A DNA stretch of 64,000 bases, from contig OZ253581.1 of assembly GCA_965263055.1 (NCBI GenBank), forward strand, positions 1,071,794-1,135,793, written 5' to 3'. The notes below the pieces were generated by a model. That model was given only the letters and a program-made list of their open reading frames with translations. It was not told the origin of the DNA and searched no databases. Numbering within the stretch: position 1 is the first letter of the stretch; every line of letters begins with the position of its first letter. The position numbers and the translations under genes were made by a program. Below, one piece after another: positions 1-64,000 of the stretch. This stretch comes from Vicinamibacterales bacterium. Lineage in GTDB: Bacteria; Acidobacteriota; Vicinamibacteria; Vicinamibacterales; UBA8438.

Positions 1-224
1 ATCTTCTGCGCACCGATTTCGGTCAGCGTCACGGTGAACTCGGTCTGCTCCTCCTCCACGGGGGCCGCTCCGCCCGCCCCCGCGGCTCCCGCCATCATCA
101 CCGGCATCGCCGCCGCCGCCGAGACGCCCAGCTCGTCCTCGAGCCGTTTGACGAGCCCCGACAGCTCGAGCACGGACATCCCCTTGATGTAGTCGACCAC
201 CTGATTCTGAGTCACTTCAGCCAT
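1..224 (-). CDS. rplL: 50S ribosomal protein L7/L12, N-terminal part (3' end lies outside the window)
   Basis: Reverse translation from ATG at 224 gives MAEVTQNQVVDYIKGMSVLELSGLVKRLEDELGVSAAAA...EEEQTEFTVTLTEIGAQKI. This is the typical L12 N-domain plus Ala-rich hinge. It sits directly downstream of rplJ. Confidence 0.9.
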   Translation of the reverse strand, partial: MAEVTQNQVVDYIKGMSVLELSGLVKRLEDELGVSAAAAMPVMMAGAAGAGGAAPVEEEQTEFTVTLTEIGAQK

Positions 225-226
225 GG

Positions 227-760
227 CTAGCCATCCTCCTTCGCCTTCTTCTCTTCCGCCTGCTTCAACACGGTCAGCAAGTTGCGCGGCGCGGCGCTCA
301 ACAACCGCACGAGATTGGTTGCCGGCGCGTTCAGCGTCATCAGCACCCTCGCCTGCAACTCGGGCTTGCCAGGCAGTTCCGACAAGCCCTTCACTCCCTC
401 CGCCTCGACCGTCTGGCCCTGCACGATCGCCGCCCCGATCGTCAGTGCCTCTGCATCCTTCCCAAAACCGATCAGCGCCTTCGCCAGGGCGACCGGATCG
501 TCGCTGCTGTAGGCGAAGGCGGTCGACCCCGCCAGCCGCTCGGCCAGCGGCTCGAACGACGTCCCCTCGAGCGCGAGCCGCGCGAGGGAGTTCTTCACGA
601 CCCGGTAGCTCCCCTGCGCGTCCCGCACCTTCCGGCGCAGATCGGTCGCCCGGGGCACGTCGAGCCCCTTGAAGTCGACCAGAATGATGCTCTCGGCGCC
701 CGCCAGTTCGGTCCGGAGAGCCTCGAGCCGCGATTCCTTGGTTGCCCTGCTGAGTGCCAT
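227..760 (-). CDS. rplJ: 50S ribosomal protein L10
   Basis: 177-aa track ORF with L10-like sequence. Canonical position between rplA and rplL. Confidence 0.95.
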   Translation of the reverse strand: MALSRATKESRLEALRTELAGAESIILVDFKGLDVPRATDLRRKVRDAQGSYRVVKNSLARLALEGTSFEPLAERLAGSTAFAYSSDDPVALAKALIGFGKDAEALTIGAAIVQGQTVEAEGVKGLSELPGKPELQARVLMTLNAPATNLVRLLSAAPRNLLTVLKQAEEKKAKEDG

Positions 761-793
761 CGTGCTGCCTGTATCCCGTCTGCCCGCGGCCCG

Positions 794-1498
794 CTAGGCC
801 TTGGCGCCCGCCTCGACGCTCGCCGTGTCGATCGGCACGCCCGGACCCATGGTCGACGAGATGGCGATGCTCCGAACGTAGCGGCCCTTGACGGCGGCCG
901 GCCGCGCCTTGATGATGCTTACCGCGAGCACCATCGCGTTCTCCAGCAACTGCGGAACTTCGAACGACACCTTGCCGATCGGCGCGTGTACGACGCCCGC
1001 CTTGTCGACGCGGTACTCCACCTTGCCCGCCTTGATCTCCCCGACCGCCCGGCTGACGTCAAGCGTCACCGTGCCGGTCTTGGGGTTGGGCATCAGGCCG
1101 CGCGGACCGAGCAGGCGTCCGAGCCGGCCGACCACCCGCATCATGTCGGGCGTCGCGACCACCGCGTCGAAGTCGAGCCACCCGCCGGCTATTTTCTCCA
1201 CCAGCTCCTCGCCGCCCACCGTATCGGCGCCCGCCTCCCGCGCTTCCTCCTGCCGGTCGGGGCCGGCGATCACCACCACGTTCTTGGTCCGGCCCAGACC
1301 GTGCGGCAGCAGGACCGTACCACGCACCATCTGATCGGCATGCTTCGGATTCACGCCGAGGCGCATCGCCATCTCCACCGTCTCGTCGAACTTGGCGAAC
1401 GTGAGGCTCTTGAGCAACGGCAGCCCCTCGTCGAGCGTGTACGGCCCCTGCTCCACCTTCGCCTTCGCCGCCGCGAACTGCTTGCCGATCTTCGTCAT
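794..1498 (-). CDS. rplA: 50S ribosomal protein L1
   Basis: 234-aa track ORF with L1-like sequence throughout. Lies in the rplKAJL order. Confidence 0.95.
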
Positions 1499-1932
1499 CC
1501 GTCGACCCTGCCCTCTACCTCGATGCCCATCGACCGCGCGGTTCCCGCGACGATCTCGGCCGCCGCCTCGACCGAATTGGCGTTCAGGTCGGGCATCTTG
1601 GTCCTGGCGATCTCTCGCACCTGCTCCAGCGTCACCCGGCCCACCTTGCTGCGGTTCGGCTCACCCGATCCCTTGGCGATGTTCGCGGCGCGCTTCAGCA
1701 GCACCGCGGCCGGGGGCGTCTTCGTGATGAAGCTGTAGGAGCGGTCCGCGTAGATGGTGACCACGGCCGGAATGATCAGTCCCTCCTGGCTTGCCGTCTT
1801 CGTATTGAACGCCTTGCAGAAGTCCATGATGTTGACGCCGTGCGGACCGAGCGCGGTCCCGACCGGCGGCGCCGGCGTCGCCTTCCCGGCGGCGATCTGG
1901 AGCTTTACCTGTCCGATGATTTTCTTCGCCAT
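1495..1932 (-). CDS. rplK: 50S ribosomal protein L11
   Basis: 145-aa ORF starting [43 protein letters not shown], a classic L11 N-terminus. It overlaps rplA by 4 nt. Confidence 0.95.
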
Positions 1933-1939
1933 GACTGCG

Positions 1940-2482
1940 TCAGATCTTCTCCACCTGCAGGAAGTCGAGCTCCACGGGCGTCGATCGGCCGAAGATGGTC
2001 ACCATCACCCGCAAGGTGTTGCGGTCGGGGTTCACGTCGTCCACCATGCCGTTGAAACTGGCGAACGGCCCTTCGTTGATGCGGACATGATCCCCCTTGT
2101 CGAAGGTGTACTTCGGCTTCGGCTGCTCCGCCGCCACCGTCACCTGGTGGAGGATCTGATCGACTTCCTCGCGCGTCAGCGGGGTCGGCTTCGACCCGGC
2201 GCCGACGAACCCGGTCACTTTCGGCGTGTTCTTGACGACGTGCCAGGCCTGATCGGACATCTGCATCTCGACCAGGATGTAGCCGGGGAAGAACCGCTTC
2301 GTGGTGATCACCTTCCGTCCGCCGCGCATCTCGACGACGTCCTCGGTCGGCACGAGCACCTCGCCGATCTCGTCCTCCATGCCGTAGGCCTGCACGCGCT
2401 GCTTCAGCGAGTCCTCCACCTTCTTCTCGAAGCCGGAGTAGGTGTGCACGATGTACCAGCGCCGGGTCGCCACGTCAGTCAT
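1940..2482 (-). CDS. nusG: Transcription termination/antitermination factor NusG
   Basis: 180-aa ORF with [14 protein letters not shown] and a C-terminal KOW-like [18 protein letters not shown]. secE-nusG-rplK synteny. Confidence 0.95.
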
Positions 2483-2500
2483 CGTTCATCACTCATCCAT

Positions 2501-2761
2501 CTAGGCGCCGAACAACTGGAACACCGACCGGGCGAACCGGTCGAGCACGAGGTCGATCCCCCACAGGTACAGGCCGAACGCTATCGAGACCAGGAGCACG
2601 ACGACGGTGGTCGCCTGCACTTCCTTCCAGGTGGGCCAGGTGACGCGATCCATCTCGTTGCGCACCTGCGCCAGGAAGGTGCGCGACCGGCCCCACCAGC
2701 CGAACACTTCCCCGGCGTAGGTCGTCACGTCGCGCGTCGTCTTCATCCTCGCGGGCTTCAC
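2501..2761 (-). CDS. secE: Preprotein translocase subunit SecE (start may be the internal Met at 2746)
   Basis: 86-aa ORF with a single C-terminal TM helix and the VRNEMDRVTWPTWKEV motif. Located between tRNA-Trp and nusG. Confidence 0.85.
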   Translation of the reverse strand: MKPARMKTTRDVTTYAGEVFGWWGRSRTFLAQVRNEMDRVTWPTWKEVQATTVVVLLVSIAFGLYLWGIDLVLDRFARSVFQLFGA

Positions 2762-2793
2762 GACGTCGTGTCCTTTCGGTCCTCAGCGGCAAC

Positions 2794-2869
2794 TGGCAGG
2801 CCAGGAGGGGCTCGAACCCCCAGCCCCCGGTTTTGGAGACCGGTGCTCTACCAATTGAGCTACTGGCCT
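2794..2869 (-). tRNA. tRNA-Trp (anticodon CCA)
   Basis: Reverse complement AGGCCAGTAGCTCAATTGGTAGAGCACCGGTCTCCAAAACCGGGGGCTGGGGGTTCGAGCCCCTCCTGGCCTGCCA folds as a cloverleaf by eye. It has a 7-bp acceptor, GTTCGAG T-loop, CCA anticodon and an encoded CCA end. Confidence 0.9.
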
Positions 2870-2910
2870 GCGTGTCTCGGGTGCGTGACGCGGCATCCCG
2901 CGCCGGCGCA

Positions 2911-3060
2911 CTACTTCGTCTCCCGGTGCGGCTTGTGCGCACGGCACCAGCGGCAGTACTTGCGCAGCTCCAGCCGGTCAGGCGTCTTCCGCTTGTTCTT
3001 CGTGGTCGTGTAGTTCCGCCGCTTGCACTCGGTACACGCCAGAATCACGATGTTGCGCAT
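2911..3060 (-). CDS. rpmG: 50S ribosomal protein L33 (49 aa, below the ORF-track length cutoff)
   Basis: Manual translation gives [49 protein letters not shown]. It has the CxxC...CxxC zinc-ribbon L33 pattern and lies between tuf and tRNA-Trp. Confidence 0.85.
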
Positions 3061-3093
3061 GGTGCCGCCCCCCGGGCCATTCCGCGTGGATGC

Positions 3094-4281
<1,188 letters not shown>

Positions 4282-4325
4282 GCCTCTCCTGTCCTTCCTC
4301 TTGAGTGCCGTTCCGCCAACGTGCG

Positions 4326-4400
<75 letters not shown>

Positions 4401-4435
4401 CCGAGGCGTCCTCCACACGCCGTAGCGGAAATCAC

Positions 4436-4510
4436 TGGAGCGGGAGACGGGGATCGAACCCGCGACCAACAGCTTGGAAGGCTGTGACTCTACCACTGAG
4501 TTACTCCCGC
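4436..4510 (-). tRNA. tRNA-Gly (anticodon TCC)
   Basis: Reverse complement GCGGGAGTAACTCAGTGGTAGAGTCACAGCCTTCCAAGCTGTTGGTCGCGGGTTCGATCCCCGTCTCCCGCTCCA. Anticodon loop CTTCCAA. Confidence 0.9.
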
Positions 4511-4543
4511 TTCGTTTCCCACGCCCCCGCAGAATCCACGACC

Positions 4544-4630
4544 TGGTGGCGAGGGGAGGATTCGAACCTCCGAAGCCGCTAGGGCGACAGATTTACAGTC
4601 TGTTGCGTTTGACCGCTCCGCAACCTCGCC
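4544..4630 (-). tRNA. tRNA-Tyr (anticodon GTA), class II with long variable arm
   Basis: Reverse complement GGCGAGGTTGCGGAGCGGTCAAACGCAACAGACTGTAAATCTGTCGCCCTAGCGGCTTCGGAGGTTCGAATCCTCCCCTCGCCACCA. Confidence 0.9.
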
Positions 4631-4674
4631 GAATTCTCTTCCGCTGCTGTTCTCGCGTCGCGTCCGCTGTCTGA

Positions 4675-4751
4675 TGGAGCTGGCGAAGGGATTCGAACCC
4701 CCGACCGGCTGATTACAAATCAGCTGCTCTACCGGACTGAGCTACGCCAGC
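4675..4751 (-). tRNA. tRNA-Thr (anticodon TGT)
   Basis: Reverse complement GCTGGCGTAGCTCAGTCCGGTAGAGCAGCTGATTTGTAATCAGCCGGTCGGGGGTTCGAATCCCTTCGCCAGCTCCA. Together with the three tRNAs above it gives the classic Thr-Tyr-Gly-Thr-tuf arrangement. Confidence 0.9.
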
Positions 4752-4801
4752 AGGACGAACCGGGAATCCTAACACACCAGCCGGCACCGCAGCAAGGAAT
4801 C

Positions 4802-5548
4802 TCACCGGCCACTCCCACCGGGCGGCATGCCCGGGCCGGGGGCCGACCGCTGCCGGACTGCCTCGTACAGGGCGATTCCGGCCGCGACGGAAGCGTTCAG
4901 GCTTCCCACCCGGCCACTCAGGGGCAGGGCGGCGAGCCAGTCGCACCGCTCCCGGACGAGATGCCGCAGCCCCCGGCCCTCGCCGCCGACGACGAGCGCC
5001 ACCGGCAGGCGAAGGTCGATGTCGTAGATCGTCCGGGGGGCGTCGGCGTCGAGGCCCACCGTCCAGACGCCCGCCGACCGCAGTTCGGCCAGCGCCCGCG
5101 CGATGTTCACCACCGGCGCCACAGGGAGATGCGCAAGCGCGCCGGCCGAGGCCTTGACCGCCGCCGCGGTCACCGGCGCCGCGCGCCGCGTCGGCATGAC
5201 GAGGCCGGACGCACCGGCCGCCTCCGCCGTCCGGGCGATGGCGCCCAGGTTGTGCGGATCCTCGATGCCGTCCAGCACCACGATCAGCGCCGGCGTCCCG
5301 GCGCCGATCAGATCGACGACACCGCGGGGGTCGGGGGGACGGATCGTCGCCACCACGCCCTGGTGCGAGCCGCCCGACGCGAGGCGATGCAGTTCATCCG
5401 CCTCGGCCCGCCGGACGCGCACCTGCCGCTGCTCGGCGAGACGGAGCAGTTCGTCGAGACGGCCCCGCCGGCCCGTGCTGATGGTGAGCGCCGTCACCCG
5501 TCCGCTGCGGAGCGCCTCGAGCACCGGGTTGACGCCGTATATCACCAT
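4802..5548 (-). CDS. rlmB: SpoU/TrmH-family RNA 2'-O-methyltransferase (RlmB-like)
   Basis: From [17 protein letters not shown]..., with motifs VLDGIEDPHNLGAIARTAEAAG and IPLSGRVGSLNASVAAGIALYE-like. The track ORF's Arg-rich N-terminal extension was discarded. ATGA overlap with the ispDF stop. Confidence 0.8.
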   Translation of the reverse strand: MVIYGVNPVLEALRSGRVTALTISTGRRGRLDELLRLAEQRQVRVRRAEADELHRLASGGSHQGVVATIRPPDPRGVVDLIGAGTPALIVVLDGIEDPHNLGAIARTAEAAGASGLVMPTRRAAPVTAAAVKASAGALAHLPVAPVVNIARALAELRSAGVWTVGLDADAPRTIYDIDLRLPVALVVGGEGRGLRHLVRERCDWLAALPLSGRVGSLNASVAAGIALYEAVRQRSAPGPGMPPGGSGR

Positions 5549-6729
5549 CACGGGATCGGCACGACGGTCGCAACGGCATGGACGACGATCCCCTCGCCGC
5601 GACCCACGGCGTCCATTCCCTCGGCCGTTTTCGCCTTGATGCTGATCGCGCCGGGCGGAATGCCGAGCGGATCGGACAGGCGCGCTCGCATCGCCTCGAT
5701 GTGCGGCCGCAGCCTGGGACGCTGCGCGATCACGACGACGTCGACGTTGCCGGGGGCGAAGCCGTGCGTGCGCACGATCGCCACCGCGCCCCGCAGCAGC
5801 TCGATGCTCGACGCGCCCTCCCACCGCGGGTCCGTGTCGGGAAAATGCCGGCCGATGTCGCCCGCCGCGGCAGCGCCGAGGAGTGCGTCGGTAACCGCGT
5901 GACAGACCGCGTCCGCGTCGGAGTGTCCCGCCAGACCGAAGTCGCACGGGATCTCGACGCCGCCCAGGATCAGGGGACGCCCGGCCGCCGTGCGGTGCGA
6001 GTCGTAACCGAAGCCAATCCGGACCATGCCGCCGCCCTCCCCGGAGAGGCGCGCCACCGCCCCGCCGACGTCCGCCGCCGTCGTCACTTTCAGGTTCGCC
6101 CCGTCTCCCTCCACCAGCCGGACCGCGTGTCCGGCCCGCTCCGCGAGCAGCGCCTCGTCGGTCGCCTCGACGCCGCTCCGTCCCAGGGCGACGGCTTCCC
6201 GCAGGACGTCGAGACGAAAGCCCTGCGGCGTCTGGGCCAGCCAGATGCGGCCGCGCGGCAGCGTCGCCGCCACCATCGGCGGCCCCTCCGTCCCGGCCGC
6301 CTCCTTGACGGTGTCGGTCACCCGAAGCGCGGGGACCGCCGCGCCCGTCTCGGCAGCGGCGTCGATGACGCGGTCTATCAGCGCTTCGGCGCAGAAGGGA
6401 CGCGCCGCATCATGCACCAGCACGATGTCGGTGCCCTCCGGCACGGCGTCGACGCCCGCCGCCACCGAGTCCTGCCGCCGGGCGCCGCCCGCGACAACCC
6501 GGAGCGGCGTCACGCACGACGCCAGCCCGGCCGGCGGCGACGCCGCGCCGTCCGCCGGGAGCACGACGATCAGCTCCGCGACGCGGTCATGCCGATCGAA
6601 CGGCGCGACCCCATACTCCAGCAGCGTCCGACTGCCGGCGAGGCGAAACTGCTTCGGCACTTCGCCGCCGGACCGGAGGCCGCGCCCTCCCGCCGCGATG
6701 ACCGCGGCTACGCGGACGGAATGATCCAT
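5548..6729 (-). CDS. ispDF: Bifunctional IspD/IspF (MEP cytidylyltransferase / MECDP synthase)
   Basis: The N-half has [11 protein letters not shown]...PKQF (IspD). The C-half has [10 protein letters not shown]...[30 protein letters not shown] (IspF). Start chosen at MDHSV (cat 6727-6729); 6762 is the alternative. Confidence 0.9.
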
Positions 6730-7355
6730 CGGCCTGTCTCTTTCCCTCCCGCGGTCTCGCACACCCGCGCCGCGCTCAGATCGAGCACCGCTTCCAGCGC
6801 CGCCGCCGGCACGGGGCGCGGGGCATACACGACGACGAGCGCCCGGACCGCGTCCGGCGTGATCATCGTCCGCGCCGAATCGGACGTCGGATTCCCGAAC
6901 GGCCCCGCCGCGTCGTACAGCGCCGGCCGCCCGCCGACATGCACGACCGGCTTGCCGATGCCGGCGTACTCGTCGCCGTCGGCGCCGCGCCGCAGCTCGA
7001 TCGGTCCGGTCACGCGGTCGAGGTCGTACAGGCCGAACGGCAACTGCGTCACGAGGGAGCAGTGGTTGCAGGCGTCGACGAGGGTGTTGATCCGGGGCCA
7101 GGGCAGGCCACGGCGGACGCGCCGCCGGAGCGCCTCGGACGACGGACGGATGCGGGTCGGGTCGATCCCGAACCGCCGGTACATGGAGCGGACCAGCGCG
7201 ACGCGCGCCTCGGCGGCGGCGCCCACGGTCAGCTCGCGCAGGTCCGGCGCCTCGCCGTCCGCCGTCGAGCGGACCGAAACTCCCTCGACGCGCAGCACCC
7301 CGAGGCGCACCACGTCGATCAGATCGTCAGCGACGCTGACGGGAGTGCCGGTCAT
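6708..7355 (-). CDS. B3/B4 tRNA-binding-domain protein (solo PheT B3/4-like)
   Basis: 215-aa ORF with a sequence pattern ([25 protein letters not shown]) resembling the PheRS-beta B3/4 domain. By-eye call only. Confidence 0.55.
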
Positions 7356-8083
7356 CGCCGCTCCAGGTCCGCCACCGTCGCGGCGATCACTTCCCGCGTC
7401 CGATCCGCGAGGCGGGTCGCATCGGCGCGCGTCAACCCGTCAGTCCGGATCGGTTCGTGGACCACCAGTGCGACATCACCCGGGCAGGTCATCAGCCGAC
7501 CCTTCAGCATGACGTGGCGCGTGCCGCTGACGGCGACCGGCACGACGGCCGCGCCCGCCTCGATCGCCAGGAAGAACAATCCGCGCTTGAACGCCGCGAC
7601 CCGTCCGTCGCGGCTCCGGGTCCCCTCCGGGAAGACGATGAGCGAGTCGCCCCGCCGGATCATCCCCGCGACGTGCGCGAGCGTCGCCGCGCCGGCGTGC
7701 GCGCGATCCACCAGGAGATGCCCGGTCCAGCGGAGGTGCCAGCCGAGCACCGGGAACCGTCCGACCGACGCCTTCGAGATGATCCGCAACTGCGCCGGGA
7801 CCGACGCGAACAGCACCGGAATGTCGTAGATGCTCTGGTGGTTCGAGACGAAGATGTACGACCGGTCGCCGTCGACGCGATCGAAGCCGCGCCCGTCGAC
7901 CCGGACGCCGGTCGTCCCCAGGATCCAGCGCGACCAGGTGCGCGCGCAGCCATGCGCGAGCCGGCCGCGCCGATCGATCAGCATCGAGGCGATCGACAGC
8001 GTCCCCAGCACGATGGTGTAGACCGAGATGGCGGGAATCAGCCAGAAGACGGTCCGCCACCAGTGGAACGGCGGGATCCGCAT
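7352..8083 (-). CDS. plsC: 1-acyl-sn-glycerol-3-phosphate acyltransferase
   Basis: 243 aa with an N-terminal TM, the HX4D motif (NHQSIYD) and the FPEGTRS motif. Confidence 0.8.
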   Translation of the reverse strand: MRIPPFHWWRTVFWLIPAISVYTIVLGTLSIASMLIDRRGRLAHGCARTWSRWILGTTGVRVDGRGFDRVDGDRSYIFVSNHQSIYDIPVLFASVPAQLRIISKASVGRFPVLGWHLRWTGHLLVDRAHAGAATLAHVAGMIRRGDSLIVFPEGTRSRDGRVAAFKRGLFFLAIEAGAAVVPVAVSGTRHVMLKGRLMTCPGDVALVVHEPIRTDGLTRADATRLADRTREVIAATVADLERR

Positions 8084-8086
8084 CCG

Positions 8087-9490
8087 TCAGGCGAGCGCCT
8101 CCAGCGCCTCCTCCACCGAGCCGACGCCCACCAGCTCGCACCCCGCGTCCGACGCGGTGGCCACGGCCTCCGCATCGGCGTTCGCCTCCGGCAGCACGCA
8201 GCGCTTGAAACCGAGTTGCGCCGCTTCCTTCACCCGCAGGTCCGCCTGGGTCGTCCCACGCACCTCGCCCCCCAGGCCTACCTCGCCGAAGATCGCGGTG
8301 CCGGGCCGGACGCCCCGGTTGCGCAGACTGGACGTCACGGCCGCGATCACCCCCAGGTCGGCGGCCGGCTCGTTCACTTGGAGGCCGCCCGCCACGTTGA
8401 CGAAGACATCCTCGCCGGCGAGGCTCAAGCCGGCGCGCTTCTCGAGCACCGCGAGCAGCAGCGACAGCCGGTTGTGATCGATCCCGCTCGCCATCCGCCG
8501 CGCCGTCCCGTAGGCGCCGGACGCCACCAGCGCCTGTACTTCGACCAGGATCGGCCGCGTCCCCTCCGCCGAGCAGAGCACCACCGAGCCGGGCACGCTC
8601 GCCGCGCGCTCCGAGAGGAACAGCCGTGAGGGGTTCGGCACCGGCACGAGGCCGGTCCCGGTCATCTCGAACACCCCCAGCTCGCTCACCGCGCCGAAGC
8701 GGTTCTTCACGGCCCGGACAATCCGGTGCGCGTGGTGCCGCTCCCCCTCGAAGTAGAGGACCGTGTCGACCACGTGCTCCAGCACCTTCGGCCCGGCCAG
8801 GCTGCCCTCCTTCGTCACGTGCCCCACGAGCAGGGTGGGCAGGTTGCGCCGCTTCGCGTTGAACATCAGGTGCGTCGCCGACTCGCGCACCTGCCCGACG
8901 CTGCCCGGCGCGGAGGTGAGCTGCAGGGAGTAGATGGTCTGGATGGAGTCGACCACCACGAGCGCCGGCGACAGCCGGTCGACCGCGTCGAGGAGCCGTT
9001 CCAGGCAGGTTTCCGCCAGCAGATAGAGCGGCGCCGACTCGCTGATGCCGAGCCGCCGCCCCCGCTCCTTCACCTGCCGCTCGGACTCTTCGCCCGACGC
9101 GTAGAGCACCGGACCGATCGTGTCCGCCACTGCGCCGGCCGACTGCAGCAGCAGCGTCGACTTGCCGATCCCCGGCTCGCCCCCCACCAGCACCACCGAG
9201 CCGGCGACGATGCCGCCGCCCAGCACCCGGTCGAACTCGCCGAAGCCGCTCGTGAAGCGCGCCGCCTGCTCCACGTCCACGTCGGCGTAGCGGCGCACCT
9301 CGGCCGGCTCTACCGACGCCGCGCCGCCGTAACGTCCCGGAACGCCGGCGGCGGGGGCGGGCGCCTCCGGCTCCTCGACCATCGTGTTCCAGGCGCCGCA
9401 GTCGCCGCACTGCCCGGTCCACTTGCGCGACTGGCCGCCGCACGACTGGCAGGCGAACACCGTCCGCGCGCCGGTCTTCGCCCTGGGCAT
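8087..9490 (-). CDS. radA: DNA repair protein RadA/Sms
   Basis: 467 aa with an N-terminal zinc finger CQSCGGQSRKWTGQCGDCGAWNT, Walker A GEPGIGKST and a Lon-like C-terminal domain. Confidence 0.95.
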   Translation of the reverse strand: MPRAKTGARTVFACQSCGGQSRKWTGQCGDCGAWNTMVEEPEAPAPAAGVPGRYGGAASVEPAEVRRYADVDVEQAARFTSGFGEFDRVLGGGIVAGSVVLVGGEPGIGKSTLLLQSAGAVADTIGPVLYASGEESERQVKERGRRLGISESAPLYLLAETCLERLLDAVDRLSPALVVVDSIQTIYSLQLTSAPGSVGQVRESATHLMFNAKRRNLPTLLVGHVTKEGSLAGPKVLEHVVDTVLYFEGERHHAHRIVRAVKNRFGAVSELGVFEMTGTGLVPVPNPSRLFLSERAASVPGSVVLCSAEGTRPILVEVQALVASGAYGTARRMASGIDHNRLSLLLAVLEKRAGLSLAGEDVFVNVAGGLQVNEPAADLGVIAAVTSSLRNRGVRPGTAIFGEVGLGGEVRGTTQADLRVKEAAQLGFKRCVLPEANADAEAVATASDAGCELVGVGSVEEALEALA

Positions 9491-9510
9491 CTGTGGTTGA
9501 ACGGGAAAGC

Positions 9511-10668
9511 TCAGCGATTATACGTCCGCCCGATCCGTGCACCGACGCGGCAGAGCACCTCGTGCGGCACCGTGCCGATCGCCCCGGCAACGTCGGCGGC
9601 CCCAATCCGCGCGCCCGCCTGCTCCCCCAGGATCACCACGTCATCGCCCGGACTGGCCGCCACCGCGGTCACGTCGACCGTCAGGGAATCCATGGCGACG
9701 GTCACGATATCGGCCCGTGCGCCGTCGATCAGGACCGACCCGCGTTCCGCGAGACGCAGATCCAGCCCGTCGGCGTAACCTGCCGGGACGATCGCAATGC
9801 GCATCGGCCGGTCGGCGACGAACCGCGCGCCGTAGCCCGCCGACTCGCCCGGCCGCATCCCCTTGACCGCGACGACGCGGCTTCGGAGCGACATCACCGG
9901 CCGGAGGTCGAGGTCGGCCTCGAGCGGCGGCGGCGCAACGCCGTACAGCAACAGGCCGGGACGGACCGCGTCGTACCAGGTGCGCGGGTCGCACAACAGC
10001 GCGGCGCTGTTCGCGGCGTGCCACCGGACACCGGACAGTCCGAGGGCGCCGGCCGACGCGCGGACCGCTTCGAACCGCTCGCGCTGCTCCTCGAACAGCG
10101 GATGGCCGGCCATCTCGGCGGTGGCGAAGTGGGTGTAGACCGCGTCAACCGCCAGGTGCGGCGATCCGACCACGTCCGGAAGGGTCTGGCGCAGGTTGTC
10201 GTCGCGGAAGCCGAACCGGTGCATGCCGGTGTCGATCTTCAGGTGCACGTGCAGCCGCAGGCGACGCGCCGCGGCCGTCTGCGCCAGCGCCCGCGCCGCG
10301 CCGGGCGATGAGACGGTCGGCGTCAGGTCATGGTCGAAGAGCCCCGCCAGGTCGCTTACGCTCAGGGCGCCGAACACCAGGATCGGGGCGGTTACGCCGG
10401 CCGCGCGCAGTTCGATCCCTTCCTCGATGTCGGCGCAGGCCAGCAACGGCATCCGCGGCGCCGGCGCGCCGCTGTCCACCGCGGCGCGTTCGATCGCCAG
10501 CGCGACCGGCGCGGCGCCATGACCGTACGCGTTCGCCTTGACGACCGCGATGACGCGGGGCGGGGCGGGGCGTGCCGCCGCGCCGCCGCCCGCCAGATGG
10601 CGGAGGATCGCGCGGTAGTTGTGGACCAGGGCGTCGAGATCGACAGTGGCGTGGGTCGGACGGATCAC
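9511..10668 (-). CDS. alr: Alanine racemase
   Basis: 385 aa with the PLP-lysine motif VVKANAYGHG and a typical C-terminal beta-domain. Confidence 0.9.
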   Translation of the reverse strand: MIRPTHATVDLDALVHNYRAILRHLAGGGAAARPAPPRVIAVVKANAYGHGAAPVALAIERAAVDSGAPAPRMPLLACADIEEGIELRAAGVTAPILVFGALSVSDLAGLFDHDLTPTVSSPGAARALAQTAAARRLRLHVHLKIDTGMHRFGFRDDNLRQTLPDVVGSPHLAVDAVYTHFATAEMAGHPLFEEQRERFEAVRASAGALGLSGVRWHAANSAALLCDPRTWYDAVRPGLLLYGVAPPPLEADLDLRPVMSLRSRVVAVKGMRPGESAGYGARFVADRPMRIAIVPAGYADGLDLRLAERGSVLIDGARADIVTVAMDSLTVDVTAVAASPGDDVVILGEQAGARIGAADVAGAIGTVPHEVLCRVGARIGRTYNR

Positions 10669-10681
10669 CGGGCTCGAACCG

Positions 10682-12130
10682 TTACTCGTCGTTCAGCAGG
10701 GGGTCCGACAGGAGGCCGGAATCCGATCCCGAGTCGAGATCGTCCGGCAGCTCCGCCACCTCGTCCCGCGCGTAGTCCGGCGGCGCGCCCGGCCGCGACA
10801 GCAGCTCGAAGCGCGTCTGCTCCTTCAGGAAGGCAAGCCTCACCATGCCGGTGGGGCCGTTCCGCTGCTTGCCTATGATGATCTCGGCAATCCCCTCGTT
10901 CTCCGGCGTCCGTTCGTACATCTCCTCCCGGTAGATGAACATCACGACATCGGCGTCCTGCTCGAGCGCGCCCGACTCCCGCAGGTCGGAGAGCTGCGGC
11001 CGGCGATCCGTCCGCGCGCGCGACTCCGGCGCGCGGCTGAGCTGCGAGAGCGCGACGACCGGCACGTTCAGTTCCTTCGCCAACTGCTTCAGCGCACGGG
11101 AGATGGAGGCGAGCTCCTGGGTCCGGTTCTCGAACCGGCCGCGCCCCTGCATCAACTGGAGGTAGTCGATGATCAGCAGGTCGAGACCATGCTCCGCCTT
11201 GAGGCGGCGCGACTTCGCGCGCATCTCGAGCACGCCGGCGCCGGCCGAATCGTCGATGTGCATCCGCATCTCCGCCAGCCGTCCCATCGCGCCGGTCAAG
11301 GCGCCGTAGTCCGCCTGGGTCAGCAGACCGGTCCGGAAGCGGTGCGAATCGACCCGCGCCTCGGACGTGAGCAGGCGCATGAAGAGCTGTTCCCTCGCCA
11401 TCTCGAGACTGAAGACTCCGACCGTCCCATCCGCCTGCGCCACGTTGCGGCCGATGTTCAGCGCCAAGGCGGTCTTCCCCATCGACGGACGGGCCGCGAT
11501 GATGATCAGGTCGGCCTGCTGGAGACCCGCCGTCATCTCGTCGATGTCGTCGAAGCCGGTCGCCACCCCGGTCACGAAGCTCTGCTGCGACTGCAGTCGT
11601 TCGATCGTGTCGCCGCCCGCTTCGACCAGCTTGGCCATGGAGACGAACCCGCTCGAGATGCGGTCCTCGGCGATCTCGAAAATCTCCTGGCCCGCCTGAT
11701 CGAGGATGTCGTCCGCCGTCTGATCGGAGGCGTACGCGGTGGCCGCGATCCGGTTCGCCGAGTTGATCAGGGCGCGGAGGGTCGAATGCTCCTTGACGAT
11801 ACGGGCGTAGTGATCCACGTTGGTGGATCGGGGCACGCCGTCGGCGAGGGACGAGATGTAGGCGGCGCCGCCCACCTGTTCGAGCAGGCTGGCCCGGCCG
11901 AGCTCCGCTCGAAGGGTGACGAGGTCGATCGGATCGCCCCGCTGGGAGAGGACGACCATCGAGTCGAAGACCCGGCGGTGGGCGTCGCGGAAGAAGTCGT
12001 CCGAGTCGATCAGCTCCGCCGCGATGTCGATGGCGGGGTTGTGGACCAGGATGGCGCCGAGCACGCTCCGCTCCGCTTCCAGGTTGTGCGGGAGCACCCG
12101 CTCGGCCTGTCCTGCGACGGTCGGCGCCAT
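10682..12130 (-). CDS. dnaB: Replicative DNA helicase DnaB
   Basis: PHNLEAERSVLGAILV N-domain and Walker A ARPSMGKTALALN. Start set at ATG 12130, preceded by GGGAGGAACG. The track start at 12244 would overlap rplI. Confidence 0.95.
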   Translation of the reverse strand: MAPTVAGQAERVLPHNLEAERSVLGAILVHNPAIDIAAELIDSDDFFRDAHRRVFDSMVVLSQRGDPIDLVTLRAELGRASLLEQVGGAAYISSLADGVPRSTNVDHYARIVKEHSTLRALINSANRIAATAYASDQTADDILDQAGQEIFEIAEDRISSGFVSMAKLVEAGGDTIERLQSQQSFVTGVATGFDDIDEMTAGLQQADLIIIAARPSMGKTALALNIGRNVAQADGTVGVFSLEMAREQLFMRLLTSEARVDSHRFRTGLLTQADYGALTGAMGRLAEMRMHIDDSAGAGVLEMRAKSRRLKAEHGLDLLIIDYLQLMQGRGRFENRTQELASISRALKQLAKELNVPVVALSQLSRAPESRARTDRRPQLSDLRESGALEQDADVVMFIYREEMYERTPENEGIAEIIIGKQRNGPTGMVRLAFLKEQTRFELLSRPGAPPDYARDEVAELPDDLDSGSDSGLLSDPLLNDE

Positions 12131-12176
12131 CGTTCCTCCCGCGGCGCGGACGCCCTGTCCGCCCCGGCTCAAGCGG

Positions 12177-12722
12177 TCAGGATTCCTCGGTCTCGGACGG
12201 CGTCTCCGGCGTCTCGCCGGCAGGCTCGGCCGCCGCTGCGGCATCCTCCGCCGGCGGCGGCACCGGCAGGCGGTCGTAACCCTCCGCCACGACGTTCACC
12301 ACGACCTCGGCGGTCACATCGTGATGCAGCTTGATCGGAACGTTGAACGCGCCCAGCACCTTGATCGGCTCGCGCAGGCGGATCTGCTTCCTGTTGATCT
12401 CCACCTCGGCGCCTTCGAACGCTTCCGCGATGTCGGCCACGGTGACCGAGCCGTACAGCGTCCCGGTCTGGCCCACGCGCCGCACGATCGTGCATTCGAG
12501 CCCCTGCATCCGGCCCGCGACCGCCTCGGCGGCGACCCGTTCGTCCGCTTCGCGCGCCTCCGCCAACGCCCGCTCCCGCTCCACGTGACGCTTGCTCCCC
12601 TCCGTCACCTGCAACGCCAGCTTCTGCGGAAGGAGGTAGTTGCGCGCGTAGCCGTTCGCGACGGTCACGACATCGCCGCGCCGGCCGAGGTTCTCGACGT
12701 GGTTCCTCAGGATGACTTGCAT
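12177..12722 (-). CDS. rplI: 50S ribosomal protein L9 (with acidic/Pro-rich C-terminal tail)
   Basis: 181 aa beginning MQVILRNHVENLGRRGDVVTVANGYARNYLLPQKLA. rpsF-rpsR-rplI synteny. Confidence 0.9.
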   Translation of the reverse strand: MQVILRNHVENLGRRGDVVTVANGYARNYLLPQKLALQVTEGSKRHVERERALAEAREADERVAAEAVAGRMQGLECTIVRRVGQTGTLYGSVTVADIAEAFEGAEVEINRKQIRLREPIKVLGAFNVPIKLHHDVTAEVVVNVVAEGYDRLPVPPPAEDAAAAAEPAGETPETPSETEES

Positions 12723-12759
12723 CGTTGCCCTCTATGGATGACCGATCCGTCCACGGCGA

Positions 12760-13071
12760 TCAGTCGACGACGTACGGGATCAACGCGAGCTGCCGCGCCC
12801 GCTTGATGGCCCGGGTCAGCATCCGCTGACACTTCGCGCAGGTGCCGGAGATCCGCCGCGGCTGGATCTTGCCCCGATCGCCCAGCGCCATCATCAACAT
12901 CCGAACATCCTTGTAGTCGATGTAGTCGACCTTGTCGACGCAGAAGCGGCATACCTTGCGGCGGCGTGCGCCGCCCCCCCGGCGTGGGCCGCCGCCGCTC
13001 CTGCCCGCACTGCTGCCCCTGCCTGCACTACCGCCCCGCCCGCCGCGCCGACCGCCACGCTCATCGCTCAT
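12760..13071 (-). CDS. rpsR: 30S ribosomal protein S18 (with RGG-rich N-terminal extension)
   Basis: 103 aa with the core [16 protein letters not shown]...[34 protein letters not shown]. Confidence 0.9.
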
Positions 13072-13634
13072 GACTTCTTCTCCTCATCCGTCTGCGTATC
13101 CGCCGGTGCATCCGCCGGCGTGACCGGCTGTGCGTTCACCTGCGTATCCACTTCCGCATCCGGCTGCGCATCCGCCGGCGCCGGCGCTACCGGCTCCGCG
13201 TCGCCCGCCGCCGGCTCCACCGCGGCCGCCGCTACCGGTGCGGGGCTCCCGCTCCCGCCCTTCGCGTCCTTCCTGGCCCGGCGGCGGTCGTGCCGGCCCT
13301 GCCGCCGTGCGCGCTTGTGCTCCGCCTTCCGCAACACTTCGTCCACCCGGATCAGCAAGTGGCGCAGCAACTGCTCCATGACGCGGAGCCGCCGCTCCAG
13401 CTCGGTCACCATCTCGCCCGGACCGGTGATCAGGGCGATCACGTAGGTCCCTTCGCGGTGGCGGTTGATCTCGTAGGCGAGGCGGCGGCGGCCCCAGTTG
13501 TCAGTCTTGTCGACGGTCCCGCCCAACTGCCGGACGATCTCGGAGATCCGTTCGTGCAGTTCGTTCACGCCCTCGTCCGGCACCGCCGGACTGATGACGT
13601 AGGCCAATTCGTACTGTCGGTCTGCTTCGCTCAT
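13068..13634 (-). CDS. rpsF: 30S ribosomal protein S6 (long low-complexity C-terminal tail)
   Basis: 188 aa with the N-terminal [11 protein letters not shown]...[20 protein letters not shown]6 core. It overlaps rpsR by 4 nt. Confidence 0.9.
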
Positions 13635-13687
13635 GCTGCTCCTCTCGGACTGAACGGCCGCCGGCCTGCCGGCGGCAAGGAAGCGTT

Positions 13688-14245
13688 TCAGTTAAACCGG
13701 TTCATCGTCTTCTCGATGCCGTCCGCGACGAACGTCTCGACCGCGTCGGCCGCACGCCCAATCATCTCCTCCACCGTTTCGACCTCGTCCCGCTCGAACC
13801 GGGCCAGCACATGATCCGCCACATCACGCCGCGCGTCACCCCGGCCGACGCCCAGCCGCAGGCGCGCGAACTCAACGGTGCCGAGCCACGCGATGATCGA
13901 CGCCAGCCCGTTGTGCCCGCCGTCCGATCCGCCCGGCCGCGCCCGGATTCTGCCGAGCGGCAGGTTGACGTCGTCCGCCACCACCAGCAGCGCCTCGGGC
14001 GCGATCCGGAAGTAGTGCTGCATCCTCTGCACCGCCCCGCCGCTCAGGTTCATGTACGTGAGCGGCTTCGCCAGTATCACCCGGGCTTCCGCGCCCCGCT
14101 GGCGCGCCATCACCGCGTCGGCGGGGGCGCCCTCGAACGTCAGGCCGAGGCGTTCGGCCAGGAGGTCGACGACGTCGAATCCGACGTTGTGCCGTGTGCC
14201 ATCGTACTTCGGAGCCGGATTCCCCAGACCGACGATCAGATGCAC
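13688..14245 (-). CDS. pth: Peptidyl-tRNA hydrolase
   Basis: 185 aa, MHLIVGLGNPAPKYDGTRHNVGF...GGHNGL motifs. Confidence 0.9.
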   Translation of the reverse strand: MHLIVGLGNPAPKYDGTRHNVGFDVVDLLAERLGLTFEGAPADAVMARQRGAEARVILAKPLTYMNLSGGAVQRMQHYFRIAPEALLVVADDVNLPLGRIRARPGGSDGGHNGLASIIAWLGTVEFARLRLGVGRGDARRDVADHVLARFERDEVETVEEMIGRAADAVETFVADGIEKTMNRFN

Positions 14246-14301
14246 GGCATCCTCCGTGCCCCGCCGTCCGCGCCATCGGCCTCATGCCGGGCACGCAGCG
14301 G

Positions 14302-14964
14302 TCAGCTTCCTCCGCCCTCCGCCTCACCCTCCTCTTTCTTGGCCTCGGCGCCCTCGGCCTCACCCGCGGCCGCCTCCTCGTCCTCTTCTTCCTCCTCGTC
14401 GGCATCCACCTTCGGCGCCGTCACATGCACCAGCAGCACGTCGAGGTCGCTCACCGGCGTCCAGGAGACGCCCGCCGTAACGTCCCCGAGGCGGATGCCG
14501 TCGCCGATCATCAACGGCGTGACGTCAACCTCGATGTGTTCCGGGATCGCCGTCGGGAGGCACTCCACCTGAACTTCGCGGGTGATGAAGTCCACCAGGC
14601 CACTCTGCTGCTTGACGCCGGCCGCCTCGCCCGACAGGCGCACCGGTACCGTCACCGTGATCAACTTGTCGAGCGCGACCCGCAGGAAGTCGACGTGCAG
14701 CACGTGGTCGGTTGTCGGGCTGAGTTGCAGATCCTTCACCAGGACCGAGCCGCCCCCGCCGCCCTCCACCTGCAGGTCGACGATGGTGTTGAGCCCCGTG
14801 TCGGAATGGAGGAGACGGAGCAACGCCTTCGGATCGATCGTAATCGCCGCATCACCCTCCGACCCGCCGTACACCACCGCCGGCACCTGACCGGCCCGGC
14901 GGAGGCGGCGCGCTTCGTTCTTGCCGCGCGTCGTCCGGGCGCCGGCTGTCAATGTCACACTCAT
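14302..14964 (-). CDS. rplY: 50S ribosomal protein L25 / general stress protein Ctc
   Basis: 220 aa with RRLRRAGQVPAVVYGG and two-domain Ctc-type length with an acidic tail. prs-ctc-pth synteny. Confidence 0.9.
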   Translation of the reverse strand: MSVTLTAGARTTRGKNEARRLRRAGQVPAVVYGGSEGDAAITIDPKALLRLLHSDTGLNTIVDLQVEGGGGGSVLVKDLQLSPTTDHVLHVDFLRVALDKLITVTVPVRLSGEAAGVKQQSGLVDFITREVQVECLPTAIPEHIEVDVTPLMIGDGIRLGDVTAGVSWTPVSDLDVLLVHVTAPKVDADEEEEEDEEAAAGEAEGAEAKKEEGEAEGGGS

Positions 14965-15019
14965 TCTTGGCTCTTTGCCTCTGACTTCTGCCGGTCTCGC
15001 GGCAATCTACCTACACAAC

Positions 15020-15973
15020 CTACACGAACAGCGACGAAACCGACGTCTCCCGGTGGATGCTCTCTATCGCCTTGCCCAGCAGGCGAGCCACCGACAGCGT
15101 CCGGATCTTCGAGCACGCTTCGAACTCGGGACGCAGCGGGATCGTGTCGGTCACAATCAGGCTCTCGAGCTCCGCCTCCTCGATCCGCTGCAGCGCGGGA
15201 CCCGACAGGACGCCATGCACCGCGCAGGCGATCACGCTTGCGGCCCCGTTCCGCCGCAGCGCGCCCGACGCCTGCGCCAGCGTCCCGGCGGTGTCGACGA
15301 GGTCATCGAGCAGGATGCAGGTCCGGCCCTCCACGTCGCCGACGACGTTCATCACTTCCGCGTGGCCATCCCCCGAGCGCCGCTTGTCGATGATCGCGAG
15401 GTCGGCATGGAGCCGCTTCGCGTAGGCGCGCGCCCGCTCCACGCCGCCGGCGTCGGGCGAGACGATCGTGACATCGCCGTCGTAGCCGGCGCGCGACAGA
15501 TGCTCGATGAAGACCGGCGTGGCGAACAGGTGGTCGACCGGGATGTCGAAGAATCCCTGAATCTGCGCCTTGTGCAGGTCCATCGTCAGAACCCGGTTGG
15601 CGCCCGCGGCGCTCACCAGGTTGGCCACCAGCTTGGCCGAGATCGGCACCCGCGGCTTGTCCTTCCGGTCCTGCCGGCCATAGCCGTAGTACGGCATCAC
15701 GGCGGTGATCCGCGCGGCCGACGACCGCCGGAACGCGTCGATCATCACGCAGAGCTCCACCAGGTGCTGATCGACCGGCGTGCACGTGGGCTGCACGATG
15801 AAGACATCGGTCCCGCGGACGTTCTCGCCGATCTGGAATGCGACCTCCGTGTCGGAGAACCGCCGGAGGGCCGCCCGGCCGAGGCCGACGCCTACCCCCC
15901 GCGCCATCGATTCCGCAAGCGCCGGGTGGGCGCTCCCCGAGAAGATCTTCAACTCTCCGTTGTGCGTCGGCAC
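15020..15973 (-). CDS. prs: Ribose-phosphate pyrophosphokinase
   Basis: 317 aa with LKIFSGSAHPALA, the PYYGYGRQDRK loop and the DLVDTAGT PRPP-binding motif. Confidence 0.95.
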   Translation of the reverse strand: MPTHNGELKIFSGSAHPALAESMARGVGVGLGRAALRRFSDTEVAFQIGENVRGTDVFIVQPTCTPVDQHLVELCVMIDAFRRSSAARITAVMPYYGYGRQDRKDKPRVPISAKLVANLVSAAGANRVLTMDLHKAQIQGFFDIPVDHLFATPVFIEHLSRAGYDGDVTIVSPDAGGVERARAYAKRLHADLAIIDKRRSGDGHAEVMNVVGDVEGRTCILLDDLVDTAGTLAQASGALRRNGAASVIACAVHGVLSGPALQRIEEAELESLIVTDTIPLRPEFEACSKIRTLSVARLLGKAIESIHRETSVSSLFV

Positions 15974-16028
15974 GTTCTTCTCGTCACCCGTTTGTCCGGG
16001 GCAACCCTCTTACCGTGAAACAGTTGGA

Positions 16029-16102
16029 TGGTTGGGGCGGAAGGATTCGAACCCTCGATCCCGGGACCAAAACCCGGAGCCTTGCCGCTTGGCCACGCCC
16101 CA
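16029..16102 (-). tRNA. tRNA-Gln (anticodon TTG)
   Basis: Reverse complement TGGGGCGTGGCCAAGCGGCAAGGCTCCGGGTTTTGGTCCCGGGATCGAGGGTTCGAATCCTTCCGCCCCAACCA. Anticodon loop TTTTGGT. Confidence 0.85.
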
Positions 16103-16169
16103 ACGGTAGCAGCCCGCCGTCCGAATCGATGCCTCCCCGCCGATGCGCAAACGCGGAGTGTAGATCGGA

Positions 16170-17066
16170 TCAAACCACACGGGCAACGGCGGCGAGCCGG
16201 GCATGCGCGGGCGCGTCGGTCGTCCGGGTCCGCCACGTCCGCCACCCCTCGCGCCGCACCGCGCGGCGAGCCCGTTCCGCCGCCGCGTCCGACCGGTAGA
16301 GTCCGATGACCGCCGACCCACTGCCGGTCATCCCGGCGAGGACCGCGCACGACGCCCGGAGTCGCCGCGCCATCTCGCCGATTGCCGGATGGTGGTCCGA
16401 CACCGGCCCCTCCAGGTCGTTCCACAGTCGATCCGGCTGCAATCGCCATCCTCTCGGCAACCCGGACGGTGCGCCGGCGGCCGCCGACGCCAACTCGTCC
16501 CACCACCGATACGCGGCCGGCGTCGACACCCCGAACCCCGGCGACGCGATTACGACCGCATGGGAACCTGCCGGCGCCAACCGGCGCAGCCGCTCCCCCC
16601 GCCCGGTCGCCAGCACGGTGCCCCCTTCCAGGAAGAACGGCACGTCGGATCCGATCGCCGCCGCCACCTCGCGCAGCAGCCGCTCCGGCGCGCGCGGCGC
16701 CCAGAGTTCCCGCAGCGCCCTCAGCGCCGATACCGCGTCGCTGCTCGCACCCCCCAGTCCGGCCCCCGCCGGCACCACCTTCCGCACCGTCACCGCAACG
16801 CCCGACGGATCGCCGTGCCGACCCAGCGCGCTCCAGAACGCCGCCGCCGCTCTCCACACCAGGTTGTCCCGGTCGCGCGGCATCGACGCCGTTCGGCTGC
16901 GCACCGTGAACGGTCCGGGACGCGCCCTGACGGCAAGTGTGTCGGCGAGCGCGATCGACTGCAGGATCGTCCGCACCTCGTGGTATCCATCCGCGCGCAG
17001 GCGGAGCACCTCGAGATGCAGATTGATCTTCGCCGGTGCGCGTACGTCCAACCGCGGCCCGCTCAT
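16170..17066 (-). CDS. ispE: 4-diphosphocytidyl-2-C-methyl-D-erythritol kinase
   Basis: From MSGPRLDVRAPAKINLHLEVL..., with the GHMP motif PAGAGLGGASSDA. Start is cat 17064-17066, in ATGA overlap with the upstream gene. The longer track ORF is a GC-driven extension. Confidence 0.9.
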   Translation of the reverse strand: MSGPRLDVRAPAKINLHLEVLRLRADGYHEVRTILQSIALADTLAVRARPGPFTVRSRTASMPRDRDNLVWRAAAAFWSALGRHGDPSGVAVTVRKVVPAGAGLGGASSDAVSALRALRELWAPRAPERLLREVAAAIGSDVPFFLEGGTVLATGRGERLRRLAPAGSHAVVIASPGFGVSTPAAYRWWDELASAAAGAPSGLPRGWRLQPDRLWNDLEGPVSDHHPAIGEMARRLRASCAVLAGMTGSGSAVIGLYRSDAAAERARRAVRREGWRTWRTRTTDAPAHARLAAVARVV

Positions 17067-17932
17067 CTGCCGTTGGGCGGCGCCGGCGCTTCCGGCGTCT
17101 CCGGCGTCTCCGGCGATACGAGGGGCGACGCGCCGCGCACCCGATCGACGGTGGTCGGCACGTACGCCGCCGGCACATCGATCAGAAACACCGCCGGATG
17201 GAGCGCCGTGTTGATGTTCACCTGCGAGAGCGATCCGGTCAGGTCGGTTGCCTCGGCCCTCTCCGGCGGCCCTGCCACCTCCACCCGGAACGCGCGCGGC
17301 AGGCCGCGGACATGGTCGCTGTACGCCACGGTCAACCGCCCCCGCCGGCCCGCGACGACGACCGGCCCGGCGTCCGCGCCGCCCGGCGCCTCGCGCAGAT
17401 AGGCGACCACGCCCCCGTCGAGGTCGATGATCGTCCAGTCGCCACCCACCCGGCGTCCCGCCACCGTCGCCGCCCCGGGGGACAGGCATCCCGTCAGCAA
17501 CCCCTCCAGGTCCGCCGGATTCAGTTCCAGGCCGGCCAGCGCGTCGAGCAGAACCGCCGGACTGGACCCCGTGATCACCTGCCGGTCGCGCGGCAGCAGC
17601 AGCGTCGCCATTCGATCGTCCGACGCCACCAGGATGAAGAGGGATGCGCCGAACGGAGCGAGCGCCTCCAGCCGAAGGGCGCCTCCCGCCACCGCGCCGC
17701 GGATCCGCGTGCGGCGCAACGGCGCACCGTTCGCCCGGCCTCCAATGGACAGGACGAACTCCATCGATTGCACCGCGCGGCACGCCCCGGTCGCCGAATC
17801 CCAGATCGCGGCGTGATCCGTCAGCGGCACGCCGGTTCCGGTCGGCAGCTCGATCCCGCGCCGGGCCGGCGCGCAGGCGCTGACGACCGCCAGCAGCGCC
17901 AGAAGCAGGAGTGAACGTCGAATGGAGCGCAC
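17063..17932 (-). CDS. Lipoprotein, LolB-like by position and size
   Basis: 289 aa with a signal peptide and lipobox (LLAVVSAC). It sits immediately upstream of ispE, as lolB does in proteobacteria. The sequence call itself is weak. Confidence 0.45.
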   Translation of the reverse strand: MRSIRRSLLLLALLAVVSACAPARRGIELPTGTGVPLTDHAAIWDSATGACRAVQSMEFVLSIGGRANGAPLRRTRIRGAVAGGALRLEALAPFGASLFILVASDDRMATLLLPRDRQVITGSSPAVLLDALAGLELNPADLEGLLTGCLSPGAATVAGRRVGGDWTIIDLDGGVVAYLREAPGGADAGPVVVAGRRGRLTVAYSDHVRGLPRAFRVEVAGPPERAEATDLTGSLSQVNINTALHPAVFLIDVPAAYVPTTVDRVRGASPLVSPETPETPEAPAPPNGR

Positions 17933-17954
17933 CGATCGGTGGCTGACCTATGAG

Positions 17955-19904
17955 CTAACGGCCAGCGTCGTCAATCTTTCGCTGGACCACGTCCGGATCG
18001 ATCCCGTCGCGGTCGCCGTTCAGCGCGCGTTCCCACGCCGCGATCGCCTCGTCGACTCGGCCGAGACGGTGCAGCAGGTCGCCCAGGTGGTCCTGCACGA
18101 CCGAGTTGCTCTGCAACTGATCGCCCGCCGCCCGCAGTGGCGCCTCGGCGAGGTCGAGCCGATCCAGCTTGAAGTACGCCCAGCCGAGGCTGTCGAGGTA
18201 CGACCCGTTGTGCGGATCCATCTCGATCGCCCGCTCGATGAGCGCGACCGATTCGCTCAGCCGCTCCCCCCGCTCGGCCAGCATGTAGCCGAGGTAGTTA
18301 AGGGCGGCGGCGTGCTCCGAATCCTCCTCGATCACTTCGCGGAACATCTGCTCCGCTTCGGCGAAGCGGCCGGTCTGCTCGAAGACGGAGCCCAACTGGA
18401 ACGTGATCGACGTCACCGCGGGGAACCGCTCGCGCGCCGCTTCGAGCAGCGCGATCGCGTCGGCGTGGCGGTCATGCTGGCCGTAGTAGCCCGCCAGCGC
18501 GAGGTGCGTGCGGACATCGTCCGGGTTGCCCTCCAGCACCGTGCGGAGCGCCTGCCCGCCCGCCTCCACGTCGCCGCTCCGCGCCAGCAGGTCGGCGTCG
18601 ATCATCTCGACCGACAGGTTGTCCGGATTGTTCACGCGCGCGCGGCGCAGAGCGTCCCGCGCATCCTGATCGCGGTCCGCGTCGACATAGGCCTGCGCCA
18701 GGCGGGCCAGGAACCGCACGTCTGACGGCATCAGCGCGACCGCCCCCTCGTACACGCGGATCGCGCCGTCGCTATCCTCCAGCGCCTCGTACGCGAAGCC
18801 GAGCCGGTCGAACACGGTCACCAGCCGCTCGGGGCGGACCTCCTCCGAAAGAGCCCGCGCCAGGATCGGCGCCAGCGTATCGACCATCCGCTGGTACTCG
18901 CGCCGCCGCTCGAAGACCTGCGCCAGCGTCGATGGCCCGCGCAACCCGTCCGGCTCCAGTTCGATCAACCGCGCCGCGGCGGTCTCGGCCGCGTCGAAGT
19001 TGTTGGTCTCCAGCTCGACTTCCGCCAGCAGCCGCCAGGCGAGGGCGTCGCGCGGACGCATCTCGATCAGGTCTTCGATCACGCCGCGCGCGCGTGCCGG
19101 CTCGCCGGCTTCGAGGAGCGTGCCCGCGAGCCGCTGCCGGACGCTGGCGTTGCGCGGATTGAGTGAGGCGGCCCGCTCGTAGGCCTCGGCCGCGTCGCTC
19201 CACCGGCGGCGGCGCTCGTACATCTCGCCCAGCCGCGCGAGCCCCTGGTACGTCGGACGGCTGTTGACGACCGCCTCCTCGAGCGTCGCCAGCGCCTCGT
19301 CCGGCCGCCCTGCCTGCTCGTACGCCTGCGACAGCAGGAGGCGCGACGGCTGGTAGCCGAGCTGATCCTTCGCGAGCGCCTCCAGCAGGTCGATCGCATC
19401 GTCGTTCTCACCGGCCCGGAGGTAGAGGCGGGCCAGCGTCAATTCCACCTGCAGGTCGGGAACCACCGTGTCGCGCGCCTGCTCCATGTGGGCAATCGCC
19501 TGGTCGACACCCTCGGGCGTCGCCTCGCGGGACATCGCCGCCGGCGCAAGGTTCAGCCCGAGCACCCGGTGCGCGCTCACGTTGGAGGGGTCACGCTCGA
19601 TCGCCTCGTTCGCGGCGGCGAGCGATTCGGTCTCCCGGCCGGCGCGGGCATAGAGCCCGGCCAGCTCGGCCAGCGGCTCGCCCGCCTCGGGGTCGAGGCG
19701 GGCCGCGTCGCGGAGCGCCTGAATGGCGCCGTCGGTGTTGTCTTCGCCCTCGAGATGGCGGCCCAGCATGAAGAGGCGGTACGCCTCGGCGCGATCGCCC
19801 GTATCTGCGTCGGGCGCGGAGGAAGTTTGCGCGGCGGCGGGCACCCCGGCCATCGGGGCGAGCAGCAGCGCGACGCCGAACAGGACAAAGGTCGGCCAGC
19901 GCAT
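17955..19904 (-). CDS. Secreted tetratricopeptide-repeat protein
   Basis: Start set at MRWPTFVLFGVALLLAPMAGVPAAAQ (signal peptide; cat 19902-19904). The body is made of many A/L/Y-rich 34-aa TPR-like units. Confidence 0.8.
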   Translation of the reverse strand: MRWPTFVLFGVALLLAPMAGVPAAAQTSSAPDADTGDRAEAYRLFMLGRHLEGEDNTDGAIQALRDAARLDPEAGEPLAELAGLYARAGRETESLAAANEAIERDPSNVSAHRVLGLNLAPAAMSREATPEGVDQAIAHMEQARDTVVPDLQVELTLARLYLRAGENDDAIDLLEALAKDQLGYQPSRLLLSQAYEQAGRPDEALATLEEAVVNSRPTYQGLARLGEMYERRRRWSDAAEAYERAASLNPRNASVRQRLAGTLLEAGEPARARGVIEDLIEMRPRDALAWRLLAEVELETNNFDAAETAAARLIELEPDGLRGPSTLAQVFERRREYQRMVDTLAPILARALSEEVRPERLVTVFDRLGFAYEALEDSDGAIRVYEGAVALMPSDVRFLARLAQAYVDADRDQDARDALRRARVNNPDNLSVEMIDADLLARSGDVEAGGQALRTVLEGNPDDVRTHLALAGYYGQHDRHADAIALLEAARERFPAVTSITFQLGSVFEQTGRFAEAEQMFREVIEEDSEHAAALNYLGYMLAERGERLSESVALIERAIEMDPHNGSYLDSLGWAYFKLDRLDLAEAPLRAAGDQLQSNSVVQDHLGDLLHRLGRVDEAIAAWERALNGDRDGIDPDVVQRKIDDAGR

Positions 19905-19978
19905 GAGGAATCGATTGTTCCACAGGTGGGGCGGCGGAGTCCACGTCGCGGTCGCGTCACAGTTACAATGGCGGGGCG

Positions 19979-20188
19979 ATGCCCATCCACCCCGAGCTGC
20001 TCGCGATCCTCGCCTGCCCCGCCTGCCGGACACCGGTCGCCCTGACGGCGGATGGCTCGGGCCTCCGTTGCGCCCGGTGCCGCCGCGTCTATCCGATCAA
20101 GGACGACATCCCGGTGATGCTCGTCGACGAGGCGACCATCGACGGAGCGCCGGCCGACCAGGCGACGGACGACACCTCGACGTCATGA
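19979..20188 (+). CDS. Trm112/UPF0434-family small zinc-ribbon protein
   Basis: 69 aa, LLAILACPACRTPV...LRCARCRRVYPIKDDIPVMLVDEA. Confidence 0.8.
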   Translation: MPIHPELLAILACPACRTPVALTADGSGLRCARCRRVYPIKDDIPVMLVDEATIDGAPADQATDDTSTS

Positions 20189-21408
20189 CGCTGGCGCGCT
20201 TCGAGACCGCCGCCTGGTGGCTTCTGCCGCTCTTTGTCTTCGTGCTGCCGCTCTCCATCGCCGCCTCCGGCATTCTGCTCACCGCGCTGCTCGCCGTCTG
20301 GATCGGTCTTCTCGTCACCGCGGGCGAGCGCCCTTCCGTCCCGCCGTTCTTCTGGCCGCTCGCCGCGTACGCCGGCTGGACGCTCGTCACCGTCCCGTTC
20401 TCGATCGATCCGGCGGCCAGCCTGATCGAATCGCGCGAGGTGTTGCTCTACCTGAGCGTGCCGGTCGTGTACCGCCTTGCGCGGGGCGAGCGCGCCTGGT
20501 CGATGACGAATGTCGTGCTGACGGCGGGGGCCCTCACCGCGGCGATCGGCATCGTGCAGTACGGCGTCCTGGAGTTCGACAACCTCGGGCGCCGGCCGAG
20601 CGGTTCGATGGGGCACTACATGACGTACGCCGGGCTGCTGATGCTCGCCATCGGCACCGCCGTGGCGCGCGTCGCGTTCGGCGCGCGCGATCGCCTCTGG
20701 GCGGCGCTGATGCTGCCGGCGCTGGTCGCGGCGCTCGCGGTGACGCTGACGCGCGGCGCGTGGATCGGCGCCGTCGCCGCGGTGGGCCTGCTGCTGGTGC
20801 TGCGCGACTGGCGTCTGCTGTTGCTGGCGCCGGTGGCCGCGGCCGGCCTCTACTTCGTTGCGCCTGCCGCCGTCACCGACCGCGCGCTGTCGATCATCGA
20901 TCCGGCGAACCCCACGAACCGCGACCGGGTGGCGATGCTGACGGTCGGCGCCGGCATGGTGCGCGACCATCCGCTCACCGGCGTCGGGCCGGAGATGGTG
21001 CTGCGACGCTACGGCGAGTACCGCCCGGACAACGCGGTGAACGACGTGAACCCGCACCTGCACAACGTCCCGTTCCAGATTGCCGCCGAGCGCGGGCTGC
21101 CGGCGCTCGCGCTCTGGGGCTGGTTCGTCGTCGCCGTCGTAATCGATCTCGCCCGGCGCTTCCGCCGGCCGGAGACGCGTACGCTCGCCGCCGCCGGTCT
21201 CGCCGCGGTCGCCGCGATGCTCGTCGGCGGCCAGTTCGAATACAACTTCGGCGACTCCGAGTTCCTGCTCCTCTTTCTCGTCCTGATAACGCTCCCGGCC
21301 GCCGCCAGCGCAACGCTCGGTGCGCCGGCCTCCCCTGGTGCGCCGGCCTCCAGGCCGGCATCGGGTACACCGGCATCCCCCGACACCCCGGCATCCCGCC
21401 CCCACTGA
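20185..21408 (+). CDS. O-antigen ligase / Wzy_C-family polytopic membrane protein
   Basis: Starts at ATG 20185, in ATGA overlap with the Trm112 stop. About 10 TM helices, with LTLTRGAWIGAVAAVGLL and a periplasmic-loop pattern typical of the Wzy_C family. The C-terminal PAS-rich tail is encoded by a repeat element. Confidence 0.7.
   Translation: MTLARFETAAWWLLPLFVFVLPLSIAASGILLTALLAVWIGLLVTAGERPSVPPFFWPLAAYAGWTLVTVPFSIDPAASLIESREVLLYLSVPVVYRLARGERAWSMTNVVLTAGALTAAIGIVQYGVLEFDNLGRRPSGSMGHYMTYAGLLMLAIGTAVARVAFGARDRLWAALMLPALVAALAVTLTRGAWIGAVAAVGLLLVLRDWRLLLLAPVAAAGLYFVAPAAVTDRALSIIDPANPTNRDRVAMLTVGAGMVRDHPLTGVGPEMVLRRYGEYRPDNAVNDVNPHLHNVPFQIAAERGLPALALWGWFVVAVVIDLARRFRRPETRTLAAAGLAAVAAMLVGGQFEYNFGDSEFLLLFLVLITLPAAASATLGAPASPGAPASRPASGTPASPDTPASRPH
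21319..21360. repeat. REP-like GC-rich repeat unit (inverse orientation relative to the 28855 copies)
   Basis: GGTGCGCCGGCCTCCCCTGGTGCGCCGGCCTCCAGGCCGGCA. It equals the reverse complement of 28855-28892 apart from a 3-nt insertion. It contains the palindrome GCCGGCCTCCAGGCCGGC. Confidence 0.7.
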
Positions 21409-21412
21409 CCTC

Positions 21413-23065
21413 TTGCGCCGACATCACGCCCTCGCGGCAGCGATCTTCCTGGCCCTCACCGTTCTCCACACCTGGCCGCTGGCGAGCGATCCGGCCCGGA
21501 TGTCACGCATCCACGACGACGAGTGGCTCAATGCGTGGGCGGTCTCCTGGGTCGCGCACCAGTTGCCGCGCGACCCGCTTCACCTGTTCGACGCCAACAT
21601 GTTCCATCCGGCCGATCAGGCGTTCAGGTACACCGAGCCGCTCGTTGTCCCGGCGATCATCGGCGCCCCGTTTCGCTGGCTCGGCGCCTCGCCCCTCCTG
21701 ACGCACAACCTGCTCGTCCTCGCCGGCTTCCTGCTGACCGCGCTGGCGATGTACCGGCTGGTGGTCCATTGGACCGGCGATCCCTGGAGCGGCATCCTGG
21801 CCGGCGCGCTGCTGACGTTCGGCACCGCGATGCTGACGCGCACCGCGCACATTCAGTTCCTGCATTTCTATGCGTTTCCCTTCGCGGTGCTGGCCCTCGA
21901 TCGGCTGCTGACCGGCGGGCGGGCGCGCGATGCGGCGTGGGTCGGCGTCTGGGTGATCGTCGCGGCGATGACCTCGGGGTATCTCGCCGTGCTCGTCGTG
22001 ACCACCCTCGGCGCCGCGTTCGTCATGCGGGCCGGCGACTGGTGGGGACGGCGCGGGGCCGGCATCGCCGCGCGGCTCGGCGCCGCGGCCGCCGTGACGG
22101 GAGCCGTGCTCGCCCTCCTGATGCGGCCCTACCTGGGGGCGGACCTGCGACGCAGCTCGGTCGTCGATGCCGACAGCATCGGCGCGTCCCTGCAGGCGTT
22201 CCTGCGGACCGCGGCCGATCTGCACTACGCGCTCTGGAGCGAGCGGTTCTGGAGCGGGGATGCGCCGAGCGCGATGTTCCCCGGCTTCGTCGCGATCGCC
22301 CTGGCGGGCGCCGCACTCGCCGCGCGCCGCCGCTTCGCGCCCCGCGGCATCCGGCGGATGCTCACAGGCATCGGCGCCACCGGCATCGTCCTCTCTCTCG
22401 GCATGCTGACCCCGGTCTACGGCGCGGTCGCCATCGTCATGCCGCCGCTCCTCGGCCTGCGCTCGCCGTCCCGCTTCGCGGTGCTGGCGGTCTTCGCGCT
22501 CGCGGCGCTCGCCGGCATCGGCTGGAGCGCCGTGCGCGCGCGCCTGAACCCGCGCTGGCACACCGCCGCCGCCGCGAGCCTCCTCGTGCTCGCCACCATC
22601 GAGAGCCTGCACGCGCCGATCCCGTACCGGCCGCTGCAGCGGAACGAATGGTATCCACCGATCTACCGGGCACTCGAGACGGCGCCGGCCGGACCGATCG
22701 CCGAGCTCCCGCTGCACCGACCCGGTTTGTTCCAGCAGAACGCGCGCTATCTGCTGGCCTCCACGCAGCACTGGCGGCCAATCCTCAACGGCTTCGGCGG
22801 GTTCCGTCCGGCCGGCTACGCGCTGGCCGCCCGGCGCCTCGCGACCTTCCCCTCCGACAGCGCGGTGGACTACCTGCGGTCCGTCGGGGTGCAGACGGTG
22901 ATCGTGCACGGCGACCGGTTGCGAACCTTCCAGTTCCACCGTCTGCTGCGGCTGGCAGCCCGCCAGCCGGACGTCCGGCTGGAGGCGGAAGTCGGCCGAG
23001 ACCTGGTCTACCGCATCGCGCCACAAGACGGCCGTGAAACGGTTACCATCCGGCCTGGTCGATGA
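21413..23065 (+). CDS. GT-C-like polytopic membrane protein (start uncertain: TTG 21413 or track start 21320)
   Basis: N-terminal TM followed by the acidic loop motif HDDEWLNAWAVSW. It has many TM helices and a C-terminal soluble region. Architecture resembles polyprenyl-phosphate-sugar-dependent glycosyltransferases. Confidence 0.5.
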   Translation: MRRHHALAAAIFLALTVLHTWPLASDPARMSRIHDDEWLNAWAVSWVAHQLPRDPLHLFDANMFHPADQAFRYTEPLVVPAIIGAPFRWLGASPLLTHNLLVLAGFLLTALAMYRLVVHWTGDPWSGILAGALLTFGTAMLTRTAHIQFLHFYAFPFAVLALDRLLTGGRARDAAWVGVWVIVAAMTSGYLAVLVVTTLGAAFVMRAGDWWGRRGAGIAARLGAAAAVTGAVLALLMRPYLGADLRRSSVVDADSIGASLQAFLRTAADLHYALWSERFWSGDAPSAMFPGFVAIALAGAALAARRRFAPRGIRRMLTGIGATGIVLSLGMLTPVYGAVAIVMPPLLGLRSPSRFAVLAVFALAALAGIGWSAVRARLNPRWHTAAAASLLVLATIESLHAPIPYRPLQRNEWYPPIYRALETAPAGPIAELPLHRPGLFQQNARYLLASTQHWRPILNGFGGFRPAGYALAARRLATFPSDSAVDYLRSVGVQTVIVHGDRLRTFQFHRLLRLAARQPDVRLEAEVGRDLVYRIAPQDGRETVTIRPGR

Positions 23066-25071
23066 GCGATCCGACACGCACGCGTGAACGGCGGGCGACG
23101 ATTGCCGTCTGCGCCGGCGTAACACTGCTCGCCGCCACGCTCGCATTCTGGTGGACCACGACGAACCGCTACCGGCTGACCGGCGACGAGCCGCACTACT
23201 TCATCCTGGCAGCCAGCCTGCTGCGGGACGGCGATGTCGACGTCCGCAACAACTTCGATGAGGATGCCGCCACGGGCGAGATCTATGGCCCGATTTCAGG
23301 CCGACACGTCCAGACGTACAACGGCCGAGAGTACTCGAATCATGCGCCCGGCCTGAGCGCTCTTCTGGTCCCTCCGTTTGCAGTCGGCGGGACGGTCGCA
23401 GGCCGGCTGCTGCTCTGTCTCCTGATCACGCCGATCCTCGGCTGGGCCTGTTGGCGCTGGCTCGAAGGACGCGCGCCACCGCGAGACGTAGCACTCGCTA
23501 TCGCAGGCGTACTGCTGTGTCCGGTGATACTGCTGGGATCCGGACAGGTGTACGGCGACCTCCTGGCCGGTGTCGTGATCGTGGGGCTGGCCGTCTGGTT
23601 GTGGAACCGTGTGGGTCGAGATGAGACAGCCGCGTCACAACGACGCTCGCCCCTAGCGTGGATGCTCTTCGGCTTGGTCGCAGGTCTCCTCCCCTGGCTG
23701 CACATGAAGTATCTCGGCGTCACCGCGCTGTTCGGTCTGCTCGCGGCTTGGCAGGTCTGGCGTGAACGACCGTGGCGCTACGTGAATGCACGCAGCCCTT
23801 GGTGGGGGTACGCTTCAGCGGGTGCATTTCTCCTGATTGGCCCAGCCACGTTCCTTGCCTCTCAGGTGGCAACCCATGGCCGACCGCTTGCCGGCTTGGG
23901 AGGTCAAATGACGGGAACCCCATACCTCCTGGCCTTGGAGTATCTGATCGGCGAACACCTCGATCAATCACACGGCCTCTTCTGGCACCAGCCGCTGTTC
24001 CTGTTCGGACTCATCGCGCTCGGCTGGATGATCAGAGTGCGGCATCCCCTCGTGATCCCTTGGCTACTCCTCTATGGCTCGCTGATGGCGCCGCCCGCGC
24101 TACTGGCCGAATGGGGTGGCATGCCACTTGGACGGTTCAACTGGGGCGGCATCTGGCTCTGGCTCCTTCCGATAGGCTGGTGGATGGGGGCGGAACGAGC
24201 CAACCTTGAACGATATGTCCGTCCGATGGTGCTGGCGGCGTTCGCGTACCAAGCGATTCTGGCGTGTCGCTGGATTCCGAATCCGACGGATCTCTTACTG
24301 TCTCCGCGATCGAGCCTGGTCTGGGGGCGCGATTCACTGTTCCCGCTGCCGGTCCGCTACATCTTTCCCCACTTCTATCTCAGCGCCGGAGACGGTTGGT
24401 GGGTCGTACGTTACCTGGAGTATCTGCCTAACTTGATCTGGGTGACAGCGGCCGTGCTGATGATCGTCACCGGATGGATGTGGAGCGCCGAAGGACGGCG
24501 TCGCCTGCGCCCGGTGTGGGTCAGCGGCGTTGCCGTGGCGGCGCTGCTGCTGCCGGTCGAACCAACCGCCGACCGGGAAGCACCACGTGACGACGGGCTT
24601 CATGACCCGATGGTGCAATCAATTGGGAGCACGTTCGCCCGCCGGTTCGAAGCGGAACGAATGACGCCGATGCAGGCAGCGTCCCGGACTACGCGTGAGG
24701 ACCCCAACGCCAGCGATGGGTACGCTCGGGACACTGCTGCAGCCTTCGAAAGTATGGACCGGTTCGTGGTTTTTGGCCCCTACCTGCGCCTCGATTCTGG
24801 CCGGTATCGCGTCGAGGCGACACTGCGCCTCGCCGAACCCACCGAGCTCAGAGTTGCCGGCCGGTTTGAAGTAACGGCATCGCGCGGGCGCACCGTCCTG
24901 GGCAGCGTCTTGGTCGCTTCCGACCGCCTGCCGACCGATGGCAGCTACACGAAGGTCGCGGTCAGCTTCGACGCCACGGAACCGTTGGACGATGTCGAGT
25001 TCCGGGTCGCCGCCACACCGGGGGTTGATCTCCTGATCGACTGCTTCGACCTGGTTCCGGTGCTGCCATGA
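23062..25071 (+). CDS. Large polytopic membrane protein of the GDEPHY-motif family, with C-terminal soluble domain
   Basis: 669 aa. The first loop is LTGDEPHYFILAASLLRDGDVDVRNNFDEDAATGEIYGP. It is a paralog of 26796-28739 and overlaps the upstream gene by 4 nt. Confidence 0.6.
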   Translation: MSDPTRTRERRATIAVCAGVTLLAATLAFWWTTTNRYRLTGDEPHYFILAASLLRDGDVDVRNNFDEDAATGEIYGPISGRHVQTYNGREYSNHAPGLSALLVPPFAVGGTVAGRLLLCLLITPILGWACWRWLEGRAPPRDVALAIAGVLLCPVILLGSGQVYGDLLAGVVIVGLAVWLWNRVGRDETAASQRRSPLAWMLFGLVAGLLPWLHMKYLGVTALFGLLAAWQVWRERPWRYVNARSPWWGYASAGAFLLIGPATFLASQVATHGRPLAGLGGQMTGTPYLLALEYLIGEHLDQSHGLFWHQPLFLFGLIALGWMIRVRHPLVIPWLLLYGSLMAPPALLAEWGGMPLGRFNWGGIWLWLLPIGWWMGAERANLERYVRPMVLAAFAYQAILACRWIPNPTDLLLSPRSSLVWGRDSLFPLPVRYIFPHFYLSAGDGWWVVRYLEYLPNLIWVTAAVLMIVTGWMWSAEGRRRLRPVWVSGVAVAALLLPVEPTADREAPRDDGLHDPMVQSIGSTFARRFEAERMTPMQAASRTTREDPNASDGYARDTAAAFESMDRFVVFGPYLRLDSGRYRVEATLRLAEPTELRVAGRFEVTASRGRTVLGSVLVASDRLPTDGSYTKVAVSFDATEPLDDVEFRVAATPGVDLLIDCFDLVPVLP

Positions 25072-25093
25072 CGTGGCGTCTCGCCAGCCCCTT

Positions 25094-25987
25094 CTAGATC
25101 GGTTCGACGTAGACGGTCAGGACACGCACGCCCAACTCGCGCGCGTCGTCCCCCACGCCCAACTCGGAGGGGACGAAGGTCTGATCGACGAGCAGCTCCA
25201 GTCGGACCACGTCGTCGGATCCGAGCTCGGCCGTCGTGAGCGTTCGATCAATCATCACGGGGGCGGAGGTGCGGAGGGACAGTTCCTCCAGCATCTGCTC
25301 GCCGATCCGGAGACTGAACTGCTGCGGCGTATCGAACACATCGGGTCGTCCTGCCACCTCCAGCATCAGGCGCGCGTCGCCCCTGGGATTCTGGAAAGAG
25401 ACCACGCCGTGGCCGGTAGACCAGCGCCAGGATACCTCGCCGTTCGGCTGAGACTCGACCCCGTGCCAGCCTTCCTCGTAGACCAGGAAGCTGCTCTCGT
25501 GTTGCGGCGTGAACGTGATGGAGGCGGTGCGGTAGGCGTTCTGGCCGATATGGTCACCTGCGAGCGCCAACCGCTCACCGGTCGACGCCAGGTGCAACCC
25601 GACGGCAATCTCTGCTTCCCCGATATACGGATAGAGCGGCGCCATGATCCGGCGCGTGTACCAGATGGTCTGTCCCGGCTCCCACTCGCTCGTCGGCGTC
25701 GCCGGCCGATGATCGTCACTCCAGATCCGCTCGCCGTTGTTGTCGAGCACCTGGGCGAAGACGGTGTAGTCGTCCGTCATCGGCACGAGGTCCGGCAATA
25801 CATCGAATCTAAACGTCATCTCGAGCGGTCCGCCGACCGGCACGCTCGTCCGGTCCAACTGCAGGTTGACGCGCGCTACCGGCGAACCGGACGCTCCGCC
25901 GCCACAGGCGGTGGCGGGCAGTAGCGACGCCGCCAGCACGATCGCTGCGGCTACGGTCCGTAGTCCGCTGATGAAGTGGTGCCGCAT
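25094..25987 (-). CDS. Lipoprotein of unknown function
   Basis: Start at MRHHFISGL (cat 25985-25987) with lipobox LLPATAC. The beta-rich body has no recognised motif. It is the last gene of a minus-strand GT-C/GT2 operon. Confidence 0.55.
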   Translation of the reverse strand: MRHHFISGLRTVAAAIVLAASLLPATACGGGASGSPVARVNLQLDRTSVPVGGPLEMTFRFDVLPDLVPMTDDYTVFAQVLDNNGERIWSDDHRPATPTSEWEPGQTIWYTRRIMAPLYPYIGEAEIAVGLHLASTGERLALAGDHIGQNAYRTASITFTPQHESSFLVYEEGWHGVESQPNGEVSWRWSTGHGVVSFQNPRGDARLMLEVAGRPDVFDTPQQFSLRIGEQMLEELSLRTSAPVMIDRTLTTAELGSDDVVRLELLVDQTFVPSELGVGDDARELGVRVLTVYVEPI

Positions 25988-26053
25988 CAACAAGGAGCAT
26001 ACCATTGGCTCCACGACGCTGGAGCTTGTGAAACCAAGGGATCGCGCGCGACG

Positions 26054-26734
26054 TCAGAAGCGGTACTTCAGAAGTGTCCAGACCGCCTGGAAGAAGTCCT
26101 TCCAGGAGATCTTCTTCCCCTCCGCAAAACTCCGCCCCTGGTACCGGATTGGCACCTCGTGAATCGGGATCCCGCGCTTCAGGATCTTGGCGGTAATCTC
26201 CGGCTCGAAATCGAAACTGTTCGACACGGTCTCGATCTGCTGCAGTAACGTCCGGTCAATCAGCTTGTAGCACGTCTCCATGTCGGTAAGCGACGAGCCG
26301 TAACAGCAGTTGGTAAGCCAGGTCAGCAGGCGGTTCCCGACGCGGTGACGGATCGCCATAGCCGGGCGCCCGGCCGCTAGACGCGAGCCGTACACCACCT
26401 GCGCCTTCTCCTTCACCGCAGCGTCGAGCAGCCCAGCGTAGTCGGCCGGATCGTACTCGAGGTCGGCATCCTGCACGATCACGTAGTCGCCGGTGGCGCG
26501 AGCGAAACCGGCCCTGAGCGCCGCCCCCTTCCCCTGGTTGGCGGGCTGCAGCAGCAGGGTCATCCCGTCCCCCTCGCGCGCCGCCCGCTCCCGCAGCAGC
26601 TCGCGCGTCCCGTCGGTGGAGCCGTCGTCCACGACGATCACCTCCGTATCCAGATCGACCGCCGCAACACGGTCGAGCAGTTCGATGATCGTCGCCCGTT
26701 CGTTATAGACCGGGATCACAATGGAAAGACGCAT
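26054..26734 (-). CDS. Family-2 glycosyltransferase, polyprenyl-phosphate sugar synthase-like (Dpm1/ArnC/GtrB type)
   Basis: From [26 protein letters not shown]...[11 protein letters not shown]...FDFEPE. About 226 aa and soluble. Start is cat 26732-26734. Confidence 0.85.
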
Positions 26735-26795
26735 GGCCAGGAGTGCAAGACGCCGCAGACGGTCTACTGCCCCCGTGGTGACATCGAAGACCGGA

Positions 26796-28739
26796 TCAAG
26801 GAGCTGCTCGACGGGCCGCAAATCGACCGCACGGGTCCGGCGCAGCCGGGTGGCAGGCGCCGCCGAGGTCTCCGGGACCATCAAGTAGGCCGCCACGGCC
26901 GGCCTGCCGGGCATCCCCGACGCGCCGGAGATCGATGTAGTCGATCTCGAAGCCCTGTCTGCCGCGCACGCGGAACTCCACGTCCCGGAAGCTCCGGTCG
27001 GCATGGAACGACAGTGTCAGGAACGATGCCCTCGACCCGGACACTCGGAAAGCGCGTCTAGCGATCTGGTTGCCGCCCCGAGAGGAAACGACCTCCAGGA
27101 CTCCGGCTGTCGGTACTCCCGGCCGCACGGCCGCCACGATCTCGTACGCGCCCGGATCGAGGGAAACCCACGGTCCGGCCACGGCGAACGCGTGCTCCCG
27201 GTCCTGCCGGCACACAAGACCGTTACTGGCGTGCGATTGCGGATAAGCCGTGCAGCGTCTCGGCATGTGCTCCGCCTCGTAACGGCGCAGCGGCGATGTC
27301 GTTTCGCGCCCCAGGGGATCATCGACTGGCAGCAAGAACAACGCGGCGACGGCGGTGGCGAGAGCAGGCAGGCACCGCCACCGGCGCAACCAGCCCGCGG
27401 CGACCAATGCCAGAGCCGCGCAGGCCCAGACGACGTTTGGGGCATACCCGATGTTGCCGTGCGGACCAAGCTTCGGCAACGACAACATTATCGGGACAGG
27501 AAAGAGGGATGGCTGCCACAGGTCAGGAGCGAACAGCCCATTAAAGAGCCGCTGCGGGGCGGGAATCCAGGAGACCGCGAGCGCCGCCTGATACGCGATC
27601 CCGGCGAGCAGGACCAGCCCTACGGCGTACGGCGAGCGCCACCCCCGCAACTCGCGAACGGCGATCCCAACAGGAACGAGCCAGAGCCACATCGCCGACC
27701 AGCCGAAGCGCCCGGCAGGGCCCACGTGGCCACCGTAGGGAATCTGCTGCAGCGCGTTCGGGACGACGACCGACGCGTACAGCAGCAGCCAAGGCAGCAC
27801 CAGCGGATGCCGGCGGCGGATCATCCAGCCCAGCGCCACGAGGCCAGACAACAGGAGCGGCTGCGACACGAACATTCCGTGCACCTGATCGAGATGCTGA
27901 CCCAGTACGAGCTCGATTGCGCGAGCAACATCAAAGTTCAGCTCCCCACCACCGCGGCCACCCAGGAGATCTCCGAAGTACGTCCAGGAGAAGGTGGCGA
28001 ACAGGGCGGGTCCAGCCAGGAAGAGCATGGCGAACGTGGCGTACATCACGGGTGTAAACCGCACCCGGTGGCGCCACAATTCGCCAGCTCCCATCGCCGC
28101 GAGCACTGCCGTGGGCGCGTAATACTTCACATGCAGCCAACACAGGAGTCCCGCGAAGAGCCAGTAGACGCACCAGGAACCGGCGTGCGCGCGCGGGCCA
28201 GTTCGCCACAACCAGCTCGCCAATGCGAAGATCGCCACCCCGCCGGCAAGGTCCGGGTAGAGCTGCGACGAGCCGAACACGACCGGGCTGCACGCCAGCA
28301 CGCCGAGCGTGGCGAGCATCGCGTTGATGGGGTCGAGGACCGTGCAGCACCAGCGATAGACTGCCACGCCGAGGGTCAGCGTCAGCAGCAGGACGAGCGA
28401 GACTCGCGCCCCGGCGGTGCCGTCCAACCCGAAGGGAATTGCCAGAATGACGCCGAGTCCCGGCATGTGCTGCGGTCCACCAGTGCGCATCAAGGCGTGT
28501 GGCTGCATGGGAGCCGGGAAGATCTCCCCGTTGATTGCGTCGTGCTGGTAGTTGTTGCGGACATCGAAGTCGAAGTCGCGCAGTACGCTGGCTGCAATGA
28601 TCAGGTAGTGCGGCTCGTCACCGTCGACGGCAAGCGGCTGGACTGTCGCGAGAACGGCCGCGGGCACGACCACTAGTACGGCCAACAGCACTAGGAGTGG
28701 CAGTCGTGGGAGCCGTCGGCGCTCGGCGGACCTGTACAT
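26796..28739 (-). CDS. Large polytopic membrane protein, GDEPHY-motif family (paralog of 23062-25071)
   Basis: Start at [19 protein letters not shown] (cat 28737-28739). It shares [38 protein letters not shown] and [39 protein letters not shown] with the paralog. Confidence 0.6.
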
Positions 28740-28843
28740 TACGATAGGATACCGTGGCCTATGATCCACCGCTAGCCAGCCAGCGGTGGGGGTGCACGTC
28801 CCTCCGAGGCGGTGAAAGAGGGGCAGGTGCTGCCGTAAGGGAG

Positions 28844-29527
28844 ATGCACCTTCATGCCGGCCTGGAGGCCGGCGCACCAGGGGCCGGCGCACATCACGGC
28901 CGGTCTGGAGGCCGACGCACCAGGGGCCGGCGCACCGTCGCGGTCGCACTGGCCGCCCTTGCCCTGACCGGCGCGCGTAGTGCGGCAGGCGCGGAGTCGT
29001 GGAGCGCCACTTCCGGGGACGTGCACGTTCGCTGCCGCCTCACGGTCGGCGGCAGCTTCGATGTAGTCACATCCGCACTCTCCGGAACGCTTGAGCGCGC
29101 GACGCCGGACGGCGCGGACTACTCCGGCGAACTCCGGGTAGACCTCGCGACACTCGACAGCGGCATCGGGTTGCGGAACTCCCATCTCCGCGACAACTAC
29201 CTCGAGGTGGAACGAGGCCCGGAGTTCCGGCATGCCGTGCTCTCGGACATCGTGCTCGACGATCCGCTGCCCGCCAGCGCCGGCCGCCACGAGACGGCGT
29301 TCTCGGGAACACTCTCCCTGCACGGCGTGGAGCGCCCGGTCGAAGGCGAGGCGGAGCTGCGCCGCCGCGACGGTCGGATGCAGGTGGAGGCGACGTTCTC
29401 CATCAGCCTGGAAGCGTTCGACATCCCGCCGCCGCGGTACCTGGGTGTCGGCGTCCGCGACACCGTGGAGATCACCGTCACGTTCGATGCGGCGCGCGCT
29501 GATGAGCCGTCGGGCGCCACGCCATGA
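28844..29527 (+). CDS. YceI-like periplasmic (polyisoprenoid-binding-like) protein
   Basis: DLATLDSGIGLRNSHLRDNYLEVERGPEFRHAVL and the overall beta-barrel pattern are typical of the YceI family. The N-region of the signal peptide is encoded by two tandem repeat units, so the start is uncertain. Confidence 0.65.
   Translation: MHLHAGLEAGAPGAGAHHGRSGGRRTRGRRTVAVALAALALTGARSAAGAESWSATSGDVHVRCRLTVGGSFDVVTSALSGTLERATPDGADYSGELRVDLATLDSGIGLRNSHLRDNYLEVERGPEFRHAVLSDIVLDDPLPASAGRHETAFSGTLSLHGVERPVEGEAELRRRDGRMQVEATFSISLEAFDIPPPRYLGVGVRDTVEITVTFDAARADEPSGATP
28855..28935. repeat. Two tandem REP-like units (28855-28892 and 28898-28935)
   Basis: TGCCGGCCTGGAGGCCGGCGCACCAGGGGCCGGCGCAC and GGCCGGTCTGGAGGCCGACGCACCAGGGGCCGGCGCAC, separated by 5 nt. 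Confidence 0.7.
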
Positions 29528-30684
29528 CCTGGTCCGGAGGAAGGCGCGCCGCCGCGCGCATCGCGCTCACCGCCGCGTCGTTGCTGGCGGCATGGGGCGC
29601 CGGGCCCGTGTTCGCCGAACCGACGTTCCTGTCCAGGCAGTACCCACGCTGCACCGCCTGTCACTACTCGGAGTCGGGCGGCGGGCTGTTGACGCCGTAC
29701 GGACGGTCGCTGTCGCGGGAGGAGATCTCGACGTTCGGCCGCCAGGGCGCCGGCGTGGACCCGACGCAGCCGGCCGCCGACGAGGAAGGCTTCCTCTTCG
29801 GCGCCCTCGGGAGCGAGAGCCCGCTGCAGCTCGGCCTCGACATCCGGCCCTCGCATCTGGGCGTCAACGTGCCCGGCCGAACCCTGGCCGACCGCAATTT
29901 CCTCATGACCCTCGATCTGCAAGCGGCCTGGCGTCGCGACCGCTGGACCGCCTACGGCACGGTCGGACGCCAGCCCCGTGCCAGCGGCGGCCGGGTGGTG
30001 TCGTACGAGCACTGGGTCTCCTACCAGGTTGCCGACGGCGTGAGCGTGCGCGGCGGACGGTTCCTGCCGGCCTACGGCGTCCGGTTCGCCGACCACACGT
30101 CGTTCACCCGCGAGCGGCTCGACCTCGCCCAGGACGATCAGATCTACGGCGTCGAGGTGGGCGTGTCGACCGATCGGACGCTGCTACAGGTATCCGCCGG
30201 CCCGGGACGCGCCGAATCACTGATCGACGGCGACGGACGTAGCGCGTTCACCGGAAGCGGCCGGTTCCAGTTCGACGTCGGACCCCGCACCGTCCTCGCG
30301 GGATCCGTCCGCCACCGCGGCGCGTCGGACGCCGGCCCCTCACGCACCGGAGGCGGGCTCTCCTTCGGCTACGCCCCGACCGCCTGGCTCACCACCTGGA
30401 CGCATGCGGACGTTCAGCACCAGGCGCTGCGGACGAGCAGCCGCTCCTACATCGTCGCCAACCAGACGTCGGTCGAGGCGGTGCGCGGCCTCTGGCTCCG
30501 CGTGTCGCCGCAGGTGCGCTGGACGGATCGCGACCCGCGGGGCGAAATCCGCCGCATGGTCTACGGCCTGGACTTCTATCCACGCACCCACTGGCACGTC
30601 AACGTCTCGTACTACCGCGACCACCTCCCGTTCAACGGCCAGCGCGTGCAGACGCTGCTTGCCCAGTTGCACCTCTATCTGTAA
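29524..30684 (+). CDS. Putative outer-membrane beta-barrel protein with N-terminal CxxCH heme-attachment motif
   Basis: 386 aa. A signal peptide (…GAGPVFAEP) is followed by YPRCTACHYSESGGGLLTPYGR. After that come many alternating-hydrophobicity strands, ending LLAQLHLYL. It overlaps the YceI gene by 4 nt. Confidence 0.5.
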   Translation: MTWSGGRRAAARIALTAASLLAAWGAGPVFAEPTFLSRQYPRCTACHYSESGGGLLTPYGRSLSREEISTFGRQGAGVDPTQPAADEEGFLFGALGSESPLQLGLDIRPSHLGVNVPGRTLADRNFLMTLDLQAAWRRDRWTAYGTVGRQPRASGGRVVSYEHWVSYQVADGVSVRGGRFLPAYGVRFADHTSFTRERLDLAQDDQIYGVEVGVSTDRTLLQVSAGPGRAESLIDGDGRSAFTGSGRFQFDVGPRTVLAGSVRHRGASDAGPSRTGGGLSFGYAPTAWLTTWTHADVQHQALRTSSRSYIVANQTSVEAVRGLWLRVSPQVRWTDRDPRGEIRRMVYGLDFYPRTHWHVNVSYYRDHLPFNGQRVQTLLAQLHLYL

Positions 30685-30695
30685 CGCTAGCTTCC

Positions 30696-31166
30696 GTGAC
30701 GACAACCCTGCGCTGCTTCCTATCACTTCCGCTGGTTCTGGTTCTCGCGCTGGGTGTCGCCGCCTGCGGTGCGGATTCCCCGCCCGCGCCGACCACCCCG
30801 ACGCCGACTACCCCGACTCCGCCGCCACCGGCGCCGGATCCCAACGAATTGATGCCCACGTTGTCGAGCATCCAGAGCCTCGTGTTCACCCCGCAATGCG
30901 TCATGTGTCACGGGGACGACGTAGCGGAGGCCGGTCTCAATCTGGAAGAAGGGACGTCGTTCGCGTCGCTCGTCAACGTGCCCAGCACTCAGGTGGCGCT
31001 CGATCTCGTAGAGCCGAACGACGCGGAGAACAGCTATCTGATCCACAAGCTCGACGGCCGCGACGGCATCGTCGGCGACCGGATGCCCTACGATGCCGAG
31101 TTCCTCTCCGAGGCGGACATCGACGTCATCAAGCAGTGGATCAAAGACGGCGCGCAGGACAACTGA
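30696..31166 (+). CDS. Lipoprotein with single CxxCH; Planctomycete-type cytochrome c (PSCyt1)-like domain
   Basis: 156 aa with lipobox LGVAAC and a Pro/Thr linker. It then reads IQSLVFTPQCVMCHGDD..AGLNLEEG...NSYLIHKL...DRMPYDAEFLSEADIDVIKQWIKDGA. Confidence 0.6.
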   Translation: MTTTLRCFLSLPLVLVLALGVAACGADSPPAPTTPTPTTPTPPPPAPDPNELMPTLSSIQSLVFTPQCVMCHGDDVAEAGLNLEEGTSFASLVNVPSTQVALDLVEPNDAENSYLIHKLDGRDGIVGDRMPYDAEFLSEADIDVIKQWIKDGAQDN

Positions 31167-31257
31167 CCGCCGAGCTGCACCACTCACGCAAACTCATGTG
31201 ATTATTGTTGCTGCTTGCGCTGGTTCAGCACAGGCCCCGCACCACAAGTTAGCGTAG

Positions 31258-33210
31258 ATGGCACCGCTGCAACGTGCTCACGTCGTCGCCTTTGGCGCCG
31301 TTCTACTGGTCGCTATCTGGCTGCGCGCACCGCAGATCTCCACAGGCCTACCATACTTCTATGATGCGGACGAAACGACCCAGTTCAACCGGTTGGTGCG
31401 GATGGTCCAGACCAACGACTACCACCCTTACTTCTTCCATTACCCGTCGCTGGACCTCTACTTGCGGATGCCCGCGTTGGCGGGTGGCTTCCTGTGGTCG
31501 GCACGAGAGGGCGACATAAGTTCCATTCACGAGATCGTCAGGATCGACATTATCGCACCCGACCGGATCGCCAGAACGGCATCGCATCCGCGCATCGTCA
31601 TGTGGGTGCGCTCCGTCACTCTGTTCTTCAGCCTGCTGATGCTCGTTGCGACGGTAGGAATTGCGCGCAGGCTCACTGCCTCACCTTGGGTGGCGGTCCT
31701 AGCGGGGGTGTTCGTGGCGTGCTCCCCACCGCTGATCGAGGACTCGGAAAAGATCGGCGTCGACACGCTGATGGCAGCAATGTGCGTCGTGACCGTGTGG
31801 CTGTCGTTGCGCACCATGGAGCAGCCGAGCGTGGGGCGAGCGGCACTGGCAGGACTAGCGGCGGGGCTCGCCATATCGAGCAAGTACAACGCCATGCCGA
31901 TCGTCATCGTGCCAGCGCTGGCTTGCCTGCTCTCGGTCCGCTGCTCGCCTGGCATGCTGACGGCGGCGTTGGGTCTACCGGCAGTCGGGTTTTTCGCCGG
32001 GACTCCGTACGGTTTGTTCTATCCTGCCGACCTCCTCAACGGAATGGCGGACGGGATCACGTACTACTCACTCCCTGGAAGCTCCGGTCCGCGCATCGAG
32101 CCTGGCTGGCCGCACGCAGCGCGCTTTCTCGGTTGGTTGTCAAGGAATGCGATGGGTGTCTCAGTCACGCTGGCCGGCATCACCGGCGCCGCCCTGCTGC
32201 CGATCGCCGACCGACACCGCCGCGCGGCGATCGTGATGCTGGCGTTCCCACTGGCGTTCGGCGTGTTTATGGTCAATCAGCACGCCGCCTTTTTCCGCAA
32301 CATGCTCGTATTGATCCCGTTCTTCGCCGTTGCCGCAGCATGGGCGGCGGAGCGGCTGGCAAAGCACCTGTCCCGGCAACCGTGGATGCCGTTTGGGGGA
32401 AGGGCGGTCATGCCAATGCTCGTCTTCCTCCTTCTCGCACAGCCGGTAGTCATGGCTATCAACCTGTGGCAGGAGACAGGGACGGCGCCTGAGAGCCGAC
32501 GCCTGGTCAGCGCGTGGCTGGCAGAGGCCGTTAGTCCGGAGACGGAAACGGCAATCACCGAAGAACTGCGGCTACCAGCGGCAGACTATCGTACTACGGG
32601 CATCACGATGGCACGCACCGATCAGTTGACCGATCCGAAGCGGCTGTTTCTGGACGGCTATGACCGAATTGTCGTCGGTCCGAACTTCGAGCTCCCCGCG
32701 CACGCCACGGACCTGTTGCAGGTACACCGGATCTTTGCGGGCGATCGCTACCAGACCTACATTCCGCGCAATCCGGAAATAACGATCTACAACCTGCCTG
32801 CCACGCTCGCGTACCACCCAGGGGTGCGTGAGCTGGTCGCACGCGACCCACGCTACGAGCTGACCGACGGCGTCGTGCGCACGCGCATCGCGCGGCTCGC
32901 GCTCGATGGTCTGGGCTCGGGAACAGTCCAAACGCCGCACTCAACCATCACACTTGATCTCCGCACGCCGTGGCCGTCGCAGTCCTGTCGACTCGAGCTG
33001 CCCCGTTGGCAATCACCCGAGCTTTGCGCTGACCTCCCGCCCGGACACCGGGAGACGCGATCCGTCACGATCCCCACGGATGTACTGGCCGGACAGAGTT
33101 GGTTGTGGATCGTCGTCCGCCGCGTCCACCTGGATCCCGATTCCACGCGGGAGCGCAGGCTCCGACTCGGGATGGTGGTGGACGCGCTGACCGTAAGTCC
33201 GGCGCCGTAG
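31258..33210 (+). CDS. GT39/ArnT-like (GT-C) polytopic glycosyltransferase-like protein
   Basis: 650 aa. The N-terminal TM is followed by the loop motif YFYDADETTQFNRLVRM. There are about 11 TM helices and a roughly 230-aa C-terminal soluble domain. Confidence 0.55.
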   Translation: MAPLQRAHVVAFGAVLLVAIWLRAPQISTGLPYFYDADETTQFNRLVRMVQTNDYHPYFFHYPSLDLYLRMPALAGGFLWSAREGDISSIHEIVRIDIIAPDRIARTASHPRIVMWVRSVTLFFSLLMLVATVGIARRLTASPWVAVLAGVFVACSPPLIEDSEKIGVDTLMAAMCVVTVWLSLRTMEQPSVGRAALAGLAAGLAISSKYNAMPIVIVPALACLLSVRCSPGMLTAALGLPAVGFFAGTPYGLFYPADLLNGMADGITYYSLPGSSGPRIEPGWPHAARFLGWLSRNAMGVSVTLAGITGAALLPIADRHRRAAIVMLAFPLAFGVFMVNQHAAFFRNMLVLIPFFAVAAAWAAERLAKHLSRQPWMPFGGRAVMPMLVFLLLAQPVVMAINLWQETGTAPESRRLVSAWLAEAVSPETETAITEELRLPAADYRTTGITMARTDQLTDPKRLFLDGYDRIVVGPNFELPAHATDLLQVHRIFAGDRYQTYIPRNPEITIYNLPATLAYHPGVRELVARDPRYELTDGVVRTRIARLALDGLGSGTVQTPHSTITLDLRTPWPSQSCRLELPRWQSPELCADLPPGHRETRSVTIPTDVLAGQSWLWIVVRRVHLDPDSTRERRLRLGMVVDALTVSPAP

Positions 33211-33955
33211 CGTTCGCTGGCGACCGAGTTCTCGATAGTGCCGTCCACGCCGCGACCGTTGTACCTCGCCATTGAGGATGGCCAGAACGCGACGACCGGG
33301 CGAAGCGCAAATAGCGTCGGGCGTCAGGCGGCCAGGGAGGTCGAGCAGGTCTAATTCTGGGTGACTATGGATTTAATGCCAGCCTATCCGGACTTTCCGT
33401 CGCGGCGGCGGCCATTCGCCGAGCGTCCGCCAGTACGACACGGCAAGTCATTTATATAGTTTGAGGTAGTCAGGCCAGTACACCCACGCTCCCCATTCTG
33501 TACCCCACAAGGTGAACGGGACCGCATAGTGCCACAGACGCCTTCCGCGAGCAAACCAGACCTGGGCAACCGTGGTACAGGGATCCAGATCAACCGCGTC
33601 GATCCGCCAGATCCGAACCACTGCGACAGACGACGACGCGGCAACATCGAGTCAGAACGGATCCACTCTTGAGGATCCGAGCTCACTCACCAGATCACGA
33701 AAGCACACGAAAACCGGCCACGGAAAAAGCTGGCTCCTGACCGGTTATAGTGTCAGGAAGCAGCTTACTCAACGTGCCACATTGGGACTGGCAGGGGGCT
33801 CCGCCCCTCGACCCCCGGACAGAGATACCGTGCGGGCTGGGGATTCAGGCCCGGCCGTCGCCGGGTCGCTGAGGTTGCCACAAATGGGAAATTTACGGTG
33901 GCCACCAACATGGTCACCCGGCGTTGCACCGCCGTTGCGGCCGGCGCCGGGTTCG

Positions 33956-35098
33956 ATGGCCTCGGCAGCCCGTTCGTGGTCGTCGAGCCGCCACACGAGC
34001 GGGGGACGCCGCGCGGTCGAAGTCGCCGACAGGGCCACCCATCAGAAGCGCTACGGTCCGGCGTCGCGGCTGCTGCATGCGCTGGCGCTCGAGCGCCCCT
34101 TCGTCGCGGAGACCTGGCTCGACGTCGAGGAACTGCTGCACGGCCGCAATCTACCCGCAGCGGACGGCGGCGCGCATGTCTTCGTTACCGGTTTGGCACG
34201 CGCCGGCACCACGATGTTGATGCGGCTGCTACACGCCTCGGGCCGGTTCGCGTCGCTCAGCTACCGCGACATGCCATTCGTCCTGGCGCCGAACCTCTGG
34301 GCCTCGCTCACGCGACGGTCGCGGCGCGACCTCCCGGCGCAGGAACGGGCGCACGGCGACGGTGTCGTCGTCGATGCCGACAGTCCGGAAGCGCTCGACG
34401 AGGTCTTCTGGCGCGTCGTCTGCGGGAGCGACTACATCGGACCGAACACGCTGTCGCCGATGGAGGCGGACCGCGACGCGATGGATCGCTTCCGCCGCTA
34501 CGTCGCCCTGGTTCTGAAGCGGTATGGGTCCGACCGATACCTGTCGAAGAACAACAACAACCTGCTGCGGCTGCCGTCGTTACGCCGCGCGTTCCCGAAT
34601 GCGCACTTGGTTGTCCCGTTCCGCGATCCGCTGCGCCAGGCGGCGTCACTCCTGACGCAACACCGGCGCTTCTCCCAACAGCAGCGGGACGATCCGTTCA
34701 CCCGCCGCTACATGGCCTGGCTCGTGCATCACGAGTTCGGTCTCGACCACCGCCCGTTCGCGTTTGCGGGCAGCAACGCGCCCGCAGATGCGGACCGCGA
34801 TGACCCGGCGTACTGGCTGCAGCAGTGGGTCGCCGCCTACTCGCACGCGCTGGAGTGCGCGGACGAGACCGCCATCAATCCGATATTCGTCAGCTACGAA
34901 TGGATTTGCGCCGAGCCGGAGCGGGCTTGCGAGGCGCTGGCGTCACGTCTCGATCTTCCCCCGACGGCGCTCACGTTCGCGCCCCGCCGCTCCCCGACCG
35001 ACACGCCGGCAATCGCCGACCGCCCGCTGGTCGGCCGGGCGTGGGAGCTGTACGCGGCGCTCGACGAGCGGAGCCGGCGAGATGCGGCGACGCCATAG
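33956..35098 (+). CDS. Sulfotransferase-family protein
   Basis: PAPS 5'-phosphosulfate loop VFVTGLARAGTTMLMRLL and a later RYLSKNNNN segment. Start chosen at ATG 33956, within the longer track ORF (33572), so it is uncertain. Confidence 0.65.
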   Translation: MASAARSWSSSRHTSGGRRAVEVADRATHQKRYGPASRLLHALALERPFVAETWLDVEELLHGRNLPAADGGAHVFVTGLARAGTTMLMRLLHASGRFASLSYRDMPFVLAPNLWASLTRRSRRDLPAQERAHGDGVVVDADSPEALDEVFWRVVCGSDYIGPNTLSPMEADRDAMDRFRRYVALVLKRYGSDRYLSKNNNNLLRLPSLRRAFPNAHLVVPFRDPLRQAASLLTQHRRFSQQQRDDPFTRRYMAWLVHHEFGLDHRPFAFAGSNAPADADRDDPAYWLQQWVAAYSHALECADETAINPIFVSYEWICAEPERACEALASRLDLPPTALTFAPRRSPTDTPAIADRPLVGRAWELYAALDERSRRDAATP

Positions 35099-35158
35099 CG
35101 CTGTTCAACTGGGGGCGTGCTATATCATGGGCGCGTCTTGTGCATCGCAGATCGTCTA

Positions 35159-35428
35159 ATGCGACGGGTGGCGGCGCTGGTTCCGGTGGCGTTGCTGGCG
35201 TGGGCACCGGCAGCGGAGGCCTACATCGGGCCTGGCGTCGGCTTGGGCGCGATTGCGCTCGTCGCGGGGATGATCGGGTCGATCGTCCTCTGGTTCACGG
35301 CGATCCTCTGGTATCCGTTCCGGCGCATGCTGCACCGGCGGCGCGAGGCGATGAAGCGATCCGCCGAGCCGGCTGACACCCTGCAGGCAACCGACGCGCC
35401 GGCGGCGGAAGACCGCGCCGCGTCCTGA
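35159..35428 (+). CDS. Small secreted/membrane-anchored protein (signal peptide, YIGPGVG, TM, basic tail)
   Basis: MRRVAALVPVALLAWAPAAEAYIGPGVGLGAIALVAGMIGSIVLWFTAILWYPFRRMLHRRRE. No family recognised. Coding status is inferred only from the hydrophobicity pattern. Confidence 0.35.
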   Translation: MRRVAALVPVALLAWAPAAEAYIGPGVGLGAIALVAGMIGSIVLWFTAILWYPFRRMLHRRREAMKRSAEPADTLQATDAPAAEDRAAS

Positions 35429-35693
35429 TTCACCGGCAGCCCTGATCGCCATCAGTCACGCGGTTGCGAAGACGTTGAGCGATGTGCTCTTCGCCGGCAA
35501 GCTGGCCGCCAACAAGGGAGCGTCTGCGCTGCTGCCGCAACCGCCGATCTCCCGCTGTCGCTGGTGGTGACGGGCGATGGTCCCGCGCGGGCGTTGCCAT
35601 TGCCGCCGCCCTGTTGAAGCGTTGCGCGCCTCCCTGTGACGGGCGAAGCGGGCCGGGCCGTGTCAACGTCTTTGAGACAACCTGATTCAGCAT

Positions 35694-36812
35694 TTACTGT
35701 AGCGACTCCACGCCATCGACGCGGTGCAACGACGACCGATCGAGCGGCGGTCGCGGCCGGGCAACGACCGCATGCTGCGAGTCGTCCGGGGTGCCGGTCG
35801 TCGGTCCTGGGGCATCCTGGCGGGTCGTTCTCGACGGCCGATTGATCCATACGGCGGTCGGCAAGGTTTCTGGGCGTGGTGGTCCGCTGACGAATCGCTC
35901 CGGATGCGCGGCGTAGGCCACGAGGCGGGTGCGGTGACGCAGGTCGAAGATCGCCGGCGCGCGGCCGTAATGCACGTCGGCCGGCGTGAGATAGCTGAGG
36001 CCGCTGTGGTGGTGGGCATCATTGTACCAAGCCAAGAGGTCGTGGCAGATGGCGCGCGCGTGTTCGAGTGCGCCGAACCGCTTCGGAAACTCCGGCCGAT
36101 ACTTGAAGGTGCGAAACTGCGCCTCCGAGAACGGATTGTCATTGCTCACGCGCGGCCGCGAGTGGCTGGCCGCGATGCCGAGGTCGGAGAACAACAGCGC
36201 GACGAGCTTGCTGCGCATGGGCGCGCCGCGGTCGGCGTGAATCGTGAGCTGCTGCGGCTGGATACGCTGCTTCGCGCAGGTCTGCTCGATCAAGCGCTCG
36301 GCCAAGTGGGCGCTCTCCTTGACCGCCACCATCCAGCCCACGACGTAGCGGCTGAAGAGGTCGAGGATCACATACAGCGAGTAGTAGAGAGAGGGAACCG
36401 GGCCCTTCAGCTTGGTGATGTCCCAGGACCAGACCTGATTCGGCGCCGTCGCGACGAGCTCGGGTTTGACGTACGCCGGATGCCGCACCTGGTCGCGGCG
36501 CTCCCGCACTTCGTCGGCCTCGGCGAGCACCCGATACATCGTGCGCGGGGAGCAGAGGTAGGTCTGCTCCTCAAGCAACGTCGCATAGACTTCGGCGGGC
36601 GATTGATCGACAAACCGCGCGCTGTGCAACGTGTCGCGGACGGCTCGCCGTTCGGCAGGGACCAGCGCGCGCGGCGACGGCGCGCGGGGCCGCCGGGGCG
36701 TCGCCGGCGGCGTGGGCCGGCGCCGCCGATAGAGCGACGCGCGGGACACGCCGATGCTCTGACACAACGCCGACGTCTCGCCCTTCGCCGTGACGGCCTC
36801 GATCGCGCGCAT
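35694..36812 (-). CDS. IS3-family transposase OrfB (HTH_21 + rve integrase core, DDE)
   Basis: LCQSIGVSRASLYRRRR, WSWDITKL, IHADRGAPMRS and SNDNPFSEAQFRTFKYRPEF. The frame stays open upstream to the A-run at 36869-36876, which is -1 relative to orfA. Confidence 0.8.
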   Translation of the reverse strand: MRAIEAVTAKGETSALCQSIGVSRASLYRRRRPTPPATPRRPRAPSPRALVPAERRAVRDTLHSARFVDQSPAEVYATLLEEQTYLCSPRTMYRVLAEADEVRERRDQVRHPAYVKPELVATAPNQVWSWDITKLKGPVPSLYYSLYVILDLFSRYVVGWMVAVKESAHLAERLIEQTCAKQRIQPQQLTIHADRGAPMRSKLVALLFSDLGIAASHSRPRVSNDNPFSEAQFRTFKYRPEFPKRFGALEHARAICHDLLAWYNDAHHHSGLSYLTPADVHYGRAPAIFDLRHRTRLVAYAAHPERFVSGPPRPETLPTAVWINRPSRTTRQDAPGPTTGTPDDSQHAVVARPRPPLDRSSLHRVDGVESLQ

Positions 36813-36868
36813 CAGTCGGTCTCGTCGGTGTCGAGGGGTTTCAGGGGGATCTCCAGGATCTCGGCAAC

Positions 36869-36877
36869 TTTTTTTTA
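36869..36877 (-). promoter_or_regulatory. Programmed -1 frameshift slippery motif (A AAA AAA G) of the IS3 element, preceded by T giving an in-frame TAA
   Basis: Minus strand reads GCC CTC TAA AAA AAA GTT in the orfA frame. The orfB frame is CCT CTA AAA AAA AGT. Confidence 0.5.
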
Positions 36878-37300
36878 GAGGGCGATGATCGTCTCGGCCC
36901 GCTGCAGCTTCCGCTGGAGCCTGCGGTTCTCGGCTTCCAACTGCTTCACACGCGGGTCGATCGGACGTGGGGTCGGGCCGCGCCGACGTCCCCGCATGTC
37001 CCGCAGGGCGCCCTGCTCACGCTGCCGTCGCCAGTTCGCCAAGTGCGAGCTATACAAGCCTTCTCGGCGCAGCAGCGCCCCCAGCTCGCCAGGCCGCTTG
37101 CACGCGTCCGCCTGCTTGAGGATGCCGAGCCGATACTCCGCCGTGAACCGGCGGCGCTCGGCTTTCGCCGGCACTTCAGGATCGGGTGCCGTCGCGGCTG
37201 ACGTAGCCGTGGGCCCGAAGGCTCCGGTCGCCCTCCGGGCTCCCCCCGCGTTCGGCCCCGCGACCACGTCCATCTCCACGGCTGGTGGCATGCGATTCAT
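36875..37300 (-). CDS. IS3-family transposase OrfA (HTH + leucine zipper), prematurely terminated
   Basis: FTAEYRLGILKQADAC..GELGALLRREGLYSSHLANWRRQRE and a heptad LEAENRRLQRKLQRAETIIAL. It ends at a TAA, after which the same frame continues KKVAEILEIPLKPLDTDETD-TGA. Confidence 0.75.
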   Translation of the reverse strand: MNRMPPAVEMDVVAGPNAGGARRATGAFGPTATSAATAPDPEVPAKAERRRFTAEYRLGILKQADACKRPGELGALLRREGLYSSHLANWRRQREQGALRDMRGRRRGPTPRPIDPRVKQLEAENRRLQRKLQRAETIIAL

Positions 37301-37352
37301 CCATCAAACCCTCCCCCGCCCCGACACTAATCTCAATAGGGAGGTTGTCTCA

Positions 37353-37772
37353 CAGATCATTGGCACAAGGGGCAAGGTGGGGAGCCGTTTTGCCGCCCTC
37401 GAGCCGATCGCGCAAGGGCTCGGGCGACTCTACGGCTCGGTCGAGGCGGACGTGGCCCGCGGCCTGGCGCTACGGATGGACCACGGCAGCCAGTATCTGT
37501 CAGACCACTTCCTCAACCAGGTCCGCTACTGGGGCATCCACCCCAGCTTCGGCTTGCTTGAAGAACCGGAAACCAACGGGGTCGTCGAGCGCTGGAATCG
37601 CACGCTCAGGGAGCCAGCGATCTACGGCCGGGTCTTTCACAGCCTCGCCGAAGTACGCGCCGCCGTCGCCGCGTTCGTCGAACGCTACAACCAGTGCTGG
37701 CGCCTCGAGAAGCTCTCCTATCGCACGCCACTCGAAGCGCGCGAGGAGTACAAGCTACGTCAAGCCGCGTAG
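37353..37772 (+). pseudogene. C-terminal fragment of a second rve-type transposase, abutting the IS3 end
   Basis: Translation reads ...LRMDHGSQYLSDHFLNQVRYWGIHPSFGLLEEPETNGVVERWNRTLRE...FVERYNQCWRLEKLSYRTPLEARE. This is the last D..E part of the DDE core plus tail. No N-terminal part is present on either side of the IS3. Confidence 0.65.
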
Positions 37773-37820
37773 CGCAAACGTGTGTCCAAGAAACCGCGTG
37801 CGGTACAGATGAAGCATAAA

Positions 37821-38590
37821 CTACTGTAAATACCTCCATCGTCGAGACGATGTTTGGCAGCATCGTGGACGCTTCCTTCCCGGTGATTGCGTTCCCTCAA
37901 GCTGTCCCTCGTGGCCATCCAGCAGCGTCGGCGTATCCCGCTGCAGCAGAACGGACCGCCCGAGCACCAGCGCGTCCATGCAGGTCGCCATGAAGCAGCG
38001 CCAAGCGTCATCGGGCGTCCGGACGATCGGCTCGCCCCGAACGTTGAAGCTGGTGTTGACCGTGACGGGGCAGCCGGTCTTCGCTTCGAACGTCCGCAGT
38101 AGCGTATCGAACCGGCCGTGCCGCGCGGCATCGACCGTCTGCAGACGGGCCGAGTAGTCGACATGCGTCACCGCCGGCACGTCGGAGCGGACGGCGCGTA
38201 GGCGGTCGAACCCCTGCCGGCCGTCGCCGTCCACCGGCCGCCTCCGCGCCTCGGCGACCGGCGCGACGATCGACATGTAGGGACGGTCGTCGTCCGGGCG
38301 CAACAGAAAGTAGTCGCTGCACCGCTCCCGCAGCACCGCCGGCGCGAAGGGACGGACGACTCGCGGAACTTGATCTGCAGGTTCATCCGCGACTGCATCT
38401 TGGGGTCGCGGGGATCGCCCAGGATGCTGCGCGATCCAAGGGCGCGCGGACCGAACTCCATCCGTCCCTGGAACCAGCCGACCACCTGCCCCGCCGCGAT
38501 CAAGTCCGCGACCGCCGCGCAGAGCGCCTGATCGTCGGCGTAGTCGTCGCGGGGCGCGCCCGGGAACGTGCCGGATGGTCGTGACCCTGG
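37821..38590 (-). pseudogene. Carbamoyltransferase (NodU/CmcH family) C-terminal domain only, with a 1-nt frameshift
   Basis: One frame reads VVGWFQGRMEFGPRALGSRSILGDPRDPKMQSRMNLQIKFRES. The next frame reads RPFAPAVLRERCSDYF...VTHVDYSARLQTVD...PVTVNTSFNVRGEPIV. The junction is near 38356, and the N-terminal half of the enzyme is absent. Confidence 0.7.
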
Positions 38591-38667
38591 CGGGCATCGC
38601 GATGCGTCACCTCTGGCTGGCGCGCGACCGCTAGGGACCGGCATCCCCCTACGCGCCGTACTGGAAG

Positions 38668-39150
38668 GTGGCACTGCACGCCGGAATGGCGCTCGCCGGC
38701 CTAGCCGTGATCGGCCGCGTGCTGGCAGCACGTCTGCCCGCTCTGAATCCGCCGCCGCTCTGGCACGACGACCTGGTGTACGTCGCCGTCATCCGGTCCG
38801 AGAGCTTCCTCGACATGGTGACCGCGCCGATCCATGTCGCGCCCGGTCCGCTCGTCCTGTGGCGTGGGATGCACACGCTTATCCCCGATCCTGAATGGGC
38901 CCTCCAGCTCTTGCCGTTCGTTTGCGGCATCGCGGCGATTCCGCTGATGGCGTTCGTCGCCTGGCGGCTGACGGGCGACGACGCCGTGGCGCTGCTGGCC
39001 GGAGCGGTCACGTCGCTGGTACAACTCCTCGCCGACTACACAATACCGCGTGGCGGCCCGCCGGCCGGCTGTGTTGCTGACGCCGCAGGCGCTGATGTCC
39101 TTCCTGAACAGGAAGATTTCGAGGGGAGCGACCTGTACCTTTCTGGATGA
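38668..39150 (+). pseudogene. N-terminal fragment of a GT-C-like membrane protein
   Basis: TM, then PPLWHDDLVYVAVIRSESF, then two or three more TM helices. It then runs into non-membrane sequence before the IS110 remnant. The fragment interpretation is an inference. Confidence 0.4.
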
Positions 39151-39339
39151 CCTTGCGCGGATAATCGCGTAGAGGTCGGGCAGGCCGCCGGGAGCTACCG
39201 GGGAGCGACGTGTGTCTTCGAGCACTGGGTCGGAATTTGTGCCCGGCGGTCCAGCCATCGATGGATGCCCCGTGGGGAGTCTGCGGCGCAGAGCGCCAGT
39301 ACAGGTCTCGGCAGGCATCGTTGGCGCGCCCGTTCGATC

Positions 39340-39717
39340 AACGGCAGACGAGGAGGTGCGGGTTGCAGCTGGGGTGGTTCGTTGGTGTCGACTGGGGTTC
39401 ACAGACGCACCAGGCGTGCGTGACTGATGCGGCCGGGGAAGTGGTCGCAGCGCGGGCGTTCGAGCACGGCGGCCAGAGGCTCTCGGAGATGGCGGACTTG
39501 GCTGTTGTCGATGGCGGGCGGCGAGGCGGTTGCGGTCGGCGTGGCGATCGAGGTGCCGCGCGATCCGGTGGTTGAGAGCCTGATGGAGCGGGGCTTCGTG
39601 GTCCACTCGATCAATCCGAAGCAGCTTGACCGCTTCCGGGACCGTATCTCGCCGGCGGGCGCGAAGGACGACCGTCGGGACGCGCGGGTGCTGGCCGCGG
39701 CGCTGCGCAAGCTCCGG
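39340..39717 (+). pseudogene. IS110-family transposase N-terminal (DEDD) fragment, frameshifted and 3'-truncated
   Basis: One frame reads WFVGVDWGSQTHQACVTDAAGEVVAARAFEHGGQRLSEMADL. The next reads VAVGVAIEVPRDPVVESLMERGFVVHSINPKQLDRFRDRISPAGAKDDRRDARVLAAALR. Similarity stops at about 39717. Confidence 0.7.
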
Positions 39718-39939
39718 TCAACCCCCATGCATTTCTTCTCTGGTCAACCGTCGCCCGACGTTCAGTCTGCCTTGCAGTTCGCGCATTACGTGCACGGCCT
39801 CAGCGGCTTGTCGCTTGCGGCCGACGTAGTCCGCCAGCCACCGGCGGAACTGCTCGTTCAAGGTCGTGCGCTCGCTGGCCGCCCTCTGGCGCGCTGCCTC
39901 GATCAAACCGTCGTCGGCACTCAAGGTGATGTTCTTCAT
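39718..39939 (-). CDS. Ribbon-helix-helix type II antitoxin-like protein (VapB-like), no cognate toxin gene
   Basis: [39 protein letters not shown]...LTREEMHGG. 73 aa. Start is cat 39937-39939. Confidence 0.55.
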
Positions 39940-39943
39940 GGGT

Positions 39944-41578
39944 TCAGTGGCGGAAATGCCGCCGCCCGGTGAAGACCATGGCGAGGTTCTGCTCGTCCGC
40001 GGCGGCGACCACGTCGGCGTCCCGCACCGATCCGCCGGGCTGGGCGACCGCCGTCGCACCCGCCTGAGCGATCGCGTCGAGCCCGTCCCGGAACGGGAAG
40101 AAGGCGTCCGACGCGGCCACCGTCCCCCGCAGGTCCGTGCCGGCCTGCGCGGCCGCCTTCATGGTGGCGACGTTCACCGCATCGACGCGGCTCATCTGAC
40201 CCGCCCCCACCGCCGCCGCGCGATCCGCGCGCGCAAAGATCACCGTGTTCGACTTCACATGCGCGCAGACGCGCCACGCGAACCGGAGGGCTGTCCACTC
40301 CGCGGCGGTCGGCGCCCGCTTCGTGACGACCCGGATCGGCTCCCCCGGCACCACCTCGACGCGGTCACCCCATGGCTCGGCGCATTCGACGACGCGGTCC
40401 CGCTCCTGCACCAGCCAGGCGCCCAGGATGGAGCGGACGTCGCGCCGCCCCGCATCGTCGCCGCCGCTGAAGTCGGCCACCACCAGGCGGAGGTTCTTCT
40501 TCTTCGCCAGCACGGCGCGCGCCTCGTCGTCGACGGCCGGCACGACGACGCATTCGATGAACGTCTCCGCGATGGCCACCGCGGTCGCGCCGTCGAGCGG
40601 CCCGTTCAACCCGACGATCCCGCCGAACGCCGACATCGGGTCCACCTCGCGCGCCGTGACGTAGGCGTCGCGCAGGCTTCCGGCCGTCGCCACGCCGCAC
40701 GGGTTGGTGTGCTTGATCACCGCGGCGGCGGGCTCGTCGAACTCATGCGCCAGGCGCGCGGCGGCGTCCAGGTCGAGCAGGTTGGTGAACGACAGCGCCT
40801 TCCCCTGGAGAACTTGCGCACTGCCGAAGCCCCAGCTCCGGTCGGCGTAGAGCGCCGCCCGCTGGTGCGGGTTCTCGCCGTAGCGCAGATCGCGCAGTTT
40901 CGTCGCCCGGAGGTGCAGGTGGTCCGGCGCCACGCCATCCAGCGTCAGCGCGGATCGGGTGAACGACGCGCCGTCCGTCTCGACCGCCTCGAGCGCGGCG
41001 GCGATCGTGGCGTCGTAGTCGGCGGTGTGCGCGAACGCCTTGCGGGCCAGCTCGAAGCGGAACCGCCGGCCGTCCGGGGCGCCACCCGCCGCCGCGGCTC
41101 GCGCGTTCGTCCGGTCGAGCAGGTCGAGCACCCGCGAGTAGTCGCCCGGGTCGACCACGATCAGGACGTCCTCGAAGTTCTTGGCGGCCGCGCGCACCAT
41201 GCTGGGACCGCCGATGTCGATCTGCTCGATCAGGTCATCGACCGATGCGTCCGACGCCGCAGTCTGCGCGAACGGGTAAAGGTTCACCACCACCAGGTCG
41301 ATCGGCGTGATCCCCTGCCCGTCGATGGCCGCGAGGTCGTCCGGCCGGCTGCGGCGCGCCAGGATGCCGCCATGCACCGCCGGGTGGAGCGTCTTCACGC
41401 GGCCGTCCATCATCTCCGGGAAGCCGGTCACCGCGGAGACGCCAGTCACCGCGAGCCCCGCCTCCGCGAGCGCACGCGCCGTCCCGCCGGTCGAAATCAG
41501 TTCCGCTCCCCGATCGATCAGCCCGCGGGCGAAGTCGACCAGGCCGGCCTTGTCCGAAACACTCAGCAGTGCACGCAT
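39944..41578 (-). CDS. purH: Bifunctional AICAR transformylase / IMP cyclohydrolase
   Basis: 544 aa, [20 protein letters not shown]...ELISTGGTA...[13 protein letters not shown], ending in RHFRH. Confidence 0.95.
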
Positions 41579-41590
41579 CTTCAGGTCAGG

Positions 41591-42058
41591 CTACGTGAAC
41601 CACGTATCACTCCTGCGCGTACGCAGGAGCCAGAGCAGAGGGAGCCACATCTCGCGCGCGAACGGCACCGGGCGGTCGTCAATCAGCACGTCGCAATCGT
41701 CCTTCGCGCCGACCAGCGCATAGAGCGCATGGAGGGCGTCGACATCGGCCGGATAGAAGCGTGCCCGATGACGCAGATGCTTCCCCTCGCCGGCGGTCCG
41801 ATACTCGGCGGACGCCTTCGCCAGCTCCACGGCCCGCGCATAGTCCTCGCCCTCGAACGGCGGGAAGCTGAGCGTGACGGAGAACGGCCGTTCGGTCCGC
41901 CCGAACAACATTTCGTCAAGGTCGGGATCGAGCGCGGCCAGTTCCTCGTCGGTCGGGTGCTCGGGAAGCTCGGCGTACGGCCAGAACGATTCGCTGGGAC
42001 GGTGTGGGGGCCGTTCGTCCAACGGTGGGCGATCGGGGTCGATCCGGCTGTCGCTCAT
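41591..42058 (-). CDS. Hypothetical protein
   Basis: 155-aa ORF with plausible composition, tightly spaced upstream of purH. No motif recognised. Confidence 0.45.
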   Translation of the reverse strand: MSDSRIDPDRPPLDERPPHRPSESFWPYAELPEHPTDEELAALDPDLDEMLFGRTERPFSVTLSFPPFEGEDYARAVELAKASAEYRTAGEGKHLRHRARFYPADVDALHALYALVGAKDDCDVLIDDRPVPFAREMWLPLLWLLRTRRSDTWFT

Positions 42059-42105
42059 CGCGGGGTCCGGGATCGTACCATACCCATCGGACCCGAGTAA
42101 TCAAG

Positions 42106-43524
42106 ATGCCGTCCAACCCGCGCGTCATTCCGTCGATTGAACAGCTCCGGCAGGAGGAGGCGGTGCGGCGCCTGGAAGCGCGCTATGGGCGCGAAGCGAC
42201 CGTCGCGGCGCTCCGTCACGAGACCGCGGCGTTGCGCGAGCGGCTGACCGGCGGTTCGGGCGGCGGGCCGGCGGACCCCGACGACGCCGCCGCCGTCATT
42301 CTGGCTGGCCTCGAACCGCGTCTGCGCGCCGCGATCGCGCCGTCGCTCCGGCCCGTCATCAACGCCACGGGCGTCATCGTCCATACGAACCTGGGGCGCG
42401 CGCCGCTCGCCCGGGCGGCGCTCGAACGCATCGCGGAGGTGGCGTCGGGGTACGCCAACCTGGAATACGACCTCGCGGCGGGGAAGCGCGGGTCACGCAC
42501 GGTGCATGCGGCGACGCTGCTGACGCAACTGACCGGCGCCGAGGCGGCGGTCGTGGTGAACAACAACGCGGCCGCGGTGCTCCTGGTGCTGGCCGCGCTG
42601 GCGGACGGCCGCGAAGTGATCATCTCGCGCGGCGAGCTGGTGGAAATCGGCGGGGGCTTCCGGATCCCGGACGTGATGCGGCAGTCCGGAGCGATCCTGC
42701 GCGAGGTGGGCACCACCAACCGGACGCGCGCGGCGGACTACGCCGCGGCCATCGGCGAACGGACGGCGCTGATCCTCCGGGTCCACCCGTCGAACTTCCG
42801 GATCGAAGGCTTCACCGAGCGGCCGCCGCTCGCGGAGCTGGCGCAGTTGGGCGCGCGCTTCGACATTCCGGTGGCGGAGGATCTCGGGAGCGGGCGGTTG
42901 GCCGGCGGGGCGGCTGCACGCCCAATCGGTGGCGGGGCGGCCGCCGTCACAATCGGTGACGAGCCGACGGTGGGCGCCAGCATCGACGCCGGCGTGAGTG
43001 TCTGCACGTTCAGCGGCGACAAGCTGCTGGGCGGACCGCAAGCGGGGATCATCGTCGGCCGGCGGGCGCTCCTCGAACGCGTCCGGCGGCACCCCCTGAT
43101 GCGCGCGCTGCGAGTCGACAAGCTGACGATCGCCGCGCTGGAAGCGACGCTGATCGAACACGCCAAGGGTCAGGCGGACCGGACTGTGCCGGTGGCCCGG
43201 ATGATCGCCGCGCCGGTGGAAGAGCTGGCGGCGCGGGCCGAGGCACTGTGCGCGCGACTGAGCGGCGCGGCGGGTCTGCGCGTCGCCGCGGAGGCCAGCG
43301 AAGCGGCCATCGGCGGAGGGAGCACGCCGGGGATCACCCTCGAAAGCCGCGCACTTGTGGTCGCGCCGACCGGCCGGTCGGCGGACGACCTCGCCGCCGC
43401 GCTGCGCGCCAATGAGCCGCCGGTGATCGGTCGGATTGCCGGCGACGCTCTCTGGCTGGATCTGCGCACCGTCCTGCCGGAACAGGACGACGCAGTGGCG
43501 GCGGCGCTGCTACGTCAGGCGTGA
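42106..43524 (+). CDS. selA: L-seryl-tRNA(Sec) selenium transferase
   Basis: From MPSNPRVIPSIEQLRQ..., with NATGVIVHTNLGRAPL and the FSGDKLLGGPQAGIIVG PLP-lysine motif. Start set at ATG 42106. Confidence 0.9.
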   Translation: MPSNPRVIPSIEQLRQEEAVRRLEARYGREATVAALRHETAALRERLTGGSGGGPADPDDAAAVILAGLEPRLRAAIAPSLRPVINATGVIVHTNLGRAPLARAALERIAEVASGYANLEYDLAAGKRGSRTVHAATLLTQLTGAEAAVVVNNNAAAVLLVLAALADGREVIISRGELVEIGGGFRIPDVMRQSGAILREVGTTNRTRAADYAAAIGERTALILRVHPSNFRIEGFTERPPLAELAQLGARFDIPVAEDLGSGRLAGGAAARPIGGGAAAVTIGDEPTVGASIDAGVSVCTFSGDKLLGGPQAGIIVGRRALLERVRRHPLMRALRVDKLTIAALEATLIEHAKGQADRTVPVARMIAAPVEELAARAEALCARLSGAAGLRVAAEASEAAIGGGSTPGITLESRALVVAPTGRSADDLAAALRANEPPVIGRIAGDALWLDLRTVLPEQDDAVAAALLRQA

Positions 43525-43703
43525 ACGTCGGTCGTCGCGCGCCGCTTCGGACAGGCGCCGCACCGGAGCGACTCGCCGTGGGCGTCAAGGGGATCTTCGC
43601 CGCCGCATGAGCCGCGCAGGCAGGGGTAGCGGAAGAGCAGGCCGACCGCCATCGCCAGCATGATGACCGCGATTGCCGCGACGGTCAGCAGAAACAGCCC
43701 CAC
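43515..43703 (-). CDS. nqrM: NqrM-like Na+-NQR maturation protein
   Basis: 62 aa with one TM helix, then RGSCGG...CGACP, a Cys pattern like NqrM/DUF539. Located near apbE and nqr. Confidence 0.6.
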   Translation of the reverse strand: MGLFLLTVAAIAVIMLAMAVGLLFRYPCLRGSCGGEDPLDAHGESLRCGACPKRRATTDVHA

Positions 43704-43804
43704 GTCCTCATCCTACACCCGGCACCATGCCGTGCGCCCTGCATGGTGCGCCGGCGTCCACGCCGGCAACCCTGGAGCCCCATCATCTACAATCCGGACA
43801 GGCC

Positions 43805-44848
43805 GTGACCCGACTCCTTCCCGCGGCAACCCTCGTCTGCTGCCTCACCGCCTGCACCGCCGCGCCGCCCGAGGCGTCCAATCCGCCGGCCCCTCAAACG
43901 CACCGCTTCGGCGGCGACACCATGGGCACCACCTACGAGGTGACCGTGGTCGCGGAGGCGCTCGACGACGCCCGGCTCGCCGCACTCGACACTGCCGTTG
44001 CGGAGGCCCTCGCGCGCATCGACGCGGCCATGTCCACGTGGCGGCCCGAATCCGAGTTGAGCCGCTTCAACCGCGCCGAGACGACCGATCCCTTCCCGGT
44101 TTCCGCGGAGATGGTCACCGTCATCGATCACGCGCTGGCCGTGAGCGCGCTGACCGGCGGCGCGTTCGACGTCACGGTCGGACCGCTGGTCGATGCCTGG
44201 GGATTCGGCCCGCCCGGGCATCCCCCCGCCGCGCCGGCCGAGGCCGACCTCACACGCCTCCGCGAGCAGGTCGGGTGGGAACAGTTGGCGGTGGACGTTG
44301 CGGCGTCAACCATCCGGAAGCGCTCGCCCGGCGTGTCGGCGGACCTCTCGGCCCTCGCGAAGGGCTACGCCGTCGATCGGGTGGCGGAGCTGCTGGAGCG
44401 CGAGGGATTCGCGAACCACCTGGTGGAAGTGGGCGGTGAAGTGCGCGCCGCCGGGTGGAGCGTGCGCGACGAGGCGTGGCGCGTCGGCATCGAGCGACCG
44501 TCCGCCGGACCGCCCGCCGTCCACCTCGCCGTGATGCTCAGCGGGCAGGCTCTCGCCACCTCCGGCGACTACCGCAACACCTATCTCCTCGACGGACAGC
44601 ACGTCTCACACACCATCGATCCCCGCACCGGCCGGCCAGTCGCGCACGCGCTCGCCTCCGTCAGCGTCATCGATCCGCTGTGCGTCCGAGCGGACGCCAT
44701 CGCGACAGCACTGATGGTCCTCGGCCCGGATGCTGGCTACACCCTGGCCGCCGGACAGGACTGGCCCGCGCTCTTCATCGTCCGCCGGCCAGACAGCACA
44801 CTGGAAGAACGCGCCACGCCCGCCTGGGCGCAGTTCACCGCTCCGTAG
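43805..44848 (+). CDS. apbE: FAD:protein FMN transferase (ApbE), lipoprotein
   Basis: GTG 43805 gives VTRLLPAATLVCCLTAC (lipobox). It continues with RFGGDTMGTTYEV and GLSADLSALAKGYAVD-like motifs. The track start at 43673 overlaps nqrM and is less likely. Confidence 0.85.
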   Translation: MTRLLPAATLVCCLTACTAAPPEASNPPAPQTHRFGGDTMGTTYEVTVVAEALDDARLAALDTAVAEALARIDAAMSTWRPESELSRFNRAETTDPFPVSAEMVTVIDHALAVSALTGGAFDVTVGPLVDAWGFGPPGHPPAAPAEADLTRLREQVGWEQLAVDVAASTIRKRSPGVSADLSALAKGYAVDRVAELLEREGFANHLVEVGGEVRAAGWSVRDEAWRVGIERPSAGPPAVHLAVMLSGQALATSGDYRNTYLLDGQHVSHTIDPRTGRPVAHALASVSVIDPLCVRADAIATALMVLGPDAGYTLAAGQDWPALFIVRRPDSTLEERATPAWAQFTAP

Positions 44849-44988
44849 GGCGGGCGCCGTGACCGCCCGGCGGGACGGACATATGGGGAAGGGGCATTCT
44901 GCGACAACGTGTACATTGAATATCTGAAGTTCAAAGTACACGCCCGGCCGAAATGCCCGGATCCACAACATACGAGGAGCGGCTGGTG

Positions 44989-46215
44989 CTACCCGAAGTC
45001 GTCGAAGAGGATGTTGTCCCGCTCCACGCCAAGGCTGTCGAGCATCCGCATGCACGCCGTGAGCATCATGGGCGGCCCGCAGATGTAGTACTCGATGTCC
45101 TCCGGCGCGGGATGGTCCTTCAGGTAGTTCTCGTAGACGACCTGGTGGATGAAGCCGGTGAGGCCGTCCCAGTTGTCTTCGGGCAGCGGCTCCGAGAGCG
45201 CGAGGCGCCACTTGAAATTGTCGTTTTCGGCCGTGATCCGGTTGAAGTCGTCGAGGTAGAACGCTTCCCGCAGGCTGCGCGCGCCGTACCAGTACGTGAC
45301 CTTGCGGTTGGTGTGGACGCGCCGGAACTGATCGAAGATGTGCGACCGCATCGGGGCCATGCCGGCGCCGCCGCCGATGAACACCATCTCGGCGTCGGTG
45401 TCCTTCGCGAAGAACTCGCCGAACGGACCGGCGATGGTCACCTCGTCGCCCGGCTTCAGGCTGAAGAGGTAGCTCGTCATCTTGCCCGGCGGGGTCCCTT
45501 CCGGCGCCCGCGGCGGCGGCGAGGCGATCCGGACGTTCAGCATGATGACGCCCTTCTCCTCCGGGAAGTTCGCCATCGAGTAGGCGCGCGTCACCGGCTC
45601 GTCGAGCACCGCGATGTAGCGCCAGAGGTTGAACTTGTCCCAGTCGGCGCGGTACTCCTCCTCGACCTCGTAGTCGCGATAGTCGTAGGTCCCGGGCGGC
45701 GCCTCGATCTGGATGTAGCCGCCGGCCCGGAACGGCACCTCGTCGCCGACCGGCAGCTCCAGGATCAGCTCCTTGATGAACGTGGCGACGTTGTGGTTCG
45801 ACCGGACCTTGCAGGTCCACTGGCGGACGTCGAAGACCTCCGCCGGGATCTCGATCGCCATGTCCTGCTTCACCTTCACCTGGCAGGAGAGCCGCACGCC
45901 CGAGCGCTCCTCTCCCCGGGTCAGGTGGCTCCGCTCGGTCGGCAGCACCGCGCCGCCCCCGTCGCAGACCGTCACCTTGCAGACGCCGCAGCTTCCCTTG
46001 CCGCCGCACGCCGACGGCACGAACAGCTTGCTGTCGGCCAGGGTGCCGAGCAGCGTGCCCCCCGCCGGCGTGTGGAGCGCCTTCTCCGGATCGCCGTTCA
46101 CGGTGATCGTCACCTCGCCCGTCGCGACGAGCTGCCGGCGCGCCATCATCAGCAGGCCGACGAGCGACACGATGACGAACGAGAACATCGCAACGCCGAG
46201 GGTGACGGTAACCAT
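44989..46215 (-). CDS. nqrF: Na+-translocating NADH:quinone oxidoreductase subunit F
   Basis: N-terminal TM, 2Fe-2S motif [12 protein letters not shown]...C, FAD motif RAYSMAN and NADH motif [13 protein letters not shown]. Start is cat 46213-46215. Confidence 0.95.
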
Positions 46216-46217
46216 CG

Positions 46218-46835
46218 CTACAGTTGCACTCCCGCGAAGGCCATGAAGCCGATGGCCATCAGCCCCACCAGCATGAAGGTCAGCCCGAGGCCGCGCAGGC
46301 CGGCGGGCGGGTTCGAGTAGCGCAGCCGCTCGCGGATGCCGGCCAGCGCAACGACGGCGAGCGCCCAGCCGATGCCGGAGCCGAGGCCGAAGACGGTGCT
46401 CTCGGCCAGCGTGTAGCTGCGCTCCACCATGAAGAGCGACGCCCCGAGGATGGCGCAGTTGACGGCGATCAGCGGCAGGAAGATCCCGAGCGCGGCATGG
46501 AGCGGCGGCGCGAAGCGGTCGAGGACCATCTCGACTATCTGCACCATGGCGGCGATCGTCCCGATGTACGACAGGAAGCCGAGGAACGACAGGTCGTACT
46601 CCGCGAGCGACGGATGCAGCCACGCCAACGCGCCCGGGCTGAGCAGCCAGCCGTAGATCAGGTTGTTCATCGGCACCGTGATCGTCAGGACGAAGATCAC
46701 GGCGCCCCCCAGGCCGATGGCGGTGGTCACCTGGCGCGACACGGCGAGGAACGAGCACATGCCCAGGAAGAAGGCGAGCGCCATGTTCTCGACGAAGATC
46801 GACCGGACCGCCAGGCTGAGGTAATGCTCGACCAT
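46218..46835 (-). CDS. nqrE: Na+-NQR subunit E
   Basis: 205-aa polytopic protein with the NqrE/RnfA-family pattern ([15 protein letters not shown]). Position fits the B-C-D-E-F order. Confidence 0.95.
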
Positions 46836-46850
46836 CTGCTGCGCCCCTCG

Positions 46851-47471
46851 CTACTCCGCTTCCACCTGCTCCGGCTTCCAGGTCCGGATCGCCCAGATCA
46901 GGAGGCCGATGATGAAGAACGCCGCCGGCGACAGCACCATCAACCCGTTCGGCGTGTACCAGCCCCCCTCGCTTGCGAGCGGCAGGACCGTCGTGCCGAA
47001 GACGGAGCCGGATCCGAACAGCTCGCGCAGGAGCGCCGTCACCATCAGGATCAGTCCGTAGCCCAGGCCGTTGCCCAGGCCGTCGATCAGGCTGAGGCGG
47101 GGCGGGTTCTGCATGGCGAACGCCTCGGCTCGGCCCATGATGATGCAGTTGGTGATGATCAGTCCGACGAAGACCGAGAGTTGCTTCGACAGCTCGAACA
47201 GGTACGCCTTCAGCACCTGATCGACCACGATGACGAGCGACGCGATGATCGTGAGCTGCACGATGATCCGGATGCTGGTCGGGATCTGCGACCGAAGCGC
47301 GCTCACCAGCAAGTTGGACGACATCAGCACCGCGACCACCGCCACGCTCATCACCAGCGCGGTGTCCATGCGGGTGGTCACCGCCAGGGCGGAGCAGATG
47401 CCGAGCACCTGCAGCGCGATCGGGTTGTTGTTGAAGAGCGGATCGATGAGCGCGTCGCGCGGCTTCGTCAT
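46851..47471 (-). CDS. nqrD: Na+-NQR subunit D
   Basis: From [32 protein letters not shown]. Start is cat 47469-47471, in ATGA overlap with the nqrC stop. Confidence 0.95.
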
Positions 47472-48247
47472 CCCGCCAGCTCCTCCCGTCGCAGCCGATC
47501 GAGATACGGACCGAATCCCTCGACGTCCAGCCAGAAGCGGAGCATGTTGGTGACGCCGCGGCTGGTCATGGTCGCCCCCGCCAGGCCGTCCACCCGGTAC
47601 GGGTCGTCCGCCGGCGGACCGGCCAGCCCCTTGATGACCGCGATCTCCGGCGTGCCGTCGGGGCCGAACGCCCTCCGCCCGTCCCAGAGCGCCTTCCAGC
47701 GCGGGTTGTCCACCTCGCCGCCGAGGCCGGGCGTCTCCTTGTGCTCGTAGTAGGTGAGGCCGCGGATCGTCTCGAGGTCGGCGTCGATCGCCACGAAGCC
47801 GTAGAGGATCCCCCAGAGGCCGAGGCCGTGAACCGGCAGCACCACCAGGTCGAGCTCGCCGTCCGCCCCGATCAGCTCGTAGACCAGCACCTCGTCCGCG
47901 ACGCGCATCAGCCCGGCGTTGTTCGGCGGCGCATCCTCGCTGAGGTCCGGGTCGGCCGCCGCGAGGCGCCCATTGAAGCCGACCGGGTCGGTGCCCGACT
48001 CCTCGCCCGTCCGGCGATCGATCACCACCTGGCGGATCGGCGCGAACCGCTCGGCGATCTGCTCCTCCGACAGCGACTCGTCCGAGTCGGCCAGACCCGC
48101 GGCGACCAGGACGTTCCGCTGCATGTCGAGCATCTGGTTCGCTTCCTGCCGGTCGCGCAGGGTGACGGCGGACGACGACACCACGATGGCGCACACAACG
48201 CAGATGATCGCAGCGAAGACCAGGTTGTAGACGACGCTACCCTGCAT
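47468..48247 (-). CDS. nqrC: Na+-NQR subunit C (FMN-binding)
   Basis: 259 aa with an N-terminal [11 protein letters not shown] and the flavinylation site [12 protein letters not shown]. Confidence 0.9.
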
Positions 48248-49460
48248 AACGCGCCTTTCGCCGGCGGAGGTTCGCGCGGATCGCGAAGTAGTCGATCAGC
48301 GGCGCGAACAGGTTCATGAAGAGGATCGCCAGCATCATTCCTTCAGGATACGCCGGGTTCACGACGCGGATCAGGACGCACAGGAACCCGATCAGAAAAC
48401 CGTACACCCAGTGCCCGCGGAGGGCCGACGGCGCGGAGACCGGATCCGTCGCCATGTAGACGGTTCCGAACGCCCAGCCGCCCGCCAGTAGGTGCCACAC
48501 CGGGCCGACGTCGAAGAACGGGTTGGTGGCGGAGCCGATCGCGTTCAGGGCCATCGCGGTGGCGACCGTCCCCGCGAGCACGCTCAGCATGATGCGCCAC
48601 GACCCGACGCCGGTGACGATCAGCAGCGCGGCGCCGGCGAGGCACGCGAGCGCGGACGTCTCTCCCATCGAGCCGGGGAGGAAGCCGATGAACGCGTTCC
48701 AGGGGTCGAAGCCCGCCCCGGCGACGGCCGCCGTCCCCCCCAGCGTCGCGTCGGCCAGAATGGTGGCCCCGCTCACCGCGTCGGTCGACGTGTCGGCCGC
48801 AATCCAGACCGCGTCGCCCGACATCTCCGCCGGATAGGCGAAGAAGACGAACGCGCGCGCGACGAGGGCCGGGTTCAGGACGTTCATCCCGGTGCCGCCG
48901 AAGATCTCCTTGCCGACGACGACGCCGAACGAGATGCCGAGCGCCACCTGCCAGAGCGGCACCGTCGGCGGCAGCACCAGCGGAAAGAGCATCCCGGTCA
49001 CGAGGAAGCCCTCGTTCAGCTCGTGCTTCCGAACCAACGCGAACAGCGCCTCCCAGAGGCCGCCCACCGCGAAGGTGACCAGCAGGATCGGCAGGTAGTA
49101 GAGGCCGCCATGCGCCAGGCAGCTCACCAGGTTCTCCGGGGCGAAGCCGAGGCCCAGCGCTTCCATCGCCCCGGTCTGCCAGGTGTCGAGCGGCGCCGCG
49201 CCGCGCGCGATCGCCAGGTTCGCCTGGTAGCCGGTGTTGTGGAAGGCCATGTAGACGCAGCCGGTGAGCGCGACGACGACGGTCATCATCAGCCGCTTCA
49301 GGTCGAGCCCGTCGCGGACATGGGACGGTCCGGCGGTCACCTGTCCGGGGGTGTAGAGGAAGGTGTCCTGCGCCTCCCAGAGCGGATACAGCTTCTCGAG
49401 CCGTCCCCCCTTTTCGAAGTGATGCGCCTGCGAGTCGAGCAGGTGTCGCAGCCATTTCAT
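48237..49460 (-). CDS. nqrB: Na+-NQR subunit B (alternative TTG start at 49481)
   Basis: [38 protein letters not shown] is the NqrB-specific N-terminus. The flavinylation region is [10 protein letters not shown]. Confidence 0.9.
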
Positions 49461-49701
49461 CGTGTGGATGCCGGCCGGCAACGGCGTGGCGTTGCTGATC
49501 GGACGTTGCTTTGTGAAAAAAGTATCAAGCGCAGGCCGAAAAAAGACCGCGGCGCAATGCCGACGGCTCTCGGCCTCCCCTCTCGGTGAATCGTAGCGTA
49601 CGGTGCGATTTTACACCACTTGACGGGACACTACCGATCCGCAACCATTGCCGCTTGTCCAGCAACCGGCGACTGCGCGGAAACACTGTTGGGAGAGCAC
49701 G

Positions 49702-52455
49702 ATGCCGATCATCAGAGACCTGCAGGAAGCGTTGAAGAACAGGCGGTCGAAGCCGGCCGATGCACTTCAGGCGGCGGTCGCAGCCGCGCAGGAGGAACGG
49801 GCTGCGTTGAGCGCGATGTTGCAGCAGATCAAGCCCCATGCTGCAAAGATGTCGAAGATTGGCGCATCGGTGAAGCAGGTGACCGAGCGCTCCTCGCGCG
49901 CGGCGGCCACATTGGAGGATTTGTCGAGCCGGCTGTCGGCGGTCGAAGCCACGACAGAGAGCGTCAAGGCCCTCGAGGGCCGAGTCCAGTCGCTCGTCGA
50001 TTCCGTCGATCGGGCGCAGCGGACGGCGCAGAATCTGCTGGCCGCTGACGGCGACCTCGCCAAGCACCGCCAAGCGATACAGCAGCTCACCAAGCAGGGG
50101 ATCGAGGCGTCCGCGAACTTCAGTGCCCTTGACAAGGAACGCGCGATTCTGAAAGGCGCTCAGGAGGAGCTGCGGCAGACGCAGGCTGTCGTGAAGGCCT
50201 CTTCCGACAAGTCGGGTACGCTCGCGGACGATCTCGACCGGCTCCGCGGGCAGGCGTCCCAGTTGCAACAGGATCACGATCGCCTGAGAGAGTCGTTGCG
50301 CAAGACGCGAGAGAACGCGGACCAGACTGCCCGGACCGCCCGCGACGTGGAGGAGCAGCTCGAACCGCTCACCCAGGTTCACGAGCTGAGCAAGACTACC
50401 GACGAACGGCTGTCTAACCTGAATGCGCTCGCCGAGCACGTGCTCAGCAAGGTGAAGTCGCTTGAGAGCCAGAGGCAGACGGTCGAGCATGCGGTGGTCG
50501 AATCGAATCGGTTGAGCGAGATGGTCTGGAAAATGGAGGTCCAGATCGGCAAGCTCGACGAGGCGAACAAGCAGGCGGCGCAGGTCGACGAGACGGCGCA
50601 ACGGATCGAGCAGGTCTCGAAGGGGATCACCGCACGTTTTGAGCAGGGGGAGAAGATCCGAGAAAGTTACACTACCAGCCTCGCAGCGCTCGAAACGGGA
50701 CGCACGGAGCTCGTCGAATTTGTCAAGGATTACACCGAGCGGCTGGCCATCGAACGTAAGACGCTGGACGGTCACGATGGGCGAGTGCGGACGCTTCAAA
50801 GCGCGCTCTCCGTGGCCGAACGCGACATCGGCAGTCTCTCCAACAAGGCCGGGGCCGTGGCGACGATGCAGCAGCGGGCCGACGATCTCGGTGGCCAGCT
50901 TGAGGGCTTTGGCGGTCGCGTGCAGCAGCTTGAGGCGCGGGCGGGCGAGCTGGAGAAGCTGGAGAAGGGCTTGAGCGGGATGGAAGCGCTGATCGAGGAG
51001 GTCGAACGTCGGCAGACGGCGTTGGCGCAGGGGCACTCGGAGCTCGACGCCCTTCGCAAGGAAGTCGACCAGTTTCACGTGGCGCACGCCGATGTCGTCA
51101 AGGCGCGGGACCAGATCAACACCGACCGGGGCGCGCTCGAGGCGTTCGTCAACCGGATAGACGAGTTCCGCCGGGGCATGCCAGCACTCGAGTCCGGCAT
51201 GGACGCGGTCAGCAAGAAGCTGTCGGTCGTCGACGAGGCAACGCAGAGAGCCGCGTCCCTGGAGACGACGGTCGACGATCTTGACAACCGGATGGCGCGC
51301 ATCGCCGATCATCAACAACTGGTCGAGAAAGTCGGTACGCGTCTGGATGGGCTCAACACACTGAGCGCTTCCGTTGACGAACGGGTTGCCGAGCAACTAA
51401 CCCGTCAGCAGGCGGTGATGGCGCTCAAGAACGAGTGCGACGGTGTCGATGTCCAGATTGATGACGCACAGAAAAAGTTGCGGAGGGTGGCCGCGCTCCA
51501 GAACACGCTCTTGCCACTGACGACCCAGGTGGCCGCGTTGAAGACGCGGATCGATGGGCTCGTAGGCGCATGCAAGGAATACGACGCCGAAAGGGCTGAC
51601 CTGACCGAGCAAGAGCGGCGCATCTCCGAAACGGCCGACCGCACCCGCGACGTGGCGACGACGGTTGACGACCAGATCCGGCGAGTCCAGGAGGCTTCGG
51701 AAGAACTCGGCCGGGTTTCGACGCTCAAGGACGAGCTGCTGCAGGAGCTGGGCCGCGCTCAGAAGCACCAACGCGACGTCAGCGCGCGCATGAAGACCGG
51801 GGATGAACAGATCAAACGAGTCGATCTGCAGCTTGTGCAGCTCGATCAGCGACATTCCCAACTGGCGTTCTCCGACAAACGGATTGCCGCGGCGGAGAAG
51901 CGGATCTCCGAACTCCAGGCCCTGGAAGAGGGCGTCGAGCGGCAGATGCAGGCCGTCATTGCGCATGGAGACGCGGTGGGCGCCGTCAAGAAGGAGATCG
52001 ACAACGTTCACCAGATCAGTCAGCAGAGCAAGACCGACCTGCAGGAGATCATCAAGCAGCGTACGCAGATCGACACGCTGCACCAACTACTCAACGCAGC
52101 AGGGAAACGCGTTGGCGAAACGGAGCGGCAAGTGGCCGCCATCGAGTCCCGCAGGGCGATGATCGGCGAGTTGCAACTCAAGACGAGCATGATCGGCAAC
52201 GTGCTGAAGGACGTGCACGTGAATCTCGAACTGCTCGCCGAGCAGCGCGCCATTGTCGATCACGCGCTCGAGGGGATGACGCGTGTGCAGGAAGACACCC
52301 GGAACGCACAGGCGACACTCAAGGCGCTTCAAGCCGAGCGACAGCTCGCCGAACGGATCGAACGCGGCATCAAGCGGCTGCGGACCGAGACGACCGCAGC
52401 GTGGACGGATGTCGAAGCACCGGGGGAAGATGCCAAGGTGCGGCGACCGGCCTGA
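49702..52455 (+). CDS. Very large all-alpha coiled-coil protein with no enzymatic motif, TM helix or signal peptide
   Basis: ATG 49702 is preceded by GGGAGAG. About 918 aa of heptad-like E/Q/R/K/L/A-rich sequence. GC is visibly lower than in the flanking genes. The long antisense ORF (49525-51396) is typical of coiled-coil coding DNA. Confidence 0.75.
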   Translation: MPIIRDLQEALKNRRSKPADALQAAVAAAQEERAALSAMLQQIKPHAAKMSKIGASVKQVTERSSRAAATLEDLSSRLSAVEATTESVKALEGRVQSLVDSVDRAQRTAQNLLAADGDLAKHRQAIQQLTKQGIEASANFSALDKERAILKGAQEELRQTQAVVKASSDKSGTLADDLDRLRGQASQLQQDHDRLRESLRKTRENADQTARTARDVEEQLEPLTQVHELSKTTDERLSNLNALAEHVLSKVKSLESQRQTVEHAVVESNRLSEMVWKMEVQIGKLDEANKQAAQVDETAQRIEQVSKGITARFEQGEKIRESYTTSLAALETGRTELVEFVKDYTERLAIERKTLDGHDGRVRTLQSALSVAERDIGSLSNKAGAVATMQQRADDLGGQLEGFGGRVQQLEARAGELEKLEKGLSGMEALIEEVERRQTALAQGHSELDALRKEVDQFHVAHADVVKARDQINTDRGALEAFVNRIDEFRRGMPALESGMDAVSKKLSVVDEATQRAASLETTVDDLDNRMARIADHQQLVEKVGTRLDGLNTLSASVDERVAEQLTRQQAVMALKNECDGVDVQIDDAQKKLRRVAALQNTLLPLTTQVAALKTRIDGLVGACKEYDAERADLTEQERRISETADRTRDVATTVDDQIRRVQEASEELGRVSTLKDELLQELGRAQKHQRDVSARMKTGDEQIKRVDLQLVQLDQRHSQLAFSDKRIAAAEKRISELQALEEGVERQMQAVIAHGDAVGAVKKEIDNVHQISQQSKTDLQEIIKQRTQIDTLHQLLNAAGKRVGETERQVAAIESRRAMIGELQLKTSMIGNVLKDVHVNLELLAEQRAIVDHALEGMTRVQEDTRNAQATLKALQAERQLAERIERGIKRLRTETTAAWTDVEAPGEDAKVRRPA

Positions 52456-52469
52456 CAGTCCCACTGGTG

Positions 52470-52585
52470 TCGACGGTCACGACGTAGCGGGTTGACGGAT
52501 TCAGCGCGGCCAGCTCCGCCTCTCCCCGCAGGTCGGTGACCGCGACGCGCGTCGTGGCGGCATCGTCGAAGTGTACTCCGCAGCG
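52470..52585 (-). pseudogene. Remnant of the 5' end of a TonB-dependent-receptor-like paralog
   Basis: 52470-52564 matches 55498-55592 with a handful of mismatches. 52559-52585 matches 55745-55769 (start codon/5'UTR). This implies an internal deletion across the shared GCATC. Confidence 0.6.
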
Positions 52586-52673
52586 TTTTCCTATCCGCGG
52601 TCCTGAGACTTCAGTTCGGGGAGGCGTGGATGGTGTTCGCGGCCCGGTTCGCGGAGATACTCTCGGAAGCCCC

Positions 52674-52907
52674 TTAGCCGAGGTAGGGTTTCGCGTCCTC
52701 GAACCGTTCGATTCCGTCTGGCGCGAACACCAGGTCAACGTCGAACCCATTGCGCATCGTCTTCTGGATGAACACGTCTGCATCCTGCGTGGTGTCCGGG
52801 AAGCCGTGGAGGATGGCTCCCGTCTTGCCGATGAACAGGTAGGTGACTCCGTGGCGATGGAAGGCGTCTCGCAGGTCCTCGACCTGCTTGTAGCTAATCG
52901 CTCCCAT
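52674..52907 (-). CDS. Small protein with minimal Pol-beta-type nucleotidyltransferase signature
   Basis: 77 aa. HGVTYLFIGKTGAILHGFPDTTQDADVFI fits the G-x(n)-D-x-D pattern. It overlaps the upstream small ORF by 14 nt. Confidence 0.4.
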   Translation of the reverse strand: MGAISYKQVEDLRDAFHRHGVTYLFIGKTGAILHGFPDTTQDADVFIQKTMRNGFDVDLVFAPDGIERFEDAKPYLG

Positions 52908-53142
52908 CGCTCCTGTAGCCCAGCCAGTCCGGCAGGTTCTCGTTGCACCAGCGGCGATAATCCGCCGTGCTCTCGAAGGATCTGTACGGCTGGTCGTCGA
53001 GCACCGGCTTGTACGTGTGGACGAAGGCGTACCGCAGGTGGAGATCGAGCGGCCGGGCGGCCGCGGCGTCGAATTCGTCTCGCCATGCGCGATTCATGTC
53101 CATATTGTGCCTCATCGGGTCAGGGTGCGGAGCGGACCTCAT
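52894..53142 (-). CDS. Small hypothetical ORF upstream of the NTase-like ORF (possible starts 53142, 53115, 53103)
   Basis: ...MDMNRAWRDEFDAAAARPLDLHLRYAFVHTYKPVLDDQPYRSFESTADYRRWCNENLPDWLGY. It is read in the same frame as the truncated receptor ORF, so coding status is uncertain. Confidence 0.3.
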   Translation of the reverse strand: MRSAPHPDPMRHNMDMNRAWRDEFDAAAARPLDLHLRYAFVHTYKPVLDDQPYRSFESTADYRRWCNENLPDWLGYRSDGSD

Positions 53143-53153
53143 GGAGCGTGACT

Positions 53154-53184
53154 TGCAATTTTGAATTTCAAATGCAAAATTGCA
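53154..53184. repeat. AT-rich inverted repeat TGCAATTTTG-N11-CAAAATTGCA (candidate operator/promoter)
   Basis: Read directly from the sequence. It is by far the most AT-rich 30-40 nt noticed in this window. It lies where receptor homology ends and just upstream of the two small ORFs. Confidence 0.6.
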
Positions 53185-53199
53185 TGATCCGCTACGTTT

Positions 53200-55747
53200 C
53201 GCTCGATCCACCCAGTTCCCACCGATCTGGAACCCTTGGCCCCAGGTGTACGACGAGCTGACCTTGAACAGATGCGCGATCGAGCCGGGCTGGACCCCCA
53301 CCTGGTGCGGCGCACGCGGGTCCAGCCAGATCACGTCGCCCTGGAAGTCGGCGTTCGAATCGGAGTTGGTGTTCCCCGTGGCGTCGCCGTAGGTGTAGGC
53401 GGCCAGCGCCTGCCAGTTGTCCCGCAGCCGCTGCCGGAACGTGAATTCCACACCCTGATAGTCCCGCCGGCCGCCGGCGAGCGTCGCGATGATGAAGTTC
53501 GACTCGGGGAAGCTGTCGTAGCCGAAACAGTCGAGGCCGAGGAAGAGCGAGTCCGGATGCTCGACCGGCCCCGGATAGGCCGTCGTGCCGTCGCCGCGGA
53601 AGGCGTACAGCGCCAGGTCGTAGTCCTCGATGATGTCGCGCGTCCGGCGCCGCGTGTACAGCGCCATGAAGCTGCGGCCCCGGCCGAGGTCCGTCTCGTA
53701 GCTCAACTGGAGGTCGTCGGTCCAGGGCGTCTTCGTGGTCGGCGCGAACAGCGCGTCGGCCTGCTGCGGCCCGCCGCGCACCCGGTACGTCACCCACTGA
53801 TCGTTCGCATACACCTGCTCTTCGCGCGTCGATCCGCTGAGGGTGCCGGCAAAGTTGGTCAGGTTGTTGCGGATCGGATCGTAGTAGCGGCCGTAGAACG
53901 CGCTGACCCGCTGCTGGCCGCGGCCCGACGGGTCGTATGACACGCTCAGGCGCGGCGCCAACGTCCAGTCGAAGGTGAAGACGTTCGAGCCGTCGGTCGC
54001 GACATGCTCGAACCGCTCGGCGCGCGCGCCAATGTTGAACGACAGGTTGTCGGTGACGTTGAACGTGTCCTGCACGAACAGGCTCAGGCCGTCCGAGCGG
54101 GTCTCCTGCGATCCCAGCGCGGTCTGCACCAGCCGGTCGTAGTTGATAGCGCCGTGCGGATTGCCGGCCGTGCTGTCAAACACCAGGCCGGCGCCCAGCT
54201 CGTCCTGCGTGATCGTGCCGTCGCGGTTCCCGTCGTACAGGGCATAGAACTCGGCCCGGTTCGCCAGCCCGTCAATGGCCCGGATGAAGCCCGTGTAGTC
54301 GCTGCTGTTCGTCGGGTCGAACTGCGTATTCGTGAAGCTGCCGGCGATCAGGCCGCCGGCCGTGAGGCCGGACAACGCCGGCGACAGCGACACGTACAAT
54401 CCGCCGTCGTAGGTGGTGTCACGGAAGTTCCTGTTCCGCATGAACTCGACCGCCGAGCTGCTCGTCCTCGAGTGTCCGCACGTCGGTGTCGCGGAAGACG
54501 ACGCTGTTGCGCGGGCCGGGCACGACCGCGAAGTCGGACACCTCCCCGTTGTGCCGGCTGTACGACCCCTCCACCAGCACGCCGCCGAACAGGCGGTTGT
54601 ACTTCAGGTGGTAGTTGTTGCCCCCCTGCACGCGGCGCCTGTCGCGTGCGTTCGTCACGTCGCGGTCGCGGCTGCCGCTGATGTCCGTCGGATCGTTCAG
54701 GAACGTGAAGCTCAGCGTGTCGGCGGTGGTCGGCGCCCAAGTGCCGCGGCCGTAGAACTGATCCTGCGTGTTCTCGACGCTGCGGATGACGTCCACCCCG
54801 TCCAGGGCGACCACCGTGTCGCTGCGCTCCAGGCGGCGGTAGCTGCCGAAAAACCACGCCTCGTTGGCCACGATCGGTCCCCCGCCGGTGACCGCCGCGT
54901 CGAAGCGCGAGAACGCCAGGTCCGCGGCGTTGCGGTTCTCGGCGACGAGGCCGTCGTTCTGAAAGAAGTAGTTGACCGAACCGCTGAACTGCTCGGTCCC
55001 GGACTTCGTGATGACGCTCGACAGCAGGCCGGGCGCGCCGACGTATTCGGCGGGTATGCCGCCGGTCAGCACCTGCTGCTCCTGGATGATCTCGGTATTG
55101 AGGTTGGCGCCGAAGGTGCCGCTCACGCCGTCGGTGACGTTGATCCCGTCGATGTAGTAGAAATTGTCGCGCGACACGCTCGTATTGCCGCCGATGTCGC
55201 TGTAGTTGAGTCCCGACTTCGACGCCGGGTTGCCGGGCGACTCCGGATCGTCCGGAAACACGCCCGGCACCAGTTGCAGATAGCTCTGGTAGGTGCGCCC
55301 CGTCGGGACCGCCTCTGTCAGGTCGAGGGTGATGTCCTCGGCCACCACCGCGCTCGTCACGTCCACCACCGGAGACGCGGCGGTCACCACCACGGTCTCG
55401 GCCACGTTGCCGGCCGTCAACGTGACCCGGGCCGACGCCGTCTGGCCCGCGCGGACCAGGAAATCTTCCTGCCGGCTCGTCTGGAATCCCTGGAGTTCGA
55501 CGGTCACGACGTAGCGAGTTAACGGATTCAGCGCGGCCAGCTCCGCCTCTCCACGCATGTCGGTGACCGCGACGCGCGTCGTGGCGGCATCCTCCGCCGC
55601 GGCGGTCACCGTGGCGCCGGGGACCGCCAGACTGTCCTGATCGGTGACGAAGACACGTATGTTCCCCGTCGTGGTGACCTGGGCGCCGGCAGATCCAGCG
55701 GCCATGGCTGCCAGCAGCACAGGCGGGACCAACCATCGACGCAGCAT
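53200..55747 (-). pseudogene. TonB-dependent-receptor-like outer-membrane protein with N-terminal CarboxypepD_reg domain; frameshifted and 3'-truncated
   Basis: Signal peptide MLRRWLVPPVLLAAMAAGSAGAQ, then TGNIRVFVTD...GATVTA...TDMRGEAELAALNPLTRYVVTVELQGFQ, then plug/barrel-like sequence. The reading frame switches between track ORFs 54419-55747 and 52894-54441. Barrel-like sequence ends at about 53200. Confidence 0.65.
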
Positions 55748-55841
55748 CGTCGAACTGTACTCCGCAGCAACCCATATGGGCGTGTCTTCAGCGCCCTGCT
55801 AGACTCACGTCGCTTACAACGACGCCAGCACCCTTGCGAGC

Positions 55842-57098
55842 ATGAGACATTGACGGGAACCACTCTCCCGGCTATCTGCCGCCGCTGGCACCCCAGCGCG
55901 TTCCGCAGCGGCTCCTGGTATTGGCTCGGAGCGGTCTCTCTGACGGTGCTCTGGTTGGCGACCGTCGGACTGGCGCCTGACGCCGGGCTCACCCGCAGCT
56001 ATTGGTATCCAGGCGACGCCGCGACCGAACCGATCCTCGACGAACGAATCATGGCCGTCGATCTAGCTTTCATCGACGAGCGAAGCCGGCCGACCCGGAA
56101 CTACCGGGTTCGCTGGCAAGGTGTGTGGTTCTCGCCGCGAGCCGAACGCGTTGACTTTTATGCAGGAGCGGACGACGGCGTCATCCTTCGAGTGGATGGC
56201 GACACCGTCCTGGAACGCAATCCAGCGCTGGGCATGCACACGGTGGCCCGAACCGTGGAGCTCGCGGCGGGAGCGCATCGGCTGGAAATCGACCACTGGC
56301 AAGACGGCGGCGCGCGGAGCTTGAATGTGCAATGGGCGCCCGCCGGCGACACCCGGGCGCCCCTGAGCCCGACTCGTCTATTCCCAGAGGATCCGGGCGC
56401 ACTCGGCTACTGGCTGCGCGTCTCCGCGATGCAATTGCCCGTCCTCGTCCTGTTGGTGTGGGCGACAGGCGTTGCGGTGCTGGCCGGGCGAACAGTCTGG
56501 CGAACCATATATCGAAGGGTCACGAGCCTGAGTCCGGACGAGCGTTGGCGCCGCCTGCGTACCGTCCTGTTTCCCGCCTTGCTCGGCCCCAGCCAGCTCC
56601 TTCTCTTCGGCCCGTGGACGGTGCACGTCACCAATCGGACCGAGTTCCTGGTGGGATTCTGGGAACTCGCATCCGGCTGGGTCTGGCTCATCGGACCCAT
56701 CGTCGGCGCCCTGATGGCACTCGGGATCGTCATGCCGGTCCGATGGTTCCGACGTTACGTAGCGGGACTTTGCGCGGTCGGGGTGCTGCTCTGGGCGCAG
56801 GGGAACCTGCTGCTCGCCGACTACGGGCTGCTGGACGGCGGCGGGCTCGACCTGGCATCGCACGCGTGGCGAACACCGTTCGAAGCCGGCTTGTGGGTGG
56901 GCGTGCTTCTTCTCGCCGTGGTATTCGCCAACATGGTCGCTCGCGTCGCGACCGTTGGGAGCGTGGTGCTGGTGACGCTACAGGCAACCGTCCTTTTGGT
57001 CCCGGTCGGCAGAGTGGCAACGGCCGACGTACCCTCAACGCCAACCGCCGAGACCGCCTGGCGGTTGCCGCCGCCAGAGATCTACGAACTCTCAAGCA
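55842..57098 (+). repeat. Direct repeat copy 1 (segmental duplication; partner 62744-64000+)
   Basis: By-eye alignment, checked at three separated points (55842/62744, 56291/63193, 57091/63993). All three give the same 6902-nt offset. Mismatches are scattered and no indels were noticed. Confidence 0.85.
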
Positions 57099-58657
57099 CG
57101 CGCAACCTCATCCACATCGTGCTCGACATGTTCCCGTCAGATACGTTCGCCGACATCCTGGACGCCGACCGTTCCGCCTTCGATCGTGACTGGCCCGGTT
57201 TCACGTTCTTCGCCAATCACCTCGGCGTCCATCGAACCACGAGGGGCTCCATGCCCGCGATGCTCTCGGGCGTCGCCTTTCGTAACGAGATGCCGTTCCG
57301 CGAGTTCCTCGCTCGCCATCCATCCGTCTTCCACGCACTCGGCCAGCAAGGCTATCGACTCCGATCGGCGACCTCCATCAGTAGCGACCATCCGAACCCG
57401 TCGTTCTCCGGGGTCGACGCCGCGATCCGATACGACATCCCGACGCCTTACGGCAGCTACCGTGACTATGTCGATGTCGCGACAGCGCAATTGCTGGACC
57501 TATCGCTGTTTCGGCACGCGCCGCACCCATTCAAGCCTGGCATCTACCGTGATCGGCAATGGTTCTTCCAACAGCAGATCGAGTCGCGCCGGGGACCGGC
57601 GGCGACAGCGGAGCGGCCCTTTGGAGACACCGCGTTTCTGCGTGAGTTCGCCAATCGGATCACCCGAGGCGTCGACGCGCCGGTGTACACGCTCCTCCAC
57701 GTGATTACGCCGCACCCGCCGGTCGTGACGGACGCGGACTGCGCGTACGCGCTTAATCGGACGCCCACTGCGGGAGACTTCGCGAACCAGGCACGGTGCG
57801 CCTTGTCAGTGGTCCAGACGCTGCACCATCGACTTCGGTCCCTCGATCTCTACGACCGAAGCGCCATCATCGTCACCTCCGACCACGGACTGAACCTCCT
57901 GCCTGAAGATCAGCATCCATTGCGCCATATGAGATCGCCGGCCGGGGTAACTTTCGCCAAGATCGAGCCTGACGCCACCCCTGTGCTCCTGGTTAAGCCG
58001 GTCGACGCCCGTGGTCCGCTGCAGATCTCGTACGCTCCCACCTCGATTACCGACGTGCCCGCCACTCTGCTCGACCTCGCAGGCCTCCCCGACACTCTGG
58101 GACGTGGCACGTCGGTACTCAGGATGGATCCAGCAGCCTCCCGGCAGCGCACATATGCACACCATGAGCCAGGCGACAGCCCGGATCCTTTCTACGATGC
58201 TCTCTACGTGTTCGCTGTCAACGGGCGGGTCACCGACCCAGATGCCTGGAGCTATCACCGGTCGGTATTCGGGCCCACGGATGATCGCGCAGCGCAACGC
58301 CGAGAGCATCAGATCGGATTGTCTGCAGATCCGGATGACACGGCAACCCAGTCTGGCACTCCCATCTACCGGACCGACGGATACGCGGTCTTTTACGCGG
58401 CGGCCGAGAACTCGCGCGTTACGTTCGATGTCCGCAGGATACCGGCCATGGCCGCTGCCCAGACGGTGACCGTGCGGATCGACGGCGACATCGTTGACCA
58501 ACAGCTACTCGCGGACGACGCTTGGCACACGCTCTCATACCCGGTCGAGGCGCGGTCTTCCGAAGACAGCCCGTTCTGCATCGAGTTGCTGACGAGTCCG
58601 GTCTGGTACGACGCAACAGGCGAGTCCTACGGTCTGATGCTGCGGGGCGACATCTGA
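55850..58657 (+). CDS. PA14-domain + polytopic membrane + alkaline-phosphatase/sulfatase-superfamily (LtaS/MdoB-like) protein
   Basis: 935 aa with a TTG start and an N-terminal TM. PA14-like: NYRVRWQGVWFSP..DFYAGADDGVILRVDGDTV...HRLEIDHWQDGGARSLNVQW. Several TM helices follow. Sulfatase-fold motifs are IHIVLDMFPSD, HRTTRGSMPAMLSG and IIVTSDHG. There is an extra C-terminal domain of about 200 aa. Confidence 0.7.
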   Translation: MTGTTLPAICRRWHPSAFRSGSWYWLGAVSLTVLWLATVGLAPDAGLTRSYWYPGDAATEPILDERIMAVDLAFIDERSRPTRNYRVRWQGVWFSPRAERVDFYAGADDGVILRVDGDTVLERNPALGMHTVARTVELAAGAHRLEIDHWQDGGARSLNVQWAPAGDTRAPLSPTRLFPEDPGALGYWLRVSAMQLPVLVLLVWATGVAVLAGRTVWRTIYRRVTSLSPDERWRRLRTVLFPALLGPSQLLLFGPWTVHVTNRTEFLVGFWELASGWVWLIGPIVGALMALGIVMPVRWFRRYVAGLCAVGVLLWAQGNLLLADYGLLDGGGLDLASHAWRTPFEAGLWVGVLLLAVVFANMVARVATVGSVVLVTLQATVLLVPVGRVATADVPSTPTAETAWRLPPPEIYELSSTRNLIHIVLDMFPSDTFADILDADRSAFDRDWPGFTFFANHLGVHRTTRGSMPAMLSGVAFRNEMPFREFLARHPSVFHALGQQGYRLRSATSISSDHPNPSFSGVDAAIRYDIPTPYGSYRDYVDVATAQLLDLSLFRHAPHPFKPGIYRDRQWFFQQQIESRRGPAATAERPFGDTAFLREFANRITRGVDAPVYTLLHVITPHPPVVTDADCAYALNRTPTAGDFANQARCALSVVQTLHHRLRSLDLYDRSAIIVTSDHGLNLLPEDQHPLRHMRSPAGVTFAKIEPDATPVLLVKPVDARGPLQISYAPTSITDVPATLLDLAGLPDTLGRGTSVLRMDPAASRQRTYAHHEPGDSPDPFYDALYVFAVNGRVTDPDAWSYHRSVFGPTDDRAAQRREHQIGLSADPDDTATQSGTPIYRTDGYAVFYAAAENSRVTFDVRRIPAMAAAQTVTVRIDGDIVDQQLLADDAWHTLSYPVEARSSEDSPFCIELLTSPVWYDATGESYGLMLRGDI

Positions 58658-58791
58658 CGCGACCCTCAACCCGCGCTGACCTGGGCGAGCGCGGCTTGAG
58701 CTGGGCGAAAGCCAATCCTGACAGATCCCCGAGCTGTCTCCGCCCGCCCAACAGTTAACATTGTCCGGCACGACACAGGGCCGAAGACGCG

Positions 58792-59211
58792 ATGAGCCTG
58801 GCAGACGCGCGCTGGATCGACATTCGCCACAACGACGACGCGCGGGGAACGCTGACGGCGCTGGAAGGCGACGAACTTCCGTTTCCGGTCCGGCGGGTTT
58901 TCTACATGCACGGCGTGCCGGAGGGTGGCGAGCGCGGCGCGCATGCGCACCGCTACACGCAGCAGTGCCTGATCGCGGTGGCGGGCGCGTTCACGGTCGA
59001 TTTGTCGGACGGCGCGGCCACGGCCACCTACGTCCTCGACGATCCGAACCGCGCCCTCTATCTGCCGGTCATGACCTGGGCGCACCTGCGCAACTTCCTG
59101 CCCGACACGGTGGCGCTGGCCCTCTGCGATACGGTCTACAATCCGGCCCACGTCGTCCGTTCGTGGGACGAATACCGCCGGCTGGTTCAGGAGATGTCAC
59201 CTACCCCATGA
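58792..59211 (+). CDS. WxcM/FdtA-like cupin (NDP-4-keto-6-deoxyhexose 3,4-ketoisomerase-like)
   Basis: 139 aa, DDARGTLTALEGDELPFPVRRVFYMHGVPEGGERGAHAHRYTQQCLIAVAGAF.V.L.DG, the typical FdtA cupin pattern. Confidence 0.75.
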   Translation: MSLADARWIDIRHNDDARGTLTALEGDELPFPVRRVFYMHGVPEGGERGAHAHRYTQQCLIAVAGAFTVDLSDGAATATYVLDDPNRALYLPVMTWAHLRNFLPDTVALALCDTVYNPAHVVRSWDEYRRLVQEMSPTP

Positions 59212-60644
59212 GCGGCGCGCAGCCCATCGAGAGCGCGGACCGGCCCGGATTCCTGGCCTCGGCCCTGTCCGCCGAAGGCCGCTTCTCCGACGTCTCCGCC
59301 GCCCGCCGCTGGCTGCACGAGCGCCGCCGGACGCAGCGGTGCCACGTCGAACGGATCCCGTTCGCGGCTCTGCGGGGATGGTGCTTCGAGCCGGACTCCG
59401 GTGACCTCACGCACGACTCGGGACACTTCTTCCGCGTGCAGGGCGTCCGGGCCCGGTCCGACTTCCCCGCCCCCCTCCGTTTCGAGCAGCCGATCGTCAA
59501 CCAGCCCGAGATCGGCGTCCTCGGCATCCTCGCCAAGCGCTTCGACGGCGTCCTGCATTTTCTGCTTCAGGCCAAGATGGAACCGGGCAACATCGACCTC
59601 GTCCAGTTGTCGCCTACGGTCCAGGCGACGCGGAGCAACTACACGCGCGTGCACGGCGGCAAGCGCCCGCGCTATCTCGACTTCTTCCTGCGGCGCGGTG
59701 TCAACCGCGTGCTGGTGGATCAGCTCCAGTCCGAGCAGGGGCTCTTCTTCCTGCGCAAGCGCAACCGGAACATCATCGTGGAGACCCGCGAGGACGTCCC
59801 GCTCCACAACGACTTCCACTGGCTGACGCTCGGGCAGATCAAGAGGCTGATGCAGGAACCGCACACTGTCAACATGGACACCCGCACGGTGATTGCGGCC
59901 GTCCCGCTGGTGGGCGGCGGGGGCGAGGCGCCGGCCGCCGGCAGCCCGCCCCAGCCCGCCGCAGGCAGCTTCGGAGAGGCGCTCATCGCATCGACGCTGG
60001 CCCGGGACGAGGGATGCCAGCCGATCGAGGCAGTGCTGAGTTGGCTGACCGAGATTCGCGCGTGCGCCGAAATCGACTGCCAGCCGTGCGGGCTGAGCAG
60101 CGTGCCGGGGTGGGAGCGCGACGCGCACGAGCTGCGCCAGCGCGACGGCCGGTACTTCCGGGTCTTCGGGGTCGAGGTGGAATCGGACGCCCGCAAGGTG
60201 CCGGGGTGGACGCAGCCGATGGTCCAGCCGGTGGAGACGGGCATCGCCGCCTTCGTCACGCGGCGCATCGGCGGCCTGCTGCACTTCCTGGTGCAGGCGC
60301 GCATGGAACCGGGCGTCTGGAACCTGATCGAGCTCGGTCCGACCGTGCAGTGGCTGCCCGGCGTCCCGACCGACAAAGATCAGGCGCCTTACCTGCTGGA
60401 GGAGGTCATCACCGGGGCCGCGGGCGTCGTCCGGCACCGCTCGACCCAGTGCGAGGAGGGGGGACGCTTCTACCGGTACGCCACCGAGAACATCATCCTC
60501 GAGCTGGACCCGGTCGACGACCGGCCGGCGCCGCCGAACTACACCTGGGTCACCCTCAGCCAACTGAACACGCTGATCCGCTACGGCAACCATTTGAACA
60601 TCGAGGCCCGCAGCGTGCTCGCCTGTCTCGACGTCCAAGGCTAG
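59208..60644 (+). CDS. NDP-hexose 2,3-dehydratase (EvaA/TylX3-type, duplicated domain)
   Basis: ATG 59208 is in ATGA overlap with the upstream stop. Two repeats of the pattern EIGVLGILAKRFDGVLHFLLQAKMEPGN / GIAAFVTRRIGGLLHFLVQARMEPGV are present. It also has SEQGLFFLRKRNRNIIVE...DFHWLTLGQIKRLM...VNMDTRTV. Confidence 0.8.
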   Translation: MSGAQPIESADRPGFLASALSAEGRFSDVSAARRWLHERRRTQRCHVERIPFAALRGWCFEPDSGDLTHDSGHFFRVQGVRARSDFPAPLRFEQPIVNQPEIGVLGILAKRFDGVLHFLLQAKMEPGNIDLVQLSPTVQATRSNYTRVHGGKRPRYLDFFLRRGVNRVLVDQLQSEQGLFFLRKRNRNIIVETREDVPLHNDFHWLTLGQIKRLMQEPHTVNMDTRTVIAAVPLVGGGGEAPAAGSPPQPAAGSFGEALIASTLARDEGCQPIEAVLSWLTEIRACAEIDCQPCGLSSVPGWERDAHELRQRDGRYFRVFGVEVESDARKVPGWTQPMVQPVETGIAAFVTRRIGGLLHFLVQARMEPGVWNLIELGPTVQWLPGVPTDKDQAPYLLEEVITGAAGVVRHRSTQCEEGGRFYRYATENIILELDPVDDRPAPPNYTWVTLSQLNTLIRYGNHLNIEARSVLACLDVQG

Positions 60645-60651
60645 CCACGCC

Positions 60652-61626
60652 GTGCACCTGCTGTTCCTCGGCTATTCCAGCATCGTCCGGCGGCGCGTGC
60701 TGCCCGCCGCACGGTCCGTCCCCGCGATCCGTCGCGTCTCGGTCGCCTCGCGCAGCCAGGGGCGGGACGGGGCGGAGGCCCGCGCCGAGGGCGATGGCAC
60801 GGTTGACCGCTGGCATTCGGACTACGACGAAGCACTCGCCTCCGCCGCGGCCGATCTGGTCTACGTGTCGGGCGCCAACGCGGACCACGCGGAGTGGGTG
60901 ATGCGCGCCCTCGGTCACGGCTGCCACGTCATCGTGGACAAGCCCGCGTTCCTGGACCTAGAGACCGCCGAGGCGGCGGTGCGCCTCGCGCGGGAGCAGA
61001 ACCGGGGCCTGGCCGAGGCGACGGTCTTCCTGTTCCACCCGCAGGCGGCGGCGCTGCGCGCGCTCGTCGACCCGGCCGAGTCGCCTGTCACCCGCGCCAC
61101 CGCCACGTTCTCGTTTCCGCCGCTGCCGCCGGGCGACTTCCGCTACCGCGCCGACCTCGGCGGCGGCAGCCTCTACGACCTCGGCCTCTACGCCGCGGCG
61201 ACGAACCGGCTGCTGTTCGGCGCCGCCCCGGACGACGTGCACTGCAAGGTCCTCTCGCAGCATACCTCGCCAGACGCCGGCGTCGACACGTCGTTCAGCG
61301 TGCTGCTGACCCACAGCGACGGCGGATCCCTGGTGGGCCATTTCGGCTTCGTCACGGCGTATCAGAACCGGCTGTCCGTGGTGACCCGCTCCCGGACCAT
61401 CGATGCGGATCGCCTATTCACGACACCGCCGGACCTGGCGTGCACGCTGCGAGTGCGCGAGGGGCACGACGACCACGCCGTGCCAGTGGCGCCGGGCGAC
61501 GCCTTCGCGCTCTTTCTCGAAGCGTTCGTCGACGCGACAAAGCGGCGCGAGTTCGGCCCCTTCGAACGCGCCCTGCTGGACGACGCCGCGCTGATCGCCC
61601 GCCTGCGCCGGGCGGCCGGGCTCTAG
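60652..61626 (+). CDS. Gfo/Idh/MocA-family oxidoreductase (candidate NDP-hexose C3-ketoreductase)
   Basis: 324 aa with a Rossmann N-terminus LLFLGYSSIVRRRVLPA and HAEWVMRALGHGCHVIVDKP (EKP-like motif). The functional assignment comes from context with the 2,3-dehydratase. Confidence 0.6.
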   Translation: MHLLFLGYSSIVRRRVLPAARSVPAIRRVSVASRSQGRDGAEARAEGDGTVDRWHSDYDEALASAAADLVYVSGANADHAEWVMRALGHGCHVIVDKPAFLDLETAEAAVRLAREQNRGLAEATVFLFHPQAAALRALVDPAESPVTRATATFSFPPLPPGDFRYRADLGGGSLYDLGLYAAATNRLLFGAAPDDVHCKVLSQHTSPDAGVDTSFSVLLTHSDGGSLVGHFGFVTAYQNRLSVVTRSRTIDADRLFTTPPDLACTLRVREGHDDHAVPVAPGDAFALFLEAFVDATKRREFGPFERALLDDAALIARLRRAAGL

Positions 61627-61630
61627 GACC

Positions 61631-62737
61631 ATGGCGATCCAGGTCTGGGACTACCGGGCGGAGTACGAGGCGGAGCGGGAGGATCTCCTCGCCGCCGTGG
61701 ATCAGGTGGCGCGCTCGGGACGCCTGATCCTCGGCGAGAGCGTCCAAAGCTTCGAGCGCGAGCTGGCGGCGTACTGCGGCGCCGGGCACGGGGTCGGCGT
61801 GGGCAGCGGCACCGATGCGCTGGTGCTGGCGCTGCGGGCGCTCGACCTACAGCCGGGCGACGAAGTGATCACTACGTCGAATACCGCCATCCCGACCGTG
61901 TCGGCCATCGTCACTGCGGGCGGGACGCCCCGCTTCGTGGACATCGAACGAGACACCTACCTGATGGACGTATCGCAGCTCGACGCGGCCATCACGGAAA
62001 GGACCCGATGCATCATCCCGGTGCACCTCTTCGGGCAGTGCGTGGCGATGGACCGCGTGCGGGCGGCAGTCGAGCGCCGCGGAATTGTGGTGCTCGAAGA
62101 CTGCGCGCAGAGCACCGGGGCAAAGCAGGCGGGGCGCGGCGCGGGCTCGCTGTCAGACATTGCGGCGTTCTCGTTCTACCCCACCAAGGTCCTCGGCGGC
62201 TACGGCGACGGCGGCATGGTGGTCACCTCGGACGAGGGGCTCGCCACGCGCGTACGGCGGCTCCGAATGTACGGCACCGAGGGACGCTACTTTGCCGAGG
62301 AACACGGCTACAACTCGCGGCTCGACGAGCTGCACGCAGAAATCCTCCGGCGGAAGCTCCGGCGCCTCGACGTGTACATCGAAAGGCGTCGCGGGTTCGC
62401 GCGCCGCTACGACGCGGCGCTCCGGGACTCCGGCCTGCTGCTGCCGGTCACCGCGCCCGGGAACCACCACGTCTACTACCTCTACGTCGTGCGACATCCG
62501 GCCCGCGATGCGATCCTGCAGGAACTGGCCGCGCGGGACATCCTGGTCAACGTCAGCTACCGGTGGCCCATCCACACGATGCCGGCCTACTCGCACCGCG
62601 GCTATCCGGAAGGTTCGTTGCCCGAGACCGAGCAGGCGGCACGGGAGATCTTCTCGCTGCCCATGTATCCTTCGCTGACGGACGCCGAACAAGATCGCGT
62701 TTGCGAGGGGTTGCACGAGATTCTGCCTCGCTCGTAG
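61631..62737 (+). CDS. DegT/DnrJ/EryC1/StrS-family PLP-dependent sugar aminotransferase
   Basis: 368 aa: ILGESVQSFERELAAYCGAGHGVGVGSGTDAL, IPVHLFGQ, and FSFYPTKVLGGYGDGG (PLP Lys). Confidence 0.9.
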   Translation: MAIQVWDYRAEYEAEREDLLAAVDQVARSGRLILGESVQSFERELAAYCGAGHGVGVGSGTDALVLALRALDLQPGDEVITTSNTAIPTVSAIVTAGGTPRFVDIERDTYLMDVSQLDAAITERTRCIIPVHLFGQCVAMDRVRAAVERRGIVVLEDCAQSTGAKQAGRGAGSLSDIAAFSFYPTKVLGGYGDGGMVVTSDEGLATRVRRLRMYGTEGRYFAEEHGYNSRLDELHAEILRRKLRRLDVYIERRRGFARRYDAALRDSGLLLPVTAPGNHHVYYLYVVRHPARDAILQELAARDILVNVSYRWPIHTMPAYSHRGYPEGSLPETEQAAREIFSLPMYPSLTDAEQDRVCEGLHEILPRS

Positions 62738-62743
62738 ATTCGG

Positions 62744-64000
62744 ATGAGACCTTGACGGGAACCACTCTCCTGACTATCTGCCGCCGCTGGTACCCCAGCT
62801 CGTTCCGCGCAGGCTCCTGGTATTTGCTCGGAGCGGTCTCACTGACGTTGTTCTGGTTGGCGACCATCGTACTGGCGCCTGATACCGGGCTCACGCGCAG
62901 CTATTGGTATCCAGCCGACGCCGCGACCGAACCGATCATTGAGGAACGAGTCACGGCCGTCGATCTGGCGTTCATCGACGAGCGAAGCCGGCCGACCCGG
63001 AACTACCGGGTTCGCTGGCGGGGTGTGTGGTTCTCGCCGCGAGCCGAACGCGTTGACTTTCATGCAGGAGCCGACGACGGCGTCATCCTTCGAGTGGACG
63101 GCGACACCATCCTGGAACGCAATCCAGCGGTGGGCATGCATACGACGGCGCGCACCGTGGAGCTTGCGGCAGGAGTGCATCGGCTGGAAATCGACCACTG
63201 GCAAGACGGCGGCGCGCGGAGCCTGGATCTGCAATGGGCGCCCGCCGGCGACACTCCGGCGCCCCTTAACCCGACTCGCCTATTCCCAGAGGATCCGGGC
63301 GCACTGGGCTACTGGCTGCGCTTCGCCGCGATGCGATTGTCCGTGCTCGTCCTGCTGGTCTGGGCGACAGGCGTTGCGGTGCTGGTCGGGCGAACAGTCT
63401 GGCGAACAATCTATCGAAGGGTCACGATCCCGAGCCCGGAGGAGATTCGGCGCCGCCTGCGCGCCATACTGTTCCCTGCGGCGCTCGGCCCCAGCCAGCT
63501 CCTTCTCTTCGGCCCGTGGACGGTGCACGAGACCAACCGGACCGAGTTCCTGGTGGGGTTCTGGGAACTCGCATCCGGCTGGGTCTGGCTCATCGGACCC
63601 GTCGTCGGCACCCTAGCGACACTCGGCATCGTCATGCCGGCCAGGTGGTTCCCACGGTACGTAGCGGGACTCTGCGCGGTCGGGGTGCTGCTCTGGGCGC
63701 AGGGGAACCTGCTACTCGCCGACTACGGGCTACTGGATGGCAGCGGGCTCGACCTGGCATCCCACGCGTGGCGAATGCCGTTCGAAGCCGGCCTATGGAT
63801 CTGTGTACTCCTTCTCGCCGTGGTATTCGCCGACATGGTCGCTCGCGTAGCGCCCGTCGCGTGCGTGGCGCTGGTGGCGCTACAGGCAACCGTCCTCTTG
63901 GTCCCGGTCGGCAGAGTGGCAACAACCGACGTACCCTCGACGCCAACCGCCGAGACCGTTTGGTGGTTGCCGCCGCCAGAGATCTACGAACTCTCAAGCA
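62744..64000 (+). repeat. Direct repeat copy 2 (continues beyond the window)
   Basis: See copy 1. Confidence 0.85.
62752..64000 (+). CDS. Second PA14 + polytopic (+ presumably sulfatase) protein, paralog of 55850-58657; partial, runs off the window
   Basis: TTG 62752 sits in the same context as the first copy. Manual translation gives LTGTTLLTICRRWYPSSFRAGSWY...NYRVRWRGVWFSP...HRLEIDHWQDGGARSLDLQW...PPPEIYELSS. It is colinear with copy 1 at a constant offset of 6902 nt. Confidence 0.75.
   Translation, partial: MTGTTLLTICRRWYPSSFRAGSWYLLGAVSLTLFWLATIVLAPDTGLTRSYWYPADAATEPIIEERVTAVDLAFIDERSRPTRNYRVRWRGVWFSPRAERVDFHAGADDGVILRVDGDTILERNPAVGMHTTARTVELAAGVHRLEIDHWQDGGARSLDLQWAPAGDTPAPLNPTRLFPEDPGALGYWLRFAAMRLSVLVLLVWATGVAVLVGRTVWRTIYRRVTIPSPEEIRRRLRAILFPAALGPSQLLLFGPWTVHETNRTEFLVGFWELASGWVWLIGPVVGTLATLGIVMPARWFPRYVAGLCAVGVLLWAQGNLLLADYGLLDGSGLDLASHAWRMPFEAGLWICVLLLAVVFADMVARVAPVACVALVALQATVLLVPVGRVATTDVPSTPTAETVWWLPPPEIYELSS

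Follow-up and report, generated by a model that had tools for sequence, protein, structure and literature searches.

In the three-component ArnC/ArnT and GtrA/GtrB/Gtr* systems, a GT2 polyprenyl-phosphate-sugar synthase is combined with a GT-C glycosyltransferase carrying an acidic motif in its first loop, and action is at the periplasmic face (lipid A Ara4N addition; O-antigen glucosylation). In mycobacteria (Emb/Aft, with DprE1/DprE2) and in Pseudomonas aeruginosa (TfpW; bioRxiv 10.1101/2020.04.19.049825), a polyprenyl-phosphate sugar is the donor from which several paralogous GT-C enzymes, some with carbohydrate-binding modules (CBMs), assemble a polymer. The GT136 family belongs to a three-component system for pentofuranose side chains, which may include auxiliary epimerases; its member ORF12 of Citrobacter youngae O1 has ~650 aa, a GT-C fold of ~11 TM helices, a small helical domain after TM1, a C-terminal CBM, and the essential residues D31...Y35 and R349 (PMC11127046). 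Teichoic-acid glycosylation of the YfhO/CsbB type again pairs a GT2 lipid-phosphate-sugar synthase with a GT-C enzyme.

Here we describe a locus from the chromosome of a member of the Vicinamibacterales (Acidobacteriota), contained in a 64,000-nucleotide stretch hereafter called the window, in which a conserved operon encodes an O-antigen-ligase-like protein and several membrane glycosyltransferases, which probably act at the periplasmic side to decorate a glycan of the envelope.

Organization of the locus

The conserved operon lies between TPR, lolB-like, ispE and prs genes and purH, in the order Trm112-like, A (Wzy_C), B, one to three copies of C, F, YceI, haem-motif protein and cytochrome c. 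In the window the layout is A>B>C> <D<E<F G>H>I>J>K>, with D, E and F on the opposite strand:

19979..20188, plus strand: Trm112p/UPF0434-like zinc-ribbon ORF, 69 aa, first gene of the conserved operon
20185..21408, plus strand: A, O-antigen-ligase/polymerase-like polytopic protein, ~10 TM helices (Pfam Wzy_C, E = 1.1e-20)
21413..23065, plus strand: B, GT-C-fold protein of YfhO / PTPS_related / DUF6311 type (predicted structure, family matches)
23062..25071, plus strand: C, from a large 'GDEPHY' GT-C family lacking a Pfam model, ~11 TM helices (predicted structure, motif)
25094..26014, minus strand: D, probable lipoprotein (signal peptide and ...LPATAC), last gene of the F-E-D block
26054..26734, minus strand: E, GT2 of the polyprenyl-phosphate glycosyltransferase class (ArnC/DPMS/GtrB/PpgS-like), 226 aa (Glycos_transf_2, 5e-35)
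26796..28739, minus strand: F, paralogue of C (40% identity) with GDEPHY and the domain layout of C (motif, alignment), head of the F-E-D block
28754..29527, plus strand: G, YceI-like periplasmic protein (Pfam YceI, 6.5e-16)
29524..30684, plus strand: H, secreted protein, 386 aa, with an N-terminal CTACH (CXXCH) haem-binding motif
30696..31166, plus strand: I, small cytochrome c lipoprotein (CVMCH; PSCyt1 1.3e-4, Cytochrom_C 3e-4)
31258..33210, plus strand: J, GT39/GT83-type (PMT/PMT_2) lipid-carrier-dependent glycosyltransferase (PMT_2 5.6e-9, PMT 7.8e-8)
~33956 (probable start) to 35098, plus strand: K, cytoplasmic PAPS-type sulfotransferase (Sulfotransfer_3)
35117..35428, plus strand: small membrane protein, 103 aa, that travels with K-type sulfotransferases (homology)
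35694..39972, no strand: IS-damaged zone between K and purH (IS and gene fragments), comprising the next five features
35694-37300, minus strand: IS3-type transposase
36885-37772, plus strand: rve fragment
37821-38731, minus strand: carbamoyltransferase pseudogene, C-terminus, frameshifted (Carbam_trans_C 1.7e-37 and 1.4e-22, in two pieces)
38668-39150, plus strand: weakly supported GT-C N-terminal fragment (PMT E = 0.009)
39210-39972, plus strand: IS110 fragments
39944-41578, minus strand: purH, conserved right flank in relatives

The stop codon of the Trm112-like ORF overlaps the ATG of A (ATGA), and this ORF is 100% identical to a gene of the nearest relative (L005; loci are cited by such numbers) that matches PF03966. 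The start of B is uncertain (21320 GTG, 21338 GTG or 21413 TTG), and the true start of G is probably near 28880. The 2.4 kb at 28754-31166 encode the YceI-like protein, the CXXCH protein and the cytochrome c lipoprotein; for the CXXCH protein (H), neither Pfam nor PDB gave a match. A preliminary description of this DNA had listed an O-antigen-ligase-like protein and four polytopic proteins with the motifs HDDEW, GDEPHY (twice) and YDADET, a soluble Dpm1/ArnC-type GT2, a lipoprotein (D), a PAPS-type sulfotransferase and, downstream, a carbamoyltransferase pseudogene, and all of these were recovered. Its statement that GT4/GT-B enzymes, Wzx and ABC exporters are absent also held for the interval 20-35 kb. 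An NDP-sugar cassette is located in the window at 58.8-62.7 kb; its counterpart in relatives lies next to GT2/GT4/GT9 genes as well as C-like and J-like ones, which leaves the preliminary reading against classical O-antigen synthesis tentative.

A conserved core with variable cargo

The core order is kept in L001-L003, L005 and L007-L012, with gene boundaries that overlap or nearly abut. The 15 kb are made up of conserved core genes (A, B, C, F, G, H and I), which recur across Vicinamibacterales species, and of variable cargo, and do not form one co-inherited island as first proposed. Orthologues of A are 80-98% identical in L001-L012 and those of H 79-93%, G is present at all orthologous loci, B is likewise a core gene, C occurs in one to three copies, and I is duplicated in several relatives. 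F is 97% identical to its counterparts in L005 and L137. L022/L023 carry copies at a separate location that are 81-83% identical to it, and in other relatives F lies within the operon on the plus strand and is 56-58% identical. The YceI-like protein, H and the cytochrome c are conserved like the glycosyltransferases, yet have no place in the mechanism proposed below.

D and E are confined to the closest relatives. D, for which Pfam, NCBIfam and PDB searches gave no match, was found only in L005 and L137 (97% identity); L137 has an intact E (98.7%), L009 carries the gene too (89%), and L005 has lost most of it (~500 bp). J is a variable member: it follows a TonB-dependent receptor gene in L006, is flanked by H and I in L007/L008 and L010, and is absent from L002, L009, L011 and L012. 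The H-I and I-purH junctions vary in content: L007 has J there, L137 a GT1/methyltransferase insert, L006 a TonB-dependent receptor gene and J, and the window strain K with IS elements.

The glycosyltransferases and their closest relatives

The acidic loop-1 motifs of B, C, F and J lie 10-20 residues past the first predicted TM helix. Pfam classified A (Wzy_C) and J (PMT/PMT_2), whereas the two other polytopic families, B and C/F, had no match in the window. For B and C the GT-C similarity proposed earlier came instead from Foldseek comparison of AlphaFold models.

In B, HDDEW is at residue 65, in the first periplasmic loop, and D67 is invariant among 32 aligned family members. B of the window falls below every Pfam threshold, but family members match PTPS_related (8/32), YfhO (3/32), DUF6044 and DUF6311. 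The AF2 model (pLDDT 82, pTM 0.84) matched membrane proteins at E = 1e-8 to 1e-3, among them STT3 (1e-8 to 5e-8, TM-score 0.5-0.57), DPY19 (8e-8), ArnT (4e-5), PglB (4e-4) and AglB; the predicted fold of B is therefore GT-C and resembles STT3/DPY19/ArnT. Together with its C-terminal soluble domain, this recalls the YfhO/CsbB type, although the host is not known to have teichoic acids.

The GDEPHY motif of C is at residue 41, and G41-D42-E43-P44-H45-Y46 is invariant in 33 family sequences. Searches of C against Pfam, NCBIfam and PDB sequences gave no match. In its AF2 model (pLDDT 77), the membrane part matched EmbA best (2.9e-5), with further matches to AglB, ALG9, PimE and AftB, as well as Pmt4 (TMt 0.51) and ArnT (0.44), with generally modest TM-scores of about 0.3-0.5; residues ~527-669 form a predicted CBM6-like beta-sandwich (5.8e-5 to CBM6). 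The C and J families can also be aligned in register (hhalign E = 1.4e-4). J itself has YDADET at residue 35 in loop 1, D38-E39 is invariant in its family (22 sequences), and source databases label homologues as 'GT39' or 'phospholipid carrier-dependent glycosyltransferase'. C and its paralogue F thus resemble, in the models, the GT-C enzymes Emb/Pmt4/ArnT with an added CBM6-like C-terminal domain.

Compared by description, C and F share the architecture of GT136 ORF12, with D42...Y46 of C against D31...Y35 and R358 against R349; ORF12, however, is labelled EpsG-like in CDD, whereas C-family members match zero Pfam models, and the window lacks a PRPP-dependent synthase, a MATE transporter and a DprE1/DprE2 gene. 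DprE1-like (PDB 2.6e-70) and DprE2-like gene pairs, which may be likened to the auxiliary epimerases of GT136 systems, adjoin C-family genes in 12 loci, one of which (L015) is the orthologous TPR-Wzy-C locus in a different species of Vicinamibacterales. This link and the EmbA match recall the mycobacterial systems; on the other side, the acidobacterial host has an outer membrane, Emb, Aft and TfpW show no similarity in sequence, and C and F have ~650 aa against ~1,100 aa for Emb. Over ~300 residues, distant C-family members also match the Leptospira model NF047440 ('LA_3751/LA_3752 family putative glycosyltransferase'), at 2e-14 to 2e-7 and with 30-53 bits, far under the cut-off of 200; C and F of the window did not match it at E <= 0.01.

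E is a soluble or peripheral protein with zero TM helices and an amphipathic aromatic C-terminus. ArnC was its closest PDB match (3.6e-17), followed by DPMS (1.6e-14) and GtrB (4e-8), and its NCBIfam matches, all under curated cut-offs, were AglJ (2e-33), ArnC (3e-22), Dol-P-hexose transferase (3e-21) and PpgS (1e-16). This, together with the structural match of both B and C to ArnT, makes ArnC/ArnT and the Gtr systems close parallels. The locus differs from them in having four GT-C enzymes of three lineages rather than one and a Wzy_C protein at the operon head, in lacking GtrA, ArnE/F or a MATE flippase, and in that E, dispensable in relatives, has none of the C-terminal TM helices seen in ArnC and GtrB. 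The nearest relative has lost E and most relatives lack it, so that E cannot be an obligatory donor synthase.

Proposed mechanism and alternatives

The best overall explanation, to which we give a probability of roughly 0.6, is a core operon whose GT-C enzymes use lipid-phosphate-sugar donors to extend an envelope glycan, with strain-specific remodelling. Folds, motifs, family relationships, synteny and variability come from the data above; the donor type, topology and joint action are what we infer. Polyprenyl-phosphate monosaccharides would be made at the cytoplasmic face, with E as one source in the window strain, and flipped to the periplasmic face by a putative flippase; within the locus, no GtrA, SMR or MATE flippase was found. 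There, B, C, F and J would each add sugar through the conserved loop-1 Asp/Glu, the CBM-like domain of C and F would hold the polymer, and A would ligate or polymerise an Und-PP-linked chain. In the window strain the locus is remodelled: C copies have been lost, F is part of an inverted F-E-D block and J has been gained. The acceptor could be LPS (core or O-chain), a guess to which we give somewhat less than even odds.

Neighbourhoods of C-family genes bear on the donors. In fetched flanks of up to 10 kb, E-like GT2 genes (26-50% identity) lie near C-family genes in 14 other loci, and the frequent adjacency of distant C-family genes to DprE1/DprE2 or E-like GT2 genes supports lipid-phosphate-sugar donors. 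Pfam counts of immediate neighbours of distant members are diverse, with GT2 in only 4/113, which weighs against the proposal. B-like genes adjoin distant C-family genes in 15 further loci, and one C-like gene (42% identical) is clustered with FdtA, hexose 2,3-dehydratase, DegT, two GT2s, GT4, a J-like gene and GT9.

The locus might instead glycosylate periplasmic or outer-membrane proteins, with A as a PglL/PilO-type O-oligosaccharyltransferase (Wzy_C is found in O-OTases too), B as an STT3/PglB-like or DPY19-like enzyme, and the co-encoded YceI, H or cytochrome c possibly as acceptors. The best structural matches of B, oligosaccharyltransferases and a C-mannosyltransferase, fit this, as do the membership of J in the PMT/PMT_2 protein-mannosyltransferase superfamily and the secreted proteins conserved within the operon. 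We nonetheless consider it unlikely: no WWDxG-type motif was found in the B sequence, whose relatives are YfhO and PTPS_related (teichoic acids or no assigned role) and not STT3, the CBM-like domain in C and F speaks for a polysaccharide as acceptor, and the GT9 gene beside the distant C-like gene is of heptosyltransferase type, an LPS context.

We assign an equally low probability to conserved synteny plus an insertion hot-spot lacking joint function, which would make A-B-C-F a glycan module and G-H-I a redox or polyisoprenoid-binding module unrelated to it, with D-E, J, K and the IS zone each inserted independently. The lower GC of C, D, E, F, I and J (0.64-0.67, against 0.71-0.72 in A, B and H) suggests a mosaic and not a co-evolved unit, the junctions are variable, and YceI of E. 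coli is usually linked to cytochrome b561. Against this stand the overlapping or near-abutting genes from A to I in relatives, the recurrence of B-like and E-like genes beside C-family genes in unrelated genomes, and the junction cargo, whose repeatedly glycan-related nature (J, GT1, methyltransferase) suggests a shared functional context.

Sulfotransferase K and the IS-damaged zone

The reading frame of K is open from 33572, and homology starts near 33965-33990 (Sulfotransfer_3 matches the full ORF at E = 1.8e-16 and 33965-35098 alone at 9.6e-17), with GxxRxGTT and RDP motifs and no signal peptide or TM segment found. As PAPS is cytoplasmic, K, which has no export signal, cannot be the enzyme that sulfates a periplasmically made product. 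K is strain-specific and lies outside the conserved locus: none of the 85 loci screened contained it, among them every orthologous locus whose flanks were recovered and all C-family loci, and in the window it abuts IS elements, with ~750 bp of non-coding DNA between it and J. Even the nearest of its metagenome relatives do not exceed 47% identity over most of their length, and relatives in other metagenomes adjoin arylsulfotransferase-like (Arylsulfotran_2) genes and small membrane proteins, not glycosyltransferases. Of the periplasmic glycosylation followed by sulfation in the preliminary description, glycosylation at the periplasmic face therefore stands as the best reading, and the sulfation step is unsupported.

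A single island that glycosylates and then sulfates a periplasmic acceptor, with D, E, J and K integral alongside the GT-C genes, is consequently very improbable given this record of K and the deletion of E in L005, even though all the genes are adjacent in the window and the sulfotransferase and carbamoyltransferase remnants beside GT-C genes recall glycan-decorating sets such as NodH/NodU.

Under the core-operon reading, K and the small membrane protein are a separate sulfotransferase module at an IS-ridden junction, where remains of a carbamoyltransferase and GT-C cassette also persist; the fifth GT-C fragment reported there earlier is present, with weak support (PMT). The 103-aa protein is homologous to small ORFs beside K homologues in L112 (2e-9) and L124 (3e-8).

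Gene layout of the locus

Genes in the window, whose GC content is about 68%, were called on the basis of codon-position GC, followed by homology. The features of the region and its flanks are as follows:

19979-20188, plus strand: Trm112-like zinc-ribbon ORF, 69 aa
20185-21408, plus strand: A, Wzy_C protein
about 21413-23065, plus strand: B, predicted GT-C protein, YfhO-like
23062-25071, plus strand: C, predicted GT-C protein with CBM-like domain
25094-26014, minus strand: D, probable lipoprotein
26054-26734, minus strand: E, GT2 (Pfam Glycos_transf_2, 5e-35)
26796-28739, minus strand: F, paralogue of C
28754-29527, plus strand: G, YceI (Pfam, 6.5e-16)
29524-30684, plus strand: H, secreted protein with a CTACH haem motif
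30696-31166, plus strand: I, cytochrome c lipoprotein
31258-33210, plus strand: J, PMT_2 protein (Pfam)
about 33956-35098, plus strand: K, Sulfotransfer_3 protein (Pfam)
35117-35428, plus strand: small membrane ORF that accompanies K-type genes
39944-41578, minus strand: purH, reached by an IS-damaged zone that extends from the side of the small membrane ORF

The preliminary description had listed an O-antigen-ligase-like protein, four polytopic proteins, a GT2, a lipoprotein and a sulfotransferase, together with acidic first-loop motifs, and these genes and motifs were confirmed by Pfam matches and by the sequence itself. The four motifs (HDDEW in B, GDEPHY in C and F, YDADET in J) lie exactly where they had been placed, each 10-20 residues past the first hydrophobic helix of a protein with a positively charged N-terminus. 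The description had left out that D, E and F lie on the minus strand, that the genes for YceI, H and cytochrome c fill 2.4 kb of the "island", and that the small Trm112-like ORF stands at the head of the operon. The IS-damaged zone holds Carbam_trans_C in two frameshifted pieces (Pfam, 1.7e-37 and 1.4e-22), IS3- and IS110-type transposase fragments (Pfam), and a PMT-like N-terminal fragment at 38668-39150 with a weak Pfam match (E = 0.009). Scanning for promoters and terminators turned up nothing stronger than in shuffled sequences.

On the other side, the minus strand at 17063-20033 carries a secreted TPR protein (649-692 aa) and a 289-aa lipoprotein ahead of ispE and prs. The TPR protein was considered as a part of the glycan system and rejected, because its transcription runs divergently and its neighbours are the lolB-like lipoprotein, ispE and prs. 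We take this order to be the lolB-ispE-prs arrangement, a widespread housekeeping one familiar in Proteobacteria, and both genes are probably housekeeping and outside the glycan system.

A conserved operon with variable cargo

Homologous loci were found in Vicinamibacterales and in "Acidobacteria bacterium" MAGs. The orthologous locus is flanked on one side by minus-strand prs, ispE, the lolB-like lipoprotein and the secreted TPR protein, and on the other by purH, selA and apbE. Between them the core order is Trm112-like, Wzy_C, B, two or three copies of C, F, YceI, H and one or two genes for cytochrome c; in the relatives all of them share one strand, with overlapping or near-abutting boundaries (L001-L003, L007-L012 and others). 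The remaining genes are distributed unevenly. D was seen only in L005, the nearest relative of the window (96% nucleotide identity), and in L137. In L005, C occurs in three copies and D-(E)-F is inverted as in the window, but about 500 bp of E have been deleted; E is intact in L137 (98.7% identity), where a 4-kb insert with GT1 fragments and a methyltransferase separates H from I, and in L009 it (89% identity) adjoins a plus-strand F. Orthologues of J lie between H and I in L007 and L008 and past a TonB-dependent receptor gene in L006, and are missing from several other loci.

The co-occurring set is therefore limited to A, B, C, F, G, H and I. Co-occurrence of the whole gene set in relatives, expected of an island, held for these seven genes and failed for D, E, J and K: D and E are confined to L005, L137 and L009, J is variable, and K was never found. 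Composition differs as well, GC being 0.71-0.72 and GC3 about 0.9 for A, B and H, with housekeeping flanks up to 0.73, and GC 0.64-0.67 for C, D, E, F, I and J; this mosaic across 23062-33210 would fit exchange between paralogues or replacement by horizontal transfer within a conserved operon. Given the patchy co-occurrence and these differences in composition, the region is a conserved chromosomal operon with variable, partly mosaic cargo, and not a single co-inherited 15-kb unit.

Gene turnover at the locus is rapid. The E deletion in L005 (18653-18754, against 26185-26687 in the window) leaves D and F intact, and L005 has two additional C paralogues with respect to the window. The H-I junction has received glycan genes repeatedly (J; GT1 plus methyltransferase). 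The genes for YceI (G), H (386 aa, N-terminal CXXCH, without an assigned family) and the one or two small lipoproteins of cytochrome c type equal the glycosyltransferase genes in conservation (L001-L012).

The ligase-like protein, the GT2 and the polytopic proteins

Protein A matched Wzy_C with 74.4 bits (Pfam, cut-off 31.7, E = 1.1e-20), has about 10 hydrophobic segments, and scored far under the NCBIfam cut-offs for RfaL (15 bits) and IctB (43 bits). A belongs to the O-antigen ligase/Wzy_C family, within which ligase, polymerase and O-OTase roles are indistinguishable.

For E, the preliminary description had proposed a polyprenyl-phosphate-sugar-synthase-like GT2, and its best named relatives all fall in that class. 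The top NCBIfam matches were AglJ, ArnC, Dol-P-hexose transferase and PpgS; those in the PDB were ArnC (3.6e-17), Pyrococcus DPMS (1.6e-14) and GtrB (4e-8), and the sequence contains DDGSTD and DAD motifs. The GT-A catalytic domain of E is thus closest to the polyprenyl-phosphate glycosyltransferases of GT2 (ArnC/DPMS/GtrB/PpgS). Since every match lies under its equivalog cut-off (the top score is 116 bits, against 325 for the AglJ cut-off), the sugar is not assignable from the sequence of E. The protein has no TM helices and an aromatic, amphipathic C-terminal end, and would be peripheral at the membrane. PpgS and human DPM1 are likewise peripheral proteins.

Pfam and NCBIfam searches were empty for B, C, F, D and H (for C and F, at E <= 0.01 in Pfam), and none of B, C and F had a match among PDB sequences; PDB searches with J, H and D gave chance-level matches only (E >= 0.36), and an exact-sequence look-up of J and H returned no record. 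J itself exceeded the Pfam gathering thresholds of PMT_2 (36.9 bits, threshold 26.1, 5.6e-9) and PMT (32.6 bits, threshold 22.7, 7.8e-8), and D38-E39 are invariant in its family. Homologues of B and C were collected and aligned, and the structures of both proteins were predicted.

The model of B (pLDDT 82, pTM 0.84) matched GT-C enzymes exclusively at E <= 1e-3, with TM-scores of 0.4-0.57: STT3 (1e-8 to 5e-8, TM-score 0.5-0.57), DPY19 (8e-8), AglB, ArnT (4e-5) and PglB (4e-4), with Pmt4 (1.5e-3) and ALG9 (4.9e-3) slightly beyond that threshold. D67, in the first loop after TM1, is invariant in the B family. Among 32 B homologues, matches at E <= 0.1 were found to PTPS_related (8), YfhO (3), DUF6044 (2) and DUF6311 (1), which we take to be members of the Pfam GT-C clan; the window's own B had none. 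Precomputed matches to PF19830 are recorded for many B homologues.

The model of C (pLDDT 77) gave matches to EmbA (2.9e-5), AglB, ALG9, Pmt4 (TMt 0.51), ArnT (0.44), PimE and AftB for its membrane part, all membrane-protein matches being GT-C enzymes with TM-scores of about 0.3-0.5, and its residues from about 527 to 669 matched CBM6 modules (5.8e-5). D was considered as a free-standing copy of this CBM-like domain and rejected, a profile comparison between D and the C family having found no such relation. Profile comparison by hhalign gave a weak, in-register match between the C family and the PMT_2 family of J (E = 1.4e-4, probability 53%, 203 columns) and no relationship between the C and B families. 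The GT-C likeness that had been suspected for the polytopic proteins was thus found in the models of B and C, and B, C, F and J probably all belong to the GT-C fold superfamily, B and C by predicted structure, F by its 40% identity to C, and J by its PMT and PMT_2 matches.

A widespread family related to C and F

In the C/F alignment, G41-D42-E43-P44-H45-Y46 is invariant, as are D56, D58, N63, E73, H82 and R358. When a profile of this alignment was searched, the number of cluster representatives was 4,554 with E <= 1e-3, of which 2,442 had E <= 1e-10 and 330 had E <= 1e-30, pointing to a sizeable family for which Pfam has no model. A scan of GTDB genomes for the family returned 500 coding stretches. 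Among them are distant members (21-27% identity) from Pseudomonas, Yersinia, Undibacterium, Thiothrix, Xanthomonadaceae, Leptospira and Subtercola, which retain GDEPHY and have no Pfam match; their matches to NCBIfam NF047440 ("LA_3751/LA_3752 family putative glycosyltransferase") are weak, and they are named hypothetical proteins at NCBI and, for two of them, "RgtA/B/C/D-like domain-containing" in UniProt.

A reduced-set neighbour survey around C-family genes gave small, diverse counts. B-like genes lie nearby in 15 loci, E-like GT2 genes (26-50% identity) in 14, and pairs of DprE1-like and DprE2-like genes in 12, one of these DprE1-like proteins matching DprE1 in the PDB with 2.6e-70. In L015, another Vicinamibacterales species among those 12, the pair directly follows the orthologous TPR-Wzy-C locus. 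DprE1 and DprE2 produce decaprenyl-phospho-arabinose for GT-C arabinosyltransferases (PMC11127046), so the contexts of the C family speak for donors of the lipid-phosphate-sugar type and for a setting in polysaccharide or LPS synthesis. The DprE1/DprE2-like neighbours suggest polyprenyl-P-arabinofuranose-type donors for the C-family "hypothetical proteins" beside them and, together with the E-like GT2 neighbours, lend contextual support to B, C, F and J being enzymes that would use polyprenyl-phosphate-linked sugars.

The DprE1/DprE2-like genes lie a few kb from the C-family gene in L054, L042, L044, L045, L046, L048, L052, L059, L062, L076, L014 and L015, which come from Proteobacteria and two Acidobacteria; the pair is directly upstream of the C-family gene in the Yersinia/Undibacterium group, the region in Yersinia sp. 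HM-2024 (L054) being 7874-11767. Neither a blastn search of this DprE1-DprE2-C-like region against E. coli genomes nor tblastn searches of C and its Yersinia homologue against phages gave a match.

Another C-like gene (42% identity) clusters with FdtA, hexose 2,3-dehydratase, DegT, a methyltransferase, two GT2s, a GT4, a J-like gene and a GT9. The window itself carries the same NDP-sugar cassette at 58792-62725 (FdtA-like isomerase, NDP-hexose 2,3-dehydratase, GFO/IDH/MocA oxidoreductase and DegT aminotransferase) that is 70-80% identical to genes of L004 directly adjoining a cluster of C-like, GT2, GT4, J-like and GT9 genes, and a second glycan cluster may lie just past the right end of the window.

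All components of the locus fall in known superfamilies with a known logic. Among the closest functional analogues are the three-component systems ArnC/ArnT and GtrA/B/V, mycobacterial Emb/Aft with DprE1/E2, Pseudomonas TfpW (bioRxiv 10.1101/2020.04.19.049825) and the GT136 pentofuranose system (PMC11127046). In the last, ORF12 of C. youngae combines a GT-C enzyme with a CBM at its C-terminus, and its residues D31, Y35 and R349 are essential (PMC11127046). C and F share with it a GT-C core and a C-terminal CBM-like domain (527-669), and their invariant D42, Y46 and R358 parallel the three essential residues. This likeness, drawn from the published features of ORF12, is one of resemblance only, and the EpsG-like label of ORF12 in CDD counts mildly against its being a member of the C family. 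Characterisation of a single C/F protein could establish a new CAZy family or widen GT136, and better annotation of many "hypothetical proteins" would follow.

Proposed function and alternatives

The reading we favor, with a probability of roughly 0.6, is decoration of an envelope glycan in the periplasm by GT-C enzymes that draw on lipid-phosphate sugars. Such sugars would be synthesized in the cytoplasm, in the window partly by E, and moved to the periplasmic face by a putative flippase, where B, C, F and J would transfer them onto the glycan while the CBM-like domains of C and F grip the polymer; A would ligate or polymerise a Und-PP-linked chain. LPS is our tentative guess for the acceptor, because A is WaaL-like and relatives show a GT9 context.

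A protein glycosylation system would account for the resemblance of B to oligosaccharyltransferases, which is confined to the level of the predicted fold: the WWDxG motif of the C-terminal periplasmic domain of STT3, PglB and AglB was sought in the sequence of B and is absent, and the sequence relatives of B are YfhO-like, making this alternative unlikely. We consider it equally improbable that the genes have no joint function and that synteny and an insertion hot-spot alone keep them together.

YceI, H and cytochrome c have no place in any of these models. A broader proposal, for which we hold out little expectation, couples them functionally to an operon with which Vicinamibacterales would assemble or lengthen an envelope polysaccharide, for the most part at the periplasmic face, through successive GT-C transfers from lipid-phosphate sugars, with C and F representing a widespread CBM-bearing GT-C family. 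If it were true, the operon would be the Gram-negative counterpart to arabinan assembly in mycobacteria, and YceI (a polyisoprenoid-binding fold), H and cytochrome c might handle the polyprenyl carrier or redox-modify the glycan.

A single island in which periplasmic glycosylation is followed by sulfation, as the preliminary description had it, is very unlikely: PAPS is cytoplasmic and neither a signal peptide nor a TM segment was found in K, so that sulfation after periplasmic glycosylation fails topologically.

Envelope glycans of Acidobacteriota, which are abundant in soil and sponges, are almost uncharted. The locus offers a conserved gene set in which a WaaL/Wzy-like protein is paired with GT-C enzymes of three lineages. 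Beyond removing the unsupported link between periplasmic glycosylation and sulfation, the analysis flags a GT-C family with a CBM-like domain and no Pfam model, some members of which stand beside DprE1/DprE2 homologues in Proteobacteria and Acidobacteria.

The sulfotransferase and its module

K matched Sulfotransfer_3 with 61.5-62.4 bits against a cut-off of 27 (Pfam; 1.8e-16 for the full ORF and 9.6e-17 for 33965-35098) and contains GLARAGTT and FRDP...S, the 5'-PSB and 3'-PB motifs of PAPS-dependent sulfotransferases. It is separated from J by about 750 bp, abuts IS elements and was absent from all 85 loci screened, the region downstream of the locus in L005 lying outside coverage. Among metagenome proteins, the identity of its nearest relatives to K does not exceed 47% over most of their length. 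An Arylsulfotran_2 neighbour was confirmed for at least six K homologues (1e-36 to 1e-48), and in eight cases the gene ahead encodes a membrane protein of about 118-125 aa and overlaps the sulfotransferase start. From its absence from the loci and these neighbours, K is part of a module separate from the glycosylation locus.

Of that module the window retains only K and the small membrane ORF at 35117-35428, which differs from the 118-125-aa type and is also found beside K homologues in two loci; homologues of the arylsulfotransferase and of the 'DHWKEK' small protein were searched for in the window and not found. The conserved K-type modules (window 33956-35428; L089, L100, L101, L102, L106, L111, L112, L113, L124 and L128) come from metagenomes with GC from 31% to 72%, and several of their 118-125-aa proteins carry the 'DHWKEK' motif. 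Arylsulfotran_2 proteins are of the ASST-like, PAPS-independent type, and a cytoplasmic PAPS enzyme and an aryl sulfotransferase of periplasmic type could together relay sulfate from one side of the membrane to the other.

Other observations in the window

A 943-aa ORF at 49624-52455, which adjoins the Nqr operon, has an odd codon-position profile (GC2 0.40), its sole match being a repetitive, coiled-coil-like one to BLOC1_2. On the minus strand at 52894-55798, a TonB-dependent-receptor-like gene is apparently split into two ORFs, one of 459 aa with CarboxypepD_reg and the beginning of the barrel, the other of 569 aa with the remaining barrel, and may be a frameshift or a pseudogene.

Follow-up and report, generated by a model that had tools for sequence, protein, structure and literature searches.

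Paralogous genes of a Vicinamibacterales bacterium probably encode GT-C-fold glycosyltransferases of an unnamed family with a CBM-like C-terminal domain

Introduction

Glycosyltransferases of the GT-C class carry out extracytoplasmic steps of envelope glycan assembly and include drug targets (Emb) as well as serotype determinants (Gtr, GT136). The mycobacterial proteins EmbA/B/C and AftD (GT53 and relatives) join a GT-C membrane domain to one or more periplasmic carbohydrate-binding modules (CBMs) that bind the acceptor glycan. ArnT, of the PMT_2 group (PF13231; GT83/GT39 clan, GT-C_A), takes its sugar from a polyprenyl-phosphate monosaccharide donor made by the GT2 protein ArnC. The pilin D-arabinofuranosyl transferase TfpW of Pseudomonas is a Gram-negative GT-C which uses a polyprenyl-phospho-arabinofuranose donor from DprE1/DprE2/GtrA-like genes (10.1101/2020.04.19.049825). 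The founder of CAZy family GT136 is ORF12 of Citrobacter youngae O1, whose activity was proven experimentally by Kelly et al. (2024). This enzyme belongs, as third component, to a periplasmic glycosylation system that uses lipid-linked sugars; both its first-loop Asp and its R349/Y350 are essential (PMC11127046). Here, a pair of paralogous membrane proteins is compared to these systems.

Organisation of the locus

The window, i.e. the whole stretch of DNA that was analysed, comprises 64,000 nucleotides of a Vicinamibacterales bacterium (GCA_965263055.1, contig OZ253581.1, positions 1,071,794-1,135,793 of the forward strand). Based on ORFs and translations, paralog A (P0001) lies at 23062..25071 on the plus strand and encodes 669 aa, while paralog B lies at 26796..28739 on the minus strand and encodes 647 aa from an ATG at 28739. 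The ORF of B is open as far as a GTG at 28949 (26796-28949, 717 aa); the ATG was taken as its start because the homolog alignment favours it. The two genes converge on a lipoprotein gene (25094..26014; 306 aa, lipobox-like ...ATACGGG) and a GT2 gene (26054..26734; 226 aa; PF00535 E 5e-35), both on the minus strand. This is the arrangement given by the initial annotation, and its coordinates and start for B agree with the ORFs and the homolog alignment.

A plus-strand gene run is headed by a gene for a Wzy_C (O-antigen ligase/polymerase-like) membrane protein (19723..21408; PF04932 E 1.9e-20). Next in this run is P0006 (21320..23065, plus strand), with a product of about 545-580 aa, its start being uncertain, and a stop that overlaps the ATG of paralog A. 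P0006 has an HDDEW motif in the first loop, matches the PMT_2 profile in HHalign (Prob 96.2, E 2.4e-9) and gives an AF2 model (pLDDT 79, pTM 0.83) with Foldseek matches to STT3/AftD/DPY19/ArnT (E 1.5e-7 to 3e-4, TMq 0.42-0.57). It is, as far as these models go, a second and different GT-C enzyme, translationally coupled upstream of A, and 20 of 80 loci have a P0006 homolog at most 8 kb from a GDEPHY gene. A Pfam search placed a PMT_2 GT-C near the pair as well. In total, the locus encodes no fewer than four predicted GT-C enzymes, as well as one lipid-sugar synthase.

The GT2 gene follows paralog B on the minus strand at a distance of 62 nt. Its best NCBIfam relatives are AglJ, ArnC, a dolichyl-P-hexose transferase and PpgS, all scoring below the equivalog cut-offs. 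The protein is likely a Dpm1/AglJ/ArnC/PpgS-like polyprenyl-phosphate sugar synthase of the hexose type, which makes a lipid-linked donor. Its link to the paralogs as donor synthase is circumstantial, since it is on the opposite strand from A and such a GT2 occurs near only 6/80 related loci. For the lipoprotein, no match was found in Pfam or NCBIfam, nor by tblastn in 80 related loci, and at the corresponding position in two sister genomes the gene is missing.

The paralog pair and its motifs

Proteins A and B share 39% identity over 638 aligned positions (BLASTP, E 2e-94). The initial annotation had recognised them as paralogs, and the peptide strings it quoted in support are all found verbatim in the translations. 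They are the sole two family members in the 4.35 Mb genome. Paralog A is predicted to consist of a 13-TM GT-C membrane domain (about residues 1-500), a linker and a C-terminal CBM-like domain; B has the same architecture, extended by a low-complexity tail (about 40 aa). B keeps every residue that is invariant in the family (32-sequence alignment) and scores 541 bits against the family HMM. Identity between A and B is 43% in the membrane domain and 37% in the CBM domain.

The motif for which the family is called GDEPHY spans G41-Y46 in A (23182..23199, plus strand), at the start of the predicted first periplasmic loop. In B it was located by translation and BLASTP alignment at 28605..28622 on the minus strand. 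The second motif, H-L-D-Q-S-H-G in A (H299-G305; 23956..23976, plus strand), lies between TM7 and TM8, in a loop predicted to be periplasmic. A third, G-R-F (G357-F359; 24130..24138, plus strand), lies in the predicted periplasmic loop after TM9.

Membrane domain

The AF2 model of A has a pLDDT of 78.8 and a pTM of 0.70, with low confidence at residues 185-192, 351-357, 440-449 and 500-525. AF2 secondary structure and hydropathy together give 13 hydrophobic helices; the N-terminus and the alternate, presumed cytoplasmic loops are basic. This suggests a 13-helix topology with the N-terminus inside, in line with the positive-inside rule. The predicted periplasmic side would then carry GDEPHY, H82, Y164, H214, HLDQxxG, R358 and the CBM. 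In the model, G41-Y46 directly follows TM1 and is itself followed by helices 43-56 and 62-71. The motif had been placed in the first periplasmic loop from the start, a position that fits the predicted topology.

Foldseek with the membrane part of A returned GT-C proteins as the only membrane-protein matches among the 50 listed. These were EmbC (7bve, the best at E 2.4e-4), AglB (3wak/7e9s/3waj), ALG9 (9s6u), ALG12 (9s6t) and PimE (9dm5). Scores were weak to modest (E 2.4e-4 to 1e-2, TMq 0.26-0.32). A profile of 228 family sequences aligned by HHalign to a 29-sequence PMT_2 (PF13231) profile with Prob 95.3 and E 2.2e-8 over 138 columns, a match that spans the N-terminal third of the membrane domain only; reversed-profile controls gave E 0.34-0.55. 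In this alignment, GDEPHY...RDGD of the family is set on D-DE-a-Y...e-gDw of PMT_2, which contains the ArnT-like DE-x-x-Y loop.

At the level of prediction, the family thus combines the features of a GT-C protein: a domain within the range of 7-13 helices with a cytoplasmic N-terminus, an acidic first loop with juxtamembrane helices, and fold similarity. Membership of the GT-C superfamily is supported by these models. The proposal that D-E-P-H-Y resembles a GT-C catalytic loop was strengthened by Foldseek, by HHalign with its reversed controls and by the gene context.

C-terminal domain

The C-terminal beta-sandwich of A (about residues 526-669; 24637..25068, plus strand) comprises about 145 aa, with strands from 527 to 667. 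Its pLDDT is about 86-93 for most of 571-660 and lower at the ends. A beta-rich domain of about 150 aa had been expected here. In B, the corresponding domain runs from RRYEAE to IDYIDLRR (26922..27287, minus strand; alignment with A). Foldseek matched the domain to CBM6 structures, 5fui with E 3.5e-5 and TMt 0.64 and 1uy0/1uxz with TMt 0.66-0.67, and also to CBM35 (2w1w/2wz8) and CBM4. No Pfam match, to CBM_6 or similar, was found. Columns R528, E530, A531, E532, G572, P573, G580, Y582, E646 and D660 are invariant in the 32-sequence alignment. The domain is therefore predicted to have a CBM6/CBM35-like carbohydrate-binding fold, which points to a glycan as acceptor.

Family size, conservation and database status

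The family extends to 1,703 clusters at 50% identity and to at least 579 species genomes of many phyla. GDEPHY is present in 32/32 close homologs. Wider conservation was counted among 148 representatives, clustered at 50% identity, and is near-complete for the first motif (G 121/121, D 121/122, E 120/122, P 116/122, H 114/122, Y 116/122). For the second motif region, D301 (119/119), G305 (119/119) and P311 (118/119) are the most constant, followed by H299 (96/119) and Q302 (95/119). R358 is kept in 114/116 and is invariant throughout the diverse alignment A2. An alignment of 36 sequences (mean column identity 28%) still has the G, D and E of the first motif, D287, G291 and R346 as invariant positions. 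Both motifs had been singled out in the initial annotation, and they proved conserved among the 50%-identity representatives, GDEPHY among the close homologs too.

Neither A nor B, singly or as a 32-sequence profile, has a match in Pfam-A, in NCBIfam above cut-off or among PDB sequences, as anticipated for a family without a characterised name. Nor did these three databases return a confident match to a characterised non-glycosyltransferase family. With hmmscan, no match to PF13231/PF02366 was obtained for A, B, 30 close homologs and 20 distant members at E up to 10. Members are annotated as 'hypothetical' almost everywhere, and a few UniRef clusters were auto-named 'RgtA/B/C/D-like domain'.

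Among curated models, NCBIfam NF047440 alone picks up the family; it describes the LA_3751/LA_3752 family putative glycosyltransferase of Leptospira. Distant GDEPHY members score 17-53 bits against it, and matches of 42-53 bits span about 300 residues (E 1e-11 to 1e-14). The curated cut-off of 200 bits is not reached; B scores 12.2 bits (E 0.057) and A gives no match. The namelessness of the family is qualified to this extent, that a sister subfamily in NCBIfam matches distant members below threshold. No paper mentioning the LA_3751/LA_3752 family was found in the literature.

Relatives in sister species and other phyla

Sister species have 3-4 family copies each, for the most part as tandem repeats, and divergence is faster in the CBM domains than in the membrane domains. 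A GT2 ortholog with 89% identity adjoins the family array in one sister genome, and the position of the Wzy_C gene is kept in a sister genome. As the GDEPHY gene content varies between sister species, the locus is likely a hot spot of surface-glycan variation.

The family members of Pseudomonas nitroreducens and Herbaspirillum rubrisubalbicans adjoin GtrA, DprE1-like and DprE2-like genes inside D-rhamnan-type (ABC-transporter type) O-antigen loci; in H. rubrisubalbicans, UbiA and DUF212 genes also lie beside the family member. A complete gene set for polyprenyl-phospho-arabinofuranose lies within 8 kb of the family member in 6/80 species loci, and a GT2 of the type seen in the window in another 6/80. 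On the family tree, the arabinofuranose-pathway label is clustered, with 0/500 shuffles giving a value as low.

Functional prediction

Taken together, both genes quite probably encode inner-membrane GT-C-fold glycosyltransferases of an unnamed family with the following mechanism. The family most likely adds sugars to a cell-surface glycan at the outer face of the inner membrane. A sugar would be loaded onto polyprenyl phosphate in the cytoplasm by the Dpm1/ArnC-like GT2 downstream of B, and the lipid-linked sugar would then be flipped to the periplasmic side. The window lacks a flippase gene (GtrA, for example) for this step; the one GtrA match above threshold in this genome lies about 1.9 Mb away. 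The GDEPHY enzyme would next move the sugar onto an envelope glycan, either complete or still being built. Residue roles can be proposed by analogy with ArnT, PMT and GT136: D42 of GDEPHY may be the catalytic base for the acceptor hydroxyl, the sugar pocket may be shaped by E43, H45 and Y46 along with D301 of the second motif, and R358 and conserved histidines may hold the donor phosphate. The predicted CBM6-like beta-sandwich would bind the acceptor polymer. A and B fall into sister subclades whose strongest differences are in the CBM domain, and so they probably act on different sites or different glycans.

The proteins could also be GT-C oligosaccharyltransferases or polymerases which move a preassembled glycan from polyprenyl diphosphate to a protein or repeat unit, as in PglB/AglB or TfpW. 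AglB structures are among the fold matches, Wzy_C and a second GT-C with STT3-like fold matches are encoded in the same gene run, and TfpW, one GT-C, both polymerises and transfers (10.1101/2020.04.19.049825). However, the donor genes next to family members (GT2 here; UbiA, DprE1, DprE2 and GtrA in Proteobacteria) are those for monophosphate-linked single sugars. The proteins also have no WWDxG-type OST motif and no OST periplasmic domain, and the C-terminal CBM indicates a glycan acceptor, which makes such a role unlikely.

Multi-copy arrays with fast-diverging CBMs fit the diversification of glycan sites better than a single lipid A modification, and the proteobacterial members lie inside ABC-transporter type O-antigen loci. 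An ArnT/PMT-like modification of a non-glycan acceptor (lipid A, or Ser/Thr of secreted proteins) is therefore very unlikely, even though the sole sequence-level link is to the ArnT/PMT_2 superfamily and the RgtA/B/C/D-like cluster names point the same way. The beta-domain would in that case be MIR-like or structural, whereas it resembles the glycan binders of CBM6/35/4.

That the proteins are non-catalytic flippases, scaffolds or chain-length regulators sharing a GT-C-like helical bundle, with GDEPHY as a binding or structural motif, would agree with the lack of a known activity in the family, the weak fold matches and the lack of a separate flippase in the window, but is highly improbable given that acidic, His and Arg residues of the periplasmic loops are near-absolutely conserved across phyla, as is typical of an active site, that the catalytic DE motif of PMT_2 proteins is the counterpart of GDEPHY in the profile alignment, and that loci with a GtrA flippase still carry a family member.

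Within the glycosyltransferase reading, a more specific proposal can be made, to which we give somewhat less than even chances. GDEPHY proteins would form a distinct GT-C family that is unclassified in CAZy and present in at least 579 species. The proteobacterial branch would be O-antigen D-arabinofuranosyl (pentofuranosyl) transferases working with DprE1/DprE2/UbiA/GtrA outside Actinobacteria. In Vicinamibacterales, family members would have come to use hexose donors and to form variable arrays of 2-4 paralogs, whose fast-evolving CBMs retarget the same chemistry to other sites. If true, the locus would serve serotype-like diversification in an uncultured phylum of soil and marine habitats. 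The members in O-antigen loci of Pseudomonas, Herbaspirillum, Yersinia and Undibacterium are candidate arabinofuranosyltransferases. The family is large yet invisible to Pfam, and its GDEPHY, HLDQxxG and GRF motifs and portable CBM-like module could serve in the annotation of thousands of genes.

Comparison with known systems

GT136 ORF12 was compared to the GDEPHY family by its published description (PMC11127046). The two agree in size (about 650 aa) and in layout: a GT-C membrane domain in which TM1 is followed by a small helical domain, and then a beta-rich CBM at the C-terminus, located at 503-652 in ORF12 and predicted at about 526-669 in A. The first-loop Asp precedes a Tyr by four positions in both (D31...Y35 and D42...Y46), and R349 of ORF12 has a counterpart near 350 in R358 of A, by analogy only. 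In contrast, ORF12 has 11 TM helices, E34 where GDEPHY has H45, and a CDD 'EpsG' match that is absent in GDEPHY proteins. The proteobacterial GDEPHY members lie in analogous pentofuranose-donor operons and are accompanied by the UbiA-type synthase and flippase of the three-component GT136 set. The genes inspected in the surroundings of the pair (about 17.9-35.1 kb) showed neither a UbiA-type polyprenyl-phosphoribose synthase nor a flippase; the synthase encoded there is a GT2 of the hexose type instead of the UbiA-type phosphoribosyl synthase of GT136. No Citrobacter or Stenotrophomonas protein is among the best 120 relatives of the enterobacterial (Yersinia) member. A GT136 candidate on a Rhizobium plasmid (P0381) lacks the GDEPHY motif, and the family profile matches nothing on that plasmid.

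The similarity to ArnT/PMT_2 is seen between profiles over TM1-loop1-TM4, where GDEPHYxxxAxxLLxDGD of the family aligns with DSDEAFYAEAAREMVExGDW of PMT_2. Both would have a 13-TM topology with the N-terminus inside, and a GT2-made polyprenyl-phosphate monosaccharide donor is proposed for GDEPHY by analogy with ArnT. Peculiar to the family, in contrast to ArnT/PMT_2, are its second motif, HLDQxxG...QP, the GRF arginine, and a C-terminal CBM where ArnT has a small periplasmic domain. No ArnT structure is among the 50 fold matches listed for A.

The layout of the mycobacterial Emb and AftD proteins is like that of GDEPHY, and the Emb pathway genes DprE1/DprE2/UbiA are also encoded with proteobacterial GDEPHY members. 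However, Emb/AftD proteins have about 1,000-1,400 aa, other CBM placement and DDx-type motifs, and PDB sequence searches gave no sequence-level match between them and GDEPHY proteins. No DPA-pathway genes were seen beside the pair in the window. TfpW differs in having 11 TM helices, a DDX motif, a TPR domain at its C-terminus and linkage to pilA (10.1101/2020.04.19.049825); in the GDEPHY family, the motif is DEPHY, the C-terminal domain a CBM, and the linked genes are those for O-antigen or envelope glycans. The family is therefore a new branch of a well-known enzyme class, widespread, unnamed and unstudied, rather than a new kind of system.

Paralogous genes and their arrangement

The window has a high GC content (63–74%) and is part of a complete, single-contig genome of 4.35 Mb, the relatives of which bear the names Vicinamibacterales or Vicinamibacteraceae (phylum Acidobacteriota). 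Based on the family HMM, A and B are the only GDEPHY members, not just of the window but genome-wide. A (P0001, 23062–25071, + strand) is an ORF of 669 aa, while B (P0002, − strand) lies in an ORF of 717 aa (26796–28949) which yields 647 aa when read from an internal ATG at 28739. As homologs begin close to this ATG, the 717-aa start was rejected and the length of 647 aa proposed in the initial annotation was retained. Aligned over their full lengths, the two proteins are 39% identical (E = 2e-94), confirming them as paralogs, and all peptide strings quoted for them earlier were found in the translations; the observation of a paralog pair is solid. Decay of one of the two copies was rejected, since both retain all invariant residues and are free of stops.

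Between A and B lie a gene for a family-less lipoprotein of 306 aa (25094–26014, −) and a GT2 gene (26054–26734, −). Both are on the minus strand; A and B are convergent, and B, GT2 and the lipoprotein gene form a co-directional run. The lipoprotein gene has an Arg-rich shadow ORF on the plus strand (25073–25924), which was discarded. A 316-aa GT2 ORF starting at 27004 (−) overlaps the end of B, and its first 90 residues (26735–27004) resemble a non-coding shadow; GT2 likely starts at the Met of MRLSIVIP at 26734. After its C-terminal CBM6/CBM35-like domain (CBM), B continues with a tail of some 40 residues rich in Gly, Arg, Ala and Pro (26796–26920, −). Since this tail is missing from most homologs, it may be genuine and disordered, or else untranslated read-through of a spacer with high GC content.

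Family extent and motif conservation

Neither A nor B gave any match to Pfam-A or to PDB chain sequences, nor an NCBIfam match reaching the cut-off, and a 32-sequence family profile performed no better against Pfam, NCBIfam and PDB sequences than the single proteins. The family model NF047440 (‘LA_3751/LA_3752 family putative glycosyltransferase’) matches distant members significantly, with 42–53 bits, far short of the 200 bits that it requires; the score of B is 12 bits, and A is not matched. A search for literature on LA_3751/LA_3752 found none. The earlier description of the family as unnamed thus stands for Pfam, PDB and NCBIfam above cut-off, but has to be qualified for the distant members by this sub-threshold hit. 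Annotation of the members is ‘hypothetical’ almost throughout, with a few UniRef clusters automatically named ‘RgtA/B/C/D-like domain’.

In a full HMMER scan of 1.84 billion representatives, 1,703 clusters passed E ≤ 1e-3 and 478 passed E ≤ 1e-10. When one genome per species was scanned with a pattern, a relative was confirmed in at least 579 species, including Acidobacteriota, Chloroflexota, Pseudomonadota (Yersinia, Undibacterium, Thiothrix, Noviherbaspirillum), Leptospira, Actinomycetota, Prochlorococcus, Nitrospinota and Patescibacteria. The Pseudomonas, Vibrio and Herbaspirillum members come from protein searches. In about half of 80 sampled species loci, mostly from Acidobacteriota, a deep branch with much longer proteins is found, of which only about the N-terminal 320 residues can be aligned with the GDEPHY profile (e.g. 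L112:7530-9890 and 10980-13364, and ORFs of about 900–1100 aa in order-level relatives). GDEPHY genes disrupted by in-frame stops or by changes of frame occur as pseudogenes in several genomes from the same family or order (G012:C1:3869020-3870870; G036:C1:2025559-2026709; G060:C4:64446-65673; G021:C1:1213957-1214319), suggesting that the family is dispensable and turning over.

Among 148 representatives (50% clustering), the first motif is nearly invariant (A numbering: G41 in 121/121, D42 in 121/122, E43 in 120/122, P44 in 116/122, H45 in 114/122 and Y46 in 116/122), as are D301 and G305 of the second motif, HLDQxxG (both 119/119), P311 (118/119) and R358 of the GRF motif (114/116). In a 36-sequence alignment with a mean column identity of 28%, invariance is confined to G, D and E of the first motif, to D and G of the second and to the Arg. 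Given this near-invariance in both sets, the loss of the motif among homologs, which the initial annotation had set against its own reading, is clearly not observed.

Fold and topology

Modelling A with AlphaFold2 from the family alignment gave a mean pLDDT of 78.8 and a pTM of 0.70. With Foldseek against the PDB, the membrane domain matches GT-C glycosyltransferases only (EmbC 7bve with E = 2.4e-4, AglB, ALG9, ALG12 and PimE), with modest scores (TMq 0.26–0.32). The C-terminal domain (strands 527–667) matches carbohydrate-binding modules, namely CBM6 5fui (E = 3.5e-5, TMt 0.64), CBM6 1uy0/1uxz (TMt 0.66–0.67), CBM35 and CBM4.

Homology was tested with HHalign using a 228-sequence GDEPHY profile and a 29-sequence profile of PMT_2 (PF13231, ArnT-like) from the genomes of relatives, resulting in a Prob of 95.3 and an E-value of 2.2e-8 over 138 columns. 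This alignment places GDEPHYLviAxsIxrdxd on the ArnT-like first-loop motif d-DEa-Y...arem-e-gDw. When either profile was reversed, E rose to 0.34–0.55, and with both reversed it was 1.5e-8. The match is limited to the deeper profile against the PMT_2 profile, as the shallow alignment A1 (Neff 2.6) found nothing against the single sequences of the window PMT_2 protein and of P0006, the gene product encoded upstream of A. Based on secondary structure, hydropathy and the positive-inside rule, A is predicted to have 13 TM helices with the N-terminus inside, which would place GDEPHY, H82, Y164, H214, HLDQxxG...QP, GRF and the CBM on the periplasmic side. Together, the structural matches, the HHalign result with its reversed controls and the predicted topology support the GT-C interpretation put forward in the initial annotation.

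The CBM-like module (GPY..L..G.Y ... EFR ... D.I.L) has no Pfam match and is a portable domain. It also terminates membrane proteins lacking both the GDEPHY motif and a match to the family membrane domain, namely a 554-aa protein from Herbaspirillum, a 619-aa protein from an enterobacterium and, in P. nitroreducens, the product of the next gene, and it is found at the end of a DUF2079 protein and of a putative SAM methyltransferase (L042:9890-11755; L045:13794-15458; L131:1480-3339(-); L059:9915-11258(-); protein P0251).

Genomic neighbourhood and proposed mechanism

The nearest relatives of the GT2 adjoining B are AglJ, ArnC, dolichyl-P-hexose transferase and PpgS, which are polyprenyl-phosphate sugar synthases; the GT2 reaches none of the equivalog cut-offs. 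Upstream, P0006 (21320–23065, +) ends with a stop overlapping the ATG of A. It has no Pfam match, though HHalign against PMT_2 gives a Prob of 96.2 (E = 2.4e-9), and its AlphaFold2 model (pTM 0.83) matches STT3, AftD, DPY19 and ArnT at E-values of 1.5e-7 to 3e-4. P0006 is a second GT-C enzyme, translationally coupled to A. Its first-loop motif HDDEW is invariant and it has a small C-terminal alpha/beta domain. In 20 of the 80 species loci, all of them from Acidobacteriota, a GDEPHY gene has a P0006 homolog no more than 8 kb away. The locus of A and B also encodes a Wzy_C protein and a PMT_2 GT-C, and no GtrA-type flippase was found nearby.

The loci of distant members tell most about the context. 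In Pseudomonas nitroreducens, genes for GtrA, a DprE1-like FAD oxidase and a DprE2-like SDR precede the GDEPHY gene, in an O-antigen locus of the GDP-rhamnose type with Wzm/Wzt. The Herbaspirillum rubrisubalbicans gene adjoins UbiA, DUF212, GtrA, DprE1-like and DprE2-like genes, and this whole set occurs within 8 kb in 6/80 species loci (Yersinia, Undibacterium, Thiothrix, Noviherbaspirillum and two MAGs), and another 6/80 have a window-type GT2. The former gene set is the mycobacterial polyprenyl-phospho-arabinofuranose pathway and also agrees with the ‘three-component’ pentofuranose systems described by Kelly et al. 2024 (PMC11127046). Different branches of the family are therefore paired with different lipid-linked-sugar synthases, a pattern expected for GT-C transferases.

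By analogy with ArnT, PMT and GT136, we infer a five-step mechanism for A and B. GT2 would make a polyprenyl-P-sugar, which would be flipped to the periplasm. D42 might then act as base on the acceptor hydroxyl, with E43, H45, Y46 and D301 shaping the sugar pocket and R358 and conserved His residues binding the phosphate, while the CBM would hold the acceptor glycan.

Paralog history

A FastTree phylogeny built from 83 membrane domains places A and B in two sister subclades within a single Vicinamibacterales clade (local support 100), with the arabinofuranose-linked proteobacterial group nearby. Genomes of the same genus contain 3–4 GDEPHY copies. Two mapped sister genomes (L063 and L065) have four tandem copies each between shared flanks, arranged as P0006-[A,A,A,B'(+)]-GT2(-)-YceI-porin and P0006-[A,A,B',A]-YceI-porin-PMT_2. 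The host genome has a single A, an inverted B and the lipoprotein gene, which is lacking in both sister loci and was found in 0/80 related loci. P0006 and YceI are conserved as flanks, but what lies between them (23062–28739) is rearranged among species of the genus. Among paralogs and orthologs, the CBM domain has usually diverged further than the membrane domain (e.g. 75% vs. 49%; 79% vs. 58%). This pattern fits a conserved chemistry combined with diversifying acceptor recognition.

Comparison with known systems

The closest characterised analogue is ORF12, the GT136 founder from Citrobacter youngae O1, compared here by its published description only. ORF12 has 652 aa, a GT-C domain and a CBM at 503–652, with D31, E34, H106 and R349 being essential (PMC11127046). 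It differs in having E34 where the GDEPHY family has H45, 11 helices against the predicted 13, and a CDD ‘EpsG’ match. None of the 120 top-ranking relatives of the Yersinia member comes from Citrobacter or Stenotrophomonas. These differences argue weakly that GDEPHY is separate from GT136. Searches with the Pseudomonas member against phages and plasmids (tblastn) and with the Yersinia gene against E. coli genomes (blastn) gave no match, and a scan of 401 genomes from the taxonomic family of the Yersinia member yielded only one further match, confined to the CBM-like module. In the same comparison with GT136, a GT-C candidate on Rhizobium pRCCGE531b proved to lack the GDEPHY motif, and the family profile is blank on the whole plasmid.

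TfpW differs from the GDEPHY proteins by its DDX motif and TPR domain, and Emb and AftD have only the fold and logic in common with them. The GDEPHY proteins form a sequence family, uncharacterised and without a Pfam entry, inside the well-known GT-C class, and their architecture has precedents in GT136 and Emb.

Follow-up and report, generated by a model that had tools for sequence, protein, structure and literature searches.

A three-gene module encodes a YceI protein, a barrel and a lipoprotein

We identified three co-oriented open reading frames (ORFs) in the window, by which we mean the whole stretch of 64,000 nucleotides that was analysed. All coordinates are positions in this window, and the three ORFs, which were verified at the coordinates given here, lie on the + strand. 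The genes and the features within them are:

28844..29527, + strand: ORF1, secreted YceI-family lipocalin (Pfam YceI match)
29524..30684, + strand: ORF2, predicted fused monoheme cytochrome-porin, Cyc2-like, 386 aa (homologues, AlphaFold, Foldseek and hhalign)
29524..29616, + strand: signal peptide of the barrel protein, residues 1-31, read from the sequence, with cleavage after VFA (between VFA and EPTF)
29617..29733, + strand: predicted heme-binding segment of the barrel protein, AEPTFLSRQYPR-CTACH-YSESGGGLLTPYGRSLSREEIS, with the CxxCH at nt 29650-29664 (conservation and Cyc2-like spacing)
29824..30678, + strand: 16-strand porin barrel, residues 101-385 (DSSP on the AlphaFold model)
30696..31166, + strand: ORF3, PSCyt1-type lipoprotein cytochrome c, 156 aa (PSCyt1 and Cytochrom_C matches)

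The tight linkage of the three genes, described in an earlier note on this DNA, was confirmed. The stop of the YceI gene and the start of the barrel gene share 4 nt (ATGA at 29524-29527), and the barrel stop codon (TAA, 30682-30684) is followed by an 11-nt gap, CGCTAGCTTCC, and the GTG start of the lipoprotein gene at 30696. No promoter or terminator was detected in a scan of positions 28400-31500. The module is flanked by genes for glycosyltransferases (GT2, PMT_2), a sulfotransferase and housekeeping functions, and these flanking genes differ from those in other genomes. No Ccm genes were seen among the approximately 30 annotated ORFs across 1-37 kb, which we count against the electron-conduit interpretation given below. 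A coding-potential screen, which also missed the lipoprotein ORF, found no other CxxCH or c-type cytochrome ORFs in the window.

ORF1 belongs to the YceI-like proteins (PF04264), as it matches the Pfam YceI profile above the curated cut-off (60 bits, 4.6e-16; cut-off 23.7) and has a secretion signal. Its cleavable signal peptide, which ends approximately between SAAGA and ESW, aligns with the signal peptides of homologues, and both the signal peptide and the YceI motifs are conserved in comparison with the Bdellovibrionota partners described below. An alternative GTG start is possible at 28754. Bound ubiquinone-8 has been detected in proteins of the YceI family, and BcnA-LcoA is a pairing of such a protein with cytochrome b561 (PMC9113575); in Cbp2D a YceI domain and cytochrome c domains are fused in one protein (PMC8981238). 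By analogy with other YceI members, ORF1 is a putative binder of ubiquinone-8 or a polyisoprenoid (PMC9113575).

The downstream gene encodes a PSCyt1-type lipoprotein, as the earlier note had proposed. ORF3 has a lipobox (VAAC, with Cys24 at nt 30765-30767) followed by a Pro/Thr linker, a CxxCH motif (CVMCH, residues 68-72, nt 30897-30911) and a conserved Met-Pro. Profile, CXXCH and distal Met place it among the PSCyt1 or class I c-type cytochromes, with marginal matches to both PSCyt1 (22.9 bits, gathering cut-off 22, 1.3e-4) and Cytochrom_C (22.4 bits, cut-off 21.3, 3e-4). ORF3 is also homologous (E 7e-8) to the Bdellovibrionota partner whose gene precedes the YceI gene, two positions upstream of the barrel. 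Among the orthologues of ORF3 in species-representative genomes, 40 of 42 carry CxxHH instead of CxxCH, and CxxHH stands at this position in 104 of 120 protein clusters. The earlier note had taken loss of CxxCH in homologues as the mark of a chance motif, and by that measure the ORF3 motif fails. What is retained of the site is the first Cys, the His and the Met-Pro, which are conserved among orthologues, and the Bdellovibrionota cytochrome partners carry the canonical CxxCH. Nothing relevant on a heme motif of the form CXXHH was found in the literature. The prevalence of CxxHH among the orthologues was likewise counted against an electron conduit.

The barrel protein carries a conserved N-terminal heme motif

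The signal region of ORF2 consists of an n-region and an h-region, with a helix predicted at residues 5-25. At the mature N-terminus E32 and P33 are invariant among close homologues (alignment A1), and the mature start AEP is conserved. The CxxCH motif (CTACH, residues 43-47) follows shortly after. C43, C46, H47, G52 and G60 are invariant in an alignment of 89 sequences (A5), and the CxxCH remains invariant in alignments that span 22-89% identity. Of 308 full-length homologues, with identities down to 23%, 304 carry exactly one CxxCH, always N-terminal; the other four begin after the heme segment or lack it, and look truncated or mis-started. Because the motif is conserved across the family, a chance CxxCH was rejected, and the N-terminal c-type heme motif that had been noticed in the single sequence is real.

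The AlphaFold model of ORF2 is a 16-strand beta-barrel (pLDDT 86, pTM 0.81) with a 26-residue L3-like loop at residues 181-206 and the C-terminus LHLYL. This model was obtained with the 89-sequence alignment, which was used instead of a run with close homologues only (pLDDT 59). The top Foldseek matches are porins, with OprP (2o4v) at rank 1 (E 1.5e-10) and OprO (4rjw) at rank 6, and PorB and OmpM1 are also among the matches. The structure prediction that the earlier note had suggested as a check thus returned a barrel and no non-barrel fold, in agreement with its view of the middle protein as an outer-membrane beta-barrel. All 89 aligned sequences have M128, H191 and H356, and more than 90% of them have H383; judged from conservation, these four residues are candidate sixth heme ligands.

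The barrel protein has 923 close homologues and its family comprises 1,404 clusters at 50% identity. The hosts are Vicinamibacteria, in which the family is common, and Bdellovibrionota. No Pfam or NCBIfam model matches the barrel protein, the family profile found only noise (E ~1) among PDB sequences, and an exact-sequence look-up of the window protein found no record. Distant members of the family show weak matches to Pfam Porin_O_P. Together with plain porins as the best structural matches, this would fit a conventional substrate-specific porin comparable to OprO/OprP, in which the CxxCH is a metal site or a disulfide and the YceI protein and the lipoprotein merely co-travel. We consider this explanation very improbable, as it does not account for the retention of the full C-x-x-C-H, including its His, in 304 of 308 members, for the flanking A-x-P-x-F and LTP[F/Y]GR that are common to the proven cytochrome Cyc2, or for a recurrent third partner that is always a heme protein (PSCyt1-type or b562-type).

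The heme segment resembles that of Cyc2

A single-heme barrel fusion had been regarded in the earlier note as undescribed. This was not borne out, since Cyc2 has exactly that architecture: its signal peptide is followed by one CXXCH and by a barrel of 16 strands for which OprO/OprP served as modelling templates (PMC8406198). The porin fusion with a single heme is therefore already described, and it is the YceI-coupled family itself that is unnamed. ORF2 was compared with the definition of Cyc2 by Keffer et al. (2021) and McAllister et al. (2020). It has an N-terminal signal peptide, a single CXXCH in a short N-terminal region, a length above the minimum (386 aa, where at least 365 aa are required) and a barrel of 16 DSSP strands with OprP and OprO among its structural matches. 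Both defining motifs are absent. At the position of AXPXFAR[Q/K][T/Y] the window protein reads AEPTFLSRQY, with the same spacing and only A, P and F matching; the consensus of the barrel family upstream of the CxxCH is AFPEMxRHGY, and genuine Cyc2 proteins have FARQT, then three residues before the CxxCH. The PXL motif, four residues after the CXXCH, is replaced by CH-YSESGGGLL in the window and by CH-x-S-P-x-GGG-x-L in the family consensus, and is missed because a GGG insertion gives SPxGGGxLTPYGR. LTP(F/Y)GR itself is common to the barrel family and Cyc2, shifted by three residues, and the A-x-P-x-F...CxxCH...LTP[F/Y]GR of the window matches the spacing of the Cyc2 consensus.

Profile comparison with hhalign against 78 Cyc2 proteins gave a probability of 95.6% (E 1e-8) in the N-terminal segment when signal peptides were included and 84.6% (E 6.8e-6) when they were left out, compared to 8-14% in controls against an unrelated CxxCH domain. 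Significance was confined to 30-46 N-terminal columns: the barrels alone reached a probability of 3.7% against Cyc2 barrels, and a global hhalign was also without similarity. An HMM built from the 78 FARQT-type Cyc2 proteins scored the window protein at 10.8 bits, at the N-terminus only. Pfam and NCBIfam do not match genuine Cyc2 proteins either, so these libraries cannot decide Cyc2 membership. At the level of sequence, the heme segment of ORF2 is specifically similar to that of Cyc2, and we read the barrel as an unnamed sister family and distant cousin of Cyc2. The missing motifs, the lack of similarity between the barrels, the low HMM score and hosts that are not known iron oxidisers were counted against the conduit interpretation.

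The YceI gene is linked to the barrel gene in two phyla

The related-locus search, which used a motif-homogeneous alignment subset, kept 80 loci, all in Acidobacteriota; the distant Bdellovibrionota branch was reached by routes other than this search. In 78 of 81 Acidobacteriota loci the gene immediately upstream of the barrel encodes a secreted YceI protein (46-93% identity, varying flanks), and the same arrangement occurs in 5 of 7 Bdellovibrionota loci, at approximately 25% identity. Downstream of the barrel, about 45 of the 81 Acidobacteriota loci encode the window-type lipoprotein, and a PSCyt1-type or b562-type heme protein is found in 6 of the 7 Bdellovibrionota loci. In about 35 of the 81 the barrel has no neighbouring cytochrome gene of the window type, which was also counted against the conduit interpretation, and among the Acidobacteriota loci without a strong lipoprotein match all but 1-2 lack a same-strand CxxCH ORF beside the module. 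YceI was found beside canonical Cyc2 in none of 120 loci.

The three genes therefore form a real and conserved module, whose YceI link is kept across two phyla. The earlier note did not recognise the pairing of YceI with a heme barrel as described, and no paper describing this link was found. Because the barrel is encoded next to YceI, and usually a small cytochrome, in two phyla, the synteny points to an undescribed electron route in the cell envelope.

The module could represent a functional Cyc2, in which Fe2+ is oxidised at the porin heme and the lipoprotein cytochrome c relays the electrons to a terminal oxidase, with YceI as an accessory. A. ferrooxidans Cyc2, Cyt572 and Cyc2PV-1, the sole characterised fused monoheme cytochrome-porins, are all iron oxidases (PMC8406198), and the adjoining small c-type cytochrome mirrors the cyc2-cyc1 arrangement (PMC10654088). 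A midpoint potential of 208 mV is reported for Cyc2PV-1. The specific similarity of the heme segment also favours iron oxidation, as do weak metal-related neighbours in some loci: Nramp (L202), NifU/Nfu (L204 and the P0335 locus) and a CsoR-type repressor (L206). We nevertheless judge a functional Cyc2 to be rather unlikely, given the failure of both defining motifs, barrel homology below detection, a strict YceI coupling that canonical Cyc2 loci do not have, and a cytochrome partner that is missing in many loci or carries CxxHH. As far as we know, the host clades consist of aerobic heterotrophs or predators, and neither Vicinamibacteria nor Bdellovibrionota are known as iron oxidisers. Even within Cyc2, the function of the divergent Cluster 3 is regarded as uncertain by Keffer et al. 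(PMC8406198).

The constancy of YceI, the most regular partner of the barrel and joined to it by the 4-nt overlap, would fit an outer-membrane counterpart of the BcnA-LcoA defence against lipid peroxidation. YceI would then shuttle ubiquinol or an isoprenoid between the membranes, and the porin heme, fed by the cytochrome, would reduce or oxidise this carrier and thereby quench, at the outer membrane, lipid peroxyl radicals or reactive oxygen species. The hosts are aerobes, and AhpC/thioredoxin-like genes lie nearby in one Vicinamibacterales clade. A role of paired YceI and cytochrome in envelope peroxidation defence has experimental support (PMC9113575). We hold this explanation to be unlikely as well: no cytochrome b561-type gene adjoins the module, whether in the window or at the related loci that were examined, and the thioredoxin-like neighbours are restricted to the one clade.

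A Cyc2-like electron conduit is the favoured interpretation

We slightly favour, over the contrary, the interpretation that the module forms a conduit for electrons at the outer membrane, similar to Cyc2, and that a quinone bound by YceI and a small cytochrome are its partners in the periplasm. After export, the N-terminal segment AEPTF...CTACH...LLTPYGR would receive one covalent heme and would sit at or inside the 16-strand OprP/OprO-like barrel. The resulting redox centre in the outer membrane may exchange single electrons with soluble or membrane-borne species on the outer side. On the periplasmic side, a first partner would be the secreted YceI lipocalin, with a gene translationally coupled to that of the barrel, and a second, in many lineages including that of the window, would be the small membrane-tethered cytochrome c of the PSCyt1 type. 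Candidate substrates of such a conduit, in which the direction of electron flow is equally putative, would be dissolved Fe2+, as for Cyc2, or oxidants and lipid radicals via YceI-bound quinol.

A more far-reaching proposal is that the barrels are a distinct, unnamed family of monoheme cytochrome-porins with an obligate coupling to YceI, the first outer-membrane heme to be connected with a soluble carrier of quinone or isoprenoid in the periplasm, with a small cytochrome that has repeatedly toggled between CxxCH and an undescribed CxxHH. We regard this proposal as possible but doubtful.

If a YceI-wired heme exists, it would give electrons a new route linking the outer membrane with the quinone pool, respiratory or antioxidant, in abundant Acidobacteria of soil and sea and in Bdellovibrionota that live as predators. 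Cyc2 is the main current genetic marker of neutrophilic iron oxidation and is recognised by motif and HMM filters. The barrel family, with its approximately 1,400 clusters at 50% identity, fails the Cyc2 motif filters; if it oxidises iron, metagenomic surveys would undercount the capacity for iron oxidation. If its function does not involve iron, the fusion of a porin with a single heme would be a general design and not one confined to iron oxidation. The constant pairing with the barrel suggests a concrete and testable role for the very widespread YceI lipocalin family, and the toggling between CxxCH and CxxHH in the lipoprotein offers a natural experiment on the requirements of heme attachment.

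Comparison with known systems

Cyc2 and the barrel protein share a signal peptide, a single CXXCH within approximately 15 residues of the mature N-terminus (as also in Mariprofundus Cyc2PV-1), an A-x-P-x-(F/M)-x-R before the CxxCH and, often, an adjoining gene for a small c-type cytochrome. They differ in length (340-410 aa in the barrel family, 420-530 aa in Cyc2), in barrels that are not alignable, in the coupling to YceI (0/120 in canonical Cyc2 loci) and in hosts, which for the barrel family are Vicinamibacteria and Bdellovibrionota, not known to us as iron oxidisers. In both, the 16-strand barrel models on the same two templates, OprP and OprO (PMC8406198).

ORF3 resembles PSCyt1 (PF07635) in a CxxCH that opens the domain, a Met-Pro downstream and a C-terminal WI..GA motif. 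Whereas PSCyt1 elsewhere is the N-terminal module of large PSD/DUF1553-type proteins, ORF3 is a stand-alone lipoprotein of 156 aa, and most of its orthologues differ from PSCyt1 in carrying CxxHH.

MtrCAB, MtoAB and PioAB likewise combine an outer-membrane beta-barrel with c-type heme and carry electrons across the outer membrane. In these systems a separate decaheme cytochrome is threaded through a 26-strand barrel (PMC8406198), whereas the window protein has one heme motif fused to a 16-strand barrel; a conduit of the MtrB/PioB type was rejected on strand count and heme number. The Cellvibrio proteins Cbp2D and Cbp2E contain a YceI-like X158 domain together with c-type cytochrome domains, but they are secreted multidomain proteins with carbohydrate-binding modules, feed polysaccharide monooxygenases and have no porin (PMC8981238).

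In BcnA-LcoA and YceI-YceJ, as in the window, the gene of a secreted YceI lipocalin is coupled to that of a heme protein located in a membrane, and the chemistry proposed for BcnA-LcoA is redox cycling of the lipocalin-bound quinone (PMC9113575). The heme partner there is an inner-membrane di-heme b561 (PMC9113575), whereas the window module, with no b561 gene adjacent to it, couples its YceI protein to an outer-membrane porin with a predicted c-type heme and to a small cytochrome.

Gene organization of the module

Three tightly linked genes, co-oriented as the earlier note had described them, were found again at the same coordinates:

28844-29527 (or from a GTG start at 28754), + strand: ORF1, YceI-family protein (Pfam YceI, 4.6e-16)
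29524-30684, + strand: ORF2, barrel protein of 386 aa, from ORF reading; overlaps ORF1 as ATGA
30696-31166, + strand: ORF3, lipoprotein with PSCyt1 and class I cytochrome c Pfam matches; 11 nt after ORF2

ORF1 has a cleavable signal peptide which can be aligned with that of its homologues. For ORF2, searches of Pfam and NCBIfam gave zero matches. The description of ORF3 as a PSCyt-type lipoprotein with a Pro/Thr linker was upheld: a VAAC lipobox (Cys24) is followed by the linker and by a PSCyt1/class I cytochrome c domain which opens with CVMCH, both Pfam matches barely exceeding their cut-offs. Overall, the earlier observation was confirmed and its interpretation was right in part.

Genes for glycosyltransferases (GT2, PMT_2-type) and a sulfotransferase flank the module. 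This glycosylation cluster (25094-28949, - strand, and 31258-35098, + strand) also encodes a large polytopic membrane protein without a Pfam match, and these flanks are not shared by other genomes carrying the module. The window opens with 15 kb of housekeeping genes, and some 4.5 kb downstream of ORF3 lies a gene for an integrase/transposase (Pfam rve, rve_3, HTH_32; 35694-36812, - strand). A coding-potential screen, which also missed the lipoprotein ORF, detected no further c-type cytochrome ORF in the window, and no Ccm genes were present among the approximately 30 annotated ORFs at 1-37 kb of the 64-kb window.

Conservation and fold of the barrel protein

Close homologues of ORF2 are numerous (n = 923), the few with a named source being hypothetical proteins from Acidobacteria MAGs. 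In an exhaustive profile search, the family comprised 1,404 clusters at 50% identity at E <= 1e-3 and 692 at E <= 1e-10. Exactly one CxxCH, always N-terminal, is present in 304 of the 308 full-length members; the four exceptions begin past the N-terminal heme segment or lack it, and look truncated or mis-started. Alignments spanning 22-89% identity showed C43, C46, H47, G52, G60, M128, G148, G178, G185, H191, G322 and H356 to be invariant. Because the motif is retained in nearly all members and invariant over this range, it is not a chance occurrence.

The prediction that ORF2 is an outer-membrane beta-barrel was borne out by an AlphaFold model built from an 89-sequence alignment (pLDDT 86, pTM 0.81), which shows a barrel of 16 strands with short turns on the periplasmic side and a single long L3-like loop. 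The closest PDB structure is OprP (2o4v, E 1.5e-10), with OprO (4rjw) at rank 6, and some distant family members match Pfam Porin_O_P. A plain porin would have this fold as well; that ORF2 is such a porin, with a CxxCH that binds no heme, is an unlikely reading of so conserved a motif.

The heme motif of the lipoprotein

The CxxCH of ORF3, which the earlier note had also treated as a heme motif, turned out to be the exception in its clade. The corresponding position (window 30897-30911) reads CxxHH in 40 of 42 orthologues from species-representative genomes (among loci L001-L054) and in 104 of 120 protein clusters (P0384-P0503), while the first Cys, the His and a downstream Met-Pro are kept. 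CxxCH forms occur in several sub-lineages beside near-identical CxxHH forms (for example CVGCHGPS versus CVTHHGPS), and this interleaving suggests repeated switching between the two. A literature search turned up no account of CxxHH as a site for heme binding.

Gene neighbourhood across genomes

The genes flanking the module vary from genome to genome, and the three genes themselves form a conserved module. In Acidobacteriota, the gene immediately ahead of the barrel gene is YceI in 78 of 81 loci (46-93% identity; the nearest, L002, at 93%), and one of the three remaining loci (L042) ends at a contig edge. The window-type lipoprotein adjoins the barrel in about 45 of the 81, nearly always downstream and mainly in the clade with >=63% identity. 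A distant branch (~25% identity) belongs to Bdellovibrionota/Oligoflexia, its named members all annotated as hypothetical. There, YceI is directly upstream of the barrel in 5/7 loci, and a heme protein precedes YceI/barrel in 6/7:

L202, L203, L206, L207: PSCyt1-type cytochrome c partner
L204, P0335 locus: b562-like partner

The seventh locus (L205) has neither partner beside the barrel. The window lipoprotein is homologous to the L202 partner (E 7e-8), and the YceI partners of the two phyla are 28-29% identical. On these synteny counts, YceI and the heme porin make up the core of the module, which the small cytochrome often joins as a third component.

Several loci deviate in their partners. 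In L204 (4744-5325) a cytochrome b562-like protein (sub-threshold match, E 6e-4) replaces the PSCyt1 c-type cytochrome. At the P0335 locus the b562-like partner is an unmarked precomputed Pfam match (E <= 1e-5), and the usual YceI position is taken by a protein of 280 aa whose PSCyt1 match is faint. At L203 (4280-5458) the small cytochrome is enlarged to a lipoprotein of 392 aa, in which two IPT/TIG domains lie between two PSCyt1/CBB3-type CxxCH domains. In one Acidobacteria MAG (L079, ~6087-9611) the barrel is followed by a protein of 1,174 aa that has several PSCyt-type CxxCH motifs, and an ORF of 468 aa carrying two CxxCH lies upstream.

One Vicinamibacterales clade (L001, at 6274-7260, and 12 related loci) encodes two further proteins just upstream of YceI, a TlpA/ResA-like one with a thioredoxin fold and a WCPDC motif (Pfam AhpC-TSA/Redoxin) and one weakly assigned to the metallo-beta-lactamase fold, in a synteny confined to that clade. 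One Vicinamibacterales chromosome (OZ220718.1, ~31-42 kb and 6.38-6.39 Mb; L013 and L014) carries two near-identical YceI-barrel-lipoprotein regions, which could represent a duplication or an assembly repeat. Barrels 70-74% identical to ORF2 occur in two sponge-derived MAGs labelled Gemmatimonadota and Aminicenantes (L025, L048), more likely reflecting binning or labelling noise than a truly wide distribution.

Proposed function and relation to Cyc2

The reading with the best support is that the module forms a Cyc2-type single-heme conduit in the outer membrane, with heme attachment, electron direction and substrate all putative. The YceI lipocalin and the small cytochrome would be its periplasmic partners. 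Members of the YceI family have been found to carry bound polyisoprenoids, ubiquinone-8 among them, and in the BcnA-LcoA peroxidation defence YceI is paired genetically and functionally with cytochrome b561 (PMC9113575); in Cbp2D, YceI is fused to c-type cytochrome domains (PMC8981238). There is thus precedent for YceI acting as a redox partner of a heme protein. Such a conduit may serve either to oxidise Fe2+, in the manner of Cyc2, or to detoxify at the outer membrane through linkage to quinol.

The earlier note did not recognise a single-heme barrel fusion together with a YceI protein as something described. For the fusion itself this is incorrect, because Cyc2, a fused cytochrome-porin iron oxidase, has exactly this build, in which a signal peptide and one CXXCH precede a 16-strand barrel modelled on OprO/OprP (Keffer et al., PMC8406198), all features that ORF2 shares. 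For comparison, metagenome genes were selected by FARQT plus three residues plus CxxCH, yielding 78 full-length Cyc2 sequences (362-532 aa). Profile-profile comparison of the family with this set gave 95.6% probability (E 1e-8, 46 columns), and 84.6% (E 6.8e-6, 30 columns) without signal peptides; control comparisons with an unrelated CxxCH domain reached only 8-14%. The CxxCH-anchored consensus sequences (A.AfPEflRHGYprCTACHySPsGGGLLTPYGRSLS for the family, A.AVPSFARQTGqpC.ACHT.fPeLTpfGRrFKL for Cyc2) have identical spacing ahead of the heme site and LTP(F/Y)GR after it, although in the family the latter is displaced by a GGG insertion. In contrast, the barrels could not be aligned (3.7% probability, profile-profile), ORF2 scored only 10.8 bits with a Cyc2 HMM, and the defining Cyc2 motifs PXFAR[Q/K][T/Y] and PXL are both missing from ORF2. 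YceI was found beside canonical Cyc2 in 0/120 loci, whereas it is coupled to the family barrel in both phyla. A literature search found no report of a YceI-coupled heme-porin family. ORF2 is thus Cyc2-like in architecture and its heme segment probably shares an ancestor with that of Cyc2, but by the current definition ORF2 does not belong to Cyc2; the family, for which Pfam and NCBIfam have no annotation, is best read as a sister family of Cyc2 that is coupled to YceI.
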